Below are positions 1 through 64,000 of a stretch of 64,000 nt of DNA, in pieces. Numbering within the stretch: position 1 is the first letter of the stretch; every line of letters begins with the position of its first letter. The notes below the pieces were generated by a model. That model ran no database searches. It saw only the letters and a program-made list of their open reading frames with translations, and had not been told where the DNA came from. A program made the translations under genes and the position numbers. Location: assembly GCA_017460915.1 (NCBI GenBank), contig JAFUAA010000049.1, positions 18,547 through 82,546 on the forward strand, in the 5' to 3' direction. Source of the DNA: Bacteroidales bacterium (lineage in GTDB: Bacteria; Bacteroidota; Bacteroidia; Bacteroidales; F082).

Positions 1-1
1 C

Positions 2-2167
2 TTGGTGTATGCCTCGGAGCGCGACGGCTATTGGAACCTCTATCAGGCCAGCATTGAACGGAAGGAAGACTATAACTTCGCCTACGCCACCTTGATTGAC
101 GAAAAGCCTTTGTTTGAAAACGATGGCGTGGAGCGCATTGCGCCCAGTTTTTCGCCCGACGGCAAGGAGATTGCTTTCATTGAGAATCGCAACATATTGA
201 AAGTCTATAATATAGCGACCAAGCAAGTGCGGCAAATCACCGATGGCAACCAACATTACGATACCGACGATTACGGTTTTTCCTACGAGTGGTCGCCCGA
301 TGGCCAATGGTTTGCCCTGACGCTGATTTCGCATATGCGCGACCCCTATTCCGACATCGGCATCGTGAAGGCCGATGGCTCGATGAAGATTTACAACATC
401 ACCGAGAGCGCCTACATCGACGGCAGTCCGCAATGGGTTATGGATGGCAATGCAATCATCTATCGTTCAAATCGTTATGGAATGCGTTCCCATGCTTCGT
501 GGGGCAGCCAAAACGATGCTTGCATTGCTTTCCTCAATCAGGAGGCTTACGACAAATTCCGCCTCAGCAAAGAGGAATATGCCTTGTTGAAGGAAACCGA
601 GAAGGTCGGCAAGGACGAGAAAAAGGACGAGCCCAAAGAAAAGAAAAATGACAAGAAGAAAGGCAAGAAGGACGAGAAAAAGGAGAAAAAACCCAAGGAA
701 ACCAAGAAAATAGAAGTGGATTTGGAGCATTTGCAGGACCGCGTCATTCGGCTGACGCCCATGTCGTCGAGCTTGAGCGGCATGGCGCTTTCGGGCGATG
801 GAGAGAAGTTCTATTTCATGACTTCGTTTGAAAAAGGCTACGACCTTTGGGAACTCGATGTGCGCGAAAAGTCAATGAAGATCTTGAAGAAGATGGGGCA
901 AGGTGGGGCGCAGCTGAAGGTGAAAGGCGACAATATTTTCCTGCTTTCGGGCGGCAATATACAGAAAATCGACAAGGGTGGCAAGTCGACACCTATTAAA
1001 TATGACGCCACGATGCAACTCGATTTGGCCGAGGAGCGCGAGTATATGTTCGACCACGTCTTCCTGCAAATCGAGAAACGCTTCTTCATGACCGACCATC
1101 ACGGCGTGGATTTGGAGATGATGAAGGAAGCCTATCACCCGTTCTTGGCACATATCAACAATAACTACGATTTCTCGGGGATGCTGAGCGAAATCCTTGG
1201 TGAGCTGAATGTTTCGCACACGGGCTCGGGTTATCGTCCATCGGGCAAAGGCGATGCCACGGCTGAGTTCGGCGTTCTCCTCGACCTCGACTACAAAGGT
1301 GACGGCCTGAAGGTGGCTGAGGTGGTGGAAGGTAGTCCTTTCGACAAGAAAAACTCGAAGGTACAAGCAGGTTGCATCATCGAAAAGGTTGACGGTGTGG
1401 AGATTACGAATGGAATGGATTATTATCCCTTGCTCAACAACAAGGTCGGAAAAACCGTCCTCGTGACGGTCAAGGACGGCGGCAAGACTTGGGACGAGAT
1501 CGTGAAGCCCATCAGCCATGGCGCGATGAACGAGCTACTGTACCATCGTTGGGTAAAGCACAACGAGGAGACGGTCAAGGAATTGTCAAAGGGTCGTTTG
1601 GGCTATGTTCATCTTCGTAGCATGGGCGACGCCAGCTATCGTGATGTGTATTCGCAGATTTTGGGTAAGTACAACCTTTGCGAAGGTATTGTCATCGACA
1701 CGCGTTTCAACGGCGGCGGCCGTCTGCACGAGGACATCGAAATCCTCTTCAGCGGCGAGAAATACCTCGAACAAGTCATCAACGACAGTGTGGCCTGCGT
1801 GATGCCTTCGCGGCGCTACAACAAGCCCTCGGTGATGCTCATCGGCGAGGCCAACTACAGCAATGCGCACGGCACGCCTTGGGTCTACAAGCACAAGCAC
1901 ATGGGCAGCCTTGTCGGAATGCCCGTGCCTGGCACCATGTCGAGCGTGACTTGGGAAACCTTGCAAGACCCATCCTTGTATTACGGCCTGCCCGTCATCG
2001 GTTATCGTACCGAGCAAGGCAATTGGTTGGAAAACACCCAGTTGGAGCCTGACGTCAAGGTGCGCAATACGCCTGAGAAAATGGCCGCTGGCGAGGACGA
2101 ACAGTTGGAGGCTGCCGTCAAGGAACTGCTGAAGGAATTGGAGGATTTCCATTATTGGGGAAAATAA
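2..2167 (+). CDS. Tricorn-type protease homolog, C-terminal ~720 aa (beta-propeller, PDZ, S41 peptidase); 5' end outside the window
   Basis: ORF open to window edge; TolB/WD40-like repeats (SPDGKEIAF, WSPDGQWFA), PDZ-like block, S41 motifs (GYVHLRSMGD, IDTRFNGGG). Confidence 0.75.
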   Translation: MVYASERDGYWNLYQASIERKEDYNFAYATLIDEKPLFENDGVERIAPSFSPDGKEIAFIENRNILKVYNIATKQVRQITDGNQHYDTDDYGFSYEWSPDGQWFALTLISHMRDPYSDIGIVKADGSMKIYNITESAYIDGSPQWVMDGNAIIYRSNRYGMRSHASWGSQNDACIAFLNQEAYDKFRLSKEEYALLKETEKVGKDEKKDEPKEKKNDKKKGKKDEKKEKKPKETKKIEVDLEHLQDRVIRLTPMSSSLSGMALSGDGEKFYFMTSFEKGYDLWELDVREKSMKILKKMGQGGAQLKVKGDNIFLLSGGNIQKIDKGGKSTPIKYDATMQLDLAEEREYMFDHVFLQIEKRFFMTDHHGVDLEMMKEAYHPFLAHINNNYDFSGMLSEILGELNVSHTGSGYRPSGKGDATAEFGVLLDLDYKGDGLKVAEVVEGSPFDKKNSKVQAGCIIEKVDGVEITNGMDYYPLLNNKVGKTVLVTVKDGGKTWDEIVKPISHGAMNELLYHRWVKHNEETVKELSKGRLGYVHLRSMGDASYRDVYSQILGKYNLCEGIVIDTRFNGGGRLHEDIEILFSGEKYLEQVINDSVACVMPSRRYNKPSVMLIGEANYSNAHGTPWVYKHKHMGSLVGMPVPGTMSSVTWETLQDPSLYYGLPVIGYRTEQGNWLENTQLEPDVKVRNTPEKMAAGEDEQLEAAVKELLKELEDFHYWGK

Positions 2168-2313
2168 AGATGGCCTATGGCAAATGGCGCATGGCAGCTT
2201 GATAAGAAGGTAACAGTCATACTTCTATTGAAGCTGCCATAGGCCATAGTCATAGTCAAAAAAGGCAATTTTTGCACGATTCTTGCGTTAACTTGGAAAA
2301 AAGAACCTATTCC

Positions 2314-3342
2314 ATGCAAGTGCGTTTACACCTTATCCTATTATTGGCCTTTTTTGGTCTTACAGCCTCTGCTCATACATTGGTCGAATACGACGGCTAT
2401 TTCGAAGTGGAGCATTCGTGGAAGTTCAAAGGGAAGGAATGCAGCATCACGTTGAATATCAGCACTGATTTGTATGATTATTACCGCAACGACCGAGAGC
2501 ATTTGGCTTATGTCTACAAGTTCAATGAGGATGAGATGCCGCCCAATTACTACAGTTTCATGCTCTCGGAGCATGACCGTCCCTTGATGCGGGCTTTGGC
2601 CAACGAGTTTAGCCATTACGCGCATTCTGAGAAGGACCAAATTGAGTTGGCGCTCAGTTTTGTGCAGTCGTTGCCTTATGCGTTTGATGCTGATTCGAAG
2701 CATGTGGATGAATATTTGCGTTATCCAGTCGAGACGCTTGTGGATGGCTGCGGCGATTGCGAAGACAAGGTGGCTTTGCTGGTGGCCTTGCTTTATGAGA
2801 TGGACAAGGATTTCGTTTTGCTGGTCTTGCCCGAGCATATGGCGCTTGGCGTGCATTGCGATGAGGTGGAGTCCAGCCGTTTTCTGTTGTTCCATGGCCA
2901 ACGCTACTATTATATGGAAACCACGATGCCCAATTGGCAAATCGGGCAGATTCCAGAGGATTATCGCTCTGCTGAGATAGAGGTAATCCCCGTTGACGAT
3001 ACGCCCAGTTTGCTCATCAAAGGCGTTCACTTCGAGTCGCAGTCGACTTTCGTCTATGAAAAAGCGAACTGCACCCTTCAGGTTGATTTGCACAATCTTG
3101 GCCCTGGACAAGTGACGGATTTGGAACTGGTTGTGCGTGTCATTGAAAAAGGGAAAAACCGTTTGCTGGCAGAGCAACACTATTCGCTCAACAATATGCG
3201 GGAGGGTGAGTTGCGCACCGAAACGCTGTCGCTCAAGAGTCTGATTCGGGAAAACAGCATCCTGCAGGTAGAACTTTCGGGTGCTGAGGTCGCGCCACAG
3301 TATTACGAGATGGCTTTGGACTACAAAAAGGTCAGGAATTGA
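2314..3342 (+). CDS. Secreted transglutaminase-like / cysteine-protease-fold protein
   Basis: Start moved to the internal ATG that gives signal peptide MQVRLHLILLLAFFGLTASA; GCGDCEDKVALLVALL ... HMALGV Cys/His arrangement. Confidence 0.5.
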   Translation: MQVRLHLILLLAFFGLTASAHTLVEYDGYFEVEHSWKFKGKECSITLNISTDLYDYYRNDREHLAYVYKFNEDEMPPNYYSFMLSEHDRPLMRALANEFSHYAHSEKDQIELALSFVQSLPYAFDADSKHVDEYLRYPVETLVDGCGDCEDKVALLVALLYEMDKDFVLLVLPEHMALGVHCDEVESSRFLLFHGQRYYYMETTMPNWQIGQIPEDYRSAEIEVIPVDDTPSLLIKGVHFESQSTFVYEKANCTLQVDLHNLGPGQVTDLELVVRVIEKGKNRLLAEQHYSLNNMREGELRTETLSLKSLIRENSILQVELSGAEVAPQYYEMALDYKKVRN

Positions 3343-5958
3343 TTACTCCACCACTATCTCGTCCATGAAAATCCACGAATCGTAACCGCTTCCAGGCAAG
3401 CCTTCGGGAATCAGGCCGGGATTTTTCACCACGATGCGCAAGTAACGGGTTGAAAGGTTAGGCATTTCAAAACGCTCGCGGAAGGAGTGATTACCTTTCA
3501 ATGGTGTCTCAGTCGCGACGGCGAAAGTTTTGTTGGGCTTGTAGTTCTTGCCATCATTGGAAGTGTATACTTCAACTTCGTCAGGGCGCAGAATCCAGTC
3601 GTGGGCATTGACCAAAAAGCCGATATTCAGTGCGTTGACCTTGGTCGATTTACCCAAATCGATTTCGATGTCGGCATCGATGCCGTAAAACCCTTGCCAA
3701 TGGCCGTCCTTGTAGTCGTCGCTGCCGAGGGTGCCGTCAACGAGGGCGCCATCGCCGCCGCCCGAATATTCGGGGCGGTAGTTGCCTGCCGGACTATTGA
3801 GCTGCTTCAACTTGCCCATCGCTTTGTGATAGTAGAAATAGCGTTCGGCGTTTATGGCTTCGCCCAATGCGTTGAAGCAGGCCGCTTTGACGAGGCAAGG
3901 TCGTTCCAAGACAATGGGTTTTTGATAGACAGAGTCGTTGGCTGTGACTTCTTTCCCATCAATAGTGTAATGGATTTCCTTGTCGGCAAAAATGGTCCGC
4001 AGAATGATGGTAGCCCTGCCTTGGCTATCGCTTGCGGATTCGATAAAAGGAAGATATTCAAGCTGTTGCAACTCTCGTGCTACATCATCGTATTTCTTCA
4101 TGTTGACATCCAGCCAATAGGGGCGGCTTTCGATGTTCCACACTTTGACGTATTCTTTTTTCAATTGTTGAAGGTGCCATAGCAATCCGTTAATCATGTG
4201 TCGACTAGATTCAACATTTTCCTCTGTGGGATCTTGAAATGTTTTGTAGAATTGACAACGAGCAACATTGCGGAGGGCGCACCATTTCATCCTCATAATC
4301 GAATAGATGGCATTGTCTATCATACCCTTGTTTTTTTCGATTTTTCCGACTGTAGCCCAGTATTCAATTAGGTCTAAATGATCCAGCTTTTCATATAATA
4401 ATTGGTTGGCCTTCCTAGTGGAATCTGTGATTTGAGATGGGTAAAATGGGGTAATATGTTCAGTCAATGCGCTAAACTTCCCAATGTCGTCGATTTTGGA
4501 TATTTCGGAGATGCTGTCAAGAATTTTGAGTATCTTGTCGGAGGTGCTTCCAAAGAAATGGTTAGTAAAGTTGGCATCGATATTGCGCTCAGCCGTCGAA
4601 ACAGCGTTCCAACTCATCTCGGCACCATACGCGAGACCATATAATGCACTGTTAATCAATGACTCGCCGAAGTCGTCCCAGCAGGTGTTGATGACACCGA
4701 GTGCACCGTTTTTGTAACCATCGCGGCAGAGGTTGGTGATGTTGGACTGAAACTCATAGTGTTTCGGCCACACCCTTTCCGAAAGGCTCATGCCTGGGGC
4801 AACGAAAAACTTGTGTCCCGAATTGACGTAGGGCTTCAGGAAGTCGTTGAAGTCGTCCTTGACCACATAACTCCAGGCGATGAGGAAAATGTCTTTGTCC
4901 AGATTTTCAAGGATTTCGGGATGCGAGTCGGCGATGTCGCCCCACATCATCACGCGCTTGCGATAAGGGCGCAGCATTCGGTTGACGCGGTTGATATGCT
5001 TGTAATATGCCGTCGTGGCTCCCACGGAATCGACATAGGCTTTGGCCAAACCTTGTCCAAGGCTTTCCGTCTCGTCGCAGTTGATGTTGAAATACGGTGA
5101 TTTATAGGCCCTTGCTACCTCGCGAAGATGGTCTTCGAGGAATTTGTAGGTCTCTTCGTTGGCGGGGTTGAGGTTCCATTTGGTGTCGGCCAGGTGGCTG
5201 TAGAACGGGTTGCACAGAATCTCCTCAAAATGTCCGAAACATTGTTGGTTTCCAATGATTTGAATGTGGAAGGGACGGCAAAAGTCCTCCAGCTCCTTGA
5301 TTTCCTCGGCGGTGAAGGAACCATCGGGCGAAATGTCGGGGTGACATTTCGTCTTGAAGGTGTGCTCGGTGTAGAGCGAGAAGGCGTTGAGTTTACACTC
5401 AGCCAGTTGCGGGATGAGGCGCTTCAGATACTCCATCTTGACGATGGGACCTCGGCTGATGTCATCTTGCCAGGCGCGAATCTTAAAATTGGGCCAGTCG
5501 GTGATGTCCATGCAGGGCAGGCTGATGTCGCCATTGCCGTTCAGCGCGGCGTAGCGGAAGAGTTGTTTCAGGCTTTGGGTGGCATAGAAGAGTCCCGTGT
5601 TGGTGGTGGCTTCCATCCGGATGGAGTTGCGGCTGATGCTCATCCTGTAGGCTTGGTCCTCGTTTTCGCTCACGCCGAGGTGGTCGGTCTTGACCATCTC
5701 GATGAAATGCCTGCCCTTGACCACGCTGCGTGAAAACAAGGTCTTCTTCGGACTGATTTGTTCCAAGTCCTGCTTGAGCATGGTCACGATTTGGCTGATT
5801 TCGGCATCGGAGGCATCGTAGGTCAGCACGACGCTTTCGTCCCAAACGAATTGACCCTCACGCGTTTCGACTTGTTGCGGGGTGGGGAGGATGTGGGTGT
5901 TTTGCGCCGAGGCGGAAAATCCCAAAAAACAGAAGATGAAAAGGAATTTGACTCTCAT
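3343..5958 (-). CDS. GH20-family beta-N-acetylhexosaminidase-like glycosidase with C-terminal F5/8 type C (discoidin) domain
   Basis: Start set at signal peptide MRVKFLFIFCFLGFSASA; N-terminal ILPTPQQVETREGQF block; TIM-barrel region with adjacent Asp-Glu (NINCDETE); discoidin-like C-terminus. Confidence 0.6.
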   Translation of the reverse strand: MRVKFLFIFCFLGFSASAQNTHILPTPQQVETREGQFVWDESVVLTYDASDAEISQIVTMLKQDLEQISPKKTLFSRSVVKGRHFIEMVKTDHLGVSENEDQAYRMSISRNSIRMEATTNTGLFYATQSLKQLFRYAALNGNGDISLPCMDITDWPNFKIRAWQDDISRGPIVKMEYLKRLIPQLAECKLNAFSLYTEHTFKTKCHPDISPDGSFTAEEIKELEDFCRPFHIQIIGNQQCFGHFEEILCNPFYSHLADTKWNLNPANEETYKFLEDHLREVARAYKSPYFNINCDETESLGQGLAKAYVDSVGATTAYYKHINRVNRMLRPYRKRVMMWGDIADSHPEILENLDKDIFLIAWSYVVKDDFNDFLKPYVNSGHKFFVAPGMSLSERVWPKHYEFQSNITNLCRDGYKNGALGVINTCWDDFGESLINSALYGLAYGAEMSWNAVSTAERNIDANFTNHFFGSTSDKILKILDSISEISKIDDIGKFSALTEHITPFYPSQITDSTRKANQLLYEKLDHLDLIEYWATVGKIEKNKGMIDNAIYSIMRMKWCALRNVARCQFYKTFQDPTEENVESSRHMINGLLWHLQQLKKEYVKVWNIESRPYWLDVNMKKYDDVARELQQLEYLPFIESASDSQGRATIILRTIFADKEIHYTIDGKEVTANDSVYQKPIVLERPCLVKAACFNALGEAINAERYFYYHKAMGKLKQLNSPAGNYRPEYSGGGDGALVDGTLGSDDYKDGHWQGFYGIDADIEIDLGKSTKVNALNIGFLVNAHDWILRPDEVEVYTSNDGKNYKPNKTFAVATETPLKGNHSFRERFEMPNLSTRYLRIVVKNPGLIPEGLPGSGYDSWIFMDEIVVE

Positions 5959-6032
5959 GGATGGAAAATTTCTGCAAAGATAGCAACAAAAAGAATCAAT
6001 TTGCCACAAAAGTCGATAATTGATATGATGCG

Positions 6033-7134
6033 TTATTGTTGTAGCTTTGCTTCTTCCAACCGTTTCTCAATATGCGCAAAGATTTTCTTGTAGGCGGAGC
6101 AAAGGAAAGTCTTGCTGCGGAAGTCGCCTGACTTGAGGAAACCATCGTGGAGGCAACCGCCGTGGCAGATGTCTAACCATTTACAACTTTTGCAACTGCC
6201 TTTCTCAATGTATTCCGAACGCTTGTAGATTTCACTTTGCTTGATGCGAGGCAGTATTTCCGAAAGTGTTTCCTGGTGCAGGTTGCCGTATGAATATTGC
6301 AGCAAGTCATCATCGCAGAAGCGACCGCAGGGCATCACATCGCCAGTTGGGGCAATGGCAAGGAAATTGTCTTGACAATTCCTGCCGAACATGCAACCCG
6401 TGGTCTTTTTGGAAACGATGTTGCTGGCAATCTCCACGAAGTTGGATTCGGTGATTTCGCCTTGGTTGTCGTCTAACCACAAGTCGAATAGTTCTATTGA
6501 CATTTGGGCGTATTCCGCAGGCGTGATGCCGTATTCGTCCAAATGGTTGGAGGCCTCGCCTGCTGAAAACAAGGGGTTGAACTTGAAACTCAACTTGTTT
6601 TCTTTCATGAAGTTGTAGAGTTCGGGGATGTGGCCAATATGTTTCTTTCCTGCCACGACGATGCATCCTGGGCTGATGCCCTTCTCCCTGCAAAGCGCGA
6701 GTTTCGACATAATAATGTCGAAAGTGGGTTGGCCGTTGATGCCCACGCGTTGTTGGTCGTGGATGGCCTTGGTGCCGTCCAACGAAAAATCTGGGCGGAC
6801 ATTGTATTGCAAAAAGAGGTCGATGAATTCTTCCGTGACCAACGAAAGATTGGTTTGGATGCTGTTTTGGTAGTTGATACCTTCCAACTCCTGTTGCATG
6901 AAGGCGAAAATCTCACGGTAGTTGTCGATGCCCCACAGCAAAGGCTCGCCGCCATGCCAAATGAAGGTGACCTTTTGGCGCGGATGGGTTTTTCAGATAG
7001 TCCTTGATTTGAAGGACGATTTGCTTGGCAAAAGCAAGGCTGAACGTGTCCTTGTGGGTCTTGGTTTCGTTGCTCAAATAGCAGTATTTGCAACGGAAGT
7101 TACAGGAGTAAGTGGGTTTTAGGATGATGACCAT
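6033..7134 (-). pseudogene. Radical SAM / SPASM-domain maturase (anSME-like) with one frame break near 6940-6975
   Basis: ORF 6913..7134 carries CNFRCKYC (CxxxCxxC). ORF 6033..6941 carries the remainder, including SPASM Cys clusters (CMFGRNC..CGRFC, CKSCKWLDICHGGC). A one-base shift at the A-run (ccaaaagg) restores ..PKVTFIWHGGEPLLWGIDNY. Confidence 0.7.
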
Positions 7135-7141
7135 AATTGTA

Positions 7142-7330
7142 TTAACCGTTATCTGCCGCCTTTAAACTTTCACCTGGGGGAGAAATGATTTCTAATGATC
7201 GCCCGTCTTGCAACTTACCTTCTTCTATATGGTTTTTGGTATATGTTTGATAAAACAAACGAGTTACTCCGGTTCGATAGTTTCTTGCCTCAAAAACCGC
7301 AGTGACGAGAGTCGTTTCGTCTTCTCTCAA
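7142..7330 (-). CDS. Hypothetical 62-aa ORF directly upstream of the radical SAM gene (TTG start only, no internal ATG)
   Basis: ORF track; ends 8 nt before the radical SAM ATG; AT-rich context. Confidence 0.2.
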   Translation of the reverse strand: MREDETTLVTAVFEARNYRTGVTRLFYQTYTKNHIEEGKLQDGRSLEIISPPGESLKAADNG

Positions 7331-7358
7331 GAAGTCCCGTATTGTTAGTTTTTGATTA

Positions 7359-7880
7359 TCATATAATTTTTTTATCTCTTTTGAAGTTTTGTTTTTTTAT
7401 GCTTTCTTCAGTAATACGCATTGCCTCTATTACAAAAGTGTCGTATGGCCTAATTCGAACCTTGGACGAAGGATGAGACTTTTCATATTTATAGGAGTAG
7501 TACCTCCCGTATATCAAAGGATCCGCTTTACCACAAATAACAAGATCGTTTTTGTAATTACTTCTTTGATCTTTAGGTTTGTATGAAATGATAAAATTTG
7601 CCGAAACTATAATAACGTTTGACAGTCTATTATTGATTATTTTAATTCTGTAATTATTATCTTCATCCGAATGACTTATTTCATCACTAATACTTATTGA
7701 CGGTCGAGTGTTTTTATACATACGAAATAACCAAGATAGTACTCCGACAATAACACCAGATAATATACCAGAGCATAAAGCAGAGGCATTTTGTTCTATA
7801 AATGAAGTCACATTAAGAAATATCATAATAATCGCCATGACAATCATTATAATCATCGTATGGAGCCTCTGAATATTCAT
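7359..7880 (-). CDS. Hypothetical membrane protein (two N-terminal TM helices)
   Basis: ORF track; hydrophobic segments MIIMIVMAIIMIFL and ILSGVIVGVLSWLF; AT-rich island. Confidence 0.4.
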   Translation of the reverse strand: MNIQRLHTMIIMIVMAIIMIFLNVTSFIEQNASALCSGILSGVIVGVLSWLFRMYKNTRPSISISDEISHSDEDNNYRIKIINNRLSNVIIVSANFIISYKPKDQRSNYKNDLVICGKADPLIYGRYYSYKYEKSHPSSKVRIRPYDTFVIEAMRITEESIKKQNFKRDKKII

Positions 7881-7993
7881 CTCCGTATCCGAAATCCTGA
7901 AACCTCAAAAGCCTTTGCTTTTCTACTATTCGCTTTTGAATAGTCTCCTGCGCGAATGTTCTTGTACTCATATTGATGGACTTGATTACTGTA

Positions 7994-8415
7994 TTATTGC
8001 CATAGTTTTCTGACAATCATACCTTTAATAGTAAATGAAGTGTTTTTAGATGGCTCAGGATTACGATAATGAACAGCAGGTTCCACACACCTTATGTAAA
8101 CCTCTTTTGTCCCGTTTGCTTGCAACACAAGAGACTGAACAGAATTATAATCATATTCAAAGAGTACTGTTACAGTGAATGGGTTGTAATTCTTAAGTAC
8201 TGCATAGAGGCATTTGTAATACGAGTTCATACTTTCGAAATCCCATTTTATTTTTCCTTGGATTTCTACACCTCCTATATCTTCAGAAGAGCAAATCCCA
8301 TTGATGCTGTATTCTCAATCTTTGTTGGATGAATAATCTTGATTGTTGATGTTGACCTTCACATCTTGCCCATAGCAATAAGTGAACAATCCTGCGAAAA
8401 GCATTGCTGCTACCA
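7994..8415 (-). pseudogene. Decayed small secreted-protein gene
   Basis: The 78-aa ORF 7994..8230 stays open upstream in frame through a TGA at about 8315..8317. Further upstream, a signal-peptide-like stretch (..FAGLFTYCYGQD) is out of frame with the only ATG (about 8415). Confidence 0.3.
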
Positions 8416-8546
8416 TAAGAACCTTAAGTTAGACTTTTGTTTGAAGTTTTGAATACCGCAAAATTACACATAAACATTCCATTCCAGAAATTTACACCTA
8501 ACTCATTTTACCAATAAAACTGAATTGTTTTCCAACAAACACATAA

Positions 8547-8798
8547 CTAGAAGTTTGTTTTCTCACTCTCAAGATACTCCGAACAAGCCCTAAAGAAATC
8601 GCAATCCAACGCCTTGCTAATCTCAAAGAGCAGCGGCATGGTTACCCTCTTTTGGCGGTAGGTTTTGTAGATGTTTTCGGGAGTGCAATGCACTTGCTTG
8701 GCCAGCCAGGTGCCCGTGCGACCTTGACGGGCGAGTTCGGCTTTGATGAGTTGGCCGAGGTGGAAATTTGCTTGGTCTTTTTGGGATGCTTCTTTCAT
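8547..8798 (-). CDS. XRE-family helix-turn-helix protein (83 aa)
   Basis: Internal ATG start MKEASQ..; HTH segment GRTGTWLAKQVHCTPENIYKTY. Confidence 0.6.
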   Translation of the reverse strand: MKEASQKDQANFHLGQLIKAELARQGRTGTWLAKQVHCTPENIYKTYRQKRVTMPLLFEISKALDCDFFRACSEYLESEKTNF

Positions 8799-9064
8799 GG
8801 CGTAGGTAGGTTTTTGAGGTCGTTGCCCTTGCCCGAAATGCAATGAAAGAAAGCGCTCACCTTTCGTTTGATTGCTTACTAAAACTGAAGGCTCTGCAAA
8901 GCCGTTGACACTAATAAGCACGAAAAAGTTTGCGCCTAAAAAACGCAAACTTTCCGCTCGCTTATTCTCGTGTCTAAAAGTTTTGCAGATTTTAAGTTTG
9001 AGAACAAGAGCGTAAAGCCCTAAATTATAGTATGTTGTTTAATTCTTGATGATGGTTGTTCTTT

Positions 9065-9504
9065 TTATTCGTTAATTATCTGTTTAGCCCATTCGGGCAT
9101 TTCGTCCACATATCTTTTCGCGATTTTGCCGTCGGACAGGCGGATGAGAATCTGCTGCTCGGCATCATCGACGGAATTGTCATATAAATAGGTGCGGTCA
9201 ACCTTGGTGGCGATGTACTTGCAATTCAGCACGGATTTCTGGTAACGCGAAATGATTTTGGCAATGGGCACATCATGGCCGCCTTCCAAAACCCGTTTCG
9301 CAATTCTTGATGCATTGATAATGGGTGAGTTTGTGCAGACAAAAAACACACGAACAAAGAATCCTGCTTCCTTGGCTCTGAGAATGTACTCGACCTTGTC
9401 AACCGCCGAAAGAGGTGAAGGATTTTGCTGGTTACGGAGGTCTTTCCGCTTCCGTTGGGACCCGCAATCACAATCAATACCGGTTTTTTGCCTTTTTCAA
9501 CCAT
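9065..9504 (-). pseudogene. Zeta-toxin / AAA-like kinase remnant (frameshift plus internal deletion)
   Basis: The N-terminal frame has Walker A (VIAGPNGSGKTS). The C-terminal frame has AKEAGFFVRVFFVCTNSP..RVLEGGHDVP..RYQKS. The two frames join after only about 30 codons, so the central part of the domain is missing. Confidence 0.55.
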
Positions 9505-9683
9505 TAGTTGTTCCCGTATTGCTTTTGGTACATTTCTCCGATTTCTTGGAAATAGCGTTCAATGGCTTTGGAATACTTTTCCTTGGCTTCCTCCGCCACT
9601 TCCCGCATGATATACGCCAGCATCTCGTCGGTGGGTTCTTCCATCGAGGTCAGGCGGTAAGCGTTGATTTCCTTCTCTGACAT
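9504..9683 (-). CDS. Small acidic protein (59 aa) in antitoxin position upstream of the toxin remnant
   Basis: Last 59 codons of the long shadow ORF 9504..10502 starting at MSEKEINAYRL; its stop overlaps the toxin start. Confidence 0.35.
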   Translation of the reverse strand: MSEKEINAYRLTSMEEPTDEMLAYIMREVAEEAKEKYSKAIERYFQEIGEMYQKQYGNN

Positions 9684-9761
9684 GGTTCGAGATTTGTTTT
9701 CAACGGCAAAAATACTGATTTTTTCGATAAAACCACTATCTTTGCGCAAAATTCTAGGACT

Positions 9762-10496
9762 ATGATTAGATTGGAAATCTGTGCCAACGGCATCAAGTCG
9801 TTGCAGAACGCGATGGACGGCTGCGCCCAGTGCGTGGAATTGTGCGAATGCCTCGAGGTGGGCGGCGTCACGCCCTCGTTCGGCACTTTGGCGAAGGCCA
9901 TCGACATCTCTTTCATCCCGATGCGTGTGCTTATCCGGCCGCGACCGGGCAACTACATCTACGACGAGGAAGAAGTCGAGATGATGAAAACAGACATCAT
10001 GCTCTGCAAGAAACTCGGCTTCGAGGGCGTGGTCATCGGAGCCTTGAATGACAAGGGCGAGCTTGATGTTGAGACGATTAAGGCCTTGATGGAGGCTGGC
10101 GAGGGGCTGAAGTTCACTTTCCATCGTGCCATCGATGCCTGCGCGAAGCCTTTCGAGGCCGTGGAGCAGCTGATAGAGCTCGGCTTCGACAAAATCCTGA
10201 CTTCGGGCGGCAAGCCCACTGCGTTGGAGGGCGTCCCGATGATAGCGGAGATGCAGCTGCGCTATGGCGACAAAATCGGCATCATGCCGGGCGGCGGCAT
10301 CAACCTCGGCAATGTGAAGGAAATCCTCGACATGACGGGTGCGGTGCATTGCCACGCTTCGCTGGCGCATTGGGTGCCGCGCTTCAACGAGAAACTTTAT
10401 CCCAACCAAAAGGACGCGACTGGTGCCACGATGGTCTGGACCGAGTCGAACAAGGATTTGATTTACGAAATGGAGAAGATTTTGAATCCGTTTTGA
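9762..10496 (+). CDS. cutC: Copper homeostasis protein CutC
   Basis: Full-length TIM-barrel CutC-like sequence (LEICANGI.., RVLIRPRPGNY, FTFHRAID, KILTSGG, IMPGGGI). Confidence 0.85.
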   Translation: MIRLEICANGIKSLQNAMDGCAQCVELCECLEVGGVTPSFGTLAKAIDISFIPMRVLIRPRPGNYIYDEEEVEMMKTDIMLCKKLGFEGVVIGALNDKGELDVETIKALMEAGEGLKFTFHRAIDACAKPFEAVEQLIELGFDKILTSGGKPTALEGVPMIAEMQLRYGDKIGIMPGGGINLGNVKEILDMTGAVHCHASLAHWVPRFNEKLYPNQKDATGATMVWTESNKDLIYEMEKILNPF

Positions 10497-10513
10497 TAGC
10501 ACTGTCTCATCGC

Positions 10514-10612
10514 AAAAAATGAGATTTTTGACATTTCCAATGAAATAAAAAGTGAGATTTTTGACATTATCGATGAAATAAAAAGAGAGATTTTTGACAA
10601 ATTTGTATTTTT
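10514..10612 (+). repeat. Three tandem ~33-bp units (core GAGATTTTTGACA) in the leader of the DUF4143 ATPase gene
   Basis: Units aaaaaatgagatttttgacatttccaatgaaat / aaaaagtgagatttttgacattatcgatgaaat / aaaaagagagatttttgacaaatttgtattttt. The last unit runs into a TAnnTTTG -7 box. Confidence 0.6.
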
Positions 10613-10636
10613 GCAGAGAATTATACAGGAATCAAG

Positions 10637-11977
10637 ATGTCAATCAACACTTTCAAACGGAAGATATACGACCGACTGCTCAAGTGGAAAGCCGAACGTC
10701 AGGGCCAGTCAGCCATTCTCATACAAGGTGCCAGGCGTGTTGGCAAATCAACGATAGTCGAGCAATTTGCGAGGCAGGAATATGAATCGTACATTTTGAT
10801 CGATTTCTCCAAATGCTCGCAAGAGGTGTTCAATCTGTTCAGCGACATTTCAGACCTTGATTATGTGTTTATGCGGCTCCAACTGGCGTATGGAGTCAGT
10901 TTGCATGAGCGCAATTCGGTCATTGTTTTCGACGAAGTGCAGCGACAGCCGTTGGCCCGGCAGGCCATCAAGCATTTGGTGGCCGACGGACGTTATGACT
11001 ATATCGAGACAGGTTCATTAATCTCAATCCGAAAGAATGTCAAGGACATCATCATCCCGAGCGAGGAGACCCGCGTCAATATGTATCCTATGGACTACGA
11101 GGAATTCAGATGGGCTTTGGGCGACACGACCACCATTCCTTTGCTGCGCTCGATTAGCGAGAAACCTGTGCCGCTGGGAGATGCTGCCCATCGAAAACTG
11201 TTGCGCGATTTCCGGCTTTATATGCTTGTGGGAGGAATGCCACAAGCTGTGAACAAATATCTGGAAACCAACAATCTGGCTGAAGTGGACAACACAAAGA
11301 GAGAGATTCTTGATCTTTATGACGGTGATTTCATGAAAATTGACGATTCAGGAAAATTGTCGATGCTGTTCGCGGCCATTCCGTCCGAGTTGAACAAGAA
11401 TGCTTCGCGCTATCAGGTGTCAAGCGTTGTCGAAAACGGCAGGGCTGACCGCATGACGGAATACATCGCCGACTTGCGGGAGTCGATGACGGTCAACATG
11501 GCCTATCACGTCAACGACCCCAATGCGGGCATGTCGTTCTACAAAGACCTCGACCGTTACAAGATGTTTGTCGCTGATACGGGGCTATTCGTCACCCTTG
11601 CCTTCCGAGACAAGGACTTCACCGAAAACGTCATTTACCAAAAGTTGTGGAACGACAAACTGAGCACCAACCTTGGCTATCTGTATGAAAACGTGGTGGC
11701 CCAGATGTTGAGGGCGGCGGGCAACGAATTGTTCTACCACATTTGGCCTACCGAAAACGGCAAGCGCAACTACGAAATCGGTTTTTTGCTGGCAAGAAGA
11801 AACATGGTCTGCCCGATTGAGGTAAAATCGTCGGGCTACAGCACCCACGCCTCGCTTGACGCGTTCTTCAAGAAGTATCCCGACAGGATTCTTGACCAAT
11901 ACCTTGTTTATTCCAAAGACATCAAGAGAGAAAAAGGAGTGCAATATTTGCCGTTTTACATGACCATGTTTTTGTAA
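10637..11977 (+). CDS. AAA ATPase with DUF4143-type C-terminal domain
   Basis: Walker A (GARRVGKST), Walker B (VIVFDEVQ); C-terminal region typical of the Bacteroides ATPase/DUF4143 family. Confidence 0.75.
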   Translation: MSINTFKRKIYDRLLKWKAERQGQSAILIQGARRVGKSTIVEQFARQEYESYILIDFSKCSQEVFNLFSDISDLDYVFMRLQLAYGVSLHERNSVIVFDEVQRQPLARQAIKHLVADGRYDYIETGSLISIRKNVKDIIIPSEETRVNMYPMDYEEFRWALGDTTTIPLLRSISEKPVPLGDAAHRKLLRDFRLYMLVGGMPQAVNKYLETNNLAEVDNTKREILDLYDGDFMKIDDSGKLSMLFAAIPSELNKNASRYQVSSVVENGRADRMTEYIADLRESMTVNMAYHVNDPNAGMSFYKDLDRYKMFVADTGLFVTLAFRDKDFTENVIYQKLWNDKLSTNLGYLYENVVAQMLRAAGNELFYHIWPTENGKRNYEIGFLLARRNMVCPIEVKSSGYSTHASLDAFFKKYPDRILDQYLVYSKDIKREKGVQYLPFYMTMFL

Positions 11978-11995
11978 TTTAAAAGATCCAACGAT

Positions 11996-14560
11996 ATGAA
12001 AAGAATAATACCCCTGCTAATCCTTGCGCTTGCTTTCGTCGCCTGCCAGAAAGTCGAAAAGCCCAATGTCGTCGTGCAAAGCCTCAACCAAGGCTGGACG
12101 CTCACGAGCGACACCTTATCTATTAGTATTATGCCCGTCACGGTGCCTTCGGTGGTGCAGCAGAGCCTTTATGAAAACGGCATCATCCCGCATCCTTATC
12201 TCGGTACGGTGGAAAATGAACTTTTGTGGATTTCCGACCATCCTTGGGACTACACCTTGCATTTCGATGTGGACAAGGAGTTGTTTGAAAAACAGGTTGT
12301 TGAATTGGAATTTGAAGGCATCGACACCTACGCCGAAGTTTCTTTGAATAGCTATGGGCTTTTCTCTGCCGACAACCAATTCCGTGAGTGGAAAGCGGAT
12401 GTGAAGCCATTTTTGGAGGAGAAGGATAACCTTTTGGAAGTGCATTTCGTCCGTTACGACAGCACGCAAATGGCTTTGTATGAGCAACATCAGCCCCAAT
12501 TGCCTGAAAAATATGCCGTCTCGCGCAAGGCACCTTACCAACACGGCTGGGATTGGGCGCCGAAATACAAGAATGTGGGCATCTGGAAGCCTGTGAAGTT
12601 GGTGGGTTGGAACGAGGCGAGATTGGAGAACGCCTATATCGTCACGCAGGCTGCAGAAATAGGGAGAGCAGAACTGATGCTTCATTTGGATGTTGAAAGT
12701 GTTGAGGATAAAGATGTTACTGTTGAGATCGGTGCTTCGATAGGCTCGGCAACCTTATCCATTACGCAAAAGCAAAGGTCCCTGAGCTTGTCGAAGGGCC
12801 GTCAACATACAGTATTGCCTATTATCATCGACAATCCTCAATTTTGGTGGCCCAACGAAATGGGCGAACAATCGCTTTATGTCTTTGATGTAGTCCTGAA
12901 AGACGGTGATAAAATTTTGGATTTCAAGAAAATATGTTCTGGTATTAAAACCATCGAGATGGTGGATGAGCCTGACGGTATCGGTCGCGCCTTCTATTTC
13001 AAGGTGAACGACGAACCGTTTTATGCCAAAGGTGCCAACTACATCCCCGAGGAGATGATTGAGACTTGGGTCAATCCCGACAACACCTTGCGCCTGCTTC
13101 GTGAGGCCAAGGATGCGCATTTCAATATGTTGCGTGTGTGGGGCGGAGGTGTTTATCCCTCCGACGACTTCTTCAACATCTGCGATTCGTTGGGCATTAT
13201 GGTTTGGGAAGATTTCATGTACGCTGGCTCGATGTATCCCTATGATGAAGCTTTCTTGAAAAATGCCCAAATCGAGGCTGAAGAGCAGGCGAGGCGTTTG
13301 GGGGCACATCCTTCGTTGGCCTTGTGGTGCGGTGGCAACGAAATCTCGGAAGGCTACTACAACTGGGGCTGGCAACAGTCACTGAATTGGAGTGAGGAAG
13401 ACGACAAGGCCATCAAGGCGGGTTATGACCGACTCTTTGAAGACATTCTGCCTCAATCTGTTACCGATTATGATGCCACGCGACCCTACTGGTCCAGTTC
13501 GCCCTCGAAAGGCTGGGGTCGGCCCGAGAGCCTGACCGAAGGCGATGTGCATTATTGGGGCGTTTGGTGGGGCGAATTGCCTTATGAGATCTATCGCGAG
13601 AAGGTTGGCCGCTTCAACAGCGAATACGGCTACCAAAGCTATCCCGATTACCAAACCTTGCTGAAAATCGCGCAAAGCGAGGCGTTGAGCAAGGATGCTG
13701 AGGTCGTCGCGGCGCACCAAAAACACGCGCGCGGCACTCGACAGATTGACGATTTCATCCGAAAATACTATCCCTATTCCGATGATTTTGAGGAATATGT
13801 GTATTTGAGCCAACTCTCGCAGGCCTACGGCATGGAGATTGCGATTGAGGCACACCGCACGGCGAAGCCTTACAACATGGGCACGCTTTATTGGCAACTC
13901 AACGACGCTTGGCCCGTCACTTCGTGGTCGTCCATCGACTACTACGGCAACAAAAAGGCACTGCAATACAAGTTGAAGACCTTGTATGCGCCCGTGTTGC
14001 TCTCGCTTGACCCAAAAGACCACGGCGTTTTCGTGACTTCCGACTTGATGTGCGACTTGAAAGGCAACTTGAAAGTGAAAGTCGTCGATTTTGAAAGAAT
14101 AGTGCTGTTTGAAAAGGCAATGAATGTACAAGTTCCGACCAATGGCAACGAGAAATTCCAAATTGAAGGTTTGGCTGAATGTTTGGCGAAGGCCGACAAA
14201 ACAGCGGTTTATGTGAAACTTGAACTTGTTGAAAATGAAAATCTTTTGTCCGAGCGTTACTGCTATTTGGCTTATCCAAAGGACCTGAAATTGCCCAAGG
14301 CGCATCTGGAATGGAAGGTTTCGAAGGAGAACGGGCAAACCGTTATCGAAGTCAGTACGGATGCCTTTGCCAAGGAGGTGCAGGTGTATTGCACCAACGG
14401 TATGGGCGGCTTCTCGGACAATTTCTTCGACTTGGAGGCTGGGCAGACGAAGCGCATTGTTTTTGAGCCGGCCCTTCGACAGGCTCAGGGACCTAGGGCC
14501 GTTGAGCCTGTCGAAACGCCCGATTTGATGTTTGGTGTGCGCTGTCTGAATGGAATCTAA
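11996..14560 (+). CDS. GH2 beta-mannosidase, lipoprotein
   Basis: Lipobox LALAFVAC; GH2 blocks (WWPNEMGEQSLY, CGGNEISEG, GDVHYWGVWWG). Confidence 0.8.
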   Translation: MKRIIPLLILALAFVACQKVEKPNVVVQSLNQGWTLTSDTLSISIMPVTVPSVVQQSLYENGIIPHPYLGTVENELLWISDHPWDYTLHFDVDKELFEKQVVELEFEGIDTYAEVSLNSYGLFSADNQFREWKADVKPFLEEKDNLLEVHFVRYDSTQMALYEQHQPQLPEKYAVSRKAPYQHGWDWAPKYKNVGIWKPVKLVGWNEARLENAYIVTQAAEIGRAELMLHLDVESVEDKDVTVEIGASIGSATLSITQKQRSLSLSKGRQHTVLPIIIDNPQFWWPNEMGEQSLYVFDVVLKDGDKILDFKKICSGIKTIEMVDEPDGIGRAFYFKVNDEPFYAKGANYIPEEMIETWVNPDNTLRLLREAKDAHFNMLRVWGGGVYPSDDFFNICDSLGIMVWEDFMYAGSMYPYDEAFLKNAQIEAEEQARRLGAHPSLALWCGGNEISEGYYNWGWQQSLNWSEEDDKAIKAGYDRLFEDILPQSVTDYDATRPYWSSSPSKGWGRPESLTEGDVHYWGVWWGELPYEIYREKVGRFNSEYGYQSYPDYQTLLKIAQSEALSKDAEVVAAHQKHARGTRQIDDFIRKYYPYSDDFEEYVYLSQLSQAYGMEIAIEAHRTAKPYNMGTLYWQLNDAWPVTSWSSIDYYGNKKALQYKLKTLYAPVLLSLDPKDHGVFVTSDLMCDLKGNLKVKVVDFERIVLFEKAMNVQVPTNGNEKFQIEGLAECLAKADKTAVYVKLELVENENLLSERYCYLAYPKDLKLPKAHLEWKVSKENGQTVIEVSTDAFAKEVQVYCTNGMGGFSDNFFDLEAGQTKRIVFEPALRQAQGPRAVEPVETPDLMFGVRCLNGI
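12777..12800. repeat. 24-bp GC-rich repeat copy inside the GH2 gene (ggtccctgagcttgtcgaagggcc)
   Basis: 23/24 match to the reverse complement of 14470..14493; translated in frame as SLSLSKGR. Confidence 0.7.
14470..14515. repeat. GC-rich palindromic repeat at the 3' end of the GH2 gene
   Basis: ggcccttcgacaggctcagggacc, with a perfect 13-bp stem (14475..14487 / 14503..14515) and a 15-nt loop; translated as ALRQAQGPRAVEPVE. Confidence 0.7.
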
Positions 14561-14569
14561 GGATACTTT

Positions 14570-14690
14570 ACCTGCAAAAAGTTACTACGAAATTGCTAAA
14601 ACACCTGCAAAAAGTTACTATAAAAACTTGTTTTTATCTGCAAAAAGTTACTATATTTGCGGCGTAATACTTGCAAAGAGTTACTTTTGT
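14570..14690 (+). repeat. Four ~33-bp tandem units (core CTGCAAAAAGTTACT) upstream of the truncated DUF4143 paralog
   Basis: Core repeated at about 14571, 14604, 14638, plus a degenerate copy (cttgcaaagagttact) at about 14670. TAnnTTTG-like boxes lie inside the units. Confidence 0.55.
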
Positions 14691-14691
14691 T

Positions 14692-15590
14692 ATGTATAAG
14701 AGAAAGATAGTCAAGTTTTTAAGTGATTGGATTTCGAGGAGTTTTTGTGGGCGCGTGGCGTGAGCGAGTTGGCCGTTGAAACCTTGCGCGAGGCGTTTCT
14801 CAACCAGTCGCCCGTCACGAGTTTCGTGCACGAACAGATGATGAAGCATTATCGCGAGTACCTGATTGTTGGCGGTATGCCAGAAGTGGTGGTTACCTAC
14901 AATAATAATCCGGATTTTGCGGCCACTTTGTTGCAGCAACGGAAGATCATCCAAAGCTATCGCGACGACATCTCCAAGTATGCAGCCGAGCAAAAGACCA
15001 AGGCGAAGCGTTTTTTCGATGCCATTCCTTCCGAACTCAGCAAGCAGAAGAAGCGTTTCATACTGAAGAATATGGAGCAGACGGCCTCAATGCAAAAGTA
15101 TGAGGATGCGGCTTTGTGGCTCGACGATGCGGGCGTGGCTTATTTTTGCTACAACTTGCACTCCTTGGCATTGCCTTTCGAGCAGGAGGAAAACCGCAGC
15201 CTTTTCAAGGTGTATCTGCTCGACACGGGCTTGCTTTGCGCGCTGTGGAACGACAACACCCAACTCAAGGTGATGCAAGGCGAAATCGACATCAACGAGG
15301 GGGCGTTGACGGAGAATTTCGTGGCAGCCGAATTGCGCAAGCATGGGCGGAAGTTGCATTATTATAATCGCAAGAGCCGTCAGGAACTGGACTTCTTGTT
15401 GGCCGAAAATAACAAGGTGACAATAGTGGAGGTAAAGTCGGGCGACGAATACCAACGCCATGCTTCGGTGGATACGGCATTGCGCGAACAGCCGGAAAAG
15501 ATTGGTAAGGTAATGGTAATGAGCAAGTTCAATTTGGAAAAGACGGAAAACATCCTTTATGTACCTTTATATATGGCGGCATTTATATGA
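14692..15590 (+). pseudogene. DUF4143-type ATPase paralog with the P-loop domain deleted
   Basis: ATG at 14692 encodes MYKRKIVKFLSDW (compare FKRKIYDRLLKWK in 10637..11977). It then joins out of frame to DFEEFLWARG.., which aligns with residues around MDYEEFRWALG of the intact paralog. Confidence 0.6.
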
Positions 15591-15689
15591 AAATTTGAAA
15601 AAAAATCACGCCAACCTGTAACTTTTTCGCCGTTTTTCCGTATTACGGTTGTTGACACTCAAATGGGAGTACCACAATCGTCCTTATAG

Positions 15690-15778
15690 CGTCATTGCGG
15701 TTTTGACCCGCAATCCCTTGAACGCGAGGCTGTCATCTCCGCGCACAGGGGATGGCGGATGTTCCTCCGCCATGACGG
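15690..15778. repeat. Palindromic intergenic repeat, family A copy 1
   Basis: cgtcattgcgg..ttgacccgcaatc..ggcggatgttcctccgccatgacg; shares long identical blocks with 45245..45336. Confidence 0.65.
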
Positions 15779-15853
15779 TAAAAGTATTAGAGAAGTGAAG
15801 CCCGGTCAAGTGTCAAAAGTGGTAAACGGACAAACATCCAAACATCAATAAAA

Positions 15854-17332
15854 ATGAAAACAAGAATGATTTTGGCAGCCATGCTGCTGCTGGCCTTCGG
15901 AACGGTGAGGGCGCAAGTAGGTGAACCTGAAAAACAGGGACAAAAACAGGATAGCACAACGACAAGCTACACGACCGAAATGTCGCAACTCCAAGAGCAA
16001 ATCTCAGAAAGGATGCGCGAATTGGGCATGGCGCTCCAGCAACTTTCTGACTCTGTGGATTGGAAACAGTTTGAGCGCGACATGGAACAGTGGGGCGCAG
16101 AAATGGAGCAATGGGGACGAGAGATGAAAAAGAGGGGCGAGCAGTTTGAGAAGAGTTTTAACCGTCCTTTCAACGAAAGCCTACCCAAAAAAGGCAAGCC
16201 CGAAGTGAGTTCGGTCAAGGTGTGCGGCTCGGGCGACGTGCGTATTCGGCAGGTGACCGACGGCTTCTCGCTGATGCGCGGCGACAAGTTCACTTCCAAT
16301 TATGATGTGTCCGACGGTGCTGTGATTCTGATGGGTTCAAGCGACTATAAGGTTGCCATTCAGCAACTTGAAAGCCTTTATGTCACGGGTTCTGGCGATG
16401 TCTTTGGGCAGGGGATCCTCAAGGGCAAAAACCTTGCGATTTATGATTTCAGCTCGGGCGACGTGTGCATGTCGGTGGATTACGACACCATCTATGTGAA
16501 AATGAGTGGTTCGGGCGATGTTGCGCTCAGCGGGCGATGCAAGGTGCTCTATGCCGACTTGATGGGTTCAGGGGATTTGAGGATTACGCAGTTGGTATGT
16601 GGCGAGACGAACGTCACGGCCACAGGAACGGGCGAGGTGTATGATGGCAAGTCAAGAGATGTCATCTCGTATTCCAGTAATTGGAAACGGTGGCGATGTG
16701 AACGTGGCTTGTTGTTCATCCCCAACTGGCAGGGCTTTGAGGCTGGACTTAACATGCTGATGAATCCCATCGCTGACATTTATACCGATGGTGGCGGAAC
16801 GGAGGGTATGGAACTGAACCCGCTGCGTAGCTGGTATTTCGGTTTCAACATTGCCAACGTGGGCATTGCCTTCAACCGCAAGCATACAGTGGGCTTGTTT
16901 ACGGGCGTTGGCATCGGCTGGAACAACTTCAGCTGGAACAACGACGTGACCATCGAATATGACCCTGACAATGTGGTCTATACCGTGGTGCCTATCGACC
17001 ACGAAAACCCGGTCAAAAACAGCAAATACGGAGCGTTGTTTCTGCAAATGCCGCTGATGCTTGAGGTTTGTCCTGCCGGAAGTTTGTACATCGATGCTGG
17101 CGTGACGGCGGGGCTGCGCTTCGCCCAGTGGAACAAGGTGCGCTATGAGGACGGCTCGAAGGACAAGCATTATTTCTCATGGCCGCTCGACCAATTCAAG
17201 TTGGATGCCTCGTTGCGTGTTGGAGGCAGCGACCTGGGCTTCTTCGTCAATTATGCCCTGCTTCCCATCTTCAATTTCGGCAACGAAAAGGCTGCGCATC
17301 CATTGAGTTTTGGGTTCAGTATTGTTTTCTGA
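15854..17332 (+). CDS. Outer-membrane protein: DUF2807/GIN-like repeat region plus C-terminal beta-barrel
   Basis: Signal peptide; six spaced GSGD(V/L)-type motifs; C-terminal alternating beta-strand pattern ending in F. Confidence 0.55.
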   Translation: MKTRMILAAMLLLAFGTVRAQVGEPEKQGQKQDSTTTSYTTEMSQLQEQISERMRELGMALQQLSDSVDWKQFERDMEQWGAEMEQWGREMKKRGEQFEKSFNRPFNESLPKKGKPEVSSVKVCGSGDVRIRQVTDGFSLMRGDKFTSNYDVSDGAVILMGSSDYKVAIQQLESLYVTGSGDVFGQGILKGKNLAIYDFSSGDVCMSVDYDTIYVKMSGSGDVALSGRCKVLYADLMGSGDLRITQLVCGETNVTATGTGEVYDGKSRDVISYSSNWKRWRCERGLLFIPNWQGFEAGLNMLMNPIADIYTDGGGTEGMELNPLRSWYFGFNIANVGIAFNRKHTVGLFTGVGIGWNNFSWNNDVTIEYDPDNVVYTVVPIDHENPVKNSKYGALFLQMPLMLEVCPAGSLYIDAGVTAGLRFAQWNKVRYEDGSKDKHYFSWPLDQFKLDASLRVGGSDLGFFVNYALLPIFNFGNEKAAHPLSFGFSIVF

Positions 17333-17350
17333 TTGACGAGCATTTACTCC

Positions 17351-17454
17351 CGCTTCGCGTCATTGTGAACGCAGTGAAGCAATCCAGACCAAAAGCCATT
17401 GGTAAAGGCGGGTCTGGATTGCTTCGTCGTTTCTCCTCGCAATGACGCGAAGCG
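17351..17454. repeat. Palindromic intergenic repeat, family B (two nested perfect 15-bp inverted repeats)
   Basis: cgcttcgcgtcattg / caatgacgcgaagcg (outer) and gaagcaatccagacc / ggtctggattgcttc (17376..17390 / 17411..17425); lies between convergent genes. Confidence 0.7.
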
Positions 17455-17510
17455 TGTTGGCGCAAAGCGACAACCAATTCTCATAGTTCTGCGATTTCTG
17501 CGTGAAAAAT

Positions 17511-18368
17511 CTATTTCTCCATTTTCGCTTGCCAGTATTCCCGCGCATCGGCCAGATGTTCCTCCGCCCGTTGCTGCGCTTCCATCGCTATCTCGGTGGT
17601 GACGATGGCGATTTCTTGTTTGGTGCGGTGTAGCCCTGCGTTCACCAAGTCGTTGATACTGGCATAGCGTCCTTCGCTCCAACGATAAATGGTTCTGCCA
17701 ATGAAAGAAGTGGGCAATTCCTCATTCTCAAAATTGGCGTTTCCCATTGCTGCAAAAGCCCAATCCGATTCCAAACGGTAGCGAAGCATCTCCATTTTCA
17801 TTTCCAACGCGGCGTCGGGTTCGGTGGTGGCCATGCTTACGGTTTCTTTGGTCTTCAATGGCGACAACTCAGCCAAAGCTAAAGATTCGGTTTTTTCTAT
17901 GTTGGAATTTTGTGTTTTCGTTTTTTCAATAGGTTGAGATCCAATAGGTTGTGCGTTGACAAATTGAACGGTTCTTCTCGGAATGAGGCGCATCGGTTCC
18001 TCGGTGAGGTTTAGTTGGGTTTTGATAGGCTCCAGCTCGGTCAACAGCTCTTGTTTCGGCAAGGTCTCATTGGGTTTCCAAACCAGCGTGAACAATAACC
18101 CGGCAGCGGCCGCCGCCGACGCGATTTTGACGTACATCGGGATGACGGGAGCCTTGTTTCTTGAATGTCGGCCCTTTGACATTAACTTCGACTTGTCTGG
18201 GTAGGCGATTTCGGGTGCTTCCAAATGGGGCAAGTCTTCAGTGATTTCGTCCCAGTTGAGGCCTTGCGCCGCGACGAATTGCCGCAGTTCTGCCGCCCCT
18301 TCGGGGCTGAGGTTGCCCTCCGCATAATCAAGGAGGAAGGCTTCGTAGTTGTCGGTAGTGATGTTCAT
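17511..18368 (-). CDS. Anti-sigma factor (single TM)
   Basis: Start overlaps the stop of the ECF sigma gene; N-terminal anti-sigma-like segment; TM helix IASAAAAAGLLFTLVW. Confidence 0.6.
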   Translation of the reverse strand: MNITTDNYEAFLLDYAEGNLSPEGAAELRQFVAAQGLNWDEITEDLPHLEAPEIAYPDKSKLMSKGRHSRNKAPVIPMYVKIASAAAAAGLLFTLVWKPNETLPKQELLTELEPIKTQLNLTEEPMRLIPRRTVQFVNAQPIGSQPIEKTKTQNSNIEKTESLALAELSPLKTKETVSMATTEPDAALEMKMEMLRYRLESDWAFAAMGNANFENEELPTSFIGRTIYRWSEGRYASINDLVNAGLHRTKQEIAIVTTEIAMEAQQRAEEHLADAREYWQAKMEK

Positions 18369-18874
18369 GGCTCGGTGTCTATGAGGTTGTCGATGCTTTT
18401 CAGTTTGTTTTTCAGTGCGGTGCGGGCGCGGAAGATGTTCACCTTCACTTGCGCCTCGCTCATGCCCGTGATGTCGCCGATTTCCTGGTACGAGTAGCCC
18501 TCGTAGTCGCGGAGGAGGAGGGCGTTGCGTTGGGCTTCGGGCAGGTTGCCCAAGGCTTTGTGCAGGATTTCGTTGACGTCAGGGTAGTGGGGTCGCTTGT
18601 CTTTCAGTTCATTGGGCGCGATGTCGTCGATGCGTGTCGTGCGCAGGTTCTGTCGGATTTCGTCAATCATGGCGTGGTGGGCGGTGGTGAAGAGGTAGGA
18701 TTTCGCTTTGTCGAAATCCACCGTCTCGACCTTTTCCCAAACGCGGGCAAAGCTCTCCTGCACCACGTCCTCGGCCTGCTCGCGGTTGCGGAGGCTCGAG
18801 AACGCGAAGCGGAAAAGCCTGTCGGCGTATTGCTCCACGCATCGGTTGTACTGACTTCTGTCCATCGTTTGCAA
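18365..18874 (-). CDS. ECF-type RNA polymerase sigma-70 factor
   Basis: Region 2 (DVVQESFARVW) and region 4 HTH (YSYQEIGDITGMSEAQVKVNIFRAR). Confidence 0.85.
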   Translation of the reverse strand: MQTMDRSQYNRCVEQYADRLFRFAFSSLRNREQAEDVVQESFARVWEKVETVDFDKAKSYLFTTAHHAMIDEIRQNLRTTRIDDIAPNELKDKRPHYPDVNEILHKALGNLPEAQRNALLLRDYEGYSYQEIGDITGMSEAQVKVNIFRARTALKNKLKSIDNLIDTEP

Positions 18875-18924
18875 AGGTAATACGGAGTTTTGGGAAAAAA
18901 GTTACACTTGACAAAGAATTTTTT

Positions 18925-18990
18925 TGTTTTATAATCGCAAAAACGAATTGTACACAATTCTAAAATGAATCGTACAAAAAAAACGAAAAG
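18925..18990. repeat. Candidate transposase-binding end (R-end equivalent)
   Basis: tgtacacaattctaaaatgaatcgtacaaaaaaaacgaaaag; ACGAATTGT at about 18943..18951 recurs inverted at about 38311..38319. Confidence 0.35.
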
Positions 18991-19024
18991 TGGGCGCGTC
19001 GGATTCTCCTCGATGCGCCCACTT
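18974..19024 (-). terminator. Rho-independent terminator after the last gene of the element
   Basis: 10-bp stem aagtgggcgc / gcgcccactt, followed on the - strand by a T-run. Confidence 0.65.
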
Positions 19025-19027
19025 CGC

Positions 19028-19537
19028 TTATAAGCCCTCTTTGCGGTCGAATGTCGCGTATTTATTCTGCTGCTTCACTTCGCGTTTAAGCCCTATTTTA
19101 AGGCTGCTTAAACAGCGTTCAAGGGTGCGACAAAGGGCTGGAATTATGTCACGCTCATAGAACTGCCTCGGCTTGATTGTGTGGTCAATCTTGACTATTT
19201 CCTGCTCACAGATATTGCCCGTGTCAAGACCTTCATCAGCCCAGAACCATGTCGCAGCGGTCACGGCTTCATTCCTTTTGTAGGCCCACTTGATGGATGC
19301 CGCACCGCGTCCATACGGCAACGGTGACGGATGAAAGATGAGCGTCCCGAAGCGAGGCTCTTTGATAACATCAGTCGGGATTTTCTCCGTCAGCAATGGC
19401 GCGATGTTCAGGTCTATCTCCATGCCTGGCAGATACTCCATCGAATCATGGAACACCGTGCAACCGCATCTTTCCACGACCTCCTTCGCGGCGATATACG
19501 CCTGTGTTGTGGTCTGTCCTAATATCCTCACTAACAT
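19028..19537 (-). CDS. Formyltransferase-fold protein (catalytic domain only, 169 aa)
   Basis: LIFHPSPLPYGRGAASIKW ... ADEGLDTGNI matches the Fmt/PurN HxSLLPxxRG ... DxGxDTG core. The Asn normally two residues before the His is absent. Confidence 0.6.
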   Translation of the reverse strand: MLVRILGQTTTQAYIAAKEVVERCGCTVFHDSMEYLPGMEIDLNIAPLLTEKIPTDVIKEPRFGTLIFHPSPLPYGRGAASIKWAYKRNEAVTAATWFWADEGLDTGNICEQEIVKIDHTIKPRQFYERDIIPALCRTLERCLSSLKIGLKREVKQQNKYATFDRKEGL

Positions 19538-20670
19538 AGTTCCTGGTCTCCTATATATTCAAACCCTTGTACCGCCCTGAAATGGCCGCCAAAGCCACCG
19601 CTCCCGTGTTTCATGCCGCCATTGATTGCCGACCGGCTGAGCGTCTTGATGGACTTGCTTTTGTCGGCGAACTTCAGCGCACCGCTTACCTGCACCCATT
19701 TGGACGACTTGCGCAGGGCACGGCATAGTTGCGGATGCGAGGTGTGGAACAATGTGGTGTACTTGCGCCCACACCGCCCTTGGCCCTCAAGATGGAGCCT
19801 GCACACCTCATTCAGGAAGGCCGTGCCCACACCTATGCCCTGCCACTCTGGTAAGACTACCAAACGAGTTGCCCGATAGTGCCCGCCCTGAAACATGGGA
19901 CATACTGCCAAATGCGCCACAGGCTCGTCACCGGCAAAGCAGATGAAATACTGGGCCGCGATGGGCATGGGCAGATCTAAATAGTAATGCGGCTTAAAAT
20001 AACCCCATCGCGTTCCCGGAACCCGATAAATTGAGAGTTCGATTTCAGGTCTTTGCCGAAGGCAGTCGCGGGTGTAGAACCGCGCCTCGTTTGTGTTGTA
20101 CACCCAATCGGGTTGCAGCCACTCAATCACATCAAAGTGGGGAGTGAGCAGGACAATTTTGCCTTTGCCGCGCCTCCAGCTCTTTGCGAAGGCCGCCGCG
20201 CCTATCTTGGCAATCTGGCGGTCAATTACACTGGTAAACTCGTCCACGACCGCGATTTCAGGGTGTTCGCACACAAGGCGGGCCAGACCTGCGCGGAACT
20301 GCTCGCCATTTGAAAGCACTTTGAAGGGTCGGAGCCATGCCGGGACATCGCCAAGACCGACAGCAGACAACGCGCCGGTCACGGTGTTGAAGTCGCCATC
20401 GGGACAGATGTCGTCGATGATGGGACGGTCTTCGTGCCATCCGGCATAAAGGTCGTAGAGCGGAACGCCCGGAAACATCGCCTTTCCGATGCTGCTCTTT
20501 CCGCTTCCCGACCTCCCGACGATGAGGCCAATTTGCCAGTCCATGTTCTCGATGGGCAGTTCTGCCGCGTGCTGCCATTGGTAGCCCGTTTCGGCGTTGA
20601 ACAGGGACTTCACGCGCTCTGCCCTGTAGCTGGTGAAGTCCTCACAGGTGTGGTTGATTTCGATTCTCAT
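19531..20670 (-). CDS. ABC-type ATPase fused to a C-terminal GNAT acyltransferase domain
   Basis: Walker A GRSGSGKSS, signature-like LSNGEQ, Walker B IAVVDEF, H-loop LLTPH; C-terminal GNAT motif A (RLVVLPEWQGIGVGTAF). Confidence 0.65.
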   Translation of the reverse strand: MRIEINHTCEDFTSYRAERVKSLFNAETGYQWQHAAELPIENMDWQIGLIVGRSGSGKSSIGKAMFPGVPLYDLYAGWHEDRPIIDDICPDGDFNTVTGALSAVGLGDVPAWLRPFKVLSNGEQFRAGLARLVCEHPEIAVVDEFTSVIDRQIAKIGAAAFAKSWRRGKGKIVLLTPHFDVIEWLQPDWVYNTNEARFYTRDCLRQRPEIELSIYRVPGTRWGYFKPHYYLDLPMPIAAQYFICFAGDEPVAHLAVCPMFQGGHYRATRLVVLPEWQGIGVGTAFLNEVCRLHLEGQGRCGRKYTTLFHTSHPQLCRALRKSSKWVQVSGALKFADKSKSIKTLSRSAINGGMKHGSGGFGGHFRAVQGFEYIGDQELC

Positions 20671-20810
20671 ACCGTTACAACTTTAAGTTTTAGACCAAGG
20701 TTCAATTCCTTCAGACGATTGAACGTGTCGATCTGGTTCTGCTCGTCTGTGCACATTACCACAATGCCGTATTGCGGGTGGTAGGTGTAGCTTTTCTTCT
20801 TGTTTTCCAT
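20667..20810 (-). CDS. 47-aa ORF translationally coupled (ATGA overlap) to the ATPase-GNAT gene
   Basis: Hand translation gives MENKKKSYTYHPQYGIVVMCTDEQNQIDTFNRLKELNLGLKLKVVTV; too short for the ORF track. Confidence 0.35.
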   Translation of the reverse strand: MENKKKSYTYHPQYGIVVMCTDEQNQIDTFNRLKELNLGLKLKVVTV

Positions 20811-20872
20811 CTTTGTATGTATTAGGTTGTCTTTTTTTGTCTATTTTTGCGGTCTCCTACATTTACAAAAAT

Positions 20873-20927
20873 AAGGTGCCACAACACCGAGAGGCATACG
20901 GCCTCTGCCGTGGTGTTGTGGCACCTT
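20873..20927 (-). terminator. Long branched hairpin (16-bp outer stem, 6-bp inner stem) between the LysM gene and the modification-like module
   Basis: aaggtgccacaacacc (20873..20888) pairs with ggtgttgtggcacctt (20912..20927). Inner stem agaggc/gcctct. Short T-run follows on the - strand. Confidence 0.45.
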
Positions 20928-20990
20928 TGTCATTGTCGGGGGTAGGAGCCCGACTTTGGAGGCGGGGGCCTTTTCTATGCCCTGCCAGTT

Positions 20991-21206
20991 TTATGCTGTG
21001 GCAGGTACTACGCCGTGTTCGGCATAGTACCTCACCACTTTCTTGTTTTCCACTTCAGGAACAATGATTGTTTCGCCAGTCTTGGGTTGACTGGTCGGCA
21101 GAAGGCCGTTGAGTGCGGCCATATCAAGTGCCGCTTCTGCCGTGCCGCAATGCTGCACCGCGATGTCCCAAAGGGATTGTCCCGATTGTACAGTTATCGT
21201 CTTCAT
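20991..21206 (-). CDS. LysM-domain protein (71 aa)
   Basis: TVQSGQSLWDIAVQHCG..ALDMAALNG LysM-like pattern; its start shares one base with the stop of the upstream ORF. Confidence 0.55.
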   Translation of the reverse strand: MKTITVQSGQSLWDIAVQHCGTAEAALDMAALNGLLPTSQPKTGETIIVPEVENKKVVRYYAEHGVVPATA

Positions 21207-21439
21207 CAGCTTTGGGGGTTGTCGTCGATTGTATTTGGATCAGTCGCTTGATAGGGTGTGGCGGCCATGTACAACAAACCTGTAAGCACCGGCTCGCCCG
21301 TGGACTCGAAGGCAACCCAGCCGAAACCGGCCAGATCTTCACCGACGAATGCACCTATGTAAAGAAGGCAGGAAGGGACGTGGAGCACTTCGTCTTGAAA
21401 ACGATGTGGAAAGAGAACTTCAATTGGGCATTGGAGCAT
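21206..21439 (-). pseudogene. Possible 5'-truncated gene fragment upstream of the LysM gene
   Basis: High-GC 77-aa ORF coupled to the LysM start. Its 5' end collides with a low-GC + strand gene at about 21.40 kb. Confidence 0.25.
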
Positions 21440-21754
21440 GTCAGAGGAAATCCCGTCAGGAATCCCGGTATCGAAGAGGAAATCAACATCTCAAGACGAG
21501 GCATCAAGGAGTTCCTGAATCAAAACCATGACGATTATCTTGCAAAAAACGAAATGATTCGACACATTTCTGACATATTAAGCAAGGCCGAGTATATGGG
21601 GGAAACCATGTACAACGGTAGAGTTTCCAAGATATTCAGGACTCAGTTATGCGGCAAGGACAACTATATCATCGTGAACTATAACGACGAAGGAGAACTC
21701 AACCTGTACAGCATCACAACAAGCCCGAAAGTTCTGGTGGATATAAAGAAATAA
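21404..21754 (+). CDS. Low-GC hypothetical protein (116 aa), possibly a PBECR/barnase-like nuclease fold
   Basis: Start set at the ATG where composition drops. The C-terminal pattern KIFRTQLCGKDNYIIVNYNDEGELNLYSITT resembles small phage toxin/nuclease domains (weak, by eye). Confidence 0.3.
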   Translation: MWKENFNWALEHVRGNPVRNPGIEEEINISRRGIKEFLNQNHDDYLAKNEMIRHISDILSKAEYMGETMYNGRVSKIFRTQLCGKDNYIIVNYNDEGELNLYSITTSPKVLVDIKK

Positions 21755-21837
21755 GCCATCCAAACTGCCTCGTGGAACTACAATCCACGCTCTCGTTTGA
21801 ATGACTTACGACTGCAAAAATACAAAACTTTTGAATA

Positions 21838-22356
21838 ATGCAACAAAAAACTGAAAAAAAAATGACACCTGAACAATTCCAGCAGCGCATCCACGAAATG
21901 AGGGAACAGTTCGGCGAACTCTTCGACCGCTATGGCCTCATGATCGTGGGCAACGTGGCCGTCAGCTGGTTCAAGAAGAACTTCCAGAACCAGGCATGGG
22001 GCCGCATCAAGTGGAAGGAGGTGCAACGCCGCACACCTGGCACCAAGGCCAACACCTATGCCGCCAAGCACCACCCGGCCCAAACCACCCGCAAGATACT
22101 CACCGGCGACACCGGCGACCTGGGCCGATCCATCGAAATCCGTGAGGCCGCCAACGGAACTGTCACCATCTGGACAAACCCGTCCACATTCGGCTCAAAG
22201 GAACCCTACGGGCGCGTTCACAACGAGGGCCTCCGCGCAGGGCGCGGCAGCGGCTTCACCATGCCCCGCCGCCAGTTCATGGGCGAACACCCAGAACTCA
22301 ACGAACTTATTGTCAAAAAACTTGAAGAAAAACTCAATCAAATCGCACAGCAATGA
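21838..22356 (+). CDS. Virion morphogenesis / head-tail completion protein (Mu G / HK97 gp10-like)
   Basis: ILTGDTGDLGRSI ... YGRVHNEG ... MPRRQFMG pattern typical of this family. Confidence 0.55.
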   Translation: MQQKTEKKMTPEQFQQRIHEMREQFGELFDRYGLMIVGNVAVSWFKKNFQNQAWGRIKWKEVQRRTPGTKANTYAAKHHPAQTTRKILTGDTGDLGRSIEIREAANGTVTIWTNPSTFGSKEPYGRVHNEGLRAGRGSGFTMPRRQFMGEHPELNELIVKKLEEKLNQIAQQ

Positions 22357-22934
22357 TTAAATACCTCTATCTCGAACTCGAAAAGAAGCTTCTCGCCATC
22401 AACGACGAACAACCCAAGCCAAGGCCCGTGTTCAAACATTGCGACCTCTGGAACCGTCAGGTCGAGTTCCTTGAGAAGGAAACGCCCTTCCAAACGCCTG
22501 CCGTATTCGTCGAGTTCCCCAACGAAATCCAGTGGCGCACCGATGGCCAACACATTCAGGATGCCGACCTCACTATCTGCCTTCATATCGTCACACCATG
22601 GTACGCCAACACCGCAGCCGATGTGATTGACAAGAAAGTCCGCGCCATCGCGTTGGAATACCTTGACATCCCCACTGTCCTGTTCCGGCAGCTCCACGGG
22701 CAACACGGAACCGTCGAGGACAACAGCGACGACCCGCGAAACCCGAAAGTCATCGGCAACTTCAACGCCCTCACCCGTACCGCGTCCCGTGTCAACCACG
22801 ACCATGAGCGGTTTGTCGACAGCATAGAGACCTACCAATGCCACCTGAAGGATCTCTCATACAAGGTGGCCACCTTCGCCGTTGACACGGTCAACCTCGC
22901 CATCGAATTCGACCCGCATCCGGGACAATCCTAA
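22353..22934 (+). CDS. Hypothetical phage structural (neck/tail-completion-like) protein
   Basis: Start overlaps the stop of the preceding gene; no recognisable motif. Confidence 0.3.
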   Translation: MIKYLYLELEKKLLAINDEQPKPRPVFKHCDLWNRQVEFLEKETPFQTPAVFVEFPNEIQWRTDGQHIQDADLTICLHIVTPWYANTAADVIDKKVRAIALEYLDIPTVLFRQLHGQHGTVEDNSDDPRNPKVIGNFNALTRTASRVNHDHERFVDSIETYQCHLKDLSYKVATFAVDTVNLAIEFDPHPGQS

Positions 22935-24274
22935 TCCCCGGTCGTGATATACTCCATCTGGTTCGTGCTGCCCTTGAAGATGTAGCCGCATTGGTTCTCA
23001 ATCTCCATCTCTTCCAAGGGCAGCATGTTCTGTTTCCCAAAGGTCTTTTCTGCCATTGTCATAAACTCCACAATGTACATGTAGCTGCCGTGGAACTCGA
23101 AAGCCTTCATCCTTCCTGTCGGGTTGCCCTCCTCGTCCTTTTCCTCGATACCGATGAGACACTTGATCCAGTTCGGCGTTCCCTTGTTGTCGCTTTTGAT
23201 GTCATAATCATAGATAGTGAACTGTTTCCCCGCCAAGTCTTTTGGGTTCACATTGGGAGCGTCAAGGCTCCTGTTGATTCTGATTTTCTGCGTTAATTCT
23301 CTGAGTTTCATTTTCTGTTCTATTTTCTTCATTAGGTTGTAGCCGTCCGCATGGCGCAGAAGGCCGTAATAGCTCGCCCACGAGTCGTCCTTCTTGCATC
23401 GTGAGGCGCGGGCGCGTATGTTCTGACGGAGCGTCGTGTAACCCTTGTTGTGGTCGGCAACGTCCTTGTCAGGGTTACGGCGGACAATATAGCCGCAAAA
23501 CGACACCTCCTTGGTCAGCGGTTGCAGCCTGATGGCCGATGCCTTGGCCCTGATCTGCAACTTGTACCACCAGAAGTTCTGCACCCGCCATTTCAGTTGG
23601 TTGGCATCCTCCCGTGTATAGGTGGCAAAGATGCAGTCGTCAGCGTAGCGTGTCGAAAACGGTGCCGCCTGTTTGCTCCACTGGTCAAACTCAAGCATGA
23701 CAATGTGGTGCATCAGCGGCGAGGTCGGCGTTCCGATAGGCAGGCGGCCTTCCACGAAGCCTACCGTAATCCCAAACTCCACCAGTTCCCGGTCATTCGT
23801 CAGCTTGCGGAACTCTCTGCGGAAAACCTTGGGCGTGATGTGGTCGTAGCATTTCCGCTGGTCTATGATGACACAATAGTGCAGGTCGCGCCGATCATAC
23901 ACCACACGCTTCAGCCGTCGGATGACAGAGTTTTTCCTATTTGATGAGGTGATGCCGCAGCCGTGCTTGCAGTTGATGCCGTTTTTGTTGTCGTGCCAGT
24001 CGTAATATGGTTTGGCCAACAGGATGAAAAGATACTGCAAAACAAAGGTGAAAAGCAAGGGGCTGTCTATCTTGCGCTCCTTGCCGTTGGGGTTCCGCTT
24101 GGTGAGTTTCCTGTATTTGAGATGCTTTTTGTACCCGCCATTGGCTATCGATGCCATGACGGACTTGGCATAGGCTTCCGCGTTGGCCACCATGCGCTCC
24201 ACCTCTTTTTTATTGGAGTGGCCTTTGGCCGCATTGGTCATCGCGGCAAGCACTATGTCCTTTGTCACTTTCAT
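22931..24274 (-). CDS. DGR reverse transcriptase (447 aa) with C-terminal extension
   Basis: RT motifs GKERKID, VIIDQRKCYDHI, LPIGTPTSP, RYADDCIF (YADD), VSFCGYIV; lies 145 nt downstream of the TR on the same strand. Confidence 0.9.
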   Translation of the reverse strand: MKVTKDIVLAAMTNAAKGHSNKKEVERMVANAEAYAKSVMASIANGGYKKHLKYRKLTKRNPNGKERKIDSPLLFTFVLQYLFILLAKPYYDWHDNKNGINCKHGCGITSSNRKNSVIRRLKRVVYDRRDLHYCVIIDQRKCYDHITPKVFRREFRKLTNDRELVEFGITVGFVEGRLPIGTPTSPLMHHIVMLEFDQWSKQAAPFSTRYADDCIFATYTREDANQLKWRVQNFWWYKLQIRAKASAIRLQPLTKEVSFCGYIVRRNPDKDVADHNKGYTTLRQNIRARASRCKKDDSWASYYGLLRHADGYNLMKKIEQKMKLRELTQKIRINRSLDAPNVNPKDLAGKQFTIYDYDIKSDNKGTPNWIKCLIGIEEKDEEGNPTGRMKAFEFHGSYMYIVEFMTMAEKTFGKQNMLPLEEMEIENQCGYIFKGSTNQMEYITTGD

Positions 24275-24419
24275 GGCTCAAATTCAAGTTTGAGCAGTCG
24301 GCAAGCATCGGGCATCTCAGCCCAACCTTGCCACCGGCCTCCAATATCCACCGGCTGGTCTTGTATGTCTGCCGCTTCTGGGCACGGGTGACGGGCGCAT
24401 TCTTTTTCTCTTTGCTCTA

Positions 24420-24537
24420 AACTTTAGCAGAACCGCAATAGTAGCTGTTCGTATTGCCAGCGGAGTTGTTCGCATTCAGATACCGCGCCGACAGATTGCT
24501 GTTGTTCGCGTTGTTGCCTGAACGGACACCGACTCGC
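24420..24537 (-). repeat. DGR template repeat (TR), 118 bp
   Basis: Gap-free alignment to 24753..24870 with 9 mismatches, all at TR adenines (coding strand). Rich in AAC codons in the VR frame. Confidence 0.9.
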
Positions 24538-24644
24538 CCATCACCCTCGTTCCACATTAAGGGAACTTTGTCCTCGCGCCTTCAGAGGTCTCGGTCACTA
24601 TGCCGGACTTGGACGCTACGACGCGGCAAAAATAGCGTTTTTCC

Positions 24645-24683
24645 TTTTTCAAAAACAAAAAAAAACCGCCCCATAGGGCGGTT
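24645..24683 (-). terminator. Rho-independent terminator downstream of the DGR target gene
   Basis: Stem aaccgccc / gggcggtt (24664..24683), followed on the - strand by a long T-run. Confidence 0.6.
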
Positions 24684-24691
24684 GTGTGAGC

Positions 24692-24708
24692 GGGCCATTG
24701 CATGGCCC
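24692..24708 (-). promoter_or_regulatory. GC-rich hairpin just downstream of VR (candidate DGR target-recognition hairpin)
   Basis: gggccat tgc atggccc: 7-bp stem, 3-nt loop, about 45 nt 3' of the VR end. Confidence 0.35.
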
Positions 24709-24734
24709 TTGCAGCCGTTGCACGGGGTTGCACC

Positions 24735-27700
24735 CTATTGCAGTCTCCATCGAACTTGAGCAGAACCGCAAGAGTAGCTGAACGTATTGCCAGCGGAGGT
24801 GTACGCATTCAGATACCGCGCCGACAGATTGCTGTTGTACGCGTAGGTGCCTGAACGGACACCGACTCGCGTCTTCTTGCCTGCCGCGCCCCAGTTGTTT
24901 TGCACGTAGCAGTAGCCGCAATCGCCTTTCTGGTAGGATGCACCCAAGGCTGCCGGCAACGGCGTGTGGGGCAGTCGGCGACGGGCATAGCCGTTGGCCA
25001 CCGTGACAATGCTGCCCGCCAGCGCGTATTTGTCCTCGAAGGCATACTTCTCACCGATGTTGATGGCGTATCTGCTTTCATTCACCCATTGTTCCTGTTC
25101 GGGTTCCACGTACACCTTCAGCTCGTGTCCGAAGCTGCCCGATGCAGGCGAGGTCTCGCATTGGCCCACAATCTCGCAGCCACCGCCCCAATAGGGGCCG
25201 CCGTCGCCGCTCATGTCGCAGCCAAGCATCAGGCCCGTGCGGACGCAAACCTCTATCTCGTAGTCGGTCGTCTCCGTCGCGCTTGCACTGGCATAGCCCG
25301 TGAACGTGCCTGTCACAATCTTGTACACACGGCAATTCATCTCGCCATCGGCCACGGTCTTCGGCGCAAACGTGCCCGCTTGGGTCGGGTTCTCGTAACG
25401 CCATTCGTGGCCGTTGAAAAGGAAACGCTCGCCTGCCGCGATGCCGAACTCCACAGCGAACGACACCGCAATCTGGGCCTCGAGGGTCTTGCTCAGAGGG
25501 CCGTAGCTGCTCAGCCAGTTGCTCGCGTTGGTCGTGCTCTTTGTTTCGCCCGTGCCATAGTAGATGCCAGTGCTGGCCGAGAATGCACGATAGGCCCAAA
25601 CGTCCGAGCCAACGGCTTTGTAACGCATACCGCCGTTGGCTTCCCATGTGGCCTCGCTGTTGCAGGCATCGACGCTCGACACGCCGCTGCCGAATCTCGA
25701 TGCAATGCACAGGTTCTTCGTCCCAAAGGCCGTCTCCACGCAGCGAAGGAAGGTGTTCCTGGCGTGGTAGCCGCCTTCGGACACGGGCAACGGCGAAGTG
25801 GTGTCATGGTTGTTGTTGCGTGCCCTGGTCATCGTACCAATCTGGCTGATGTTGTTGGTGCGGTAGTGGCCGTTCTCGCGGAACATCCTGCATCCCGAGG
25901 CTCCGGCGTTGCCTTTGGAGTAGGTGTCGGCAGCGGGGTAGTTGAAGAAGAACGGGCGCAGTTTGTTCAAACCGTCCTCGGCGATGCTCGTCGGGGGTGA
26001 TGGGCAGATGCCCGTGGGCTTCAGCGCAAAGGTCTTCACGTCCACCCCGTCCCAAACGTTGGCGTTTGCGCCCAGAATGCCGTTCCATTCCTTGCCGCTG
26101 GAGCCAACGACGTTGTCGAGCAGGTACACTTCATCCTTGCGGCCCACGAAGACACCGTATTTAGTCTCGGTGGTCTCCCATGGCTTCAGGTAGTGGCCCA
26201 CCTCGGTGTCCACGGCCTTGTAGAGCGTCGGATGCGTCATCCGTTTCACGCTGTCCACAGTCTCGATCGAGCACAGTTTCAGGAACGCCACGGGGTCGAA
26301 AGCTCCGGCGGCGCAGTATTGCTCGGTGCAGGCCGCGTCGGTGTAGAGCGCGTTGGCCATGCACTCGTCGCGCATCGCCTCGGTGATGCCCACCACAGGC
26401 GCGAAATTGCCGTGAATGTCACGCAGCCAGTTGTTTTTCCGCAGTTCCTTGCCGGTCTTGACGGTTTCGCCATCCACGGCGGTCATGTCGACCAGCCCGG
26501 GCCGCCAATCCTCAGCCCAGTCGCGGTTGCCTATGACGGCCATTGCGTCGGGGTTGTCTTGGTCGGCGGGGCTGGCGGTGTGGGCGTTGTCGAGCCATGC
26601 GCCCACGCAGTATAGCGGCTTGGCGTACTCGCTCTCCTCAAACTGCTCCTTCAGGTCCTTGAAGGCGTTGGCCAAGGCCCTCATCGTGTCCTTGAAGCCG
26701 CGCATGTAGCTGATCACGATGGTGCCCGTGGCCTCGTTGCCTCCCACCACCTCTTCAGTGCCCATGTCGTCGGCGGGTTTGCCCGTCGGGTCGATGTTGT
26801 GTGTGCCGGTGATTGGCGTTGCCATCTGGTAGTCGACGTATTTACCTGCGAAGGCGATGGAAGGGGTGATTTGCTCCGCACTGTCGTAGACGAGCGTCAG
26901 CCCGTCGAGGGTCATGCCTTCCACGTCCGGGCGGATGAGGCCGTCGCGAAGGGCCGCGTAGGTGCCCGAGGTCGGCAACGAAGCCGTGTAGCGGTAGCCA
27001 TTTGTGGCCTCGCCTTCGCCTTCCACTATCTCGCCCTCGATTTCGGTCTCTGTCCATGTCAGGCCGGTCAGCAGCTGCTGGGCAATGTTGCGCTCGTAGG
27101 TGCCGCCACCCTCGGCATAGATGACGATGCGGTCGAAGATGCCGCCGTTGCCATGCTCAATGCCACGGAGAACGAGACAGGTCTTACCGTTGATGGTCTC
27201 CGTGTCGAACTTGCTCGTAAGGGCCGACACAGCCAAGACAAGCTCCACCGGGGCCACATATTCCTTGAACACATCGTACTCCTTGCTCCATGCCAGGTGT
27301 GCCGAAATGTCAGCCAAGGTTGCAGAGGCCGCAACCTCCACAATCATATAGCCCTCGTCGGGCAGGTAGAAGCGTTCCGTATGGCCCGCGAAGGTGTGCT
27401 CCGTCACGACGGCCACTTCACTGCCTGAAGCGGGGAGCGTGGCACAATACCACACGCCCACGATGGTACCGTCGCCCGCCTTCAGGTTGTTCCCGTTGCG
27501 GTCGGTCAGCAGGTAGCCGTTGTTCTTTTCAGCCGTGCCCCAGGCACCAGCCTCGCATTTCGGGCAGCGGATGATGCACAGCTTGTTCGTGCCGCTGCCG
27601 ATGGTGCCGTTAGCCACGGCCCCGGTCAGGTAGCCGCTCGTCTTACCGGCTGCCCATGCCTCCGGGTCGAGTTGGTTCGCACCGTTCCAACGCAGCGCGT

Positions 27701-27938
27701 TGATTTTGAAAGCTTGGCTTTCGAGGCTGCCGCTGCCGCCAATGACTTCAAGCAGCAGGGCATCCTTGCCGCTCTCGATGCTCTCGTCACCGGCTGCCGT
27801 GCGGATGACAAACTTACCGGCCACGGTCACGCGGTCGTTCAGCGAAACGAGGTCGCCCGCAATGAGATCCTCGTAGGTTCCTTTCGGATTGAAGCTGCCG
27901 CCCGATTTTCTCCCTCCTAAGTTGATCGCCTTATCCAT
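24735..27938 (-). CDS. DGR target protein (1067 aa), probable receptor-binding / fibre-like protein with variable C-terminus
   Basis: Uninterrupted ORF. VR occupies codons for ..RVGVRSGTYAYNSNLSARYLNAYTSAGNTFSYSCGSAQV just before the stop. Confidence 0.85.
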   Translation of the reverse strand: MDKAINLGGRKSGGSFNPKGTYEDLIAGDLVSLNDRVTVAGKFVIRTAAGDESIESGKDALLLEVIGGSGSLESQAFKINALRWNGANQLDPEAWAAGKTSGYLTGAVANGTIGSGTNKLCIIRCPKCEAGAWGTAEKNNGYLLTDRNGNNLKAGDGTIVGVWYCATLPASGSEVAVVTEHTFAGHTERFYLPDEGYMIVEVAASATLADISAHLAWSKEYDVFKEYVAPVELVLAVSALTSKFDTETINGKTCLVLRGIEHGNGGIFDRIVIYAEGGGTYERNIAQQLLTGLTWTETEIEGEIVEGEGEATNGYRYTASLPTSGTYAALRDGLIRPDVEGMTLDGLTLVYDSAEQITPSIAFAGKYVDYQMATPITGTHNIDPTGKPADDMGTEEVVGGNEATGTIVISYMRGFKDTMRALANAFKDLKEQFEESEYAKPLYCVGAWLDNAHTASPADQDNPDAMAVIGNRDWAEDWRPGLVDMTAVDGETVKTGKELRKNNWLRDIHGNFAPVVGITEAMRDECMANALYTDAACTEQYCAAGAFDPVAFLKLCSIETVDSVKRMTHPTLYKAVDTEVGHYLKPWETTETKYGVFVGRKDEVYLLDNVVGSSGKEWNGILGANANVWDGVDVKTFALKPTGICPSPPTSIAEDGLNKLRPFFFNYPAADTYSKGNAGASGCRMFRENGHYRTNNISQIGTMTRARNNNHDTTSPLPVSEGGYHARNTFLRCVETAFGTKNLCIASRFGSGVSSVDACNSEATWEANGGMRYKAVGSDVWAYRAFSASTGIYYGTGETKSTTNASNWLSSYGPLSKTLEAQIAVSFAVEFGIAAGERFLFNGHEWRYENPTQAGTFAPKTVADGEMNCRVYKIVTGTFTGYASASATETTDYEIEVCVRTGLMLGCDMSGDGGPYWGGGCEIVGQCETSPASGSFGHELKVYVEPEQEQWVNESRYAINIGEKYAFEDKYALAGSIVTVANGYARRRLPHTPLPAALGASYQKGDCGYCYVQNNWGAAGKKTRVGVRSGTYAYNSNLSARYLNAYTSAGNTFSYSCGSAQVRWRLQ
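24753..24870 (-). repeat. DGR variable repeat (VR), 118 bp
   Basis: See TR. Eight codons differ (N>T, N>Y x3, N>T, N>F, Y>S, K>Q). Confidence 0.9.
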
Positions 27939-28248
27939 TGCTCAAAAGTTTGATGTTGACAATCGTTCCCTCGCCGCTGCCAACCACGATGCGCAGCATC
28001 GTCCCTCTCGGCAGCATGTCGTCGTTCCAGTTCTGGACGGTCTGTCCCGCCTCAAGCGTAGTGGCCGAGTCGGGAATCTCCTGATAGGGAGTCTCACCGT
28101 CAACCGACTGCTCAAGGTGCGCCGGTGTGTTGGCCGTCAGGCCGTCGAACTCGGCAACGAAGGTGCAGTTCTTTCCGTCCTTCTCCAAGCCTTCCGAGGT
28201 ATAGCCCTCGGCCAGGCTCGCGTTCAGTTCTCTTGTTTTCTTGCTCAT
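27931..28248 (-). CDS. Hypothetical acidic 105-aa protein, overlaps the DGR target start by 8 nt
   Basis: ORF track; translational coupling to 24735..27938. Confidence 0.5.
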   Translation of the reverse strand: MSKKTRELNASLAEGYTSEGLEKDGKNCTFVAEFDGLTANTPAHLEQSVDGETPYQEIPDSATTLEAGQTVQNWNDDMLPRGTMLRIVVGSGEGTIVNIKLLSNG

Positions 28249-28292
28249 AGTCTAAGCTCCTTTTTGTTGTTTGATGGTTGTTTAGGTTGTGT

Positions 28293-28553
28293 TTAATGGT
28301 CGTTTATACATTGGTCGAACAGGCTCAGCTGGTTGGGGTCGGCCTTTTCCGGCTCCTCCTCCAGCTCCGAAGGGGGAACGCCAAGGTAAGAGAGGAAGGT
28401 CTTGTAGCAGATGCCGAACTCCGGCAATATACGCCGCCTCCAGATGGCCGCGTAGCACCGGCTCTGGTCGCCAGGCTGCCATTCCGCCTCCACGATTTCC
28501 CGGATGGCCTTCATCCGTTTCTTGGTGCTACGGTAACGCTTCTTCCTGCCCAT
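28293..28553 (-). CDS. Small basic protein, possible DNA-binding / late-activator-position protein
   Basis: Basic N-terminus (MGRKKRYRSTKKRMK). It is the last small gene before the 105-aa/target pair, a position comparable to Mu C/Mor (inference only). Confidence 0.35.
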   Translation of the reverse strand: MGRKKRYRSTKKRMKAIREIVEAEWQPGDQSRCYAAIWRRRILPEFGICYKTFLSYLGVPPSELEEEPEKADPNQLSLFDQCINDH

Positions 28554-28556
28554 GGT

Positions 28557-28739
28557 CTATCCCTCCCTGTGCGGTTCCACCGTGATGGTGATTTCGGTTG
28601 TCTTGTCCACGCGCCCGCTGCCTTCGCAAACCGGGCATTGCTTCGTTGTGAACGGCAAAAGGGAGTCCACCACACCCATCCCAAGACAGTTGCGGCAAAT
28701 CTCTATCTTGTCGAACTTGTAGTTTCTCGTTTTGCTCAT
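28557..28739 (-). CDS. DnaJ-type zinc-finger mini-protein (60 aa)
   Basis: Two CxxCxGxG motifs (CRNCLGMG, CPVCEGSG). Confidence 0.5.
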   Translation of the reverse strand: MSKTRNYKFDKIEICRNCLGMGVVDSLLPFTTKQCPVCEGSGRVDKTTEITITVEPHREG

Positions 28740-29431
28740 TGCTCTTTAGTTTTGGTGTCCTTTTTGAAATTTCCTTCGTTGTATGCCGCAAGTGCGGCAA
28801 GGTTCTTCATCCTTTCCTTCAGCCGCGACGTGCCGCCCCGCTCGGCCCCGAAGCTGCCGAAGTCGTGTTCCCTGGCCTGTTCCTCACGAAGTGCGACGAA
28901 GGCATCGCATTTCTCACGCATGTAGCCGGTGAAAGCCTTCATCACCATTGCCTTGTTCAGCCCGCCATAAACCTGCCCGACCTCGCCGTTGGCCAGTCGG
29001 TCGGCCACGATTTGGATGTCGGCCAGGTTCCAGTCCATGTCGTCCTCCACCAGCATTTGTGTCACCTCCTTCGAGAGCATGGCCATCGCTTCCGGCTTCA
29101 GCGGTCGGGCCACGTTCATCATGTCCTCCACGATGCTCAGGTGGGTCAGCACTAAGGCGGCAAGCGTCCGCTCCTCGAAGTCCTTGGCAAACCGTTTCAC
29201 GCTCACCTGCCCCGTGCTCCTCACCGATTCTGTGGCCGTGGTGATTGAGCGGTCGGCTGCGGCCACCACGGCGACAGCCTCCAGCGGAAGGCCGTCGCCA
29301 GTCCTGTCGTAGAGCCGCTGAGCCACAGGGCATTTCTGTAGCCGTTCCCTTGTCGGAACCGCCACGTCGTTTCCCCCTTTTAAGGGGGCAGGGGGATTAG
29401 AGATAGTCGAAAGCTGCTTTCCGTCTTGCAT
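28736..29431 (-). CDS. Hypothetical phage protein (~231 aa)
   Basis: Start moved to the internal ATG MQDGKQL.. to limit overlap with the upstream gene. Confidence 0.4.
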   Translation of the reverse strand: MQDGKQLSTISNPPAPLKGGNDVAVPTRERLQKCPVAQRLYDRTGDGLPLEAVAVVAAADRSITTATESVRSTGQVSVKRFAKDFEERTLAALVLTHLSIVEDMMNVARPLKPEAMAMLSKEVTQMLVEDDMDWNLADIQIVADRLANGEVGQVYGGLNKAMVMKAFTGYMREKCDAFVALREEQAREHDFGSFGAERGGTSRLKERMKNLAALAAYNEGNFKKDTKTKEQ

Positions 29432-29873
29432 GGTCGCTGTTGTTTTTGAGGTTGGAATAGATGCTCTCGAAGTCATGGTTCAGCCCGTAGGGGTTGAAGC
29501 GGTTCTCGAAGTACCACTGGTTCTTCATCGTGCACACCGCCTGAAGGAACATCTTCAGGCTGCCGATGCGCAGCGCATCCGTCACCAATTCAGTGCCGCC
29601 TTCCGAAAGCCGGTCGCTTATCTTCAGCAGCAGCTCCTTCATGTTCTTGAAGTCGGCTGCCGAGAACTTGCCGTTAGGGGCATAGCTCACACCCTTCCTC
29701 TGCCGGTAGGTTTCCTCAAACACCGTCAGGGCCTCAAACACTGGCATGGCAGGGCCTGAAGGCGGCTCGCTCGCATTGTCCTTTATGCTTGCCAATATGA
29801 GGTTCACCAGCTTGATCTTGTCGGTCTTCCGCATCCGGCTCACCGTGTCCATTATGCCTTCCATGTCGTTCAT
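29397..29873 (-). CDS. Hypothetical phage protein (158 aa)
   Basis: Start set at MNDMEGIMDT.., adjacent to the stop of the upstream zinc-ribbon ORF. Confidence 0.45.
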   Translation of the reverse strand: MNDMEGIMDTVSRMRKTDKIKLVNLILASIKDNASEPPSGPAMPVFEALTVFEETYRQRKGVSYAPNGKFSAADFKNMKELLLKISDRLSEGGTELVTDALRIGSLKMFLQAVCTMKNQWYFENRFNPYGLNHDFESIYSNLKNNSDHARRKAAFDYL

Positions 29874-30061
29874 TGTCTTCGGTTTTGTTGGCATTGGTCG
29901 ATGACTCGCACTCTCGTCGTCGCGTGTCTCGCGTCTTTTATCTCGTCCATCGTGCGCCGTGCGCATTTGGGGCAGGTGTCGCCCCAAACGCGCCGGTCGT
30001 ACTCGCAGCCACACTTCGGGCACACGGCCCAAATCTCGTGGTTTTGTTTTACGATAGCCAT
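29870..30061 (-). CDS. Zinc-ribbon protein (63 aa)
   Basis: CPKCGC ... CPKC; its start shares a base with the Gam stop. Confidence 0.45.
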   Translation of the reverse strand: MAIVKQNHEIWAVCPKCGCEYDRRVWGDTCPKCARRTMDEIKDARHATTRVRVIDQCQQNRRQ

Positions 30062-30612
30062 CACGCGGCCTCCTCCTTCTTGGGTTCCACAAAGAAGGTC
30101 TCGTCCTGGTCTACCTTGATGCCGCATTCAGCCATCGCTTCGGTCATGGTGATGGGCTTCTCGTGGTTCGTTGCCGTCACTTCCTTCAGTTCGCGGTCGG
30201 CAAGCAGCTTGTCTTTTGCAATCTCATCCGTCGTGCGCACATAGCCGGGAAGGAACTGTTTCACCAGTTGCAGTGCGCTCGCCCAGGTGAATCCCTTAAG
30301 GGTCTTCAGCTTCGGGGTGCCGGTGCGGAACCCGATGGTGCCGTGCGTCATTTCGAGGCTCTTTTTCTTGGTGAAGAGTTCTGCCTGGTTCTCCACCGCG
30401 TAAGCTTGCAGCGTGTCGAAGGCTTTCTCCCTCTCATCGCTGAGGCGCGTCAGTTCGTCGGCGCGTTTCTCGCGGATCTTGGCGCATTGCAGCTCGATGT
30501 CCGCGTTGATTTTGTTGATTTGTGCGTCGGCCTTCGCGTAGCTGGCGAAAGCGTCGTTGGCCTGTTCAGCCGTGATGCCCTGAATGAGGGTCTTTTTCTG
30601 TCTTGTTGCCAT
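30061..30612 (-). CDS. Host-nuclease inhibitor Gam (Mu Gam family)
   Basis: N-terminal coiled-coil (INKINADIELQCAKIREKRADEL) and KSLEMTHGTIGFRTGTPKL core typical of Mu-type Gam. Confidence 0.7.
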   Translation of the reverse strand: MATRQKKTLIQGITAEQANDAFASYAKADAQINKINADIELQCAKIREKRADELTRLSDEREKAFDTLQAYAVENQAELFTKKKSLEMTHGTIGFRTGTPKLKTLKGFTWASALQLVKQFLPGYVRTTDEIAKDKLLADRELKEVTATNHEKPITMTEAMAECGIKVDQDETFFVEPKKEEAA

Positions 30613-30632
30613 TTTGAATGATTTTTAGGTGA

Positions 30633-30860
30633 TTATTGTTGGTTGTCTTTATTGGTGTATCGTATGCAAGCCGGTTGGTTGGCTTTTACCTTCAGGAGGC
30701 CATTGGCGGTGCGTCCGCTTTCATGCGCTTTGCAGTAGTAGGTGCTTTTGCTGTAGTCGTGCCGCACACGGTTGTCGCATGTTCTGCACGTTTTGCCCTG
30801 CATGATACGGCGCACACGCTCGTCGGTATAGTCTTCTATGTTGAACAATGTGCCGTCCAT
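30633..30860 (-). CDS. Small Cys-rich protein (75 aa)
   Basis: CRTC ... CKAH ... C pattern. Confidence 0.4.
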   Translation of the reverse strand: MDGTLFNIEDYTDERVRRIMQGKTCRTCDNRVRHDYSKSTYYCKAHESGRTANGLLKVKANQPACIRYTNKDNQQ

Positions 30861-31028
30861 TTATCCGAAGATTTCTGCATTGAATACCGCGTCGAGCCTC
30901 GCCAGTAGAACTTCTCTATTGCATGAGTCGCAGCATAAACCTTTGGCCACAGGCATTGCATTGTTGCCAAATTCTTCCTTCGTTTTGCCGCATATCACGC
31001 ACTTGATGAAATGTCCCGGTGTTTTCAT
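30861..31028 (-). CDS. Small zinc-finger protein (55 aa)
   Basis: Start set at MKTPGHF..; CVIC ... CCDSC. Confidence 0.4.
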   Translation of the reverse strand: MKTPGHFIKCVICGKTKEEFGNNAMPVAKGLCCDSCNREVLLARLDAVFNAEIFG

Positions 31029-31468
31029 TGCTGGCCTCCTTTCAGTAAGTTCACAAGATCTTGAATGCAAAGTGCAATCCCGTCCAACATACCATACATC
31101 AGTTCGGGTTCAATTCTATGGCCTGGAGGAATAATGGCAATCACCTTCTTTCCGGCACCCTTCATCCATCCAGCTTCAAGGTGTGCACTTCTGCCACATG
31201 GCAAGCAAAGGACACAGATGTCGGCGGCTTTCATCGCATCAAAATCCCGGTTGAATCCGCATCGTGCATGGTCGCTCTTCAAAGCTTCCCTATACTCTCT
31301 CATGCTCCATCCTTGCCAGTTCTCGTCAATCCGGCTCCACTGGAAGCCCTCGCCGTCGTTTGGGTGCTTAAAGTCATAGACTTCATAGCCCAGCAATCGC
31401 AGTTCTTTCACAAGCGACTCCTGATGTTCGTTACGCCAGCTGCTGGCAACATATACTTTCTGTTTCAT
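31025..31468 (-). CDS. Nucleoside 2-deoxyribosyltransferase / DNPH1-like fold protein
   Basis: VYVASSW.. N-terminal strand and ..CGRSAHLEAGWMKGAGKKV pattern resembling the NDT/Rcl family. Confidence 0.4.
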   Translation of the reverse strand: MKQKVYVASSWRNEHQESLVKELRLLGYEVYDFKHPNDGEGFQWSRIDENWQGWSMREYREALKSDHARCGFNRDFDAMKAADICVLCLPCGRSAHLEAGWMKGAGKKVIAIIPPGHRIEPELMYGMLDGIALCIQDLVNLLKGGQQ

Positions 31469-31713
31469 TGCTCACCTCCTTCCTTATTCCATTCCAGGAG
31501 CAAATACGGCCCGTCGGAAATCAGTTCCGCAGCGGCCCGTTCCCGTGCAGCCTTTGTGTTGTAGGTGTTCAGTGTTTTCCAAACGAAGTCGTCGCTGTCG
31601 CAGAATCTAATCTGATAGTGAATCCCGTCCTTACACGGGTAGTCGGTCAAGCGGATAAACTTGAATCCGGCTTTCAGCAGTTTCTCTCTGCTCATTTTGT
31701 TGAGATTTGCCAT
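31465..31713 (-). CDS. Hypothetical phage protein (82 aa)
   Basis: ORF track; overlapping start/stop with neighbours. Confidence 0.4.
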   Translation of the reverse strand: MANLNKMSREKLLKAGFKFIRLTDYPCKDGIHYQIRFCDSDDFVWKTLNTYNTKAARERAAAELISDGPYLLLEWNKEGGEQ

Positions 31714-31733
31714 TTTTATTGCTGTTTAAGTGA

Positions 31734-32363
31734 TTATTGAATAGTGTTTATTGGTGTGTGTCCGTATTTCGCCGCGCCTTCAGGCCAAACGGTGTATGGC
31801 TCGCCGCCACCGAAACGGCTCTGGGGATAGGCCCGGTAGCCCTCGACGAAAATCTTCACGAAAGCATCGTATTTCACCGAATCGGCCACGGCTCCTTTGG
31901 GATTGTGGCCGTCGGCGTGGCTTATGAAGATGAAAAGCTTCTGCCGGAATTCGTCGCGCAGCCGCTTGTATTCGTTATAGGTGAGGCCCGTGTATTGCAG
32001 TGAGTCGATGATGACCACCTTGGGCGACCGTTGTTTGCGCAACCGCTCCTTCAGGTCGTCGATGCTTTCGCCGTCGAGCAGCACGAAGTTCCGCTTCACG
32101 TCGGCAAAGCCAACGTCCTCGATGGCGTGTTGCATCGAGAGGCTCAAACCTTCCTCAAGGCTGTCGTAGGCCACTCGCACGTGCTTGGCCAACGCCTTGG
32201 CCAGCTGCAAGGCGAAACGCGTCTTACCGTTTGCCGACCCTCCCCACACGATCCAACTGCCGGTGAGTTCCACTTCGCCAAGGGCCAAGTCAAGGCCGCC
32301 GTCGAGCAGGTAGGTCTTCGTCTTGTAGTTCCGAATGTCGGTTATGGTAAGGGCGCGTTTCAT
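31734..32363 (-). CDS. RecA-superfamily P-loop ATPase (KaiC/DnaB-C-like)
   Basis: Walker A GGSANGKT, Walker B VVIIDSLQY. Confidence 0.5.
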   Translation of the reverse strand: MKRALTITDIRNYKTKTYLLDGGLDLALGEVELTGSWIVWGGSANGKTRFALQLAKALAKHVRVAYDSLEEGLSLSMQHAIEDVGFADVKRNFVLLDGESIDDLKERLRKQRSPKVVIIDSLQYTGLTYNEYKRLRDEFRQKLFIFISHADGHNPKGAVADSVKYDAFVKIFVEGYRAYPQSRFGGGEPYTVWPEGAAKYGHTPINTIQ

Positions 32364-32854
32364 CAGTTCAAGGAAAAGTTGTGTTTAAGTATGGGTAAAT
32401 CTGTCCTTGCCCTTGCAGCCGTCTGCTTGCGGCAGAATTCATTGTAAATGCGGGTCAGCTCGCCTTCAGTTATCTCGTTGAAGCTGTCACGCCCGGCAGC
32501 GCGTGTGGCGATGCTCTTGGCGTAGTCAACCGTGTATTTCACTCCGCACAGCTCGCCGTAGGCACAAATGGCCTTGATGACTCCCTTGCGCTTTTTGTCC
32601 ATGCGGTTCTGCTTGCTTTGTGGTGTGGGTTTCTCCTGTGGCTTGTGGGTATACTGCTCCAGCCTGCGGATGAGGTTCATGCACTCGATGAAGGTCAACT
32701 CGCTGGTGTGGGTGGTGCGCCCGTTGGTCTCGTCGCTCACCAGGTCGGCCACGCTGTCCTTCAGGCCGAGTTCGTTCAGGAGCCAATACAGCCTGCGGTT
32801 CTGGTTGAGGGTGCGCTTGTCGTCGGCCTGCAGTTTCGTCGGTGTGGTTCTCAT
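32363..32854 (-). CDS. GemA / Mu gp16-like regulatory protein (DUF1018-like)
   Basis: Position immediately after the MuB-like gene and a two-lobed helical sequence; weak by-eye similarity. Confidence 0.4.
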   Translation of the reverse strand: MRTTPTKLQADDKRTLNQNRRLYWLLNELGLKDSVADLVSDETNGRTTHTSELTFIECMNLIRRLEQYTHKPQEKPTPQSKQNRMDKKRKGVIKAICAYGELCGVKYTVDYAKSIATRAAGRDSFNEITEGELTRIYNEFCRKQTAARARTDLPILKHNFSLN

Positions 32855-33708
32855 TTCGCGGCCTCCTTTCCCTTCAGTATCGCGTGGATCTTGCGGCGCA
32901 CACGGCGCAGGTCGCTCTCCGAGTCATTGATCACGATGTCGATGTCCCTTGGGTCGGTCACGCCGTTGGCCTCGCACACCGCCGTGATGTCGGCTGCGCT
33001 CACGCCCTTCAGGGTGACGCACTTCCTTCCCACGCGGCTCCAGATCTCGTTGTAGCCCTTCCTGTTGGCCTTCACTCCCTTTCGGATGCGGAGCTCAAGG
33101 TGGCTCGTGGCCACCATGAGCAGGCCGCATTCGCCCTCAAGGGCATTATAAAGAGATATGAAGAAATAGAGTACCTTGTCGCTCAGTTTGTCGGCCTCGT
33201 CGAGGATGAGCAGCGGGGCTTCCTGCATCTTCAGGTAGCGCACCGCGTTAAGCATCATCTCGTTCACGCTCAGTCCGGCTGCGTCGCGGCCCATCGCCTG
33301 CATCAGCTCGTTCAGGAAGGCCTTGCGGTTCCAATATTCGTTGCAGCACAGCAAATACGTCTGCTTGTGCGCGTTGGTGTATTGCTTCAGGGCAAAGGTC
33401 TTGCCGCTGCCCGCGTCGCCCGTCACGGCCATCACAAGGGCGTTTTCCTGCACATCTTCGAGGATGCGCATCAGGGTGGTGAAGTCGCGGGTGGCCACGG
33501 CGTTCCATTTCTCTTCCTTCCAGCCGATTTGGGCCGCCACATTGCGCCACATGTCGTCCTTGATGAGTTCCCATTTTCCGTTCAGCATTTGGCTCACGGT
33601 GGCCGCGCTCACATTCTTCAACGAGTTGGCCGCCTTCGCCTGGCTTTCGTAACGCTCGCAGTAGTTGCGCAGCGCGTTCACGATTTGTTGTTTCTTGATG
33701 TCTTCCAT
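32851..33708 (-). CDS. MuB-like AAA+ transposition ATPase
   Basis: N-terminal HTH (NVSAATVSQMLNGKW), Walker A GDAGSGKTF, Walker B LLILDEADKL; directly downstream of the transposase. Confidence 0.75.
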   Translation of the reverse strand: MEDIKKQQIVNALRNYCERYESQAKAANSLKNVSAATVSQMLNGKWELIKDDMWRNVAAQIGWKEEKWNAVATRDFTTLMRILEDVQENALVMAVTGDAGSGKTFALKQYTNAHKQTYLLCCNEYWNRKAFLNELMQAMGRDAAGLSVNEMMLNAVRYLKMQEAPLLILDEADKLSDKVLYFFISLYNALEGECGLLMVATSHLELRIRKGVKANRKGYNEIWSRVGRKCVTLKGVSAADITAVCEANGVTDPRDIDIVINDSESDLRRVRRKIHAILKGKEAAK

Positions 33709-33728
33709 ATCTCTCTATTTTTGAATGA

Positions 33729-35678
33729 TTAGTACATGTCGTAGAAATTGTCGCCGGTCTCCTCCGCCTCCACCAGTTCGGCGTTGGCAGCCGCCAGCCT
33801 CGCCTTCGCCTTGGGCAGCTTGTGTTGGCCCCGGCTGTCGGTGATGAGCAGCTTGCTCAGGGTGGTCTGCTCCAGCAGCTCGCGGGCGCGGTCTTCCATC
33901 GGGGTGAGTTCGTCCATCAGTTCCTGCTCCTTGCGGCGGTTGAAGTCCATCACGCGCTGGAGTTCCCTTGCGTCGCCTTCCTTGCGGTCGGCCAAGGCCA
34001 TCGGCTGGATGTATTTCTCCTCAAGGGTGAACTGTAGGCTCTCGTCCTCGTTGACGGCCACGGCATAGTGGAGGTCTTCGGGGTCGTAGCGCAGCTGCCA
34101 GCGCGTCGACGGGTACTTGCGGAAGTGGGTGTCGAAGCAGTCGTAGTCCATCTTGCGGGTGCCGATGGTGCAGCGTATGCCGCACCCTTGCAGCAGGTAC
34201 CGGCGTTCGCCGGTGCTTTCCCCGAAGGCCATCAGATATTGGGCGGTCTTCAGCTCAATCAGGCCCTCGGCCTCAAATTGGGCCACATACGCGGTCTCCA
34301 GCTCGGCGCGTTCGGCCTGAATGAATCCGACGATCTGTCTCACGCAACCCTCGAAATCGGGGAACTGGTGCTTGTATTTGGTGATGTATTCCGTATTTGG
34401 CTGGAGCTCTTTGCGGCTCGTAATGCCGAAGCCGCTCCAGTTGGTCTGCATTTGGCAGTATTTCTTATTGAAATAGTTGAACCACGCCTCGATGGGCTTG
34501 GCCTTCGCATTCTTCACGCGGGCCGGTGTCACCTTGTCAGCCACGGTCTGATAGGTGGGTGTCAGGTTCTTCATGGCGAAGTGGTCGCTCTGAAGCTGGC
34601 CGACGCGGTACATGCGTCCAAACAATCGCTGCGTCTCGCGTTCTGCGTCGCGCAGGGCCTCGCGGATGAGGGCGGGGCTTTCGTTGTGGCCCACGGCAAA
34701 CCCGATGGGATAACGGCAGCATCCGTCGAGCACCACCACCATCGTCAGGCGGTTGTGGTAGGTCGTGGCACCCTTATCCGGCTTGTTCTGGTAGAGCAGC
34801 TCCACGTCCCAACCGTCCATCGTCCAGAAGAGCAGCGGGCGTGTAGGTGCGCTGCGCTTCACTTGCATTTCGCGTCCGGCACGGTATTTCTCCGCACCGT
34901 GGCGGCGGGCAAAGATGAGGTCGTCGCATTTGTCGCGCCACACCGCCACCGCCGAGGCCGTGATTTCCTTCCAGTCCATCTGCTGGGCCACCATATTATA
35001 GAGCCGGGCAACCTGCTCGTTGTCGAGGTTGCGCGGGTCTGACATGAAGGTGACAAGCATTGCCTTCTGGTTCTCGTCGGCCACCTTCGCCGCATTCTTA
35101 GATCCAGTCTGGTAGGCTTTGTGGACGAGGCTGGCGAAGCCCTCCGAGAGATAACGCTGGTATTTGCGCTCCAACGAGCGGGCGTTGGCGGGAAGGGTGT
35201 GGGGCCATTTCGTCAGGTCGAGTTCCTGCACGGCATCGCTTATCTCGTCCCAGAAGCGCGTCGCCCGGTTGCCCAGGGCCTTGCGTTTCGAGTTGCGGCC
35301 TTCGATGAGGCGGCGCACACCGTCGAGCACGATGGCGTTGGTATAGTATTCCCTCCGTTTGTCGGCGGGCAGGTGACGGTCGTCGTCAATCATGTAGTTC
35401 TCGAAATATTCAGAGGCCGTCGCCGAGTGTTCAATCAATCCCTCCAGCACATTCTGCCTGGCCTCCTTGCGAGGATCTCCGACGCGCTCCACGATGGCCC
35501 GCTTATATCGGTCGGGCATTGAGTCGTAGGCCACCAGAGCGGGTGTGTTGCGGCAGGCGCGACGCACCACTTGGATATCGCCACGCTGTCCAAGCTTTTC
35601 GTAGTTTGCCTTACTCATCACGCCCTGCTCAATCATCCATCCGGCTTCCACGGTCAGTATGTTGTTGTAGTATTCCAT
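33729..35678 (-). CDS. MuA-like DDE transposase (649 aa)
   Basis: RNase-H-like core blocks (LFWTMDGWDVE, VVVLDGCCRYPIGF, LQSDHFAMKN); size and synteny with MuB-like and Gam genes. Confidence 0.8.
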   Translation of the reverse strand: MEYYNNILTVEAGWMIEQGVMSKANYEKLGQRGDIQVVRRACRNTPALVAYDSMPDRYKRAIVERVGDPRKEARQNVLEGLIEHSATASEYFENYMIDDDRHLPADKRREYYTNAIVLDGVRRLIEGRNSKRKALGNRATRFWDEISDAVQELDLTKWPHTLPANARSLERKYQRYLSEGFASLVHKAYQTGSKNAAKVADENQKAMLVTFMSDPRNLDNEQVARLYNMVAQQMDWKEITASAVAVWRDKCDDLIFARRHGAEKYRAGREMQVKRSAPTRPLLFWTMDGWDVELLYQNKPDKGATTYHNRLTMVVVLDGCCRYPIGFAVGHNESPALIREALRDAERETQRLFGRMYRVGQLQSDHFAMKNLTPTYQTVADKVTPARVKNAKAKPIEAWFNYFNKKYCQMQTNWSGFGITSRKELQPNTEYITKYKHQFPDFEGCVRQIVGFIQAERAELETAYVAQFEAEGLIELKTAQYLMAFGESTGERRYLLQGCGIRCTIGTRKMDYDCFDTHFRKYPSTRWQLRYDPEDLHYAVAVNEDESLQFTLEEKYIQPMALADRKEGDARELQRVMDFNRRKEQELMDELTPMEDRARELLEQTTLSKLLITDSRGQHKLPKAKARLAAANAELVEAEETGDNFYDMY

Positions 35679-35697
35679 TTCTCTTGTTTTCTCTTTG

Positions 35698-35777
35698 TGC
35701 GCGGGTTGGGACTCGAACCCAACAGTTTACCGAGGCGTTTGAAGTGCTCCTCCCATCCGTTCAGCGGCCTACCGCGC
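35698..35777 (-). ncRNA. tRNA-like sequence (degenerate cloverleaf) with CUUCAAA loop
   Basis: Canonical T-arm TTGGG-TTCGAGT-CCCAA. 6-bp acceptor GCGCGG/CCGCGC. Candidate anticodon loop CTTCAAA (UCA). D-arm and anticodon stem are imperfect. Confidence 0.3.
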
Positions 35778-35824
35778 TACCATCCTCGTCAGTCTTATTC
35801 TTCAGGGTAGGGGTCGTGGTCTTC

Positions 35825-36025
35825 CTACAGGTTTATTCCGTTCTGCTCGGCCTCCTCCTTTTTTGCGTCGGCAAACGACGCAGCGGCCAACACAAAGAGC
35901 ATGGCCGCCGTTCCAATATGCCACCACGCTTTGTTGGCGATGGCACCGATGATGCAGACCAGGGCAAAGGCAGCGAGGCCGAACACCTGGATCATGTCGA
36001 TAATGTAGATTAGGCTGTGTCTCAT
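35825..36025 (-). CDS. Small membrane protein (66 aa, two TM helices)
   Basis: ORF track; hydrophobic segments. Confidence 0.4.
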   Translation of the reverse strand: MRHSLIYIIDMIQVFGLAAFALVCIIGAIANKAWWHIGTAAMLFVLAAASFADAKKEEAEQNGINL

Positions 36026-36037
36026 GGCGTTCCCTCC

Positions 36038-36385
36038 TTACAGTTTGATTCTGATACCTTGTTTGTCGCTGTCGAACTCGTTGTCGGCCTTCACGATGCA
36101 GAGCGCGTCGATGGTGCAGCCCTCGGCAGCAAAGCCGTGGAGGTTTTCCATCAGGCCGGTGGAGCGGTCGATGGTGACGAAGCTCTCAACCTTGGCCTCT
36201 TTCATGGTCTGAATGAAGTCGTGGACATCGCGTCCCCACAGGTGACCGTCTTCGACGATCTCTTCCTTGCTGCGGCTGTACCACCATGTCCAGTAGGCCT
36301 CAAGTTGGCCCTCGGTGAATTTCTCACCTTGTTCAATCCGTTTTCCCATTGCCTCGAAGTAGGCATTGTCTCTGTGTTTGTTCAT
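36038..36385 (-). CDS. Hypothetical early protein (115 aa)
   Basis: ORF track; early-operon position. Confidence 0.45.
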   Translation of the reverse strand: MNKHRDNAYFEAMGKRIEQGEKFTEGQLEAYWTWWYSRSKEEIVEDGHLWGRDVHDFIQTMKEAKVESFVTIDRSTGLMENLHGFAAEGCTIDALCIVKADNEFDSDKQGIRIKL

Positions 36386-36409
36386 TTCTTCTTTCTCCTT
36401 ATTTATTGG

Positions 36410-36580
36410 TTAGTATTCAAGTACTTTTCCATTGAGTGAGCGCAGGGCGTAAGTCCTAATCTTGCGGCAGATATCGGTGTCGCACTCGTAGTTCAGCGCA
36501 GCTCTAATTGTAGGGTAGGTTGTGTCCAGTGCCTTCATGATTTGCTTTCGGCCTCCGTGGTTAATCTTTATCATTTTCAT
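36410..36580 (-). CDS. Ner/Cro-position small DNA-binding protein (56 aa)
   Basis: Start set at MKMIKINHGG..; HTH-like IMKALDTTYPTIRAAL; divergent from the repressor gene. Confidence 0.45.
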   Translation of the reverse strand: MKMIKINHGGRKQIMKALDTTYPTIRAALNYECDTDICRKIRTYALRSLNGKVLEY

Positions 36581-36649
36581 TTTTTCTGTATATTTGTCGC
36601 CGCTTTCAAATTGAAAGACGCTGCAAATATACAAGAAATCTCGTTTAAT
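36581..36649. promoter_or_regulatory. Divergent promoter/operator region of the immunity switch
   Basis: Nested palindromes: tgtatatttg (36587..36596) / caaatataca (36624..36633), and ctttcaaattgaaag (36603..36617). Confidence 0.45.
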
Positions 36650-37048
36650 ATGCAAGAAAAATCGCTTAAAAAATCAATTGTAAAGCAAAATATTTTACAA
36701 TTTATTGAATTAAAAGGACTTACAAAATACGAATTTTACAAGAAAACTCGTATAACAAGGGGCGTTCTTGACCAAAATAATGGGATGAGCGAGGATAATA
36801 TTGCGAGATTTCTCGCCTGTTTCACGGAAATAGATGCCAATTGGCTTATCACAGGGGAAGGCTCCATGTACCGGGACACCTCCGTGATGAGCGACACCGC
36901 TCCGCCGGATCGTGACGAAGTTGTCAGGCTATTGCGCGAAAAAGTAGCCGACCAGCAGAGAATCATCGACCTTTTGGATGAGAAGCTCGAAGCTGTGATG
37001 GCGGGGGGGAACACCAACGAGGATACGGCAACCGCTGCTGCTGGCTAA
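36650..37048 (+). CDS. Phage repressor (HTH, Bacteroidota type)
   Basis: HTH (LTKYEFYKKTRITRGVLDQ) and NWLITGEGSM motif; C-terminal coiled coil; transcribed toward the element end like Mu c. Confidence 0.7.
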   Translation: MQEKSLKKSIVKQNILQFIELKGLTKYEFYKKTRITRGVLDQNNGMSEDNIARFLACFTEIDANWLITGEGSMYRDTSVMSDTAPPDRDEVVRLLREKVADQQRIIDLLDEKLEAVMAGGNTNEDTATAAAG

Positions 37049-37084
37049 CTACGCCTAAACCACACCTTAAAATAGTATCTTACA

Positions 37085-37513
37085 ATGAACATCACCTATA
37101 AAGAAAAAGACATTGTCCTCAAACTGCTATGTAGCGAAGAGATCGTCCCCGAAATTTCCATCGGAATAAGCAGGGAGGAGATCATCGAACAGTCGGGGCT
37201 TGACACACAAACCGTGGCATCTATTCTCAAGTATTTCGAGAGGAACGGATTGATTAGCGACCTCAATTATCGCCACTCGGCACCTTCATTCTCATTGGTT
37301 GTTCACCAAGAGGCATTTGATGTTCTCAACCGTGGCGGCTTTACCATGCAGGAAGAGGTGCTTCAGAAGGAAGTGCAGAAACTTCTGCTTGAGATTGAAC
37401 GACTGAAGCCGTCGGTTGGAGATAAGATAGAAACAATCTCCACCATCGCCAACAACATCGCCGGTGTCGTGGGGAGTTTTTTCGGCGGATGGAACAGCAT
37501 TAAACCGCTCTAA
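37085..37513 (+). CDS. Winged-helix + coiled-coil protein with hydrophobic C-terminus, co-oriented with the repressor
   Basis: wHTH-like SREEIIEQSGLDTQTVASILKYFERNGLI; coiled coil; C-terminal IANNIAGVVGSFFGGW. Confidence 0.5.
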   Translation: MNITYKEKDIVLKLLCSEEIVPEISIGISREEIIEQSGLDTQTVASILKYFERNGLISDLNYRHSAPSFSLVVHQEAFDVLNRGGFTMQEEVLQKEVQKLLLEIERLKPSVGDKIETISTIANNIAGVVGSFFGGWNSIKPL

Positions 37514-37882
37514 AAAATCATCCACGAAAGTCTTTACCCGACAGCCGTTCACAAGGTCAATGCCTTTGTATTGTTCAAAAAGGCGTTCCCCGTTTTGGCT
37601 GACGGTGATTTCTTGCGCTACGATCCTGCCACTGATTATGCTTTTTGCTTCGGGATCAATATAGTCTCTCTTCCTGATTTCAATGATTTCTTCGAATGCT
37701 TCCATTGCTTTTTTAGGTTAGTTTTGCGGCAAAAATACGAAAAAATCTAATAATACAACCATAAAATATTGAATAACAACAAAATACATAGATTTTTATT
37801 TGCGAAAAAACAATCATATAGGGTTCAACTCGCGTTGTTTTGCTGTATTATGTGGGTGAAGTCGAGCCTTTTTTTTTCGAGT

Positions 37883-37918
37883 TTTGTCCGCCCATTTGTC
37901 CGTCCATTTGTCCGTCCA
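37883..37918. repeat. Three perfect/near-perfect 12-bp direct repeats TTTGTCCG(C/T)CCA
   Basis: tttgtccgccca tttgtccgtcca tttgtccgtcca, in the noncoding arm of the element. Confidence 0.7.
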
Positions 37919-38264
37919 AAGCCACTTTTTTGGTAAAAAGTACCGTTGGATCTGGCATGAAAAAACGCCTTTCAAAGGGTGTTCAAAGACCCTTCAAAAG
38001 GCGTGTGTGGCGCACCATTTTCGTGGTGTCGGGGAAATGGTCTAAAAGCCTATAAAATCAAGGAATTTTGTCGTTTTTAGGTCAGAAAATTAAACCCACA
38101 GCGGCTCCAATTAAACTTTCGGCCACGAAACAGGCCCCGTTCCCCGGCATCCATTAAAGCAAAATTAAAGCATTTTGTACTTTTTAATTTTCGCTCTTTT
38201 TGTCTAACTCGCACAAAATCAACAAAAAGCATTTTTTATTTTTGTATTTTTCATTTTTATGCCC

Positions 38265-38398
38265 GTAGTTTAACTACGAATTTTGCGAATTTTACTAATT
38301 GCTGCGAAGACAATTCGTATGAATTTTGCAGCAAGCTGCACCAATTCTTACGAATAGGGAAATCGTTTTATTCGTATAATTCGTAGTTTCTTTACGCA
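38265..38398. repeat. Candidate transposase-binding end (L-end equivalent) with multiple TACGAAT / ATTCGTA motifs
   Basis: actacgaatttt, gcgaatttt, acaattcgtatgaatttt, ttacgaatagg, ttattcgtataattcgtag; ends ..tttacgca just before the lgt promoter. Confidence 0.4.
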
Positions 38399-38436
38399 TC
38401 GAAAAAAGTCTTATTTTTGCCGAAAAATTTGACATC

Positions 38437-39348
38437 ATGTTACTGAATTACATCACTTGGAACGTCGATCCCGTGCTGTTTTCCGTCGGGAGTCTTTCCG
38501 TCCGTTGGTACGGCCTGTTTTGGGCATTGGGCTTCTTGTTTGGCTATTTCATCATGCGACGCATTTACCGACGCGAGCACATGCCTGACGACTCGATGGA
38601 CAAACTGTTGATTTACATGCTGCTCTTCACCGTGGTAGGTGCACGTCTTGGTCACTGCCTGTTTTACGAGCCTGACTATTATCTCTCCCGTCCGTTGAAG
38701 ATGTTGGCCGTTTGGGAAGGCGGCTTGGCCAGCCACGGCGGTGCCATCGGCATCTTGATTGGCCTTTGGATCTATGTGCGTACCTACAACAAATCGAAGA
38801 AAGAGAAAGACCAACTTCAGCACATCAACTACATATGGATTCTTGACCGCATTGTGGTGGCGGTGTGCCTCGTTGGGGCGCTGATTCGTCTGGGCAACGT
38901 GATGAACCACGAGATTTACGGCACGCCCACTTCGTTGCCATGGGGCTTCGTCTTTCTGCGGGGGACGGAACAGTTTTGCGGCACCTTCGACAACTACACG
39001 GCTTGCGAAGCGTGGAATGCACCTTGCCCGCCCAGCGAGTGGTTGCCCTGCCACCCGACGGGTCTCTACGAGGCTTTCTTCTGCCTCGTGGCGATGGGTC
39101 TCCTGCTGTGGATGTACTACAAGCGCGACCTCGGTCACAAGCAGCCCGGCCTGATGTTCGGCACCTTCCTCGTCATCATTTTTGGCTCGCGCATTTGTAT
39201 CGAGTTCTTGAAAAACGTGCAAGTGGAGTTTGAGAAAAACATGACTTTCGACATGGGACAGTGGCTCAGCGTTCCGTTCGTTGTTATTGGCGTTGCAATG
39301 ATTGGTTGGAGCTTTTTCAATCGGAAGGAAACGGAATCAGAGGCTTGA
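38437..39348 (+). CDS. lgt: Prolipoprotein diacylglyceryl transferase
   Basis: Full-length Lgt-like sequence (VRWYGLFWALGFLFGY, GARLGHCLFYEP, GGLASHGGAIG). Confidence 0.9.
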   Translation: MLLNYITWNVDPVLFSVGSLSVRWYGLFWALGFLFGYFIMRRIYRREHMPDDSMDKLLIYMLLFTVVGARLGHCLFYEPDYYLSRPLKMLAVWEGGLASHGGAIGILIGLWIYVRTYNKSKKEKDQLQHINYIWILDRIVVAVCLVGALIRLGNVMNHEIYGTPTSLPWGFVFLRGTEQFCGTFDNYTACEAWNAPCPPSEWLPCHPTGLYEAFFCLVAMGLLLWMYYKRDLGHKQPGLMFGTFLVIIFGSRICIEFLKNVQVEFEKNMTFDMGQWLSVPFVVIGVAMIGWSFFNRKETESEA

Positions 39349-39421
39349 ATTGGGAAACACAAAATGAAAACCAGCGTTTGGAATTTCCGAACGCTGGTTT
39401 TGTTTTGGGATTTTAATAACG

Positions 39422-42400
39422 TCAATCCGAGTAATATTTCATCAGATAGTCCGACATACGGTCAGAGATGTCTTGTGCCAATTCGGTGCGTCCGTACTTT
39501 TTGGCAACGTCGCCGAAGAGCTTGAGCAGACTCATCGCCTCACCGAAGTCGTCGTCGTAATACTCCCTGAACTTGGGCTTCATGCCGCCGTAATAGACAA
39601 CCTGCTCGCTGTAGTTGTTAACCAACTTCCTCAGGTAGTCGTCGCCCTTCTCGGTCTCGCCGCAGCGGTAGTACATTTCAGGGAAATGGTAAGTGTGAAG
39701 TTCAGCGGGGAATTTCTCGTTGGGGAAGAACTCTTGGAATTTGTCCATCACGATGACGGCCGAGTCGAACTGGTTGTGGTTGACTAAAGCTTGTGCCAAG
39801 CGCGAATAGGCGAGTTGGGCATAACTCATGTTGCGCACGCTCTCGCGGTCGGGCACCACGCCGTCTTGGTTAAGGCTGCCCCAGTTGACAGTGCCTTCAT
39901 TGGCCTTGTTGATCAGTAGGTCGAAGCTGCCTTCGCGATACACGCCGCTACGGTAAGCCTTCACGTAGTCTTCGGCCTCAACGGGGATGAACCTGTAAGC
40001 CAGGCCTTCCATGTGGAGGTACTTGTCGATGCCTAGCACCTTCGACATGTCGCTGAACGAGGTAAAGTACACGGGGCGTTCCCAGTTGTTGGTGGCCATG
40101 AAGTCCAGCAGCATGAGGGCGTTCTTGTATATCCAGTTTTCGTTGATGTCCCAATCGATTTCGTCGACGATACGGTCGGCCATACTTTCGGGCACGATGC
40201 CGTTGCGGATGCAAGCCTCTTTGTCGACGGTGAGCTTCACGCTGCGGCAAGGGATGTAATTGTAGGAGGTGCCCATAAAGCGTTTCACGGCTTTGGGATT
40301 GCGCAGGAAGTCGATGACTTGGTTCAACTCCACGCGCTTGTCTTTGAAGTATTCCTCTTCCTCAATGGGAATCTGTTCGTTGACGCCGTTGTTGTATTCC
40401 TTCGGGGTTAGGGTGAGGGGCAAGCGCTCCGAATCGTACACCTTACGTCCCATCTGGTGGACGTACCAATAGCCGCTCGACAGCATGTAGCAGCACACGC
40501 GCACGTCGGTGCGGAAGCCTTCCACTTCTTGCACATACCACATGGGGAAGGTGTCGTTGTCGCCACGCGAGAAGATGATGGCGTTGGGTGGCAACTGCGC
40601 AAGGTAGTTGCGTGCCCAGTCGCGGGCCGAGGTCTTTCCCGAGCGGTTGTGCTCTTCCCAGCCATTGGCAGCCAGATTGCAAGGCACGGCCAAGAAGCAA
40701 ATCAGGCCGATGGCAACAACGGTTATCAGGGTCTCTTTCTTCAGCAGCTTGTTGATCCAGTCGATGAGGGCGATGACGCCGAAGCCAATCCAAATGGCGA
40801 AGGCGTAGAAAGAGCCAGCGTAGCTGTAGTCGCGCTCTCGAGGCTGGTTAGGCGTTTGGTTGAGGTAGATGATGATGGCCAATCCGGTCAGGAAAAACAG
40901 CAGGAAGATAATCCAACTCTGTTTCAGGTCTTTCTTGAGTAGCCAGAAAAGGCCGATGAGGCCGAGGATGAGCGGCAGGAAGTAATAGGTGGTGCGACCT
41001 GGGTTTTGGAGGCTTGCAGGGATGTTGCTTTGGTCGCCGAGGCGAGCACTGTCGATGAAGTTGATGCCACTTAGCCAGTTGCCATGGCTCAACTCGCCTT
41101 GGCTTTCTATGTCGTTCTGACGGCCCACGAAGTTCCACATGAAGTAACGCCAATACATCCAGTTGCATTGGTAGTTGATGAAAAACTTCAGGTTTTGTCC
41201 GAAGGTGGGCTTGTTGACATTGACGGTCTCGCCACGGTAGTTCCTGATACGCACCTGCGTGCCGGTGACTACGCCTCTTTCGTTTTTGCGATAGCTTTCA
41301 TACATCTCTTGATGCGAGCCTCTCTGCATGCTCCACATGCGTGGGAATAGGGTTTTCATCTCGGCAGGATAGTCGGGCCTGCTTTGTTTGTTGTCGTCGG
41401 TAATGACGTAGCGACCGGCTTCCTTATCCTTCACATAGATGGGGTTGCCGTCCTTGAGTCCGCTGACAGGAGCGTTGTAGTAAGGGCCATAGAGCAAAGG
41501 CCAGCTGCCGTATTGCTCACGGTTGAGATAGGAAAGCATCGAAGGCGCGTCCTTGGGCTCGTTTTCGTTGATGGGCGTATTGGTGTTGGCGCGGATGGCC
41601 AGCATAAAGAATGAGGAATAGCCAATCAGGATGAACATAAACGAAAGGATGGCGGTGTTGGCAATCACATGCTTTTTCTTGGTGGAGTACCATAGCCCCC
41701 AAATGATGAGGCCGATGATGATGGCGAAATAAACGAAGGTGCCCACATTGAACGGTGCATGGAAGGTGTTGACAAAGAGCAACTCTGTCTTGCCCGCCAA
41801 GTTGACGATTTGCGGCACGAGAAACATGTTGATGAACCATAGAAATGCCACCGAAACCACACCAGCCAACACAAAGCCCCAGAACGAGGTCTTTTCCCAT
41901 TTCTTGAAATAGACCACATACACGAATGCGGGGATACACAGCAAGTTGAGCAAGTGCACGCCGATACTCAGGCCGATGAGGAAAGCGATGAAAATGATCC
42001 ATCGGGTGCTCTTCGGGTCGTCGGCCACTTGTTCCCATTTCAGGATGGCCCAAAACGTGACGGCAGTGAAGAACGACGACATGGCATAGACCTCGCCCTC
42101 CACGGCGTTGAACCAGAACGATTCGGTGAAGGTGTAGGCCACTGCGCCGACGAAGCCAGCCAGCAGCACACCTATTTTATTAGTCCACGGGGCGTCTTCG
42201 CCGTCTTTCATCCACACTTTGCGTGCCAGCATCGTGATGGTCCAGAAGAGGAAGACAATGGTGAGGCCACTGCAAATGGCCGACATCACGTTGACCATCA
42301 TGGCCACCTTGGTAACGTCGCCGCCCGCAAAGAGCGAGAAAAAGCGTCCAATCATTTGGAACAGTGGTGCCCCAGGCGGGTGACCCACTTGCAGTTTGTA

Positions 42401-42526
42401 AGCCGTTGAAATGTACTCGCCGCAATCCCACCAACTCACCGTTGGCTCAAGCGTGAGAAAGTACACGATGGTCGCAATCAGTCCAGCGAACCATCCTGTG
42501 ATGTTGTTTAACCTTTTGAATGTCAT
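39422..42526 (-). CDS. DUF2723 / GT-C-like large membrane protein (1034 aa)
   Basis: N-terminal LEPTVSWWDCGEYISTAYKLQVGHPPGAPLF motif; more than 10 TM helices; soluble C-terminal half. Confidence 0.75.
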   Translation of the reverse strand: MTFKRLNNITGWFAGLIATIVYFLTLEPTVSWWDCGEYISTAYKLQVGHPPGAPLFQMIGRFFSLFAGGDVTKVAMMVNVMSAICSGLTIVFLFWTITMLARKVWMKDGEDAPWTNKIGVLLAGFVGAVAYTFTESFWFNAVEGEVYAMSSFFTAVTFWAILKWEQVADDPKSTRWIIFIAFLIGLSIGVHLLNLLCIPAFVYVVYFKKWEKTSFWGFVLAGVVSVAFLWFINMFLVPQIVNLAGKTELLFVNTFHAPFNVGTFVYFAIIIGLIIWGLWYSTKKKHVIANTAILSFMFILIGYSSFFMLAIRANTNTPINENEPKDAPSMLSYLNREQYGSWPLLYGPYYNAPVSGLKDGNPIYVKDKEAGRYVITDDNKQSRPDYPAEMKTLFPRMWSMQRGSHQEMYESYRKNERGVVTGTQVRIRNYRGETVNVNKPTFGQNLKFFINYQCNWMYWRYFMWNFVGRQNDIESQGELSHGNWLSGINFIDSARLGDQSNIPASLQNPGRTTYYFLPLILGLIGLFWLLKKDLKQSWIIFLLFFLTGLAIIIYLNQTPNQPRERDYSYAGSFYAFAIWIGFGVIALIDWINKLLKKETLITVVAIGLICFLAVPCNLAANGWEEHNRSGKTSARDWARNYLAQLPPNAIIFSRGDNDTFPMWYVQEVEGFRTDVRVCCYMLSSGYWYVHQMGRKVYDSERLPLTLTPKEYNNGVNEQIPIEEEEYFKDKRVELNQVIDFLRNPKAVKRFMGTSYNYIPCRSVKLTVDKEACIRNGIVPESMADRIVDEIDWDINENWIYKNALMLLDFMATNNWERPVYFTSFSDMSKVLGIDKYLHMEGLAYRFIPVEAEDYVKAYRSGVYREGSFDLLINKANEGTVNWGSLNQDGVVPDRESVRNMSYAQLAYSRLAQALVNHNQFDSAVIVMDKFQEFFPNEKFPAELHTYHFPEMYYRCGETEKGDDYLRKLVNNYSEQVVYYGGMKPKFREYYDDDFGEAMSLLKLFGDVAKKYGRTELAQDISDRMSDYLMKYYSD

Positions 42527-42532
42527 GATGGA

Positions 42533-43216
42533 TTATTGTTTGACGGTTGTCTTTGCGTTTTGATTTCCAGCGGGAGTTTCTTGGTCTTGCAAGTGCTCTG
42601 GCTTGTATTTGCCTTGAGGGATGTCCTCGAAGATGAACTCGTTGCAGCGTCGGGCGGCCACGATGTGGTCGGTGACGGCAGTGTTGATGGCCGAAACGGC
42701 GACGTTGGCCAAGGATCCTACCAAGCCGCCACCGTAGTAATTGTTGTCGCTCAGGTCGAGATAGAGGTCGCAGGTGCGGTCGAAAATCACCTCGTTGGTA
42801 CGGGTCGACTTCACGATGTACGAAATCTTGGTCTCGATGCCGAACCCTTTTTTCTTCCATTCGTCAATCACCGAAAACACTACGGCATCGGCGCCAAACA
42901 CCCTTCCGAAGGCTCCCACGTTTTGGTCGATGAAATTCTCGGCGTCGTAGGCGCTTTCTGACTTGAAGATTTCCATGGCCAAATGGGGTGAGATGACGTA
43001 ATATCCGGCCTCAGCCAATGGCTGGCTGATTGAGGTGTAGAGCAAATCCTTGGCTTCTACGTTGTTGGAGTTGTTGATGGGAGGCATAACAAGCAGTGTC
43101 ACGGGCTTTTCCTCGTACATTTTTGGGTAGAGTTGGCCTCGCGTGTATTTTTTTGTGGTGCAAGAGGCAAACATGACGGAACAGGCCGCCAATAGGATGA
43201 ATATGGTCTTTCTCAT
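42533..43216 (-). CDS. DUF799 (GNA1162-like) lipoprotein
   Basis: Lipobox; VMPPINNSNNVEA..AEAGYYVISP pattern; operon with CsgG-like gene. Confidence 0.6.
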   Translation of the reverse strand: MRKTIFILLAACSVMFASCTTKKYTRGQLYPKMYEEKPVTLLVMPPINNSNNVEAKDLLYTSISQPLAEAGYYVISPHLAMEIFKSESAYDAENFIDQNVGAFGRVFGADAVVFSVIDEWKKKGFGIETKISYIVKSTRTNEVIFDRTCDLYLDLSDNNYYGGGLVGSLANVAVSAINTAVTDHIVAARRCNEFIFEDIPQGKYKPEHLQDQETPAGNQNAKTTVKQ

Positions 43217-43219
43217 GGC

Positions 43220-43672
43220 TTATTGATGGCTGAATTTCTGGATAAGTGGTTCGATGAAAACGCTTGATTCGGGGTAAAGCTCCATCTCTCTTTGCAGCAT
43301 CTCCATACCCTTTTCGCGAAACAAGGGGCCGTAGTCGCCCATCGGGCCGTAGGTCTCCTTTTGCTTCTTGGTTGCGTGGCTAAGGAAGGTTGCTGCGGTT
43401 TCGGCTTGAAGCAGCAGGTAGCCATACTCGGCGCAGATGCCAGGCGGAATCACGCCTCGCGTGCCGCCGGGATGCTTCACCATGTACTCATATTGGCACA
43501 GCAGGGCGCAAACGCTTTGGGGGCTTTGCGTGTGGTAATAGTCATACATCGTAACTTCATAGTCCGATGCACCCTTGCTGCTGCGATAGGATCCCCAGTT
43601 GTAGAGGTAGGTCTTGGTCGTGCACGAACCCAGCAACAGACTCAAGCCCAGAACGACTATCATTTTCTTCAT
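43220..43672 (-). CDS. DUF4810 lipoprotein
   Basis: Lipobox LLLGSC; LYNWGSY .. IPPGICAEYGYLLLQ pattern. Confidence 0.55.
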   Translation of the reverse strand: MKKMIVVLGLSLLLGSCTTKTYLYNWGSYRSSKGASDYEVTMYDYYHTQSPQSVCALLCQYEYMVKHPGGTRGVIPPGICAEYGYLLLQAETAATFLSHATKKQKETYGPMGDYGPLFREKGMEMLQREMELYPESSVFIEPLIQKFSHQ

Positions 43673-44016
43673 AATTCAATGATTTTGGTGTCGCCGGTCG
43701 AGAGCATCACTTCTTTTGAGTAAACGGTTTGACCGTTGCGTTTCACCACCACTTGGTGCCTGCCAGGCGTGGTCTTTATGGCGCGTTTGGCCGTATTCTT
43801 TATCTCGCGGCGGGTCTTGTGCGCAATGTCCTTGATGGTCGAAGTCTGGTAGGGCTGTCCGTCGATGCCGACGTTGATGTCGTAGGCGCTTGATGCCGTG
43901 AAGCAGATGGCAGCCTCGTCCTCAATGCCCGAAGTGACGGTATAATTGCCTACGCCACAAGAGTTGAAAAGCGTGGCCACAAACAGGCAGATACTTGCAA
44001 TGATGATCTTTTTCAT
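43669..44016 (-). CDS. Small lipoprotein with PEGA-like C-terminus
   Basis: Lipobox LFNSC; GRHQVVVKRNGQTVYSKEV. Confidence 0.4.
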   Translation of the reverse strand: MKKIIIASICLFVATLFNSCGVGNYTVTSGIEDEAAICFTASSAYDINVGIDGQPYQTSTIKDIAHKTRREIKNTAKRAIKTTPGRHQVVVKRNGQTVYSKEVMLSTGDTKIIEL

Positions 44017-44019
44017 CGT

Positions 44020-44898
44020 TTATTCCTCCATTAGATAATAGTTGTCAAGATGTTCTGCGTCAATTTTCTCGCCTTCGTAGGTGGCGAAAGAGATTTCGGT
44101 CTCAGGAGTGTCGCCGTAGTTGGCTGTCACGGTCACCTGTCCCATCTTTTTGCCGGGCAATTCCACGTTGGCACCGGTTTGCGGGTTGTTGACGGTCTTA
44201 CCTTTCTTATATAAGCCGAACTTGGTGCCATGGGTGATGCCTTGCGACGCGCCACCCGAAATGACGTAGTCGCCGTCCTCGATGGTTAGCACATAGCCGC
44301 GCCACGGCTTGTCCATGCACTTGTTGATGATGTTTTCGACGAGTTGGGTGAGGGCTGCCGAAATGGCTTTGTCGCTCAGCGTGGCGTCAAAGCCAGCCGT
44401 GCCTCCAAGACCCAAAGTGGTTTTGGACGATGTCTCGGCTTGGCCTTTGGCTTCATCGGAATAGATGATGAGGCCAGAGGCTACATCAACGAGGCGCACG
44501 TTTACTGCGGCCTCAACGGTTTGCGTCTTGGTGGAGCTGAAAATGCGTTCGTCGCCTTCGGTCTTGCGTCCGAATTGGGTGATGGAGCCAAGGATGATGT
44601 AGTCGGCGCCTATTTTCTTCATGTCGCTGCCTGCTTCAGCCACAATCACATCCAGGTCGTCGCGTTCAAGCAAGATGAACTTGCCGCTGGCGGCCAGTTT
44701 CGACGAGAGAATGTCCATGGCTTGCTTGCGCATGGGGTCGTTCTCGCGGTCGTAGAAGATGCCCTTCCCGTATTGGGTTTCGTTGGTGAAGCGGCCAATG
44801 GCCACCTTGCGTTTCAAGGTCTTTTCGCCTTGTGCAAATGATGAAGGTACGCACAGTATCAAAAGCAGCAAGGCCATGATTAAACTAATCTTTTTCAT
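44020..44898 (-). CDS. CsgG/HfaB-family lipoprotein
   Basis: Start set at MKKISLIMALLL..; VAIGRFTNET, GKFILLERDDLD, ADYIILGSITQFG. Confidence 0.7.
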   Translation of the reverse strand: MKKISLIMALLLLILCVPSSFAQGEKTLKRKVAIGRFTNETQYGKGIFYDRENDPMRKQAMDILSSKLAASGKFILLERDDLDVIVAEAGSDMKKIGADYIILGSITQFGRKTEGDERIFSSTKTQTVEAAVNVRLVDVASGLIIYSDEAKGQAETSSKTTLGLGGTAGFDATLSDKAISAALTQLVENIINKCMDKPWRGYVLTIEDGDYVISGGASQGITHGTKFGLYKKGKTVNNPQTGANVELPGKKMGQVTVTANYGDTPETEISFATYEGEKIDAEHLDNYYLMEE

Positions 44899-45096
44899 AG
44901 TGTTGATATTTTTATATGTTGTTCTTTGCATTTGATTTAATTTGCAAAAATACGGTTTTTTGGCTTATCCTTTGACGAAAAACGGCAAAAATCGGCTCTT
45001 TGTATGGCGAATGAAGTTTTTTTTGAAAAAATGAAAAAAATGCTTGCACGTATTGAAAATTGTTGTACTTTTGCAGCCGCATTCGGGAACGAATAA

Positions 45097-45167
45097 TGTC
45101 GAGTGGTGTAATGGCAGCACTGCAGATTTTGGTTCTGCCTGTCAAGGTTCGAATCCTTGCTCGACAA
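45097..45167 (+). tRNA. tRNA-Gln (anticodon UUG)
   Basis: Hand-folded cloverleaf: acceptor TGTCGAG/CTCGACA (U1-A72), D-stem GTGT/GCAC, anticodon stem GCAGA/TCTGC with loop TTTTGGT, T-arm CAAGG-TTCGAAT-CCTTG. TAnnTTTG box upstream. Confidence 0.85.
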
Positions 45168-45244
45168 CTTGAGGTGGAAGAAAAGACCTGCTACTTTGAG
45201 TAACAGGTTTTTTTATTGGGTTTTGGAATAGGGTTTGCCTCTTT

Positions 45245-45336
45245 AGTCGTCATTGCGGGCTTGACCCGCAATCTCCTGAACAAGAGGCTATACCCATAGT
45301 TCAGGAGACGGCGGATGTTCCTCCGCCATGACGACT
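45245..45336. repeat. Palindromic intergenic repeat, family A copy 2
   Basis: agtcgtcattgcggg..ttgacccgcaatc..ggcggatgttcctccgccatgacgact. Inverted-repeat pairs: agtcgtcat/atgacgact and ctcctgaac/gttcaggag. Confidence 0.65.
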
Positions 45337-45387
45337 GAGAGAGGGGTTGAATGTGAATAAATAAAACGACAAACCAACATTATACTA

Positions 45388-45843
45388 ATGATAACAAAAG
45401 AACAAATAGCAACCCTTTGCGAAGAAGCCCTAACCGGCACCGACCGATTCTTGGTGGAAGTGAAGGTGAAGCTCAGCAACGTGATTGAGGTCTACATCGA
45501 CTCTGATACGGCCGTCAACATCGACCATTGCGCCGAATTGAGCCGTTTCATCGACGGGAAATTGGACCGAGATGTGGAAGATTATGAACTGAGCGTGCTC
45601 TCGTGGGGCCTTTCGGGTGCCTTGAAGATGGATCGCCAGTTGCAGAAATATGTGGGCAAAGATGTGGAAGTGAAGGCCAAGGAGATGGGCAAACTGCAAG
45701 GTAAACTTGTTGGCTTCGATGCCGAGAAGGTGGAAATTGCACCCGCGCAGAAGAAGACCTCGAAGAAGAAAGCCGTTGAGGAACAAAGCAATTTGGCTCT
45801 CGAACGCAAAAAAGTGGAGGTCAAACCGGCAATTATATTCTAA
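45388..45843 (+). CDS. rimP: Ribosome maturation factor RimP
   Basis: Size, sequence pattern and position directly upstream of nusA-infB. Confidence 0.8.
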   Translation: MITKEQIATLCEEALTGTDRFLVEVKVKLSNVIEVYIDSDTAVNIDHCAELSRFIDGKLDRDVEDYELSVLSWGLSGALKMDRQLQKYVGKDVEVKAKEMGKLQGKLVGFDAEKVEIAPAQKKTSKKKAVEEQSNLALERKKVEVKPAIIF

Positions 45844-45934
45844 CAACCCTGAAGGGGCGACCCGATTTCAAGCAGGCGATTTTAATCCCTGCGCAATCAA
45901 TAAGGAGCAAACAATAAACAATCAACATACAAAA

Positions 45935-47224
45935 ATGGACAACTACAAATTAGTAGAAACTTTCAGCGAATTCAAGGAATTCAAGAACATTGACCGCGAA
46001 GCCATGATGCGCATCATCGAGGATGTGTTCCGTGGCATGTTGAACAAGAAATTCGATTGCGACACCAACGACTTCATCGACATTATCGTGAACGTCGACA
46101 AGGGCGATTTCGAAATCTACCACAACCGCACCGTGGTTGAGGACGACAATCTGGCCGACCCGTTGCGCGAAATCAAACTCTCCGACGCCATTAAGATTGA
46201 ACCCGATTTCGAGGTGGGCGAAGAGGTGAACGAGGAGTTGCGCATCGAGAACTTCGGTCGCCGCGACATCCTGGCTCTGCGTCAAAACCTGCAGACCAAG
46301 GTGGCCGAGTACGAAAAGGAAAACATCTTCCAGAAATATAAGGAAAAGGTGGGCCAAATCATCACCGCCGAAGTGCAGCACGTGTGGAAACGCGAAATCG
46401 TGGTTGTCGACGATGAAGGCATCGAACTGATTTTGCCGAAGTCCGAACAAATCCCTGCGGATTTGAATGCGGGCAAGAAAGGCGATTACGATCTATATAA
46501 AAAAGGTGATACGCTTCGCTCCATCGTGAAGAGCGTAGAGAGCGTCAACGGCTCGCCTGTGGTGACCCTGTCGCGTACTTCCGAAATCTTCCTGCAGCGC
46601 TTGCTCGAGGCCGAAGTGCCTGAGATTTATGACGGTTTGATTACCATCAGGAAGATTGTCCGCGAGCCGGGCCAACGCGCCAAGGTGGCCGTCGAGTCGT
46701 ATGACGATCGTATCGACCCCGTCGGCGCTTGCGTCGGTATGAAGGGAACGCGAATCCACGGCATCGTCCGCGAGTTGCGCAACGAGAATATCGACGTCAT
46801 CAATTGGACCACCAACCCGGTTTTGTTCATCACGCGTGCCTTGAGTCCTGCCAAGATTACCAACATCATCCTCAGCAGCGACAATACGATGGCCAATGTG
46901 TATATGGAGAACGACCAAATCAGCCTCGCCATTGGTAAGGGTGGCTACAACATCAAGCTGGCTGGCAAGCTGACGGGTTACGAAATCGACGTTTACCGCA
47001 ACAGCGAGGCCAACAATGCCGAAGAGGATGTCGACCTGCAAGAATTCTCCGACGAAATCGACCAGTGGGTCATCGACTCGCTCATCAAGATGGGTTGCGA
47101 CACGGCCAAGAACGTGCTGTCGTATACCCCCGAAGAGGTGGCCAACCGTGCCGACCTCGAAATGGAGACCGTCAAGGAAGTGTTCCGCATCCTGAAGGCC
47201 GAATTTGAACAAGATGCCGAATGA
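45935..47224 (+). CDS. nusA: Transcription termination/antitermination factor NusA
   Basis: Start set at MDNYKLVETFSEF..; S1 and two KH domains (ACVGMKGTRI, IGKGGYNIKLA). Confidence 0.9.
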   Translation: MDNYKLVETFSEFKEFKNIDREAMMRIIEDVFRGMLNKKFDCDTNDFIDIIVNVDKGDFEIYHNRTVVEDDNLADPLREIKLSDAIKIEPDFEVGEEVNEELRIENFGRRDILALRQNLQTKVAEYEKENIFQKYKEKVGQIITAEVQHVWKREIVVVDDEGIELILPKSEQIPADLNAGKKGDYDLYKKGDTLRSIVKSVESVNGSPVVTLSRTSEIFLQRLLEAEVPEIYDGLITIRKIVREPGQRAKVAVESYDDRIDPVGACVGMKGTRIHGIVRELRNENIDVINWTTNPVLFITRALSPAKITNIILSSDNTMANVYMENDQISLAIGKGGYNIKLAGKLTGYEIDVYRNSEANNAEEDVDLQEFSDEIDQWVIDSLIKMGCDTAKNVLSYTPEEVANRADLEMETVKEVFRILKAEFEQDAE

Positions 47225-47268
47225 TGCCAAGGCAATAAACAATAAACGAGAAACAAAGGAAAGAAACT

Positions 47269-50232
47269 ATGTCCGAAGAAACTAATTTTACGATTCGATT
47301 GTCGAAAGCGGCAAAAGAATTCAATGTGGGTAAGGATACCATCGTGGAGTTCCTCGCGAAGAAGGGCTTCCAGGTGGATCCGTCACCCAACACGAAGCTC
47401 ACATCGCCGATGTATGAGCTGCTCGTGAAGGAATATCAGGGCGAGAAGGAAGTGAAGAACGAGGCCATGAAATTGGGCAACCTCTCGTATAAAGGTGGTA
47501 GTGTTTCCGTTGATTCGGCATTGCAAACGCAAAAAGTCGCTGAGGATGATGACCACGACGAGGTGATTATCCGTTCGAACACGATATCATCGCCATTGAG
47601 AAAGACCTCAAAGCCGACCCAACCAACCGATTCGGTCGCTGAAGTGGAGAAAAAGACAGAGGAGAACCCGGCAGAACAGCCTGTCCCAACGGAGCCAGAC
47701 CCTGTTGAACCTAAGAAAGAGACTCCAAAGCCTCAGGAGGAACAGCCGAAAGAAGAGAACAATTCGGGTATCTCGCTGAAGATTCTGGGTCAGATCGACT
47801 TGGAACCGAAGTCTCGCCAGGAGGGTAAGAAAAAAGGCAAGAAGGAACAAAACTCCGAAGCCAAACCGACCAGGCCGAAAGAACAAAAAGCCCAGGAAAA
47901 GAAACCTAAGGAGCAGAAGCCTGCCCCAAAGAAAGAGGAACCAAAGCCTCAGATTGCCACAAAACCTGAGACGGAGAAACCCGCCGAGCCAAGAGTCATC
48001 AAGTTGGAAGCCCCCAAACTGCAAGGCCCCAAGGTCTTGGGGATGGTGGAACTGCCTGATGAGAAAAGACAAGGCAAGTCGGGCGATTCGAAGAAGAAAA
48101 AGAAGCGTAAACGCATCATGGGTGGCAAGCCGGAAGGCTCGTCGGAGAATCCTACCGGACCAAACGTGAATGCAGGTGGCAAGAAGTCGGATGGTGGCAA
48201 ATCAGGCAAAGGGCAGAAGTCGCAAGGTGGTGACAATGCCAACAATAACAGCAAGAAAAACCCGAAGGACAGCCCGAAACCCAGCAAGAAAGACAAGAAA
48301 GGCAAACGCGAAGAGAAGCCCGAACTGACCGAAGAGGAAATCTCGAAGCAAATCAAGGACACGCTGGCTCGTCTCGCTCCTATGGGCAAGTCGAAGACCT
48401 CCAAGCACCGCCGCGAAAAACGTCAGCAGGTGGCGGGCAGCATGATGGAGGAAATGATGCGTCAAGAGGAGGATAAGAAAGTCCTGAAGGTGACAGAGTT
48501 CGTTACGGCTAATGAGTTGGCCACGATGATGAACGTGCCTGTGGTGAAGGTCATCGGCACTTGCATGAGCCTCGGTATGCCGGTTTCCATCAACCAACGC
48601 CTCGATGCTGAAGCCCTGACCGTGGTGGCCGAGGAGTTTGGCTTCCAAGTGGATTTCGTCAGTGCCGATGTGCAAGAGGCTATTGCCGAAACGGAGGAGA
48701 CCGACCTTGAGGAAGACCTCGTGCCTCGTGCTCCTGTCGTCACCGTCATGGGTCACGTCGACCACGGTAAGACCAAATTGTTGGACTACATTCGTAATAC
48801 CAACGTGGTGGCGGGTGAGGCCGGTGGTATCACTCAGCACATCGGTGCTTATGAAGTGACGACCGAAAGTGGCAAGAAAATCACCTTCTTGGATACGCCT
48901 GGTCATGAAGCATTCACGGCCATGCGTGCCCGTGGTGCCAAGATTACTGATGTGGCCATCATCGTCATCGCTACTGACGATAGCGTGATGCCGCAAACCG
49001 TCGAGGCCATCAACCATGCCCAGGCCGCCGGCGTGCCTATCGTCTTCGCCTTGAACAAAATCGATAAGCCCACTGCCAATCCCGACAAGATTCGTGAACA
49101 ATTGGCCAATATGAACATCCTCGTCGAGAGTTGGGGTGGCAAGTACCAAGACCAGGAGATAGCCGCTAAAATAGGTCTCAACGTCGATGCCTTGCTTGAA
49201 AAAGTGTTGCTGGAGGCCGAACTCCTCGACTTGAAAGCCAACCCGAAGCGCTTGGCCAAAGGCACGGTCATCGAGTCGGCTTTGGACAAAGGACGTGGCT
49301 ATGTGGCCAAGATTCTGGTGCAGAGCGGCACGCTGAAGATTGGCGACATGGTGCTGGCTGGTACCACTTACGGTAAGGTGAAGGCCATGTTCGACGACCA
49401 TAACCGTCCCGTTAAGGAGGCAGGTCCGTCCACGCCCGTGCTGTTGCTTGGTCTGAATGGCGCTCCCATGCCCGGCGATGCCTTCAACGTGATGACCGAC
49501 GAGCATGAGGTGAAGGCCATCGCCAACCGCCGTGAACAGCTGCAACGCGAGCAGACGCGCCGCACCAGCCCGCACATCACCTTGGACGAAATCGGACGAC
49601 GCATTGCCATCGGCGACTTTAAGGAACTGAATATCATCGTCAAGGCTGACGTGGACGGTTCCGTCGAGGCTCTGGCCGACAGCTTGCTGAAACTCTCCAC
49701 CGAGGAGGTGCAGGTCAACGTCATCCACAAGTCGGTGGGTGCCATCAGCGAGTCGGATATCATGTTAGCTTCGGCTTCCAATGCAATCATCGTGGGCTTC
49801 AACGTGCGTCCTACCGCCCAAGCGCGTAAGATGGCCGAAAATGAGAAGATTGACATCCGTCTGTATTCTATTATCTATCAGGCCATCGAAGAGATCAAAG
49901 CCGCTATCGAGGGCATGTTGGCTCCCGAAATCGAGGAAGTGGTCACCTGCAACCTCGAGATTCGCGAAACCTTCAAGATCAGCAAGGTCGGCACCATCGC
50001 CGGTTGCATGGTCCTGGACGGCAAGATCACCCGCAACACCAAGATCCGCGTCATCCGCGACGGCATCGTGGTCTACACGGGCTTGCTCGGCTCCTTGAAG
50101 CGTTACAAGGACGATGTGAAGGAAGTCAGCGCCGGTATGGACTGCGGCCTCAACATCGAGAACTTCAACGACATCAAGGTCGGTGATATCATCGAGGGCT
50201 ATACCGAAAAAGAAATCGCCCGCAAGCTGTAG
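47269..50232 (+). CDS. infB: Translation initiation factor IF-2
   Basis: GTPase motifs ([23 protein letters not shown]); long K/P/E-rich N-terminal region. Confidence 0.95.
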
Positions 50233-50255
50233 GCGATTTCATTTCAAGATGCTTT

Positions 50256-50290
50256 GTAGAGACGCAAAATTTGCGTCTCTACATTTTTTT
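50256..50290 (+). terminator. Rho-independent terminator after infB
   Basis: Stem gtagagacgca / tgcgtctctac, followed by a T-run. Confidence 0.7.
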
Positions 50291-52847
50291 ATTCTAATTT
50301 CGTCATCACTTTCAGCAGTTGTTCGCCCAAGCCAATGGTGTAGCCTTGTTTGGTGAAAACCACCTCGCTGTTGTTGTTGGCGATGATGAAGATGGGTAGG
50401 CTGGTGTTGTCGAGGTGCAGGTTGCTAGTGATTTCGTCCATGATTTCCTGTGTGAAGAAACCATAGGTGACGTTGCTCGGCAACTCATTGAAATTCTTCA
50501 GTTTGAATTGATCATAGCTGTCTTGTTCGCCAAAAAGGAACACCAAGGGTACACTGCTTTCCTCGAAGTCGTTTCGGAACGCGCTGATGTCTTGCATGGC
50601 GTGGGTGGTAGGCTCGCTACCTTGGTCGAGGATACCAAGGATGTAATATTCGTCGCCAATCAGTTGCTTGAAGTTGTATTCCTCGCCAGTCTCAGCTTCC
50701 GTAAAACGGTTGTTGGAATAAAAGTCGCCGATGACCTTGACGCTGGCGTCAGGTTCGCGCAGAACAAGGTCGACTTGGGTGGTCTCGTTTGCCTTGATGG
50801 TGAAGAACTGACTGTGAGTCAAGGCGCTGCCATCGGGGAGACGGGTGCCCGCTGTGAGGATATAGAAACCTTCATCCAAAGGCGTTGGATGGTCGAAACT
50901 CGACAACAGCATACCATCGTCAATACCAGGGTCTTTGGCATCGTAGGCCAGCAGGCGGAAACTTTTGCCGTCGAACTTCTTGATGCTGAAGTGCGTGTAG
51001 TATTTCGGGTTGGAGGCGGCGGCGATAGGCGCATAATGGATGTCGAGATAGCCCGTGCCAGCAGCGGTTTGGGCTTCTTGCTCAAATTGCACGTTCATCC
51101 ATTGGTTCTCGTCAAAATATTGCACATTGCCGTTCACGGGGTTGATTTGTGCGGCGATGCCCAGGCTCCGGGCCATGGCCACGAAAAAGATGTCGCGCGA
51201 ATGGCGGTCGGTCTTGCTGGCTTTCAGCACACCCAGGGGCGAAATCGGAATGCGTTGCGGGTTGAGTTCGTCGTCAGTTTTGATGTTTTGTCTTGCCCAA
51301 TCGACCAAAAGACTCGGATTGTCATGGAACTTTTGGGCTTCTTCGCCATTGAAAAATTCGGTGAACACCTTGCGGAAAGCCACAAGATTCTCGTTGCTGA
51401 TGCGTGGACTGAGGATGTATTGTGCATACAGCTCGGGAGGCATCGAAACGATGGACGAAGTCAGGTCGGGCGTGTGGTCGAAATGGTCTTTCAGGACTTC
51501 AAGCGTAACGTCGCGCAAGTCCTTGTCAGTGATGTTGCTCAGCAACTCCACTGCCTTGATTTCCTGGTTTTTGCCTTGTGCGTATTTGACGAAATCGGCG
51601 ATGGTTTGGTAGTTGCCCCAGGTCTTTTCATAAATGCGGCACAAAGTCTTGTTGCCCGTGTTGGCAATCAGCTCACGTTGCGCATCCTTGCAGGATTGGA
51701 TGTATGCGTTGCGAATCGAGTCCTCGTAGGTGATGCGGCGGGCGTTTTCGGCGCGCGTTTCCGCACTGACTTCGGGCAAAACGCTGGTCGGGGCGGGTGG
51801 CACCATGTCGAATTCGAAGATGTCGTTTTGACCTTCCTCGTGGTTGAGGGTGATGGTGACATTCTCATTTTCGCCTGACTTGAAGACTTGGTAGCCGAAC
51901 TTGCCGTCCTTGGCAGCGTAGGCCATCATGCAGCCCAAACCGGCCGTGAGCCAAGTCTGGCCGTTCTCATCGGTGGTCTTTTTCACGACGGTGCAGAACT
52001 CGGCATAGTTGTAAATCTTGAACTCTACGGGCAGGTTGGTTTGCGGTTTTCCGTCTTCGTCCACCACGGTAAAAGTCGTTTTGGCGGTCTTGCCATAGCT
52101 GTCCACCACATTGATTTCCGTGTAGTTACGGTTGCGGCTGATGACTTCCTCGGGACCGTCATAGTCGCCGAAGACGCGCGTGTGTAATAACAAAGTGCGC
52201 GAGGCGGGCTCGTTGAACCAACCCAAGTCGAGGACAGGCTCAGGCTCGCAGGCGCCGAGGAAATGCCACTGGCCATCCACCCAAGCCTCAACCCAAGCGT
52301 GGTTGTCGTCGCAGTGGGCCCAGCGGGGGGTATAAACTTGTCGGGCTGGGATGCCGACGGTGCGCAAGGCTGTCACCAGCAAAGTCGACTCCTCGCCGCA
52401 GCGTCCCCACGAGGTCTTGATGGTGGACATCGGGGCACTGGTGCGGCTGTCGGTGCCTTTGTAGTTGACGCGCTCGTGGCACCAATGGTTCACTTCGAGG
52501 ACAGCGTCGTAGAGCGACAAGTCCTTCACGCGGGCTTTCAGTTCCTCGTAATAGGTGCTGCGGAAGTGGTCGAGGCCCTCGTTGTTGACGCGCACGGGCA
52601 CCACGAAGTGCTTGAACTCGCGTTCGGGAACCGTCGCGCCCCAAGGCAACTCGTTTTTGGCGCGGAAGGCGTAGTGCACGCTTTCCTTGTAATAGTCTTC
52701 GGTGTAGTCCACGCTGTCGCCGACGGGCATATAGGCGTAGAGGAAATCGAGGGCGGCTTTTTCGTCGAAGCCATTCGGATGGTTTTCTTCCGTGCAGGCC
52801 GCAAAGAACAGCGCGGCAACGATAAGGGTGAAGATGATGTTTTTCAT
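50289..52847 (-). CDS. Transglutaminase-domain lipoprotein
   Basis: Start set at MKNIIFTLIVAALFFAAC; core GRCGEESTLLVTALRTVGIPARQ .. DDNHAWVEAWVDGQWHFL. Confidence 0.7.
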   Translation of the reverse strand: MKNIIFTLIVAALFFAACTEENHPNGFDEKAALDFLYAYMPVGDSVDYTEDYYKESVHYAFRAKNELPWGATVPEREFKHFVVPVRVNNEGLDHFRSTYYEELKARVKDLSLYDAVLEVNHWCHERVNYKGTDSRTSAPMSTIKTSWGRCGEESTLLVTALRTVGIPARQVYTPRWAHCDDNHAWVEAWVDGQWHFLGACEPEPVLDLGWFNEPASRTLLLHTRVFGDYDGPEEVISRNRNYTEINVVDSYGKTAKTTFTVVDEDGKPQTNLPVEFKIYNYAEFCTVVKKTTDENGQTWLTAGLGCMMAYAAKDGKFGYQVFKSGENENVTITLNHEEGQNDIFEFDMVPPAPTSVLPEVSAETRAENARRITYEDSIRNAYIQSCKDAQRELIANTGNKTLCRIYEKTWGNYQTIADFVKYAQGKNQEIKAVELLSNITDKDLRDVTLEVLKDHFDHTPDLTSSIVSMPPELYAQYILSPRISNENLVAFRKVFTEFFNGEEAQKFHDNPSLLVDWARQNIKTDDELNPQRIPISPLGVLKASKTDRHSRDIFFVAMARSLGIAAQINPVNGNVQYFDENQWMNVQFEQEAQTAAGTGYLDIHYAPIAAASNPKYYTHFSIKKFDGKSFRLLAYDAKDPGIDDGMLLSSFDHPTPLDEGFYILTAGTRLPDGSALTHSQFFTIKANETTQVDLVLREPDASVKVIGDFYSNNRFTEAETGEEYNFKQLIGDEYYILGILDQGSEPTTHAMQDISAFRNDFEESSVPLVFLFGEQDSYDQFKLKNFNELPSNVTYGFFTQEIMDEITSNLHLDNTSLPIFIIANNNSEVVFTKQGYTIGLGEQLLKVMTKLE

Positions 52848-52969
52848 GGTTGGAATATTTTTGTGGCAAAGGTAATGCTTTTTCGCGATTGCAAGAAAAC
52901 TATGATATAATTTTGCTCCTCTACTTATCAATAAATTTCTACCTTTGCGCAAATTTTGAATTTAAGAAG

Positions 52970-55315
52970 ATGCGAAGGCTTATTTTGCTAATGACTTGTG
53001 CTATTGCGTTTGGTTTCAATGCTTTGGCGCAGCAACGGGGGCAAGTTTCAGGTGTGGTCAAGGACGCTGAAACGAGCGAGACTTTGATTGGCGTTTCCAT
53101 TTACGAGGAAAAACTTCAAATGGGCACCACTACCGACGATCGTGGACGTTACACCCTTGATTTGCCTTTGGGCGAGCACACTTTGCGCGTTTCTTATATC
53201 GGCTATGCTACGCTCAATAAGGCGGTGAACGTGACGGTCAAGCCCCAAACCCTCAACATGCGACTTCACCCAGAATCGGAAAAGCTTTCGGAAGTGGAGG
53301 TGACCAGTGAACGCAAAGACCGCAATGTGACCGCGATGGCGATGAGCGTGCAGACGCTGGATATGATCACCATCAAGAAGATTCCTGCGCTGATGGGCGA
53401 GGTGGATGTCATCAAGTCGATGACGCTGCTGCCTGGTGTGCAGTCGGCTTCTGAAGGCTCTTCGGGCTTCAGTGTGCGCGGCGGCGCTACCGACCAAAAC
53501 CTCATTCTCTTGGACGGTGCCCCTATTTACAACGCTTCGCATTTCCTCGGGTTCTTCTCGGTGTTCAATAACGACGTCGTGAAGGATGCCACGCTTTATA
53601 AAGGCGACATTCCCGCCAATTTCGGTGGACGACTTTCATCCGTGCTTGATGTGTCGGTGAAAGACGAGATGCCCAAACGCTTGGGAGTGCAAGGTGGCGT
53701 TGGCTTGGTGACCAGCCATCTGATGCTTGAGGCCCCTTTGTTTGACCACAGGACTTCGGTGCTCTTGGCTGGTCGCAGGACCTATGCGGGTCTTGTCTTG
53801 CCTTTCCTCGGCGAGGATTTGGACAAGTCGAAAATCAATTTCTACGACATCAATGCCAAGGTGAGCCAGTCGTTGGGCAAGAACGACCGCCTGTTTCTTT
53901 CCTTCTACAACGGTCACGACGAGTTCAACATGCAGCAAATGATAGGATTGGGTTATGGCAACAGTAGCGCGACTTTGCGCTGGAGCCACATCTTCTCAGA
54001 CCGCCTCACGTCCAACTTTTCCTTGATTGGCTCACGTTATCGTTATAGCATCGACATCAACTATAGTCCTTATGACTTCGCCATCAAGGCTGGCACCGAT
54101 GCGGCCAGCTTGAATTACGACATGGCGATGCATTGGAACGGACGCCACACATCGAAGTTGGGCCTGACCACGGGTATCCAGTCGTATCTGCAAGGCGAAA
54201 TCGACGACCGTGGCGGCGCCTTGGCGCAATATCTTGGCGTCGATCAGTCGAAGTCGGTGGCTCGCAAGGCTTTGGAACATGCCGTTTATTTCACCCACGA
54301 TTATGTACCCACGCCTCGATTCACCCTTCGCGCAGGCTTGAGGCTTTCGTGTTTCCAAAATATTGGTGAAGAGGAGTTCTTTACTTTTGATTCCGTCATC
54401 TACACCGTTGCCGACACCTTGCATTACGGCAAGGGAGAGGTGTTCAATACGGTGGTCAATCCCGAGCCTCGAGTGGCGGTGATGTATCGTTTGGACGAAC
54501 ATTCTTCGTTGAAGGCTTCTTATTCGCGCACGGTGCAATATGCCCAAGTGGCCTCTTCCGCAACGGGCGGCCTGCCCTTCGATGTATGGTTCCCGACCAG
54601 CCCCAACGTGAAGCCGCAGAAATGCGACCAGTTTGCGCTCGGCTATTTCCGCAATTTCGACAACGACGCCATTGAGTCTTCGGTGGAGGTGTATTACAAA
54701 AACATGCAGAATGTCATCGACTTCAAGGACAATGCCATCACTTACGGCTATCTGTTGATTGACGGTGAACTGCGTGCGGGCAAGGGACGTTCTTTCGGCG
54801 CCGAGTTTTTGGTTAGGAAAAACATCGGCAAGTTTACGGGCTGGATTTCCTACACCTATTCGCGTACTTTCCGAACAATTCCAGGCATCAGTCTTGGCAT
54901 GGAATATCGCTCGCCGTATGACCGTCCGCACAATCTTGTCATTGTAGCCAATTATGATGTGACACAGCGTATTTCGTTGGCTGCCAACTGGATATACAAT
55001 ACGGGACAACCCGTTACCTTCCCATATGGTCAATATACCATCAACGGGGTGTCTTATGCGGTTTACAACGGCAAGCGTAACGAGAGCCGCTATCCCGACT
55101 ACCATCGCCTCGACCTTTCGTTTACCTGCAAGCTGGGGAAACTAGACACCAAACGTCGCTGGCAGCACGACATCAATGTCTCGGTGTATAACGCGTATGC
55201 CCGCCACAACACATGGGCCATTACTTTCGACCAGGGCGAGAATGGCAGCATTGTCACCAAGAACATGTATCTCTTCTCGGCCGTGCCTTCCATTTCCTAT
55301 AACTTCAAATTCTGA
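52970..55315 (+). CDS. TonB-dependent receptor with N-terminal carboxypeptidase-regulatory-like domain
   Basis: Start set at MRRLILLMTCAIAF..; GVVKDAETSETLIGVSI, plug (SGFSVRGG), barrel ending ..SYNFKF. Confidence 0.8.
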   Translation: MRRLILLMTCAIAFGFNALAQQRGQVSGVVKDAETSETLIGVSIYEEKLQMGTTTDDRGRYTLDLPLGEHTLRVSYIGYATLNKAVNVTVKPQTLNMRLHPESEKLSEVEVTSERKDRNVTAMAMSVQTLDMITIKKIPALMGEVDVIKSMTLLPGVQSASEGSSGFSVRGGATDQNLILLDGAPIYNASHFLGFFSVFNNDVVKDATLYKGDIPANFGGRLSSVLDVSVKDEMPKRLGVQGGVGLVTSHLMLEAPLFDHRTSVLLAGRRTYAGLVLPFLGEDLDKSKINFYDINAKVSQSLGKNDRLFLSFYNGHDEFNMQQMIGLGYGNSSATLRWSHIFSDRLTSNFSLIGSRYRYSIDINYSPYDFAIKAGTDAASLNYDMAMHWNGRHTSKLGLTTGIQSYLQGEIDDRGGALAQYLGVDQSKSVARKALEHAVYFTHDYVPTPRFTLRAGLRLSCFQNIGEEEFFTFDSVIYTVADTLHYGKGEVFNTVVNPEPRVAVMYRLDEHSSLKASYSRTVQYAQVASSATGGLPFDVWFPTSPNVKPQKCDQFALGYFRNFDNDAIESSVEVYYKNMQNVIDFKDNAITYGYLLIDGELRAGKGRSFGAEFLVRKNIGKFTGWISYTYSRTFRTIPGISLGMEYRSPYDRPHNLVIVANYDVTQRISLAANWIYNTGQPVTFPYGQYTINGVSYAVYNGKRNESRYPDYHRLDLSFTCKLGKLDTKRRWQHDINVSVYNAYARHNTWAITFDQGENGSIVTKNMYLFSAVPSISYNFKF

Positions 55316-55320
55316 GCCTT

Positions 55321-56214
55321 ATGAAAGAGTTGCATAAATTGTTGGTCTTTGCCATTTTTGTTGCCTTTGCCTCATGCACTGAGGACATCGTCATCGATGT
55401 GGAAGAGGGCGACCCGATGATTGGCGTAGAGGCTTCGTTCACCGACGAACTGAAGCATCATGAAGCTATTTTGAGTTACACTTCCGACTTTTATGATGCA
55501 AACGAAATCAAGATGGTGAGCGGGGCTACAGTCTATGTCACAGACGGGGTGGATACGGTTTATTATGTTGAGGACCAAGAGAATAAAGGCCATTATCTCA
55601 CCGATTTGGTGGCGGCCCAAAAAAACACCTTATACCGTTTGTGTATCGATGTGCCTGAAGCCAATGGCGACATGGTGCATCTGTTTTCCGAGAGTCGGGT
55701 GCCCGACAATGTGGAAAGCATCGACAGCTTGGTGCTCAAGCATTTCAACGGAGGTAACGACACTGTACCGACCACGTTTTTTGGTGACACAATCGAGTGG
55801 CTTTATCCTTATTTCCAAAGCCTTCCCGACCCGACGATTGTCTATATGCCCATAATTGCCATCAACGACTCCATCCTTTCAGACACGCTTTCGCAGCGCA
55901 TGACAATACCGATAGGTGGCTATGCCGGTTATTACATCAACGGGCCTGAGATGCAACAAGAGAACAAGGAAATCCCTATCGCTTATTTTCGCAGGTCGAC
56001 CCTGACGCCTGGCGACACGATTCGCGCTGATTTGTTTAGTATCTCACCAGATTACATTTACTACATTTATAGCATTGTCGCATCGTTGGGAAGTAATCCA
56101 ATGTTTGGGGCACCAGCCAATGTGAGTAGCAACATACAGCCTCAGGGCGAGGCCGTGGGTTGGTTCTATACGGCTTCTGTGGTCTCAGCTTCTGTGGTTT
56201 TTGATGGGCGGTGA
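55321..56214 (+). CDS. DUF4249-type lipoprotein
   Basis: Lipobox FASC; follows the TonB-dependent receptor; paralogous to the next gene. Confidence 0.55.
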   Translation: MKELHKLLVFAIFVAFASCTEDIVIDVEEGDPMIGVEASFTDELKHHEAILSYTSDFYDANEIKMVSGATVYVTDGVDTVYYVEDQENKGHYLTDLVAAQKNTLYRLCIDVPEANGDMVHLFSESRVPDNVESIDSLVLKHFNGGNDTVPTTFFGDTIEWLYPYFQSLPDPTIVYMPIIAINDSILSDTLSQRMTIPIGGYAGYYINGPEMQQENKEIPIAYFRRSTLTPGDTIRADLFSISPDYIYYIYSIVASLGSNPMFGAPANVSSNIQPQGEAVGWFYTASVVSASVVFDGR

Positions 56215-56252
56215 TTTTATATGGAATTGAAAATGCCAAATAGAAATATCTA

Positions 56253-57155
56253 ATGACAGTGAAAAGACTTCTTTCCCGATGTCTGGTGGCATTCCCCTTG
56301 GTGGCAGCGATGGCTTGCACCGAAGATATTGCAATGGACATTCCTGAAGGTCGCAAAAGACCGGTAATCGAAGGCTCAATCACCAATGAGTACAAGCGCC
56401 ACGAAGTCATTTTGAGCTGTTCTTCTGAGCTGTACTCGGAGGAGCGGGAGATGATTTCAGGAGCCGAGGTTTATGTGGAAAGCAACGGGGATACGATTTG
56501 GTTTTACGAACAGCCCAACAAGCCAGGGCATTATCTTTCCGACTCGGTGGCGGGCGTGAAAAATCGCTGGTATCATCTGGAGGTAAACGTGACGGAAAAC
56601 GACCTGTATTCGAGGCCATTGCGCATGTATGCCGACACCAAGATGTCGAATAACGCCTCGGGCATTGATTCCATTGGACTGTTGCCCAAACTCGATGAAA
56701 ACAACATCCCCCTTGTCGACGATGATGCTGCGGTTTGTGTATGTCCCTATTTCCAGACCTTGTCGGATTCTTCCATCGTCTATAACGTGGAACTGTATCT
56801 GAACGGAGCCAGATTCAAGAACCGTCCTTCCAAACTGTTCAATCTCTTTCCGATGAAGGGTTATGCGGGCTATTATTTTAATGGTCCTGAAATGCTGCAA
56901 AGCAATATCGAGGTTCCCGTCGGCATCATGAACAAGGTGTATATGCACGAAGGCGACGTGGTGAAGGTGAAGCTTTACAGCATTTCAAGAGACTATATGT
57001 ATTTCCTTGTGGGACAAAAACTGGCCATCGGGGTCAATCCAGTGATGGGGGCTTTCCCGGCCATGTTTTCCAATATCTTTTCGAATTGTGACGCCATCGG
57101 TTGGTTCAATGCCACTTCGGTGATCGTAGGCGAAGGCGTTTATCACGAGTTTTGA
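56253..57155 (+). CDS. DUF4249-type lipoprotein (paralog)
   Basis: Alignable along its length to 55321..56214 (HEAILSY / HEVILSC, GYAGYY.NGPEM). Confidence 0.55.
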   Translation: MTVKRLLSRCLVAFPLVAAMACTEDIAMDIPEGRKRPVIEGSITNEYKRHEVILSCSSELYSEEREMISGAEVYVESNGDTIWFYEQPNKPGHYLSDSVAGVKNRWYHLEVNVTENDLYSRPLRMYADTKMSNNASGIDSIGLLPKLDENNIPLVDDDAAVCVCPYFQTLSDSSIVYNVELYLNGARFKNRPSKLFNLFPMKGYAGYYFNGPEMLQSNIEVPVGIMNKVYMHEGDVVKVKLYSISRDYMYFLVGQKLAIGVNPVMGAFPAMFSNIFSNCDAIGWFNATSVIVGEGVYHEF

Positions 57156-57235
57156 TCGCCGGTTCAAACCAAGACAAAAAACAAATGGCTGCCTGAGATG
57201 TCAGACAGCCATTTGCTTGTGAAATGGGGTGGGGG

Positions 57236-60200
57236 TTATTTGACCACCACCTTCTCGATGCGGGTTTGCGTGCCTGCGGTGAGGCGAAGGAAGTAAACAC
57301 CCTTCTGCATGCCGTTCACGTTGAGTTCGTGGTTGCCGTTGGCGGTGCCGCTGACCACCAGTTGACCCATGCCGTTGTACATGGCATAGCTGAACTCGGC
57401 ATCGCCGAAGCTGATGTGTAGCATGTCATTGACGGGGTTGGGATAGATGCTGAACTCGCCAGCAAGCTCTTCCACATCTGTGAGGTCGGCGATGATGCAC
57501 TCGGGAGCCGAGACGCAGTCGTTGTATTCGGCCACGACGCAGTAAGTGTAGTAGATGGCTTGCATCGTCTCTTCCGAGTAAGAGGCCTCGGTGGTCTGAC
57601 CCACTTCGATGCCATTACGGTAGATGATGAAGTTGATGGCATCTTCGGGTCTGTCCCAAGTCAGCGTGATGTTGGACTCTGCAATTTGCATCTCGAGGTT
57701 CGAGACCATGGCGCAAACACCAGAGGAGCTGCCGCTGGCGCAGTTGCAGTCGAATTGATAAAGCACCCCAGGCGACGGGTTGCTGGCTTCATAGATTTGC
57801 TCGCCCGTTTCGTACTTGACGACGAAGGAGCATTCGCTGTCGTAGCTGCCGCGCACCCAGGTCAAAGTGACGTGGACGCCGTTGCCAATCTCGATGGTTT
57901 CGGTGTGAGAAGGGCCAGAGCTGAAAGTGAGGTCCATCGAAGGCGTGTCGTCGTCGAAGCTGACTGTCAGTTTGGCGCCGTTCCAGCCGTCGCCGTAGGA
58001 GTCGCTCAGTTCGAAGATGACGTTGCATGAGTTCTTCAGCGTCAATGTGCCTTCAGCGGTCAGGCCGCCGTCGGCTTGCATTGCGAAGTTCACGGGGATG
58101 ACCATGGTTTCGGGGCAGTTGGCTGCAATTTGCATGTTGAACACAGCGGTGCCAATGCCTTCGGGATCGATGGTGCCAAGCTCCACCTCAGGATTGAGGA
58201 GGGTGACATATTCGTTGTCGCATGAAATGGTGGCTATGCCGTTGGTGGCCATATAGTGGCCCACGTTCTTGAAGTTGGCGACCAAGGTCACGGTTTCGCC
58301 AGGAACGTAGCTGCCAGCCCAGTTGGTGCCAGCATAATTGAGGATGGCTTGTCCGGCAGTGATGTAGACCTTGCCAGCCCAGGTTTGTCTGCCGTCGGTC
58401 ATTTCGATGTCGATTTGGAAACGGGTGCCGTCCTCAACGCCTTCGGCCACGATGAAGCTGAAAGCATTGTTGAGGGAGGTGGTTTCGTCGGCATTCAGTA
58501 CTGGGAAGGATGCTGTTCCGTTGAGGATGCTCAAACGATTGTCGGCGCAAGTCAAAGCGACGTTGGTGTTGCCATTGGTTGGGTCAACACCCACATTCTT
58601 GAACATCATGCTCAGGCTTGTCTCTTGGTTGACAGGGGCAAAGTTAGGTGCGTAGCTGGCCACAGTGACATAAGGGCCTTCGGCAGGCAGCACTTCCACG
58701 GTGATGACTTCAGTCACTTTGTTGTAGCCCATCACGGTCAAGGTGGCATTACCCACATTGCTCATTGCGGGGAAGCTCAGTGTAGCGGCGTTGTTGACAA
58801 TGTTGGTTGAGGCAATCACTTCGCCGTCCATCATGAGGGTGGCAATGCCGTAAGCCGTGTTTTCGGTGGTGATTTCAAGTTCAGTCATGCCTAACATCAG
58901 GACAGCAGGAGCGATGTTGACGTTCATGCCCGTCGGGTTGTCGGTGCGAACCATCAAGCTCGGGTCGCCAAAACAAATCCACGTGTCGTGGGTGTCGTTG
59001 CCTTGGCTGCCTGACATGTCCAAAACGTTTGCGTTGCCGTTCACGGAAGCACTACCAAAGGTGTGGTTGAACTTGTCGGCTTCGCGCCATTCGCAAAGGA
59101 CATTGACCATTTCGTCTTGGCCGTACATAGGTGGAATCCAAGGTTGGCTCATCCAGGAGAACATGCCGCCGATGGCACCCGTGGGGACGCCAGTTTGGTT
59201 GTTGCTGGCGCGCATCCAAGCCTCGGCAAAGCATTCGCCGTTAGCACCGCCATAGTTGAATTTACCAGTCAGGCAAGCCACCGACCAGTTGATGGGCCAC
59301 ATGTAGTCGTTGACCAAGGCGTTGACGTGGCTGTTGCTGTAGTTGGCCACGCCCCAGCTGGTCTCCGAACCGTGGTTGCAGTAGTTGATGATGCTGACAC
59401 CTTCATTAATAGCGTTGCTGATGGTTGTGGTGGTGGCACCGCCGCCGCCGTGAAGTTCGGTAACGTGTTCGTAGGTGTAGTGCTCAAGCGTATCGCGAAT
59501 GAGGTCGATGTGTTGGTAGTCGTCTTCGCCATAGTGGCCGCTACCGGCACCGATGGCGCCGATGCCCAAGCCCTTGTTGACCCAAGTGAGGCCTTCGGGC
59601 ATGTCGCGCTCGTAGTAGAGCACCTTGTTGACATGGTTGGCCAAATGGGCTTCGGTCTGCACCGAGAAACGACCCAATAAAACGTCGTCGTAGTGGTCTG
59701 TGCCAACGATTTGGGCAAACCAGTTGTCGGAGCGTTCACCGCTTACCGAGTGGGGCGTGATGTGGTCGTAGTCACCGACAAACAGGACAAATACGAGGTT
59801 GTGGTTCGGGTCGTTGTAGAAGTTTTGGATGTAACTCTTGATTTGTGTGTCGTTGTTGCCACCGGCTTCGGAGACGCTCACCATCGTGGTGGGACGGCCC
59901 GATTGGTTCTTCCAAGCAACGAACTCTTCCATGCCAGCCATGAACTGGTCAGCGCAGATGACCAACATTTCGCCACGGTCGATTACGAAGTTATACTTGG
60001 CTCCGTTTTGTCCGTAGTTGATGAAACGGCGTTGGTAGGATTGCAGCATCTCAGCATCCACTTTGATGTCACCCTTTTTGCGGTTGACCATGGGGTTCTC
60101 GCCATTGTCGCTCACCTTTTTCATGCTAATGGTGAGGTGGTGATACACGCGGAGGGTCTTCGTCACGGGGTTGTAGGCGAAGGGCGTCACCACGATGTTT

Positions 60201-60694
60201 TGGCCACGGCAGTCGCGAAGGATGTAAGGAGCGTCCAATGCGGCTTGGGTTGCAGGATAAAAAGCGTTTTGGCTGTACATTTCACCATAGGTGTAAGGCA
60301 CATCCTTGGGATCAATCTGACGGCTGATGTTGCCCTTCGAAGGGGCCACCTCGACGTTGAAGTCGGTGTATTCGCCATTCATGATGTTGACATCCATCTC
60401 TGCCATGTCGCCAATGAGGACCGGCACAGGGAAGTGAGGCAGGTTAGGAGCACCGGCATCGAGCGATGTTGCCATCTTCGGGACCGAAATGACATTCTGC
60501 TCGCCGTTAGGAGTGCTCACTCTGGTCATGTAGAAACCGCCCAGCGTGAAGTCGACGACGACTTCTTTCTCGCTGCTCGAAATCAACTTGACCTCAGGAC
60601 CAGCAGGATTGCTCTTGCTGATGGTCGTCCACTGTTGGGCGAATGCCATTGCTGACACGGCCGCTAACATGAGGGATAAAAATAGTTTTTTCAT
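57236..60694 (-). CDS. Peptidase C25 (gingipain-family) protease with Ig-like/FN3 repeats and T9SS C-terminal sorting domain
   Basis: Start set at MKKLFLSLMLAAVSAMAFA; catalytic His/Cys blocks INYCNHGSETSWG and SVACLTGKF; CTD ending ..GVYFLRLTAGTQTRIEKVVVK. Confidence 0.8.
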   Translation of the reverse strand: MKKLFLSLMLAAVSAMAFAQQWTTISKSNPAGPEVKLISSSEKEVVVDFTLGGFYMTRVSTPNGEQNVISVPKMATSLDAGAPNLPHFPVPVLIGDMAEMDVNIMNGEYTDFNVEVAPSKGNISRQIDPKDVPYTYGEMYSQNAFYPATQAALDAPYILRDCRGQNIVVTPFAYNPVTKTLRVYHHLTISMKKVSDNGENPMVNRKKGDIKVDAEMLQSYQRRFINYGQNGAKYNFVIDRGEMLVICADQFMAGMEEFVAWKNQSGRPTTMVSVSEAGGNNDTQIKSYIQNFYNDPNHNLVFVLFVGDYDHITPHSVSGERSDNWFAQIVGTDHYDDVLLGRFSVQTEAHLANHVNKVLYYERDMPEGLTWVNKGLGIGAIGAGSGHYGEDDYQHIDLIRDTLEHYTYEHVTELHGGGGATTTTISNAINEGVSIINYCNHGSETSWGVANYSNSHVNALVNDYMWPINWSVACLTGKFNYGGANGECFAEAWMRASNNQTGVPTGAIGGMFSWMSQPWIPPMYGQDEMVNVLCEWREADKFNHTFGSASVNGNANVLDMSGSQGNDTHDTWICFGDPSLMVRTDNPTGMNVNIAPAVLMLGMTELEITTENTAYGIATLMMDGEVIASTNIVNNAATLSFPAMSNVGNATLTVMGYNKVTEVITVEVLPAEGPYVTVASYAPNFAPVNQETSLSMMFKNVGVDPTNGNTNVALTCADNRLSILNGTASFPVLNADETTSLNNAFSFIVAEGVEDGTRFQIDIEMTDGRQTWAGKVYITAGQAILNYAGTNWAGSYVPGETVTLVANFKNVGHYMATNGIATISCDNEYVTLLNPEVELGTIDPEGIGTAVFNMQIAANCPETMVIPVNFAMQADGGLTAEGTLTLKNSCNVIFELSDSYGDGWNGAKLTVSFDDDTPSMDLTFSSGPSHTETIEIGNGVHVTLTWVRGSYDSECSFVVKYETGEQIYEASNPSPGVLYQFDCNCASGSSSGVCAMVSNLEMQIAESNITLTWDRPEDAINFIIYRNGIEVGQTTEASYSEETMQAIYYTYCVVAEYNDCVSAPECIIADLTDVEELAGEFSIYPNPVNDMLHISFGDAEFSYAMYNGMGQLVVSGTANGNHELNVNGMQKGVYFLRLTAGTQTRIEKVVVK

Positions 60695-60835
60695 GTGTTG
60701 AAAATTTAAAGAGTTTGTTGTTCGATTAAAGGCGCAAATATACAAAACTTTTTGGCTGGATGGCATTTGGTGGAAAAATATTCTCGTGAATCGCTTATTT
60801 TGTGTATTTTTGCATCTCAAATTGAAAAACAGAGT

Positions 60836-61570
60836 ATGGGATTTTTCTTGAAGCTGATATTGATGGGCTTGGGCTGGTCATTTGGTGGCCCCATTGGAGG
60901 CATCATCGGCTATGCCATCGGAAGCCTTTTCTCGAGCAACAGCCCGAGGGTGATTCGCTCAGAGGTGAACGAGCAATTTGGCAATACGGAAGAGAAGCGC
61001 GACTTCAACGTGACGTTGCTCGTGCTATCAGCTGCCGTGATGAAGGCCGACGGAGCCGTGAAGCGTTCGGAACTGGACTATGTGAAGCGTTTCTTCTTGC
61101 AGAACTTCGGTCAGGAACGCGCCGAAAACTACATCAAGATGTTGCGCGAAATCCTCGCCAAAGACTACAACCTCTATGAAGTCAGCCAGCAGGTGGGCCG
61201 CTACATGGATTATTCCTCTCGACTGCAACTGCTTCATTACCTGTTTGGCATCGCCAATGCCGACGGCAGAATTTCGCAGGAGGAGTTGAGCGTCATCAAC
61301 ACGATTTCCGATTACATGGGCATCACCGCCAGCGACTTCAATTCGGTGAAGGCGATGTTCATCAAGGAGACCGACAGTGCCTACAAGATTCTCGGCATCG
61401 ATCCTTCGGCCACCGACGAGGAGGTGAAGAAAGCCTACCGCGACATGGCCAAGAAAAACCACCCCGACTTGGTCGGCAACCTTGGCGAGGAGGTGCGCCA
61501 AGCCGCCGAGAAGAAGTTCCAGGAAATCAATGCGGCTTACGAGTCAATCAAAAAACAACGAGGACTTTAA
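60836..61570 (+). CDS. TerB-like + J-domain membrane co-chaperone (DjlA-like)
   Basis: Start set at [14 protein letters not shown]; C-terminal J domain ([29 protein letters not shown]). Confidence 0.7.
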
Positions 61571-61577
61571 CCCAAAG

Positions 61578-63149
61578 TCACTCAAATCGCTCAATTCTAC
61601 AACGGTGCTGCTTGCTGCTACGCTCGTAAGTGATTCCCACAAGCAGCAAGTTATCAGTATACTGCGCAACTTTGGCGGGATATTGCCGACGCTTGATTTG
61701 CTCAATGGCTGTATCAATAGCCTTGTCGTATTTCAACTCGATGACAATGGCGGGGCTGTCGACATTCTTGCGCGGAATGAGCACTAAGTCGGCAAAGCCT
61801 TTGCCCGTGGCCAACTCCCGATGGATGATGTAGTTGTTGGAGGCATAGTAATAGGCAATGCTTAGCACGCAGGCCAACGAATTCTCGTCGTTGTAGTTCA
61901 AGATGCTGGTGCTCTCGTCGTGGGCTACGTCCACGCCACGGGCTACAGCTTCCGCGTCGCCACGGAGCGTCGCCTGAACGAGTTGCTTTGACTTTTCGAG
62001 TGCATCGGCAATATGGCTCCAGTTATTCAACCTGACGGCGTTGACCATTTCGCCCGCCACTTCGCGGTTGGGGATGTAGCACTCGCTCTCTTTCCAGTCG
62101 TACGACAGATAACCCAAGTGGATGAGTACGGTAAACACATCGTCCCTGGAATGGATGATTGACATGTCGTTTTGGAACCCTGTGGGATCAACCGGGCAAC
62201 GTTCTCCGGCCAGCATCCGCACCACGTCATCTTTCAGCCCTTCGTAGTTCATTGAGATATAGTGCGCCACCGCGTCGTAGGCACCTGTGGCCGCCCAGAA
62301 ACTGCGGCATCGCCTTGCCCGAAGTGCCTGCATGACCGAGTTGGGGTTGAAAATGGACAGTTCGTCGCCAATCTGGTAGCCGTCGTACCATTTCTCCAAC
62401 TCGTCGAAATCCATGTGATGCTTCTCGGCAAGCCTCTTCACCTCGTCCTTGGTAAAGCCAAAATACGGAGCCATATCCACTGGCTCCACCATTGAGTATT
62501 CGATAAAATTGTTGAGTGCCGACTGGGTTTGGTATTTCTTGATGGGCAGGATACCCGTCATGTAAACGCCTGCGAAGACGCGGACGGCATCTTGGCTCTT
62601 GAACATCCGTCGGAGCCAACCGACATAGCGATCCATTGCCGTTGTGTCAGGAGCGTATTCCCGACAGATGGCATCCCATTCGTCGATGATGAACACAAAC
62701 GACTGGTCTTTGGCTTCAATCACACGAAGCAGAAAGTCCATCAGCCTGTCGCCCGCTTCCATAGGTACATCGGGATAGGCCTTGCCGACATCCGCCAGCA
62801 GAGCGGCATCCATTCGGTCCACAATGCTGTCGTCGTTACGGTCGGAGATAAAACTCGTCAGGTCGAGATAGATGACGGGGTACTTGTTCAGGTGTTTCTC
62901 AAATGAAGGGTCTTTGGCAATCTCAAGGTCGGCGAACAAGTTGCGCGAGTCGCACGAGTGGTCGTAGTAGGCACACAACATCTTGGCTGCCACCGACTTG
63001 CCGAAGCGACGGCTGCGCGTGACGCAACTTTGGCTACGCTCTGTGAAAAGAGTATTGTTCACAATGGAGATAAGCCTCGACTTGTCAATATATTCGCTGT
63101 TTCTAATTCTTTGGAAACCAACATTTCCGATGTTGATAAAAGTACCCAT
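61578..63149 (-). CDS. AAA-ATPase-like N-terminal domain + PD-(D/E)XK nuclease-like C-terminal domain protein
   Basis: Start set at MGTFINIGNVGFQRIRNSEYIDKS; C-terminal GKGFADLVLIP .. IVIELKY nuclease-like motif. Confidence 0.6.
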   Translation of the reverse strand: MGTFINIGNVGFQRIRNSEYIDKSRLISIVNNTLFTERSQSCVTRSRRFGKSVAAKMLCAYYDHSCDSRNLFADLEIAKDPSFEKHLNKYPVIYLDLTSFISDRNDDSIVDRMDAALLADVGKAYPDVPMEAGDRLMDFLLRVIEAKDQSFVFIIDEWDAICREYAPDTTAMDRYVGWLRRMFKSQDAVRVFAGVYMTGILPIKKYQTQSALNNFIEYSMVEPVDMAPYFGFTKDEVKRLAEKHHMDFDELEKWYDGYQIGDELSIFNPNSVMQALRARRCRSFWAATGAYDAVAHYISMNYEGLKDDVVRMLAGERCPVDPTGFQNDMSIIHSRDDVFTVLIHLGYLSYDWKESECYIPNREVAGEMVNAVRLNNWSHIADALEKSKQLVQATLRGDAEAVARGVDVAHDESTSILNYNDENSLACVLSIAYYYASNNYIIHRELATGKGFADLVLIPRKNVDSPAIVIELKYDKAIDTAIEQIKRRQYPAKVAQYTDNLLLVGITYERSSKQHRCRIERFE

Positions 63150-63271
63150 GTCATCTTGATTTTGGTGCAAAGGTAGCAATATTTCTGGAAATCAATGTAA
63201 AAACATCAGGTTAGTAAATAAAAAAAGGCCGCCCTTGCGGACGACCTTTCTCGTCGGAAAATTTCAAATTA

Positions 63272-64000
63272 TTATTTCACCACCACCTTGTCCACGCGCA
63301 CTTGTGTGCCCGTGGTGAGACGCAGGAAGTAGACGCCCTTGGTCATGTCACTGACGTTGATTTGCGTGTTGCCGTTGGCGGTGCCGTTGGCCACCAGCTG
63401 GCCCATGCCGTTGTACATCGCATAGGTGTACTGGGCATTGCCGCCTTCGATGTTCAGCGTGCTGTTGACAGGGTTAGGATAGATGCTGACTTGTTCGAGG
63501 TTTTCCTCAATGCCCGTCGTGAAGTCCACCTGGACGCACTCAGGTGCCGAAACGCCGCCGTCGGCATAGACAGCCGTGACGCAATAGGTGTAAACCATCT
63601 CGGTCATCACTTGGTCGGTGAAGTTGGCTTCAGTGACTTCGCCTAAAGCGATGCCATTACGCGTAATGCTGTAGGAAACAGCGCCTTCGGGAGCCGTCCA
63701 GTCCAAAGTGACAGTGTTGCCTTGCATGGCAGCGGTCAGGTTGTCGACAGGATTGTAGACTGAAGTGGTGCCGCCACCGCAGTTGCAGGTGAATTGATGC
63801 GTCCAGCCGGAACCGAGGCCTGAGGATTGGTAGATGACATCGCCACCTTCGTAACGAACCGTGAAGGAGCATTCTTCAGTCCATTGTCCGTTGATCCAGC
63901 TCATGCTGACAACGACACCGTTGCCGATTTCAAGGGTATAGGTTTCGCTGAATCCGTTGGAAACGGTCATGTTTTGCGAAGGCGTACCATCACTGAAGTT
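63272..64000 (-). CDS. T9SS C-terminal-domain protein, 3' part (continues beyond window end)
   Basis: Frame stays open to the window edge. Alignable to the last ~245 aa of the C25 protease. CTD ends ..GVYFLRLTTGTQVRVDKVVVK. Confidence 0.7.
   Translation of the reverse strand, partial: NFSDGTPSQNMTVSNGFSETYTLEIGNGVVVSMSWINGQWTEECSFTVRYEGGDVIYQSSGLGSGWTHQFTCNCGGGTTSVYNPVDNLTAAMQGNTVTLDWTAPEGAVSYSITRNGIALGEVTEANFTDQVMTEMVYTYCVTAVYADGGVSAPECVQVDFTTGIEENLEQVSIYPNPVNSTLNIEGGNAQYTYAMYNGMGQLVANGTANGNTQINVSDMTKGVYFLRLTTGTQVRVDKVVVK

Follow-up and report, generated by a model that had tools for sequence, protein, structure and literature searches.

The closest annotated genome to the prophage studied here is that of Elizabethkingia phage TCUEAP3 (OK632026). 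The two, together with uncultivated Bacteroidota relatives of TCUEAP3, are alike in layout: an inverted run of genes (hypothetical protein, tail-S, minor head, portal, connector, TerL and TerS) is followed by protease, capsid and tail genes, and a Mom-like gene is located at the right end. TCUEAP3 lacks a DGR, and its annotated long tape measure and tail fiber are unmatched in the relatives of the present element. The intact parent of our element carries sheath, tube and baseplate genes, whereas the copy in the window (the whole 64,000-nt stretch of DNA that was analyzed) is devoid of the entire morphogenesis block. Hankyphage (Bacteroides phage p00, BK010646) is also a DGR-bearing transposable prophage of the Bacteroidales, and in its lysogens DGR activity has been demonstrated and increases upon derepression (PMC6199706; PMC12135933). 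The present element is outside the Hankyphage group. The MuA proteins of both are only 22.6% identical, megablast shows no DNA similarity, no hankyphage record was matched in the target-protein search, and the DGR cassette is flanked here by the early region and the inverted late block.

The element is a defective transposable (Mu-like) prophage that spans window positions 18930-38267 on the − strand (19,338 bp) and is flanked by lgt and a gene for an ECF sigma factor. Both ends were set by comparison with identical copies of the phage inserted elsewhere, which depart from the window exactly after ...GCGATTATA at 18930 and after ...ATGCCCGTA at 38267, and more distant relatives agree on both of them. 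The initial annotation had proposed an element of about 19.4 kb with ends at 18949 and 38398, which the identical copies elsewhere correct. A 4-bp direct repeat, GTTT, read from the sequence, abuts the element at 18926-18929 and 38268-38271 and is tentatively taken as a probable target-site duplication; at a second insertion site, assembled from two samples (L191 and L200), CAGC flanks both sides. As the identical phage is found at other insertion sites, the parent is an active transposable phage. The element derives from a contractile-tailed, DGR-bearing Mu-like phage of rumen-type Bacteroidales.

The early region begins with two divergent genes coding for 132 and 142 aa (36650-37513, + strand, gene calls), both repressor candidates; the second gives a weak winged-helix match (HTH_Crp_2, 2.5e-4) and a 132/168-aa divergent ORF is conserved in relatives. 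All other early genes are on the − strand. The Ner position is occupied by a small ORF (36410-36580/36634) that has a helix-turn-helix look by sequence reading. The initial annotation had listed a Ner-like gene; the 66-aa ORF at 35825-36025 (gene calls) probably codes for a small membrane protein and not for Ner. Among the first early genes there is also a DUF7698 gene (36038-36385, family match). The MuA-like transposase (649 aa, 33729-35678) was identified by phrog_310 (1.3e-34) and by tblastn matches to annotated MuA-like transposases, and is 40.7% identical to the annotated MuA of TCUEAP3. It is followed by a MuB-like AAA+ transposition ATPase (32851-33708; phrog_296, 7.2e-57; AAA_22, 8.5e-19; weak Phage-MuB_C, 4.6e-5), by a 163-aa GemA-like protein (32363-32854) with a weak match to PF06252 (4.8e-4, under the Pfam cut-off) and matches to phrog_14123 and phrog_286, and by a 209-aa ATPase (31734-32363; phrog_6891, 2.9e-70), the homologue of which sits directly after MuB in TCUEAP3. 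Small genes of 75, 55 and 82 aa share the interval 30633-31713 with a nucleoside deoxyribosyltransferase-like gene at 31025-31468 (phrog_12607, 3.5e-55; phrog_34157), and are followed by the 183-aa Gam (30061-30612; PF07352, 5.7e-36). The next four called genes (28557-30061), coding for a 60-aa CxxC Zn-finger protein and for proteins of 231, 158 and 63 aa, have no family match in Pfam or PHROGs. The early region closes with an 86-aa basic protein (28293-28553) that nearly all relatives keep where the early and late regions meet; searches including Pfam and PHROGs gave no family match for it, and its position makes it a candidate Mor/C-type late activator.

The DGR, which looks functional and is also on the − strand, includes a 447-aa reverse transcriptase (22931-24274; RVT_1, 3.5e-10, and group II/retron RT models) that adjoins the template repeat TR and the variable repeat VR. 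Repeat comparison places TR, 118 nt long and with 31 adenines, at 24420-24537, and VR at 24753-24870, with nine mismatches to TR, all of them at TR adenines. VR constitutes the 3′ end of the gene for a 1067-aa target protein (24735-27938). The start of this gene is overlapped by 8 nt by a 105-aa gene (27931-28248) which, in relatives, is conserved upstream of the target or a target-like gene, including in L007, where there is no DGR. The target gave no match in Pfam, PHROG or PDB, and inspection of its N-terminus reveals neither a signal peptide nor a lipobox. A crAss-like phage protein for which a VR/IMH is annotated shares 35.8% identity with residues 459-1062 of the target. All 91 homologues found share at least 62% identity with it, and most lie on contigs of 40 kb or less, few on longer ones. 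The target is probably a virion receptor-binding protein.

Four VR alleles (A-D) were recovered across assemblies. They differ exclusively at TR adenines, 22 of the 31 being used, and in the assemblies compared 14 VR changes contrast with one synonymous SNP in 20.4 kb. Allele A is that of the window, B occurs in L178 and L003, both short-form contigs, B and C occur in full forms, and the contig with D stops short of the deletion junction. A DGR requires just the reverse transcriptase, TR RNA and VR. Two different VR alleles occur among contiguous short copies, so rewriting of the 1067-aa target probably continued after the deletion. This reading is based on metagenome consensus contigs; with short reads, VR and a junction at 3.5 kb from it cannot be linked. 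A swap of VR alleles could also result from recombination with a full copy that is co-resident.

Beyond the DGR, the element retains the terminal genes of an inverted late operon. The next-to-last is a Phage_tail_S/tail-completion gene (21838-22356, + strand; PF05069; phrog_26, 1e-14), identical in position and orientation in TCUEAP3 and in all relatives, and the last codes for a 193-aa protein (22353-22934, + strand; phrog_6911, 1e-22) and is kept after tail-S in relatives both with and without a DGR. The initial annotation had correctly noted this pair and its orientation. It had considered them the only surviving head-tail genes, but a third virion gene persists as a remnant at 21300-21754 (+ strand; PF18798 LPD3): the C-terminal part, about 152 codons, of a Mu F-like minor head gene truncated by the deletion. 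In intact copies this gene codes for 352-363 aa, and the intact gene of contig A matches the remnant at 99.4% identity. The inversion, taken as an oddity, is normal as well, being common to all relatives and annotated in TCUEAP3 too. On the − strand, alignment to the full-length prophage and its gene calls identify 21206-21294 as what is left, the last 29 or so codons, of a distal tail-module gene that codes for 269 aa in the parent. The 71-aa gene that follows it in the parent is retained (20991-21206, − strand, gene calls; faint LysM match, PF01476). The mom position is occupied by a 379-aa protein combining an ABC-type ATPase and a GNAT acetyltransferase (19531-20670, − strand; phrog_11143, 8e-141; Pfam ABC_tran and Acetyltransf); an annotated Mom acetyltransferase is found in the same place in TCUEAP3, and a mom-type function is suggested by position. 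The last gene before the right end codes for a 169-aa formyltransferase-like protein (19028-19537, − strand; PF00551, 2.7e-14; phrog_9240). Gene and family matches thus confirm the combination described beforehand, a Mu-like transposition region, a DGR and a mom-position module without a virion module, and Pfam and PHROGs profile searches of the ORFs in the interval matched no capsid, portal, terminase, sheath, tape-measure or lysis family.

A full-length prophage is present at the same lgt/ECF sigma factor site in a 527-kb assembly from another sample (ERZ27256836 k141_697838). The intact parent is 36,475 bp long (about 36.5 kb). Window positions 32356-21300 differ from it at 14 nucleotides, all in VR and all of DGR type, while positions 21299-9531 are 100.000% identical over 11,769 bp, host flank included. 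Outside VR there are hence 0 differences over about 22.8 kb, the short element being otherwise base-for-base identical to its parent. A 17,137-bp segment of the parent is missing from the window. It is bounded by two copies of GGGCG (5-bp microhomology), and alignment places the sole remaining copy, CGCCC on the + strand, at 21295-21299. The lost block starts inside the minor head gene, the N-terminal part of which is gone, and ends 29 codons before the end of the last tail-module gene. Family matches in full-length copies assign to it Portal_Mu, Phage_Mu_Gp36, CLP_protease, Amidase_2, DUF2586 and the full LPD3 minor head gene; PHROGs add sheath, a tube-like protein, tape measure, and baseplate hub and wedge, and homology to TCUEAP3 places TerL, TerS and the major capsid there. 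The suspicion raised about 21.2-22.9 kb was hence well founded, whereas at 28.2-28.3 kb, suspected likewise, there is a normal gap between genes that the intact parent has in identical form.

We conclude with high confidence that the short element arose by a very recent single deletion of the 17-kb head/tail/lysis block from a Mu-like prophage, the first of three explanations put forward in the initial annotation, which had not chosen among them. The comparison with the intact parent at the same site demonstrates the deletion directly. We found no evidence contradicting the deletion itself. A chimeric contig join at the junction, for which one could invoke that the breakpoint is a short repeat and that some samples seem to hold both forms, has a virtually nil probability: the same junction occurs in at least five assemblies obtained with different assemblers and pipelines, in unbroken contigs 289 kb and 10 kb long among others, and 5 bp is far under the k-mer length of any assembler. 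Three other independent assemblies stop exactly at 21295, as expected from a fork between short and full forms within one sample. Judging from these contig break points rather than from read counts, both forms appear to co-occur in at least three samples. Most of the samples seem to belong to a single study of the ruminant gut and may not represent independent animals. One illegitimate recombination between the two pentamers removed the morphogenesis block. The resulting copy would still repress and, since MuA, MuB and both ends are intact, should transpose replicatively on induction. It would be unable to build virions or to lyse the cell, functionally a natural mini-Mu that the co-circulating parent could in principle complement.

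Engineered mini-Mu elements of such a design are transposed and packaged by a helper Mu. In a satellite reading, the element would use the intact phage as packaging helper and supply its own DGR-diversified receptor-binding protein; its MuA, MuB and ends are identical to those of the parent, the parent seems co-resident in samples where contigs fork at 21295, and DGR and target are kept and variable. We nevertheless consider such a satellite very unlikely. No conserved short lineage was found among the eight DGR-bearing distant relatives with readable downstream DNA, all of which retain the full late block (L077, L079/L166, L081, L082, L084 and L085, and partly L008 and L080, run from the DGR through the 193-aa gene/tail-S, minor head and portal to TerL). 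The short copies are clonal, with at most one synonymous SNP outside VR, and all those with a flank read are at one chromosomal site with an identical flank; the lgt-side flank is common to all contigs with an exact MuA or Lgt, in short or full form. With 0-1 substitutions relative to the parent outside VR, the short form has no independent evolutionary history. It shows no typical satellite adaptation, and dead gene stubs and an orphaned late-gene pair persist. Retention of the DGR and its target for the benefit of the host, with the dangerous virion and lysis genes shed, would fit the loss of these genes while RT, TR, VR and target are intact, as well as the VR differences among short copies and the occurrence of the short form in several assemblies. 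Such domestication is also very unlikely, as the potentially lethal replicative-transposition genes MuA and MuB and both ends are untouched, which is unusual for domestication, and selection could not yet show after so recent a deletion. Contigs of phage size carry nearly all members found of the target family, and the N-terminal module of the target is accompanied by a phage gene partner, which points to a virion protein; the N-terminus of the target, as inspected above, likewise argues against a host role. The deletion represents ordinary prophage decay and not a new type of satellite. Intact relatives and the lack of a conserved short form agree with the decayed remnant that the initial annotation had also envisaged, but such a remnant is not unique, being present in at least five assemblies.

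Compared with the DGR of Bordetella phage BPP-1, that of the present element is alike in its reverse transcriptase, its adenine-specific TR/VR mismatches and a VR that codes for the C-terminus of a large phage protein. It differs in that family searches recognise no Avd gene, the reverse transcriptase is long (447 aa), and the target has no detectable similarity to Mtd, a fold search having given no assignment. Like phage satellites (P4, PICI, PLE), the window copy lacks most or all structural genes and would need a helper for particles. Satellites, however, form conserved lineages that evolve independently and have integration and helper-hijacking functions of their own, whereas the window copy arose from its own helper by a deletion days to years old, is clonal and still contains gene stubs. 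The early order is like that of Mu (divergent repressor candidates, a small HTH-like first early gene, MuA-like, MuB-like, GemA-like and Gam), the parent has a Mu-type head module (Portal_Mu, Gp36, F-like minor head and protease), and both share a contractile tail, a modification gene at the mom position and insertion at different host sites. The deleted copy is built like mini-Mu, with both ends, A and B present and the morphogenesis genes absent. The differences from Mu are a distant MuA, found by a PHROG profile and without a Pfam match, the inversion of the packaging/head-completion block (TerS to tail-S) relative to the early operon, an apparent target duplication of 4 bp instead of 5, and TA...TA rather than TG...CA termini. 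Unlike Mu and laboratory mini-Mu, the present element carries a DGR, and its deletion arose naturally.

The Mu-like prophage copy (the element) lies among host genes, between lgt and an ECF sigma factor gene. The minus-strand gene order that had been read from the sequence in the initial annotation was borne out by ORF listing and profile searches. Two divergent genes (36650–37513), one of them with a weak winged-helix match, are repressor candidates, and the small ORF at the Ner position (36410–36580, minus strand) has a helix-turn-helix look, judged by reading only. Between this ORF and the MuA gene, the early operon includes a DUF7698 gene and a gene for a 66-aa probable membrane protein. 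MuA (33729–35678, minus strand) gave no match in the Pfam search and matched phrog_310 (1.3e-34 over residues 2–616); in tblastn against GenBank phages, its best annotated relative is the MuA-like transposase of Elizabethkingia phage TCUEAP3 (OK632026; 40.7% identity), and the transposases of hankyphage and Porphyromonas phages are 22–25% identical. The transposase gene is adjoined by a MuB-type AAA+ ATPase gene (32851–33708, minus strand; phrog_296, 7.2e-57; AAA_22, 8.5e-19; Phage-MuB_C, 4.6e-5, slightly under the cut-off). On the same strand follow a GemA-like gene, an ATPase gene (phrog_6891, 3e-70), a nucleoside deoxyribosyltransferase-like gene, Gam (PF07352, 5.7e-36) and several small ORFs, among them those for a CxxC protein and for a basic protein of 86 aa. 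Farther along the operon are genes of 105 and 1067 aa, a repeat pair and the gene for a reverse transcriptase. A 193-aa gene (22353–22934), a Phage_tail_S gene (21838–22356) and an ORF with an LPD3 domain (21113–21754) are located on the strand opposite to the operon, and the right end is occupied by an ABC-ATPase+GNAT gene at the mom position (19531–20670; phrog_11143) and a formyltransferase-like gene (19028–19537). No ORF of the element matched a capsid, portal, terminase, sheath, tape-measure or lysis family in Pfam and PHROG profile searches, and Rfam and tRNA scans of the window gave nothing inside the element. Elsewhere in the window, a low-GC patch with few long ORFs was observed at 7100–9500 (37–43%, against about 50% nearby); within it, two overlapping minus-strand ORFs (9065–9504) resemble halves of a frameshifted P-loop (zeta-toxin/AAA-like) gene, and the minus-strand ORFs at 6033–7134 resemble a split radical-SAM-type gene.

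Exact-protein look-ups, with hits mostly in assemblies of one ruminant-gut study, recovered sister copies of the element as well as a full-length prophage at the same chromosomal site (ERZ27256836, contig k141_697838, 527 kb), the ECF sigma factor flank of which is identical. Two fetched pieces of this parent were merged and then aligned to the window. Window positions 32356–21300 differ from the parent at 14 nucleotides, every one of them within the variable repeat (VR) of the diversity-generating retroelement (DGR), and positions 21299–9531 are 100.000% identical over 11,769 bp, 9.4 kb of host DNA included. Between the two aligned blocks the parent holds 17,137 bp that are absent in the window. 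The parent reads ...GAGTCCAC GGGCG GGACGG... at the left breakpoint and ...GGTGGTCA GGGCG AGCCGG... at the right one, whereas the window junction (21295–21299) reads ...GAGTCCAC GGGCG AGCCGG..., that is, the left side of the parent joined to its right side, the two breakpoints having only GGGCG in common. An overlap of 13–14 bp, first estimated from relatives of 91–95% identity, was dropped, as the exact parent gives 5 bp only.

The lost block takes in the N-terminal part of the LPD3 minor head gene (about 200 codons), Portal_Mu, Phage_Mu_Gp36, a 510-aa TerL and an HTH_23 small terminase; next, a CLP_protease, a 374-aa capsid protein and Amidase_2; and, in its tail part, a sheath protein (phrog_907), a tube-like protein, the tape measure and baseplate hub and wedge proteins, as well as a 269-aa gene except for 29 of its codons. 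Of the minor head gene, the window thus retains a C-terminal stub, the LPD3 ORF. The same-site parent has the morphogenesis and lysis module noticed as missing from the window copy, and the latter is therefore a defective derivative rather than a complete phage. Early ORFs of no known family were considered as hidden capsid, portal or terminase genes and rejected, since the same ORFs stand beside the full set of those genes in the parent. A gap at 28.2–28.3 kb, suspected to be a second deletion, is identical in the parent.

The short junction, which falls in the stretch (21.2–22.9 kb) for which the initial annotation had asked for an assembly check, recurs in a 10-kb contig of SRR12529357, in an unbroken 289-kb contig of ERZ27256833, and in the assemblies ERZ28654702 and SRR12529373, four in all besides the window. 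A misassembly is thereby effectively excluded. All short-junction contigs with flank read have the same flank on the ECF sigma factor side. Contigs of three further assemblies stop exactly at window position 21295, the last base common to both forms, where contigs are expected to break if one sample contains both and the assembly forks; read off these contig ends, the two forms probably coexist. Several independent contigs (those of L003, L004 and L181) also start or end at 29426–29427, in a 231-aa early gene, which suggests a second graph fork, where co-occurring phage variants would differ in a segment of the early region.

The ends of the element were determined from identical phage copies at other sites. 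The copy in L191, a 37,110-bp contig, departs from the window just past ...GCGATTATA (window 18930), and a second one, in contig L200, departs just past ...ATGCCCGTA (window 38267); more distant relatives agree on these ends. The element thus spans 18930–38267 (19,338 bp), and the parent 36,475 bp. GTTT adjoins both ends (18926–18929 and 38268–38271), and CAGC lies on both sides of the second site (L191:11743–11746, L200:4184–4187), which is pieced together from two samples; these occupied sites suggest a target duplication of 4 bp. A search for the empty site by exact Lgt look-up returned only occupied sites or contigs stopping at the phage boundary. As in Mu-like phages, the same phage thus occurs at unrelated host sites bordered by a short repeat (L191, L200), and its other insertion sites show the parent to be an active transposable phage. 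The 37,110-bp contig (L191/L179, ERZ28654170 scaffold_3168) carries the entire 36.5-kb phage with about 580 bp of foreign flank at its right end and only about 55 bp at the left, the latter figure being obtained by subtraction from 37,110 bp, the left end itself being unfetched. Such lopsided flanks recall Mu-type headful-packaged DNA but may have arisen by chance.

Relatives were sought with MuA, the reverse transcriptase and the mom-position protein in genome and viral contig collections, and with the tail-S protein in metagenome contigs; all loci were then compared, by tblastn, with the proteins of the window and with the virion proteins of TCUEAP3. The tail-S scan yielded 12 loci, none identical to the window, but contributed full-length relatives. 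Many relatives (MuA 72–94% identical) keep the order early operon, 86-aa gene, 105-aa gene, 1067-aa target, reverse transcriptase. Past the latter, all those with visible DNA (L077, L079/L166, L081, L082, L084, L085 and, in part, L008 and L080) continue into the 193-aa gene and tail-S, minor head, portal, connector, TerL and TerS, followed by protease, capsid and amidase; the L166 contig (36,693 bp) fits a genome of about 36.5 kb. A short form like that of the window was found in none of the relatives, and the idea of a conserved short form, checked by synteny, was abandoned: every relative with visible downstream DNA is full length. In TCUEAP3, an early operon on one strand precedes an inverted block (hypothetical gene, tail-S, minor head, portal, connector, TerL, TerS), after which protease, capsid, tail and a Mom-like gene are again on the strand of the early operon. 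The tail-S pair of the window, which had appeared oddly inverted, is thus normally oriented; what is amiss is the absence of the genes expected ahead of it, as had also been noted. In a related phage (L065+L096, Ga0265301_10001518/IMGVR_UViG_3300028797_004779; MuA N-terminal part 88%, minor head stub 99% and mom-position protein 99% identical), another deletion fuses MuA codon ~335 to tail-S codon ~76 at an imperfect microhomology of about 15 bp (GGTGGTGCTTGRCGG), near merged position 1889–1903 and also at L066:3244–3291. Lost in this deletion are the remainder of MuA as well as MuB, the early region and the DGR, but the virion module is complete. Two JGI metagenomes contain the junction, and phages of this group may often undergo large internal deletions.

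The reverse transcriptase (22931–24274; RVT_1 match) is adjacent to a true DGR repeat pair: the template repeat (TR, 24420–24537) and the VR (24753–24870) differ at nine positions, all nine at TR adenines, and the VR falls in the final 45 codons of the 1067-aa ORF (24735–27938), at the 3′ end of the target as in other DGRs. Four VR alleles were found among otherwise identical copies, and both allele–allele and allele–TR differences fall exclusively at TR adenines, 22 of the 31 being used across alleles. Allele A is that of the window; allele B is present in unbroken short-form contigs (L178, L003) and in the full form at the same site; allele C belongs to the full form at another site, and allele D to a contig stopping before the junction. 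Over 20.5 kb, L178 and the window are set apart by 14 VR changes and a single synonymous SNP; the contrast of 14 VR changes with 0–1 changes in 10–20 kb elsewhere is that of ongoing mutagenic homing. If all short copies, with their two alleles, go back to a single deletion event, at least one VR rewrite must have taken place in a short copy. This pairing of alleles with forms is that of consensus contigs, in which VR and junction lie 3.5 kb apart, beyond the reach of short reads, and recombination could have swapped alleles. On these sequence comparisons, the DGR probably still works without virion genes. DGR activity has been shown in hankyphage lysogens (PMC12135933), so that a working DGR in a defective prophage is not unexpected. 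No four-helix-bundle match to Avd was obtained with Pfam and NCBIfam in any small ORF near the cassette, and target, TR and reverse transcriptase (22931–24735) lie too close together to leave space for an avd-sized gene. The reverse transcriptase is long (447 aa), its RVT_1 match starting at residue 119, which leaves an N-terminal extension of about 118 residues. Possibly Avd is lacking or has diverged; this extension may also stand in for it. The cassette is itself a variable insert at the early/late boundary, as L167 (10507–11376) and L169 (10513–11372) lack the DGR and pass directly from the 86-aa gene to the inverted block.

The 1067-aa target gave no match in Pfam, PHROG or, by phmmer, PDB sequences. 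Its 91 homologues are all at least 62% identical and come mostly from contigs of 40 kb or less, a few being longer. Residues 459–1062 (24735–26560) share 35.8% identity with a hypothetical protein, annotated with VR and IMH, of csAssE-Sib (OR575929), a crAss-like phage; a Mu-like and a crAss-like phage thus have a DGR target module in common. In L007 (MuA 95%; 16840–21929), the same 105-aa partner gene is followed by a 470-aa protein sharing only its N-terminal 228 residues with the target (33%), then by other ORFs, with no reverse transcriptase. This locus suggests a conserved N-terminal anchoring module with an exchangeable distal part, as in receptor-binding proteins. An AlphaFold2 model of the target (36-sequence alignment; mean pLDDT 56) is confident only at residues ~60–410; it is too weak to give a fold, and Foldseek against PDB found nothing better than E = 0.3.

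Taken together, we are confident that one very recent microhomology-mediated deletion deprived a resident 36.5-kb transposable prophage of its virion and lysis genes. A recent internal deletion was one of the readings proposed at the outset, and the same-site parent, with 17,137 bp lost at GGGCG, bears it out. A satellite-like element, also proposed, would be expected as a conserved lineage devoid of structural genes; none was seen, the visible relatives are full length, the short copies are all clonal and, wherever a flank was read, at a single site, gene stubs are still present, and the short form equals its parent outside the VR, with no sign of separate evolution. We therefore regard a satellite as very improbable. 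Domestication of the DGR by the host, the third proposal, is slightly less credible again: the transposition genes are untouched, the deletion is too recent to have left time for selection, and the target appears phage-borne. An error of assembly, the least likely explanation of all, is contradicted by the junction in the unbroken 289-kb contig and its fellows.

Prophage decay by deletion is routine, and the finding is ordinary prophage decay documented with unusual precision, not a new class of half-size elements. An exact same-locus parent is rarely recovered; here the breakpoint, the 5-bp microhomology and the full list of lost genes are known without inference. Besides the deletion, parent and derivative differ only in the VR, which is clean natural evidence that the DGR rewrites its target in resident prophage copies. 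It is unlikely, though worth stating, that the short form is a mini-Mu caught at birth, with its parent in the same communities, an active DGR and perhaps carriage in the parent's particles, or else a first step of DGR domestication. Parent and derivative being set apart by no more than the deletion and DGR-written changes, the pair could serve as a natural experiment on DGR diversification, and on who benefits from it, once virions are impossible.

Compared with known phages, the element is not a satellite, and its sequence places it outside the hankyphage group: MuA of hankyphage p00 is 22.6% identical, megablast gives no match to that phage, and the target protein has no hankyphage record. 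When the whole element was compared with GenBank phages by megablast, the one match covered 660 bp (71%) within the mom-position gene. The phage group of the element appears uncharacterised beyond TCUEAP3. The data outline a group of transposable phages of about 36 kb from rumen Bacteroidales with an inverted packaging block, a variable-insert DGR cassette, a large target, no recognisable Avd and an apparent 4-bp duplication. Mu makes 5-bp target duplications and has TG...CA ends, whereas the element has an apparent 4-bp duplication and termini that read TA...TA. The deletion left both ends, MuA, MuB and the repressor candidates in place, together with a DGR that probably still works; with these retained, the copy would amount to a natural mini-Mu, working as mini-Mu does, within the broad Mu-like transposable phages.

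Follow-up and report, generated by a model that had tools for sequence, protein, structure and literature searches.

TmcA/NAT10 enzymes, in which an ATPase is joined to a GNAT domain, make N4-acetylcytidine in tRNA or rRNA. A ParB-associated system built around an ABC-ATPase-GNAT protein was reportedly predicted by Iyer, Zhang, Burroughs and Aravind (2013). According to Iyer et al. (2021), ABC-ATPase-GNAT proteins had earlier been predicted to put an uncharacterised acyl group on a DNA base, with the Tenacibaculum jumbo phage pT24 as an example (PMC7824862). In the literature that we searched there was no experimental characterisation of the ABC-GNAT family, which for over ten years has existed as a computational prediction only. 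A trio of genes, gp28-30 of phage phiE255, was noticed in 2010 (PMC2920897). Mom has a GNAT fold and acylates DNA at adenine N6 (PMC7824862). 10-Formyl-THF dehydrogenase (FDH) moves a formyl group to the thiol of 4'-phosphopantetheine, and HypX has been proposed to make formyl-CoA (PMC6802093). Finally, a phage ParB protein without a DNA-binding domain activates a DNA-modifying dioxygenase on double-stranded DNA, and its N- and C-terminal domains are both required (PMC13229309).

The window analysed here is a stretch of 64,000 nucleotides from a rumen Bacteroidales genome. It carries a Mu-like prophage whose last three genes are overlapping minus-strand ORFs of 47, 379 and 169 aa. As the sequence-only reading had stated, the stop codon of the 47-aa ORF overlaps the ATG of the 379-aa ORF (TCAT at 20667–20670 of the plus strand, hence ATGA on the minus strand). 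These two genes are translationally coupled, and the 379-aa ORF in turn has 7 nt (ATGTTAG) in common with the 169-aa ORF. The module is a self-contained operon flanked by two strong hairpin terminators, both found by RNA folding on the minus strand. Directly 3' of the formyltransferase stop codon is an intrinsic terminator in which a hairpin is followed by UUUUCGUUUUUUUU (18976–19029; dG -26.4 kcal/mol, z = -4.0, equally good folds in 0 of 200 shuffles). At the other side, a long perfect hairpin with a U-run (20873–20927; dG -40.2 kcal/mol, z = -7.1), also flagged by a terminator scan, closes the preceding late (tail/LysM) transcription unit and sets the module apart. On reading the sequence we noted a possible Bacteroidetes-type -7 promoter element, TATTTTTG (20866–20873, minus strand), 56 nt 5' of the small-ORF ATG. 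The consensus used, TAnnTTTG, is that of Bacteroides promoters, and the match may be due to chance.

The right end of the prophage, where it joins host DNA beside an ECF sigma-factor gene, lies at about 18930, 98 bp beyond the formyltransferase stop codon. Two contigs, one with the element at the same host site (L005) and one with the same phage and another flank (L007), match the window exactly as far as 18930 and diverge from it below that position. A related Bacteroidales MAG (L183) has an empty site, in which the equivalents of window positions 18182–18907 and 38398–42530 are joined and the ECF sigma gene adjoins lgt; this places the left end approximately, at about 38385. Contig divergence and the empty site thus bear out the earlier placement of the trio at the mom-equivalent end. 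As for terminal inverted repeats, no exact 11-mer is common to both ends, and the sole match in an 18-mer search with 3 mismatches was the right end itself. The element encodes a Mu-type transposase, MuB, GemA and Gam. Because head and tail genes are missing from the window's prophage, the operon may be a relic here. Despite this loss the three ORFs are intact, and they are identical to those of the intact copy in L005. In a megablast comparison of the whole element with phage records, the sole match was the ABC-GNAT gene, at 71% to a Porphyromonas phage.

The 379-aa protein (19531–20670, minus strand) consists of an ABC nucleotide-binding domain (NBD; approximately residues 1–200, nt 20071–20670) and a GNAT domain (approximately residues 203–379, nt 19534–20064). 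Pfam matches to ABC_tran (E 3e-7), Acetyltransf_7 (E 5e-6) and Acetyltransf_1 (E 2e-5) all exceed the gathering cut-offs, and phrog_11143 spans the whole protein (E 8e-141). We located the Walker A motif GRSGSGKSS (residues 52–60, nt 20491–20517), the ABC signature LSNGEQ (residues 119–124), the Walker B motif VVDEF (residues 141–145), the H-switch (H178) and the GNAT CoA loop (Q277-G-I-G-V-G282). Walker A, the signature, the Walker B D-E, the D-loop, the H-switch and Q-x-x-G-x-G are invariant in close and distant homologues (alignments A1 and A3); there is no clear Q-loop glutamine in the translation, and the ABC helical subdomain is short. As predicted from its motifs, the protein is both an intact ABC ATPase and an intact acyl-CoA-dependent GNAT transferase. 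ABC ATPase domains undergo ATP-driven dimerisation and work as a clamp or power stroke. The protein is almost certainly a member of the ParB/ABC-GNAT family, which ranges over many phage groups as well as bacteria and archaea (at E<1e-3 there are matches to 2753 clusters defined at 50% identity), with homologues in pT24 (38.6% identity, E 7e-37), Leptospira LE3/LE4 and Streptococcus phages. Hence, the fusion is not, as it had first seemed, an undescribed combination: the family had been predicted (PMC7824862) and the phiE255 trio noted (PMC2920897).

In an AF2 model of the 379-aa protein (pLDDT 76), the N-terminal half resembles transporter-type ABC NBDs. Since these dominated the full-length fold search, the GNAT domain was modelled separately, and its model resembles the classical GNATs SpeG, RimI, PaiA and GCN5; a sequence-profile search of the GNAT domain against the PDB gave no significant match. 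The 50 best fold matches of this domain, whether PDB or viral, did not include Mom, and there was no match to the Mom family in Pfam, PHROGs or NCBIfam. By fold search, the GNAT domain is generic, with no special likeness to Mom or RNA ac4C enzymes, and the ABC domain resembles transporter NBDs, unlike Rad50, SMC or MutS. A generic GNAT and a transporter-like ABC domain are points against a DNA target. A terminase or housekeeping identity was considered and rejected: the ABC-GNAT protein lacks a terminase domain, and in the many phages where its gene adjoins terminase genes, those for the true TerS and TerL follow it. Membership of a known anti-phage defence system was likewise rejected, as PADLOC gave a motif-level match only (39 residues of ABC motif matching mad3, 31 bits) and none for the other two proteins.

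The 47-aa ORF (20667–20810, minus strand), initially read as a leader ORF, is, judged from its homology, the detached C-terminal domain of about 40 residues of a ParB-like partner protein. Such a partner is encoded before ABC-GNAT in bacteria, archaea and phages alike, at times as part of a fusion protein. An HMM built from 41 such small ORFs matches the extreme C-termini of ParB-like proteins encoded 5' of ABC-GNAT (59 bits for Gordonia NHagos gp1, 61.6 bits for L028 and 20.8 bits for Jace gp85). Alignment A6 contains a motif common to the small ORFs and these C-termini, and phrog_28816 also matches the small ORF (E 3e-11). The product is a stand-alone beta-alpha-beta domain with one Cys, ending in KLKVVTV-COOH. 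This domain is directly upstream of ABC-GNAT in 66 of 79 diverse loci, mostly on ParB_N-domain proteins, and it lies N-terminal to ABC-GNAT in several natural fusion proteins. Its homology appears to reach phage and prokaryotic ParB-like partners only, not chromosomal ParB; a PDB profile search with the small ORF gave marginal unrelated matches and no canonical ParB C-terminal dimerisation domain. Relatives encode full-length partners, whereas in the window the partner is the C-terminal domain only, and local HMM searches found no ParB N-domain anywhere in the window. The missing N-terminal ParB domain, which the one tested ParB activator (that of the phage dioxygenase) requires, counts against the DNA-acylation explanation given below.

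The 169-aa protein (19028–19537, minus strand) is a stand-alone formyltransferase-fold protein of the FDH N-domain type. It matches Pfam Formyl_trans_N (PF00551; E 2.7e-14, 53.8 bits against a cut-off of 26.1) and phrog_9240 (E 1e-19). For this protein, as for the ABC-ATPase-GNAT fusion, Pfam, PHROGs and motifs agree with the original calls. His69 (nt 19331–19333), Ser71 and Asp105 (nt 19223–19225) are present, and all are invariant in alignment A2. The residue two positions before the His is Ile in 72 members and Gly in 3, with Asn in none; the window's protein has Ile. Alignment A2 and the alignment with FDH also support the earlier remark that both the usual Asn and the tRNA-binding C-domain are lacking. 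The Asn-His-Asp triad of the amine-formyltransferase class (Fmt, PurN/GART, ArnA and sugar N-formyltransferases) is not found here. FDH, which reads IIYHPS in the printed alignment, has a non-Asn residue at the same position, and the missing Asn is, on this alignment-based reading, a signature of the 10-formyl-THF-dehydrogenase type and no defect. Searched against the PDB, the family profile scored 104 bits with the FDH N-domain (E 8e-29), compared with 57 for Fmt, 50 each for ArnA and HypX and 34–46 for GART; the single sequence gave 69.6 bits for FDH and 38.7 for the next match. NCBIfam scores were below cut-off (fmt, 43 against 201 bits; PurN, 21 against 150). The N-terminal, acceptor-binding subdomain is reduced to about 35 residues, and the protein ends at the equivalent of FDH residue ~202, with no C-terminal OB/tRNA-binding domain; phosphopantetheine carrier and aldehyde-dehydrogenase domains are absent from the protein and from the operon. 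The likeness to FDH could be due to ancestry alone.

The three genes had been proposed to form a module, and they are indeed linked in relatives. The small ORF is kept as a protein in 77/77 close loci, and a formyltransferase gene is 3' of ABC-GNAT in 65/66 close loci with enough downstream DNA; one close locus (L078) has 2 kb of downstream DNA yet no formyltransferase. A single ABC-GNAT-formyltransferase fusion protein was found (P0043). The trio is also present in Burkholderia phage phiE255, Pseudomonas phage Komp_PAO1_1, Porphyromonas phages and Gordonia phage NHagos. By comparison, none of the 79 diverse ABC-GNAT loci has the formyltransferase. GNAT active-site residues are much alike in formyltransferase-linked and formyltransferase-free clades (A1 and A3), so no change in the pocket argues for another donor. 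In Mu-like phages the module follows the tail-fibre genes, in the mom position, and in phiE255 and Porphyromonas phages it has the same right-end position as here; in other phages the ParB/ABC-GNAT pair is immediately 5' of the small and large terminase genes. A sister variant has an aspartate decarboxylase (PanD) and a family-III CoA-transferase-like protein in place of the formyltransferase. This set recurs beside ABC-GNAT in Jace, Alsobacter, Hyphomicrobium and Gemmataceae (in Jace the CoA-transferase match is confined to ~90 N-terminal residues), and it likewise looks like a putative route to a special acyl-CoA donor.

What is the function of the trio? The explanation that we favour, with a confidence a little short of even, is that it is one late operon for an N-acylation machine of three parts, which most probably acts on the DNA of the phage itself. 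The FDH-type enzyme would move formyl from 10-formyl-tetrahydrofolate to the pantetheine thiol of coenzyme A, yielding formyl-CoA, which the GNAT domain would spend on N-formylating a base at an exocyclic amino group. With the ParB tail bridging or positioning them, the ABC domains would bind DNA and use ATP to present bases to the GNAT site. Acylation would be timed late in infection, and the mark would shield progeny DNA from host nucleases, like Mom for Mu. A late, DNA-directed role is suggested by the position of the pair beside terminase genes or at the mom site and by the terminators that bracket the module. DNA is probably the target: the small ORF represents the C-terminal part of ParB, and a ParB-type partner is usual in the family. 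The published prediction for the fusion and the phage ParB that activates a DNA-modifying dioxygenase also speak for this explanation. Of the two substrates suggested at the outset, a nucleobase is the best-supported guess, and we found no support for aminoacyl-tRNA.

Whether the formyltransferase supplies formyl-CoA to the GNAT is a closely balanced question that we would answer, by a narrow margin, in the negative. Such a relay is suggested by the formyltransferase itself, which resembles enzymes that formylate amines far less than it does the FDH N-domain, by the coupling of the genes in 65/66 loci together with the ABC-GNAT-formyltransferase fusion, and by the PanD/CoA-transferase variant, which also suggests synthesis of an acyl-CoA donor. 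We know of no GNAT that uses formyl-CoA, and both formyl-CoA and N-formyl nucleobases are chemically labile. In its widest form the proposal is that Bacteroidota Mu-like phages (gut, rumen and oral), phiE255-like phages and Gordonia Sourvirus phages carry N-formylated DNA bases made by an FDH-type/ABC-GNAT relay, as part of a modular platform; we regard this as rather unlikely. In such a platform, accessory genes would pick the acyl group: acetyl with none, formyl with the formyltransferase, and beta-alanyl with PanD and the CoA-transferase.

An alternative explanation is that the ParB tail and ABC-GNAT acylate DNA with a common acyl-CoA from the host (acetyl-CoA, for instance), and that the formyltransferase is a classical amine N-formyltransferase whose acceptor could be another base or an amino group within the GNAT-attached moiety. 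This would fit a Formyl_trans_N fold that usually formylates amines and is best known for doing so, GNAT pocket residues that are the same with or without a linked formyltransferase, and a family most of whose members do without this enzyme. However, the Asn of amine formyltransferases is missing from every member, the thiol-directed FDH domain is the best match by ~45 bits, the subdomain that would bind the acceptor is so short, and the PanD/CoA-transferase variant suggests donor synthesis, and we consider the explanation unlikely. We judge it similarly unlikely that the target is something other than DNA, be it tRNA or rRNA, a ribosomal or other host protein (for takeover), or a phage packaging or virion protein. 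The partner is nearly always ParB-type, which points to DNA; the site before terminase or at mom is that of phage DNA methylases and other DNA-modification genes; and none of the three proteins has a tRNA-binding domain. On the other side, TmcA/NAT10, the closest working ATPase-GNAT analogue, acts on RNA, and soluble ABC-F ATPases bind ribosomes, with weak ABC-F matches in NCBIfam for the protein here. There is also an ASCH-domain gene near ABC-GNAT in Streptococcus phage 315.4 (ASCH proteins are N4-acylcytosine and tRNA ac4C hydrolases), and some of the structures that the GNAT domain matches by fold are protein acetyltransferases (RimI and HP0935, for example).

Two other explanations are far less probable. 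Database names (“ABC transporter ATP-binding protein” and “phosphoribosylglycinamide formyltransferase”) and a suggestion in the 2010 phiE255 paper (PMC2920897) would make the genes a metabolic or transport moron, with an ABC-transporter ATP-binding subunit and a purine-pathway formyltransferase helping the lysogen. We consider this scarcely credible: no membrane or permease partner is present in the operon or at any relatives' locus examined, the helical subdomain that couples NBD to permease is shortened, NCBIfam transporter models score the 379-aa protein at <=35 bits against cut-offs of 130–900 and PurN is also far below its own, and the strict ParB and terminase linkage would be left without explanation. 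It is also very unlikely that the 47-aa ORF acts on its own in regulation or anti-defence, whether as a Com-like activator, a leader peptide or an anti-CRISPR. Its small size, its com-mom-like overlap with the next gene and the label “acr candidate” in Porphyromonas phage records are consistent with such a role, but homology ties it to the C-terminal domain of the ParB partner, which is found fused before the ABC domain, its single Cys precludes a Com-type zinc finger, and it is conserved as a protein in every close locus.

While the ABC-GNAT fusion had already been predicted by others, the points on the ParB tail, the FDH-type formyltransferase and the PanD/CoA-transferase variant were worked out here. 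Members of the family occur in phages of Porphyromonas gingivalis, Streptococcus pyogenes, Burkholderia and gut or rumen Bacteroidales. If DNA is acylated, N-acyl or N-formyl bases would be a new chemical class of DNA marks, with a bearing on phage escape from restriction and other defences, on sequencing and base-calling artefacts, and on enzymatic DNA-labelling tools. Formyl carried on an exocyclic amine, whether of A, C or G, would be so far undescribed as a DNA modification. The cultured phages phiE255, NHagos and Jace make the ParB-tail, FDH-type and PanD/CoA-transferase hypotheses directly testable.

How does the module compare with known systems? By the same principle, TmcA/NAT10 join a GNAT to a domain that hydrolyses ATP and acylate a nucleic-acid base at an exocyclic amine, but their ATPase is helicase-type rather than ABC, and no homology to the 379-aa protein was detected beyond the GNAT fold. 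The N-domain of FDH/ALDH1L1 is the best PDB match of the phage formyltransferase and has in common with it the His-Ser-Asp residues and a non-Asn residue at His-2. Unlike FDH and HypX, the phage enzyme is free-standing, with 169 aa and a truncated N-terminal subdomain, and has no OB, carrier, aldehyde-dehydrogenase or decarbonylase domain. For the phage thymine dioxygenase 5mYOX176 and its partner ParB176, a ParB gene is likewise next to a gene for a DNA-modifying enzyme, near terminase; there, however, the enzyme is an Fe/2-oxoglutarate dioxygenase rather than an ATPase-acyltransferase, and the N-terminal domain of ParB176 is required, whereas the module here has no such domain. As com-mom does in Mu, the module comes last among the operons of a transposable phage, at the right end and beyond the tail-fibre genes, and has a small ORF overlapping the gene for a GNAT-superfamily enzyme. 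The GNAT domain shows neither sequence similarity nor any particular fold similarity to Mom, a ParB tail takes the place that the Com zinc finger has in Mu, and the module has both an ATPase and a formyltransferase, which Mom is without. The predicted ParB/ABC-GNAT system has the same fused ABC ATPase and GNAT and a like signature of a ParB-type partner; in the present module that partner consists of the last ~40 residues only, there is an additional gene for an FDH-type formyltransferase, and the genes occupy the mom position instead of preceding terminase.

At the right end of the Mu-like prophage lie three minus-strand ORFs of 47 aa (20667-20810), 379 aa (19531-20670) and 169 aa (19028-19537), as the sequence-only reading had described them. 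In the sequence, the first two are joined by an ATGA overlap and the last two by a 7-nt overlap; hence, translation of the three genes is coupled. The LysM/tail unit before them is closed by a highly stable hairpin plus U-run (20873-20927, minus strand; dG -40.2, z -7.1), and a second (18976-19029, minus strand; dG -26.4, z -4.0) lies 3ʹ of the last stop codon of the module. Between the upstream hairpin and the first ATG, the box TATTTTTG, a candidate promoter element, matches the Bacteroidetes -7 consensus. Together, the bracketing hairpins and the putative -7 box indicate, from sequence, that the module is a separate transcription unit.

The 379-aa protein matches ABC_tran and two GNAT models in Pfam, all over cut-offs, and a whole-length PHROGs family of unknown function (E 8e-141). 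It almost certainly belongs to the ParB/ABC-GNAT family, for which an indexed search matched 5344 proteins; 2753 clusters at 50% identity also matched, at E<1e-3. Its members come from Planctomycetota, Proteobacteria, Actinobacteria, Bacteroidota, Firmicutes phages and archaea. Neither close nor distant homologues vary in Walker A, the signature, Walker B D-E, the D-loop, the H-switch or the Q-x-x-G-x-G CoA loop of the GNAT domain; therefore, the ATPase and acyltransferase activities should both be live. In an AF2 model (pLDDT 76), the N-terminal half resembles transporter NBDs. Modelled on their own, residues 203-379 give a classical GNAT fold (SpeG, RimI, PaiA, GCN5; TM about 0.55), for which a fold search found no special likeness to Mom; among viral models, its closest matches are family members of Leptospira and Enterococcus phages. 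The Gly-rich C-terminal tail GGFGGHFRAVQGFEYIG (residues ~350-379, 19534-19620) does not vary among close relatives and falls outside the canonical GNAT core; an Arg and a Phe in it are kept family-wide. In streptococcal prophages the protein is apparently split, aligning by tblastn in two pieces; in Streptococcus phage 315.4 (4962-6466) the ABC and GNAT parts are annotated separately. The two parts are followed by an ASCH-domain gene, and ASCH proteins are N4-acylcytosine amidohydrolases.

The 47-aa ORF had been read as a leader, a claim that fails. When 41 of these small ORFs were made into an HMM, it matched the extreme C-termini of ParB-like proteins encoded immediately 5ʹ of ABC-GNAT, namely gp1 of Gordonia phage NHagos (59 bits), a protein on an IMG/VR contig (L028; 61.6 bits) and gp85 of phage Jace (20.8 bits). 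The alignment reveals one beta-alpha-beta motif (..hhVxCxdExeQ...L...G..KVhxh-COOH) common to the 47-aa ORF family and ParB-like partners in proteobacteria, planctomycetes, actinobacteria and two archaea. This domain lies directly 5ʹ of ABC-GNAT in 66 of 79 diverse genomic loci, where it usually terminates a 170-230-aa protein with an N-terminal ParB_N, and several proteins are fusions of ParB-N, tail domain and ABC-GNAT, in that order. Taken together, the HMM matches, shared motif, upstream position and fusions identify the 47-aa ORF, on homology grounds, as the detached tail of a ParB partner. Elsewhere in the window, a local HMM found no ORF for a ParB N-domain. The homology, upstream linkage and fusions speak strongly against a leader, a Com-like protein or an anti-CRISPR.

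The formyltransferase call for the 169-aa protein held up (Pfam Formyl_trans_N, E 2.7e-14). It does not belong to the Fmt or PurN kind; the corresponding NCBIfam models score far under their cut-offs. With a family profile, the N-terminal domain of 10-formyl-THF dehydrogenase (FDH) scores 104 bits, Fmt 57, ArnA and HypX 50, and GART 34-46; a single-sequence search gave 69.6 bits for FDH versus 38.7 for the next hit. The usual Asn two residues before the catalytic His is indeed lacking, as had been noted, and it is lacking from every member of the phage family, which has Ile or Gly there and invariant His69, Ser71 and Asp105. FDH likewise has Ile at this position (IIYHPS). Lack of the Asn therefore marks a subfamily. 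The FDH domain moves formyl from 10-formyl-THF to the 4ʹ-phosphopantetheine thiol via His-Ser-Asp, and formyl-CoA synthesis has been proposed for the homologous HypX domain (Muraki et al. 2019, PMC6802093).

Linkage is conserved in relatives: among close viral loci, the small ORF is present in 77/77 and the formyltransferase in 65/66 of those having at least 450 bp downstream. Only one close relative, on an IMG/VR contig (L078, 3300029332_000310), has no formyltransferase after ABC-GNAT although plenty of sequence (2 kb) follows. In one database protein (P0043), ABC-GNAT is fused to the formyltransferase. None of 79 more distant family loci has a formyltransferase, which therefore represents an add-on to a ParB/ABC-GNAT core. 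Pasteurella phage Pmp13 is likewise free of it. Both in these distant loci and in phages of Pasteurella, Leptospira, Streptococcus and Gordonia, the core lies just 5ʹ of the small and large terminase genes; in Gordonia phage NHagos, ParB, ABC-GNAT and formyltransferase immediately precede the terminase. It is at this site that phages typically carry DNA methylases and further modification genes expressed late. In Rhodococcus/Gordonia phage Jace (6110-7218), the core is followed by an aspartate decarboxylase and a truncated protein whose N-terminus alone matches family-III CoA-transferases (34 bits, cut-off 23.3). This pair recurs beside ABC-GNAT in the unrelated lineages Alsobacter and Gemmataceae, and a CoA-transferase-like gene is also found there in Hyphomicrobium (loci L150/L179, L161 and L178). 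The pair is a second accessory set of the family, and looks like a source of beta-alanyl-CoA.

The surrounding element is Mu-like, with a transposase (phrog_310, E 1e-34), a MuB-type ATPase with Phage-MuB_C, GemA and Gam. Two metagenome contigs carry an identical module with different flanks and diverge at 18930, which places the right end of the phage there, 98 bp beyond the formyltransferase stop. In a related Bacteroidales MAG from roe-deer rumen, the empty site joins an ECF sigma gene to lgt; hence, the insert runs from ~18930 to ~38385. The module was therefore correctly assigned to the mom-equivalent end. The trio comes after tail-fibre genes in phiE255 (Burkholderia, gp28-30) and Komp_PAO1_1 (Pseudomonas), and comprises the terminal genes of Porphyromonas gingivalis phage genomes.

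The prophage itself has undergone internal deletion and inversion. From 9531 to 21299 it agrees exactly with an intact copy that has tail genes (L005); beyond 21299/21300 it switches to inverted head-morphogenesis genes, LPD3 and Phage_tail_S (21113-22934, plus strand). Its ~19.5 kb have kept no capsid, portal, terminase or tail genes, and an independent metagenome contig (L004) has the same arrangement. A complete diversity-generating retroelement (22931-27938, minus strand) comprises a 118-nt variable repeat (24753-24870) at the 3ʹ end of a 1067-aa ORF, then a template repeat (24420-24537) and a reverse transcriptase gene (22931-24274); all nine differences between the repeats fall at template adenines. 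The host-phage junction is spanned by a 12/12 match to the sigma-70 consensus (TTGACA-16-TATAAT; 18908-18935, plus strand), with its -35 in host DNA and its -10 in the phage terminus, directed into the phage and antisense to the module. This match is probably meaningless because the Bacteroidales host uses a different promoter consensus. A 147-aa early-region ORF (31025-31468, minus strand) weakly resembles nucleoside 2-deoxyribosyltransferase families, under the cut-off (E 1e-3), and might likewise serve nucleotide metabolism or modification.

What could such a module do? We propose that the formyltransferase would charge CoA with formyl, and that the GNAT would use formyl-CoA to formylate the exocyclic amine of a base. 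The ABC dimer and ParB tail would engage DNA and spend ATP presenting bases, and the formyl mark would shield progeny DNA. The observed basis is that the ABC ATPase and the acyl-CoA transferase fused to it are intact, that a ParB tail and an FDH-type formyl-transfer enzyme accompany them, and that the genes are tightly coupled in a late operon. DNA is the probable target; the formyl-CoA relay is put forward more tentatively, at slightly under even chances. Counting against the relay, formyl adducts are labile, no GNAT is known to use formyl-CoA, and the residues of the GNAT do not differ between members that have the formyltransferase and members that lack it. Beside it stands a classical N-formylation step, after or beside acylation, which we consider less likely.

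Against DNA formylation more broadly, the ParB N-domain is absent here, the modelled GNAT appears generic and the NBD transporter-like, and DNA as the target is something we infer. RNA or protein could be acylated instead; with a ParB-tail partner and the gene position on the side of DNA, we give this a low probability. Transport was guessed for phiE255 gp28-30, noted as unexplained in 2010 (PMC2920897); a transporter or metabolic moron is poorly supported. The same grading applies to the idea that the small ORF acts independently, as a regulator or Acr. Overall, the earlier observation is confirmed and its interpretation is supported in part.

A literature search found no experimental study of the ABC-GNAT module; cultured phages carry it, making it accessible to experiment. 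The domain combination had not been recognised as a described system, but Iyer et al. (PMC7824862) already treated the ABC-ATPase-GNAT fusion as predicted DNA-base acylation, and their example, from phage pT24, is a homologue of the 379-aa protein. What is new, within this predicted kind of phage DNA-modification system, is that, at the mom position, a ParB tail alone is combined with a formyltransferase of FDH type. That a ParB can work as the accessory of an enzyme modifying DNA has a precedent in a 2026 study (PMC13229309): a phage ParB that lacks a DNA-binding domain activates the DNA dioxygenase encoded next to it on dsDNA, and its C-terminal domain is required.

Follow-up and report, generated by a model that had tools for sequence, protein, structure and literature searches.

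Does the pair of 118-nt repeats lying beside a reverse transcriptase (RT) gene in a probable Bacteroidales chromosome belong to a diversity-generating retroelement (DGR), and has that element been at work recently? DGRs are the only natural systems known to hypermutate proteins in a targeted way in prokaryotes, and a natural case that is well resolved and directly shown to be active serves as a useful point of reference. The locus lies in a stretch of 64,000 nt (here termed the window) from Bacteroidales bacterium (F082), i.e., positions 18,547-82,546 of contig JAFUAA010000049.1 in assembly GCA_017460915.1. An original prediction had described it as a complete DGR. Our analysis indicates that it is very probably a DGR without Avd, with the layout target-VR/TR/RT, on the left arm of a Mu-like prophage.

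Results

The Two Repeats Differ Only at Template Adenines

The genes and repeats at the center of the analysis are listed below (positions are those of the window).

24735..27938, minus strand: target gene, 1067 amino acids, no signal peptide, with the variable repeat at its 3' end
24753..24870, minus strand: variable repeat (VR), 118 nt, hypervariable positions seen across 24772-24852
24420..24537, minus strand: template repeat (TR), 118 nt with 31 adenines, identical in all near-identical copies
22931..24274, minus strand: RT, 447 amino acids; RT and thumb, residues 1-295; YADD motif, 23636-23647; motif 4, PIGTPTSP
Residues 296-338 of the RT, minus strand: disordered linker between the thumb and the C-terminal domain
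Residues ~340-433 of the RT (22976-23257), minus strand: conserved alpha/beta C-terminal domain

When re-aligned on the coding (minus) strand, TR and VR gave an ungapped alignment of 118 nt with nine mismatches. The TR base was adenine at all nine, and none of the 87 non-adenine positions was changed; the probability that nine random mismatches would all fall on the 31 adenines by chance is 2.3e-6. Seven of the nine changes were in AAC codons, at codon positions 1 or 2, and the recomputed translations (..SGNNANNSNLSARYLNANNSAGNTNSYYCGSAKV for TR and ..SGTYAYNSNLSARYLNAYTSAGNTFSYSCGSAQV for VR) matched those quoted originally. The VR is in frame at the 3' end of the protein-coding target gene, ending 15 nt (five codons) before the stop codon of the 1067-residue open reading frame (ORF), and the TR ends 145 nt from the ATG of the 447-residue RT ORF, on the same strand. 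The repeat lengths, the adenine count, the bias toward AAC codons, the position of the VR at the extreme 3' end of its gene and the distance from TR to the YADD RT had all been put forward in the original prediction, and all were reproduced. The claim that every mismatch is at a TR adenine also stands, but one of the nine, at 24758 (A in TR, C in VR; codon AAA to CAA), is a fixed difference and not a variable site. A single VR was present, no second one being found in the 64-kb window.

The Cassette Lies on a Truncated Mu-like Prophage

The cassette is on the left arm of a Mu-like prophage in a probable Bacteroidales chromosome, with the following features.

21295..36400, minus strand: remnant of a Mu-like transposable prophage, carrying the cassette (left end, ~36.4 kb, approximate)
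33729-35678: MuA, within the remnant
32851-33708: MuB, within the remnant
30061-30612: Gam, within the remnant
21838-22356, plus strand: tail-S-like gene, within the remnant
Up to 21754, plus strand: MuF-LPD3 gene, 3' half only, within the remnant
21274..21295: deletion junction, where homology to intact phage copies ends

Portal, terminase, protease/capsid and tail genes, which are present in intact relatives, were absent from the window. Since these virion genes are missing and homology to the intact copies stops at 21274-21295, the window holds a deletion derivative. The same junction was found in two other copies, L092 (on a 289-kb contig) and L002, and intact copies with an identical TR (L093 and L094) were found in samples of the same study. 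Several contigs ended exactly at 21295.

The exact element was absent from IMG/VR, where N-masked TR patterns of 112 nt and 63 nt gave no match, and megablast likewise matched the cassette to none of 50,697 phage records. Look-ups by exact protein, on the other hand, were successful.

Near-Identical Copies Vary at Template Adenines

Public assemblies carrying the same element had an identical TR and a different VR, and differed from the window almost only at TR-adenine sites within the VR. L002 (10,168 bp) showed 14 differences from the window, all at such sites, as were all 14 in L082 (12,318 bp) and 14 of the 15 in each of L084 and L092. Across six VR alleles associated with the same TR, there were 80 substitutions at TR adenines and two at non-adenines. 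Twenty-five of the 31 TR adenines were used, 24 of these 25 being at codon positions 1 or 2, and none of the six alleles contained a stop codon. The copies carrying these alleles were at least 99.6% identical, some having no other difference over 12 kb. The original prediction had staked itself on adenine-restricted VR variation among related genomes, and this is what the near-identical copies display. The DGR has been very recently active in this lineage.

The six alleles bear on two ways of reading the copy in the window. One is that only the intact phage lineage has a working DGR, the truncated copy being a passive carrier that received its VR allele by homologous recombination with an intact phage, either superinfecting or co-resident. 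The coexistence of intact copies having an identical TR in the same study's samples fits this reading, as does the breaking of contigs exactly at the junction, which suggests that truncated and intact forms occur together in the samples. In addition, the window's own VR allele was seen in the window alone, while the L002-type allele occurred in truncated copies (L092, L002) and also in an intact one (L094); because the first is unique and the second is also on L094, recombination with an intact phage may have supplied the window copy. However, no disabling change was seen in the RT, TR, spacer, promoter, VR, hairpins or target gene of the window, each of which is intact. Moreover, the window and L002/L092 have the deletion junction in common, and 14 TR adenines set them apart in 10-12.6 kb of otherwise identical sequence, so that recombination would need a tract of less than 120 bp, or would have to leave no other trace. 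We regard a passive carrier as improbable.

The other reading, that the cassette is a fossil of past DGR activity no longer diversifying anywhere, would be compatible with the window taken alone, where a single TR/VR comparison records only history, but it is effectively refuted by six alleles with an identical TR in copies this similar, and by the intactness of all components.

The RT Belongs to a Family Associated with TR/VR Pairs

The RT contains an RVT_1 domain (E = 3.5e-10). In hhalign, its family profile aligned end to end with BPP-1 Brt (residues 13-322, 97% probability), although group II intron LtrA scored as high (7.2e-12, against 5.7e-11 for Brt). Foldseek comparison of the predicted structure gave a similar picture, with matches to group II RTs (1e-12) and to bRT (2.9e-11; TM-score of 0.73 to the bRT structure 8ub7). 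NCBIfam and PDB (phmmer) searches ranked group II and retron RTs first, far below the cut-offs; the NCBIfam group II model, for example, reached 46.9 bits where its cut-off is 300. Sequence and fold alone leave this RT unseparated from group II intron RTs.

We assign it a DGR role because its family is consistently associated with TR/VR pairs: an A-biased pair lay directly upstream of RT relatives (46%-90% identity) in about 50 of 59 IMG/VR viral loci and in most of six loci from metagenome-assembled genomes. The proposal that it is instead a group II intron, retron or defense RT, beside an unrelated 118-nt duplication, could draw on the rankings and the LtrA score given above, but has a negligible probability given this association, an adenine-only pattern that was reproduced in all alleles, the absence from the RT of an En or maturase-specific domain, retron RT models that score far below cut-offs, and an Rfam scan of 22800-25200 (E values up to 1) that detected RNA families of neither group II introns nor retrons, with no msr/msd match next to the gene.

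In the DGR RT clade motif 4 is (I/V/L)GxxxSQ; a minor variant, SP, has also been described (Schillinger et al., 2012, PMC3521204). Among relatives of the window RT the I-G of this motif was invariant (36 of 36), and the Q position was occupied by P, S or A, never by Q. The C-terminal domain had no similarity to Pfam, PDB or BPP-1 Avd entries. Its acidic pI of 5.6 speaks against a simple basic clamp on nucleic acid of the Avd kind.

The Element Has No Avd Gene

No avd gene was found, the 215-nt interval between VR and TR containing no ORF, and the neighboring genes shown in relatives carried none of the Avd Pfam families. One conserved small ORF lies next to the target.

27931..28248, minus strand: conserved acidic ORF, 105 amino acids (pI 4.4), overlapping the start of the target gene by 8 nt

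This ORF was considered as a hidden Avd and ruled out, being acidic and without a Pfam hit. Avd is common but not universal, occurring in 74% of curated DGRs (PMC5758913). The element had been called complete, and target-VR, TR and RT are indeed all present; without avd, it is complete only in the Avd-less sense.

Conserved Noncoding Elements Surround the TR and Follow the VR

The noncoding features are, in order of transcription:

24753..24771, minus strand: invariant IMH-like 3' end of VR, TTGCGGTTCTGCTCAAGTT (CGSAQV in translation), where C is fixed at 24758
24692..24735, minus strand: three GCA-triloop hairpins 3' of VR (24725-24735, 24715-24725 and 24692-24708)
24654..24683, minus strand: predicted intrinsic terminator of the target gene, an 8-bp stem followed by a T run, conserved in relatives
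24627..24659, minus strand: candidate Bacteroidetes-type promoter, read from the sequence (TTTG, 24656-24659; TAnnTTTG, 24627-24634)
24538..24622, minus strand: conserved structured leader of the TR transcript, with helices H1-H3 and the 5' arm of H4 (24535-24546)
24420-24438, minus strand: IMH* counterpart at the 3' end of TR, with A where VR has C
24275..24419, minus strand: TR-RT spacer, with an A-rich linker, the 3' arm of H4 (24386-24397) and hairpins H5-H10

The segment TTGCGGTTCTGCTCAAGTT matched only VR and TR in the window. In all Mu-like relatives, an invariant TTGCGGTTCTGCT-C-AAGTT in VR corresponded to the same segment in TR with A or G in place of the C (position 24758), and homology stopped 5 nt further on. 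This fixed one-base difference resembles the IMH/IMH* distinction, and the segment may act in homing.

The hairpins that follow the VR are embedded in five TGCAA motifs spaced by about 10 nt, and this region had a DNA fold z-score of -3.4. We counted 128 GCA-triloop hairpins in the 7.67 kb that follow the VRs and 53 in 627 kb of background sequence, an enrichment of about 200-fold; all 59 loci had them. They occurred as two to five tandem copies with stems of 4-8 bp, the loop being constant while the stems varied and covaried. In phage DGRs, a hairpin or cruciform with a GC stem of 7-10 bp and a GRNA tetraloop lies just 3' of the VR (PMC3240598). A hairpin in this position is a DGR feature, present here in a variant form of tandem GCA triloops.

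The TAnnTTTG element directly preceding the leader was conserved in relatives, and 24627..24659 probably functions as a promoter. An alignment of relatives supported an RNA structure of 53 pairs, 12 of them with compensatory changes; 97.3% of cells were paired, compared with 35%-45% in slid controls. The covariation shows the TR to lie within a structured RNA, in which the 12-bp helix H4 closes the TR into a loop. A pairing between leader and spacer suggested by single-sequence folding was dropped, the alignment supporting local leader hairpins plus the closing helix H4.

The Target Is Probably a Receptor-Binding or Tail-Fiber Protein

The 91 close homologs of the target (1065-1489 amino acids) had no Pfam domain. 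Its C-terminal module of about 330 residues recurred in 190 clusters among 1.84e9 representatives, in every case at the C terminus of proteins that varied in length. The target is probably a receptor-binding or tail-fiber protein, a role to which two matches point: a "putative tail fiber" of the phage csAssE-Sib, 36% identical to target residues 459-1062, and, as the best BFVD match of the predicted fold, a "Receptor binding complex" protein (E = 1.5e-14). Receptor binding is put forward as the ancestral role, because the prophage that carries the gene is a deletion derivative without virion genes; the originally proposed receptor-binding function is upheld to that extent, and not as a demonstrated current role.

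The fold of the VR domain was approached by several routes. An AlphaFold2 model of the full-length target, built with 36 close homologs, had a pLDDT below 50 over the VR region and was poor over the C-terminal half; a Foldseek search of the VR domain against the PDB returned nothing below E = 0.5. Searches of PDB and Pfam, with both the single sequence and a family profile, gave no hits, and hhalign against Mtd gave a probability of 0.2%. A profile search of 5.8e9 proteins recovered only unannotated relatives. None of these results lent support to the C-type-lectin fold expected in the original prediction, or to an Ig fold. The "Tentaclin" paper (PMC10743442), checked for the target family and csAssE-Sib, was not relevant.

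The Cassette Resembles Known DGRs but Differs in Its Parts

The prototype DGR is that of BPP-1 (mtd-VR / avd / TR / brt). As in BPP-1, target-VR, TR and RT follow in this order on one strand, TR and VR differ only at adenines in AAC codons, the VR occupies the very 3' terminus of a gene for a phage tail protein, and the 3' ends of the repeats carry a fixed difference of the IMH/IMH* type. Unlike BPP-1, the window element lacks Avd, motif 4 of its RT is IGxxxSP rather than IGxxxSQ, the RT has an extra C-terminal domain of about 100 residues, and the target domain has no detectable similarity to Mtd. The BPP-1 hairpin, a lone GC stem of 8 bp capped by a GAAA/GRNA tetraloop (PMC3240598), contrasts with the tandem GCA-triloop hairpins here, of which we found no mention in the DGR literature compared.

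An arrangement of target, TR and RT with no accessory gene is that of the Avd-less "Architecture A" DGRs, which make up 29% of curated DGRs (Wu et al., 2018, PMC5758913). C-terminal extensions of up to ~150 residues after the thumb are likewise found in about 20% of DGR RTs (PMC5758913).

A relative already annotated as a DGR, with VR, IMH, TR and IMH* marked, is carried by csAssE-Sib (OR575929.1; human gut, 151 kb). Its RT is of the family found in the window (49% identity over 97% of the length, C-terminal domain included), and the two elements share the C-terminal target module, the VR-TR-RT layout without avd, and GCA-loop hairpins (five in csAssE-Sib) after the VR. They differ in that csAssE-Sib is a large virulent-type phage rather than a Mu-like prophage, the two targets are unrelated in their N-terminal halves, the TR-RT spacer of csAssE-Sib measures 71 nt rather than 145 nt, and the leaders have only an GACCTCTGAA...AGAGGT element in common.

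Discussion

The anatomy of the locus, the adenine-only mismatches in AAC codons and the confinement of VR variation to adenines in near-identical copies support the DGR reading. By this account, a promoter at ~24627-24659 would drive a single transcript comprising the structured leader, TR, structured spacer and RT ORF. The RT would copy TR into cDNA, misincorporating opposite template adenines, a step that we infer because of the outcome, i.e., substitutions at TR adenines. By analogy with BPP-1, the cDNA would then replace the VR at the 3' end of the 1067-residue target gene, presumably directed by the invariant IMH-like segment and the tandem GCA-triloop hairpins downstream. In the six alleles, the outcome is seen as some 15 recoded codons, most of them AAC, within the target's C-terminal domain, and no stop codons.

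This is a new and well-documented example of a known system, and the picture of what DGRs are is unchanged. Its value is in an unusually clean population signature, with up to 12 kb identical, all differences at TR adenines, and six alleles under one TR. It also defines the conserved noncoding parts of an Avd-less lineage: promoter, leader, TR-closing helix, spacer hairpins, IMH/IMH* base and GCA-triloop hairpins. Each of these parts can be tested directly as a determinant when Avd-independent DGRs are engineered in Bacteroidales, and the lineage is widespread in Bacteroidales phages of the herbivore and human gut.

A more far-reaching reading, which we offer tentatively and consider doubtful, is that this RT lineage is a mechanistically distinct, Avd-independent DGR subtype, marked by IGxxxS(P/S/A), the C-terminal domain and the long-range TR-closing helix. 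The C-terminal domain might then take over part of the RNA-gripping role of Avd, and an array of GCA-triloop DNA hairpins, not a single GRNA cruciform, might mark the homing site. On the same reading, the diversified target module might be built on neither a C-type lectin nor an Ig scaffold, and the cassette might keep diversifying a tail-fiber-like protein in a prophage no longer able to produce virions. If true, such diversification would amount to host domestication, or would provide a helper phage with receptor-binding proteins.

Hankyphage is also a temperate transposable (MuA/MuB) Bacteroidales phage whose DGR diversifies a tail protein (see also PMC12135933). A tblastn search with the window RT and target against the 50,697 phage records identified csAssE-Sib as the only close relative, so the DGR modules are not closely related to those of Hankyphage. 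The MuA proteins of Bacteroides phages in the same set of records were less than 60% identical to that of the window, the best matches listed ranging from 24.5% to 40.7%.

The TR and VR Differ Only at Template Adenines

The locus is a real, complete and recently active diversity-generating retroelement (DGR) lacking the accessory protein Avd; as an example of a known system it is very well supported. The original reading of the locus as a complete DGR is supported, by the anatomy of the template repeat (TR) and variable repeat (VR) and by variation among VR alleles. The lineage departs from the usual form in some respects: its reverse transcriptase (RT) has an SP motif and a C-terminal domain, its VR scaffold is unannotated, and GCA-triloop hairpins stand in tandem after the VR. 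The two repeats are:

24537 to 24420, minus strand: TR, 118 nt
24870 to 24753, minus strand: VR, 118 nt, aligning with the TR without gaps

When the repeats were re-aligned on the minus strand they differed at nine positions, each with A in the TR, which contains 31 adenines; none of the 87 other positions differed (P = 2.3e-6 for nine random mismatches all falling on A). In seven cases the altered codon is AAC, the change falling on its first or second position. The stop codon of the 1067-aa target ORF (24735-27938) is located five codons past the end of the VR, and the RT ORF (447 aa, 22931-24274, with a YADD motif) begins 145 nt after the end of the TR. Probing the 64-kb window with the conserved ends of the repeat, 5' and 3', revealed these two copies alone. 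Because the alignment, mismatch tally and ORF positions were all reproduced, every number in the earlier description (118-nt repeats, nine adenine-only mismatches, ORFs and YADD) proved accurate.

The 3'-most mismatch, at 24758 (A in the TR, C in the VR, changing codon AAA to CAA), is of a different kind. In all Mu-like relatives the VR reads ...GCTCAAGTT and the TR ...GCT(A/G)AAGTT, with homology stopping 5 nt further on. The mismatch at 24758 is fixed across relatives and did not arise by adenine mutagenesis. This one base is all that separates the IMH-like end of the VR from the TR, and it behaves like the IMH/IMH* distinction (between the 3' end segments of VR and TR) that makes the VR the recipient. 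The variable VR sites observed span 24772-24852.

VR Alleles in Other Assemblies

By exact-protein look-up, we found this element in further public assemblies. Between the window and contig L002 (10,168 bp, SRR12529357) there were 14 differences, all of them in the VR at sites of TR adenines; the same was true of 14 out of 14 differences for L082 (12,318 bp), and of 14 out of 15 for both L084 and L092. Six VR alleles were found with the same TR, except for a single change in the TR of one of them. Pooling them gave 80 substitutions at adenines of the TR and 2 elsewhere; of the 31 adenines, 25 were hit, and no stop codon was created. Adenine-restricted variation among related genomes had been named beforehand as a check; its presence here, across genomes that share the TR, shows that mutagenic retrohoming took place in this lineage very recently.

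One VR allele, that of L098 (at the equivalent of 24753-24870), carries 10 adenine substitutions and two at other bases, a G-to-T change at repeat index 66 and a C-to-T change at index 102. The latter may be either plain point mutations or the result of rare misincorporation at non-adenine bases.

Structured RNA Around the TR and Hairpins after the VR

The following features lie around the TR:

24656-24659, minus strand: TTTG, forming a candidate promoter together with the next motif
24627-24634, minus strand: TAnnTTTG motif, conserved upstream of the TR
24535-24546 with 24386-24397, minus strand: 12-bp closing helix that loops the TR and an A-rich linker

The TAnnTTTG and TTTG elements form a candidate promoter that matches the Bacteroidetes consensus, with a predicted transcription start near 24620, and the stretch from there to the start of the RT is strongly conserved in relatives. 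When 14 relatives were aligned, a set of 53 base pairs, those of the 12-bp closing helix among them, proved 97.3% paired, compared with 35-45% when the partners were slid; 12 pairs showed compensatory changes, a number equalled in none of 500 shuffles. Structured RNA on both sides of the TR parallels phage BPP-1, where flanking RNA segments on both sides of the TR are reportedly needed (bioRxiv 2023.10.23.563531).

Beyond the VR are:

24725-24735, 24715-24725 and 24692-24708, minus strand: three perfect hairpins with GCA triloops, directly 3' of the VR
24654-24683, minus strand: intrinsic terminator, 3' of these hairpins

The 59 loci that have a TR/VR pair contain 128 GCA-triloop hairpins within the 7.67 kb lying 3' of their VRs, as against 53 in 627 kb of other sequence; the enrichment is approximately 200-fold and holds throughout the RT lineage (all loci L001, L006-L077). 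The stems vary and the GCA loop is constant, with no enrichment of other loop sequences. In BPP-1 one GC-rich hairpin, bearing a GRNA tetraloop, is required at the corresponding site, and similar hairpins occur 3' of other phage VRs (Guo et al., PMC3240598). The tandem GCA-triloop array is a lineage-specific variant of this BPP-1-type element. Just past the target stop codon there are five TGCAA motifs (24692-24745, minus strand), about 10 nt apart, of which three form the GCA-triloop hairpins. Because the other two lie outside hairpins, the motif itself may be recognized, in addition to the structure.

The RT and Its Relatives

For the RT, RVT_1 was the only match above the curated cut-off. 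More than 360 full-length relatives (about 445-456 aa) were found in gut and rumen metagenomes. An adenine-biased repeat pair was present directly upstream of the RT in about 50 of 59 IMG/VR loci encoding relatives of 46-86% identity, invariably in the order VR, TR, RT. Six related loci from metagenomic genome bins (roe deer, goat and horse) were labeled Bacteroidales, Bacteroidia or Bacteroidaceae, and five of the six had an adenine-biased pair, taking all repeat pairs listed. Locus L018 (DAIOUZ010000005.1), whose RT is 82% identical and which has its own TR/VR pair, comes from a bin labeled Candidatus Limiplasma, to our knowledge not a Bacteroidota genus; the label is probably a binning artefact, because all other host labels are Bacteroidales. 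The sole close relative among 50,697 phage records was csAssE-Sib (OR575929.1), in which the depositors had annotated VR, IMH, TR and IMH*, so that at least one public record already identifies the lineage as a DGR.

Motif 4 of the RT is PIGTPTSP; none of 36 relatives departs from its I and G, and the position of the canonical Q is occupied by P, S or A; SP is among the rare motif 4 variants of DGR RTs (Schillinger et al., PMC3521204). The RT is equally close to group II intron RTs and to Brt, the BPP-1 RT, both by sequence (hhalign, 7.2e-12 against group II LtrA and 5.7e-11 against Brt) and by fold (Foldseek, 1e-12 against 6ar1, group II, and 2.9e-11 against 8ub7). Its functional assignment as a DGR RT rests on association with the TR/VR pair, not on clade placement. 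An RNA family scan of the locus detected no intron or retron RNA family around it. The RT also has a C-terminal domain:

22976-23257, minus strand: residues ~340-433, predicted alpha/beta fold, pLDDT about 80

In conservation this equals or exceeds the polymerase core, and the C-terminal 135 residues are acidic (pI 5.6). No Pfam, PDB or Avd similarity was found for the domain; C-terminal extensions occur in about 20% of DGR RTs, and accessory genes are absent from 29% of curated DGRs (Wu et al., PMC5758913). No avd gene was found in the gap between VR and TR (215 nt in the window, 185-370 nt in relatives), nor any Avd Pfam family on the genes listed for relatives; the 105-aa ORF next to the target, being acidic and without database matches, is no Avd candidate either.

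The Target Protein and an Upstream Small ORF

The target lacks a signal peptide, and searches of Pfam and PDB turned up no relatives of it. Its last ~330 aa constitute a module present in 190 clusters among 1.84e9 representatives, invariably C-terminal and joined to N-terminal parts of widely differing length, which fits modular receptor-binding proteins. In csAssE-Sib the homologous protein carries the annotation putative tail fibre, and among BFVD folds a "Receptor binding complex" protein matches best (E 1.5e-14). In the AF2 model the VR region has a pLDDT below 50, and every profile comparison for the fold of that region was negative. The C-type-lectin fold of the earlier description stays a prediction, which these negatives do not refute. 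Next to the target gene is:

27931-28248, minus strand: acidic 105-aa ORF, overlapping the target start codon by 8 nt

Its product, which had zero database matches, is present in 67 index blocks and identical even where RT identity is only 87%; it may serve the target protein as a partner or chaperone.

Probable Retrohoming in a Prophage with a Deletion

Preceding the cassette are the early genes of a transposable, Mu-like prophage:

33729-35678: MuA
32851-33708: MuB
30061-30612: Gam

The early region also encodes a nucleoside deoxyribosyltransferase-like protein (31025-31468, minus strand; phrog_12607, E 3.5e-55), adjoined by a conserved ATPase (31734-32363), a content unusual for a Mu-like phage. 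On either side lies ordinary bacterial chromosome, with Lgt, NusA, glycoside hydrolases and an ECF sigma factor among its genes.

L093 (a 37-kb contig) and L094 (within a 527-kb contig) carry intact copies that share the TR; in these the tail-S-like gene is followed by an LPD3-containing protein (352-363 aa, in the MuF position), portal, Mu gp36, large terminase and ClpP protease. Homology of the window to these copies ends at 21274-21295, inside the LPD3-containing gene, and past this junction come host-type genes (LysM, ABC/GNAT, ECF-sigma), where the intact copies run on into portal, terminase and capsid genes. The window prophage is therefore an internal deletion derivative, unable to form virions alone. 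The identical junction is present in L092 (a 289-kb contig) and L002, and at least five independent contigs terminate exactly at 21295, which suggests that truncated and intact forms coexist in samples.

The VR of the window copy may have come by recombination with an intact phage, and the L002 allele is indeed also found on the intact prophage L094. Against this, the truncated copies in the window and in L002/L092 have different VRs on otherwise identical sequence, which favours retrohoming having continued after the deletion.

Adjoining the outer side of the junction, a 379-aa protein (19531-20670, minus strand) has weak ABC_tran and GNAT matches and a very strong match to a phage family of unknown function (phrog_11143, E 8e-141), so that this flank may be part of another mobile element rather than core chromosome. 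Further out, AAA_14/DUF4143-type ATPase genes (10637-11977 and 14727-15590, plus strand) lie on either side of a GH2 glycosidase gene; the second, with the DUF4143 part only, may be a 5'-truncated paralogue.
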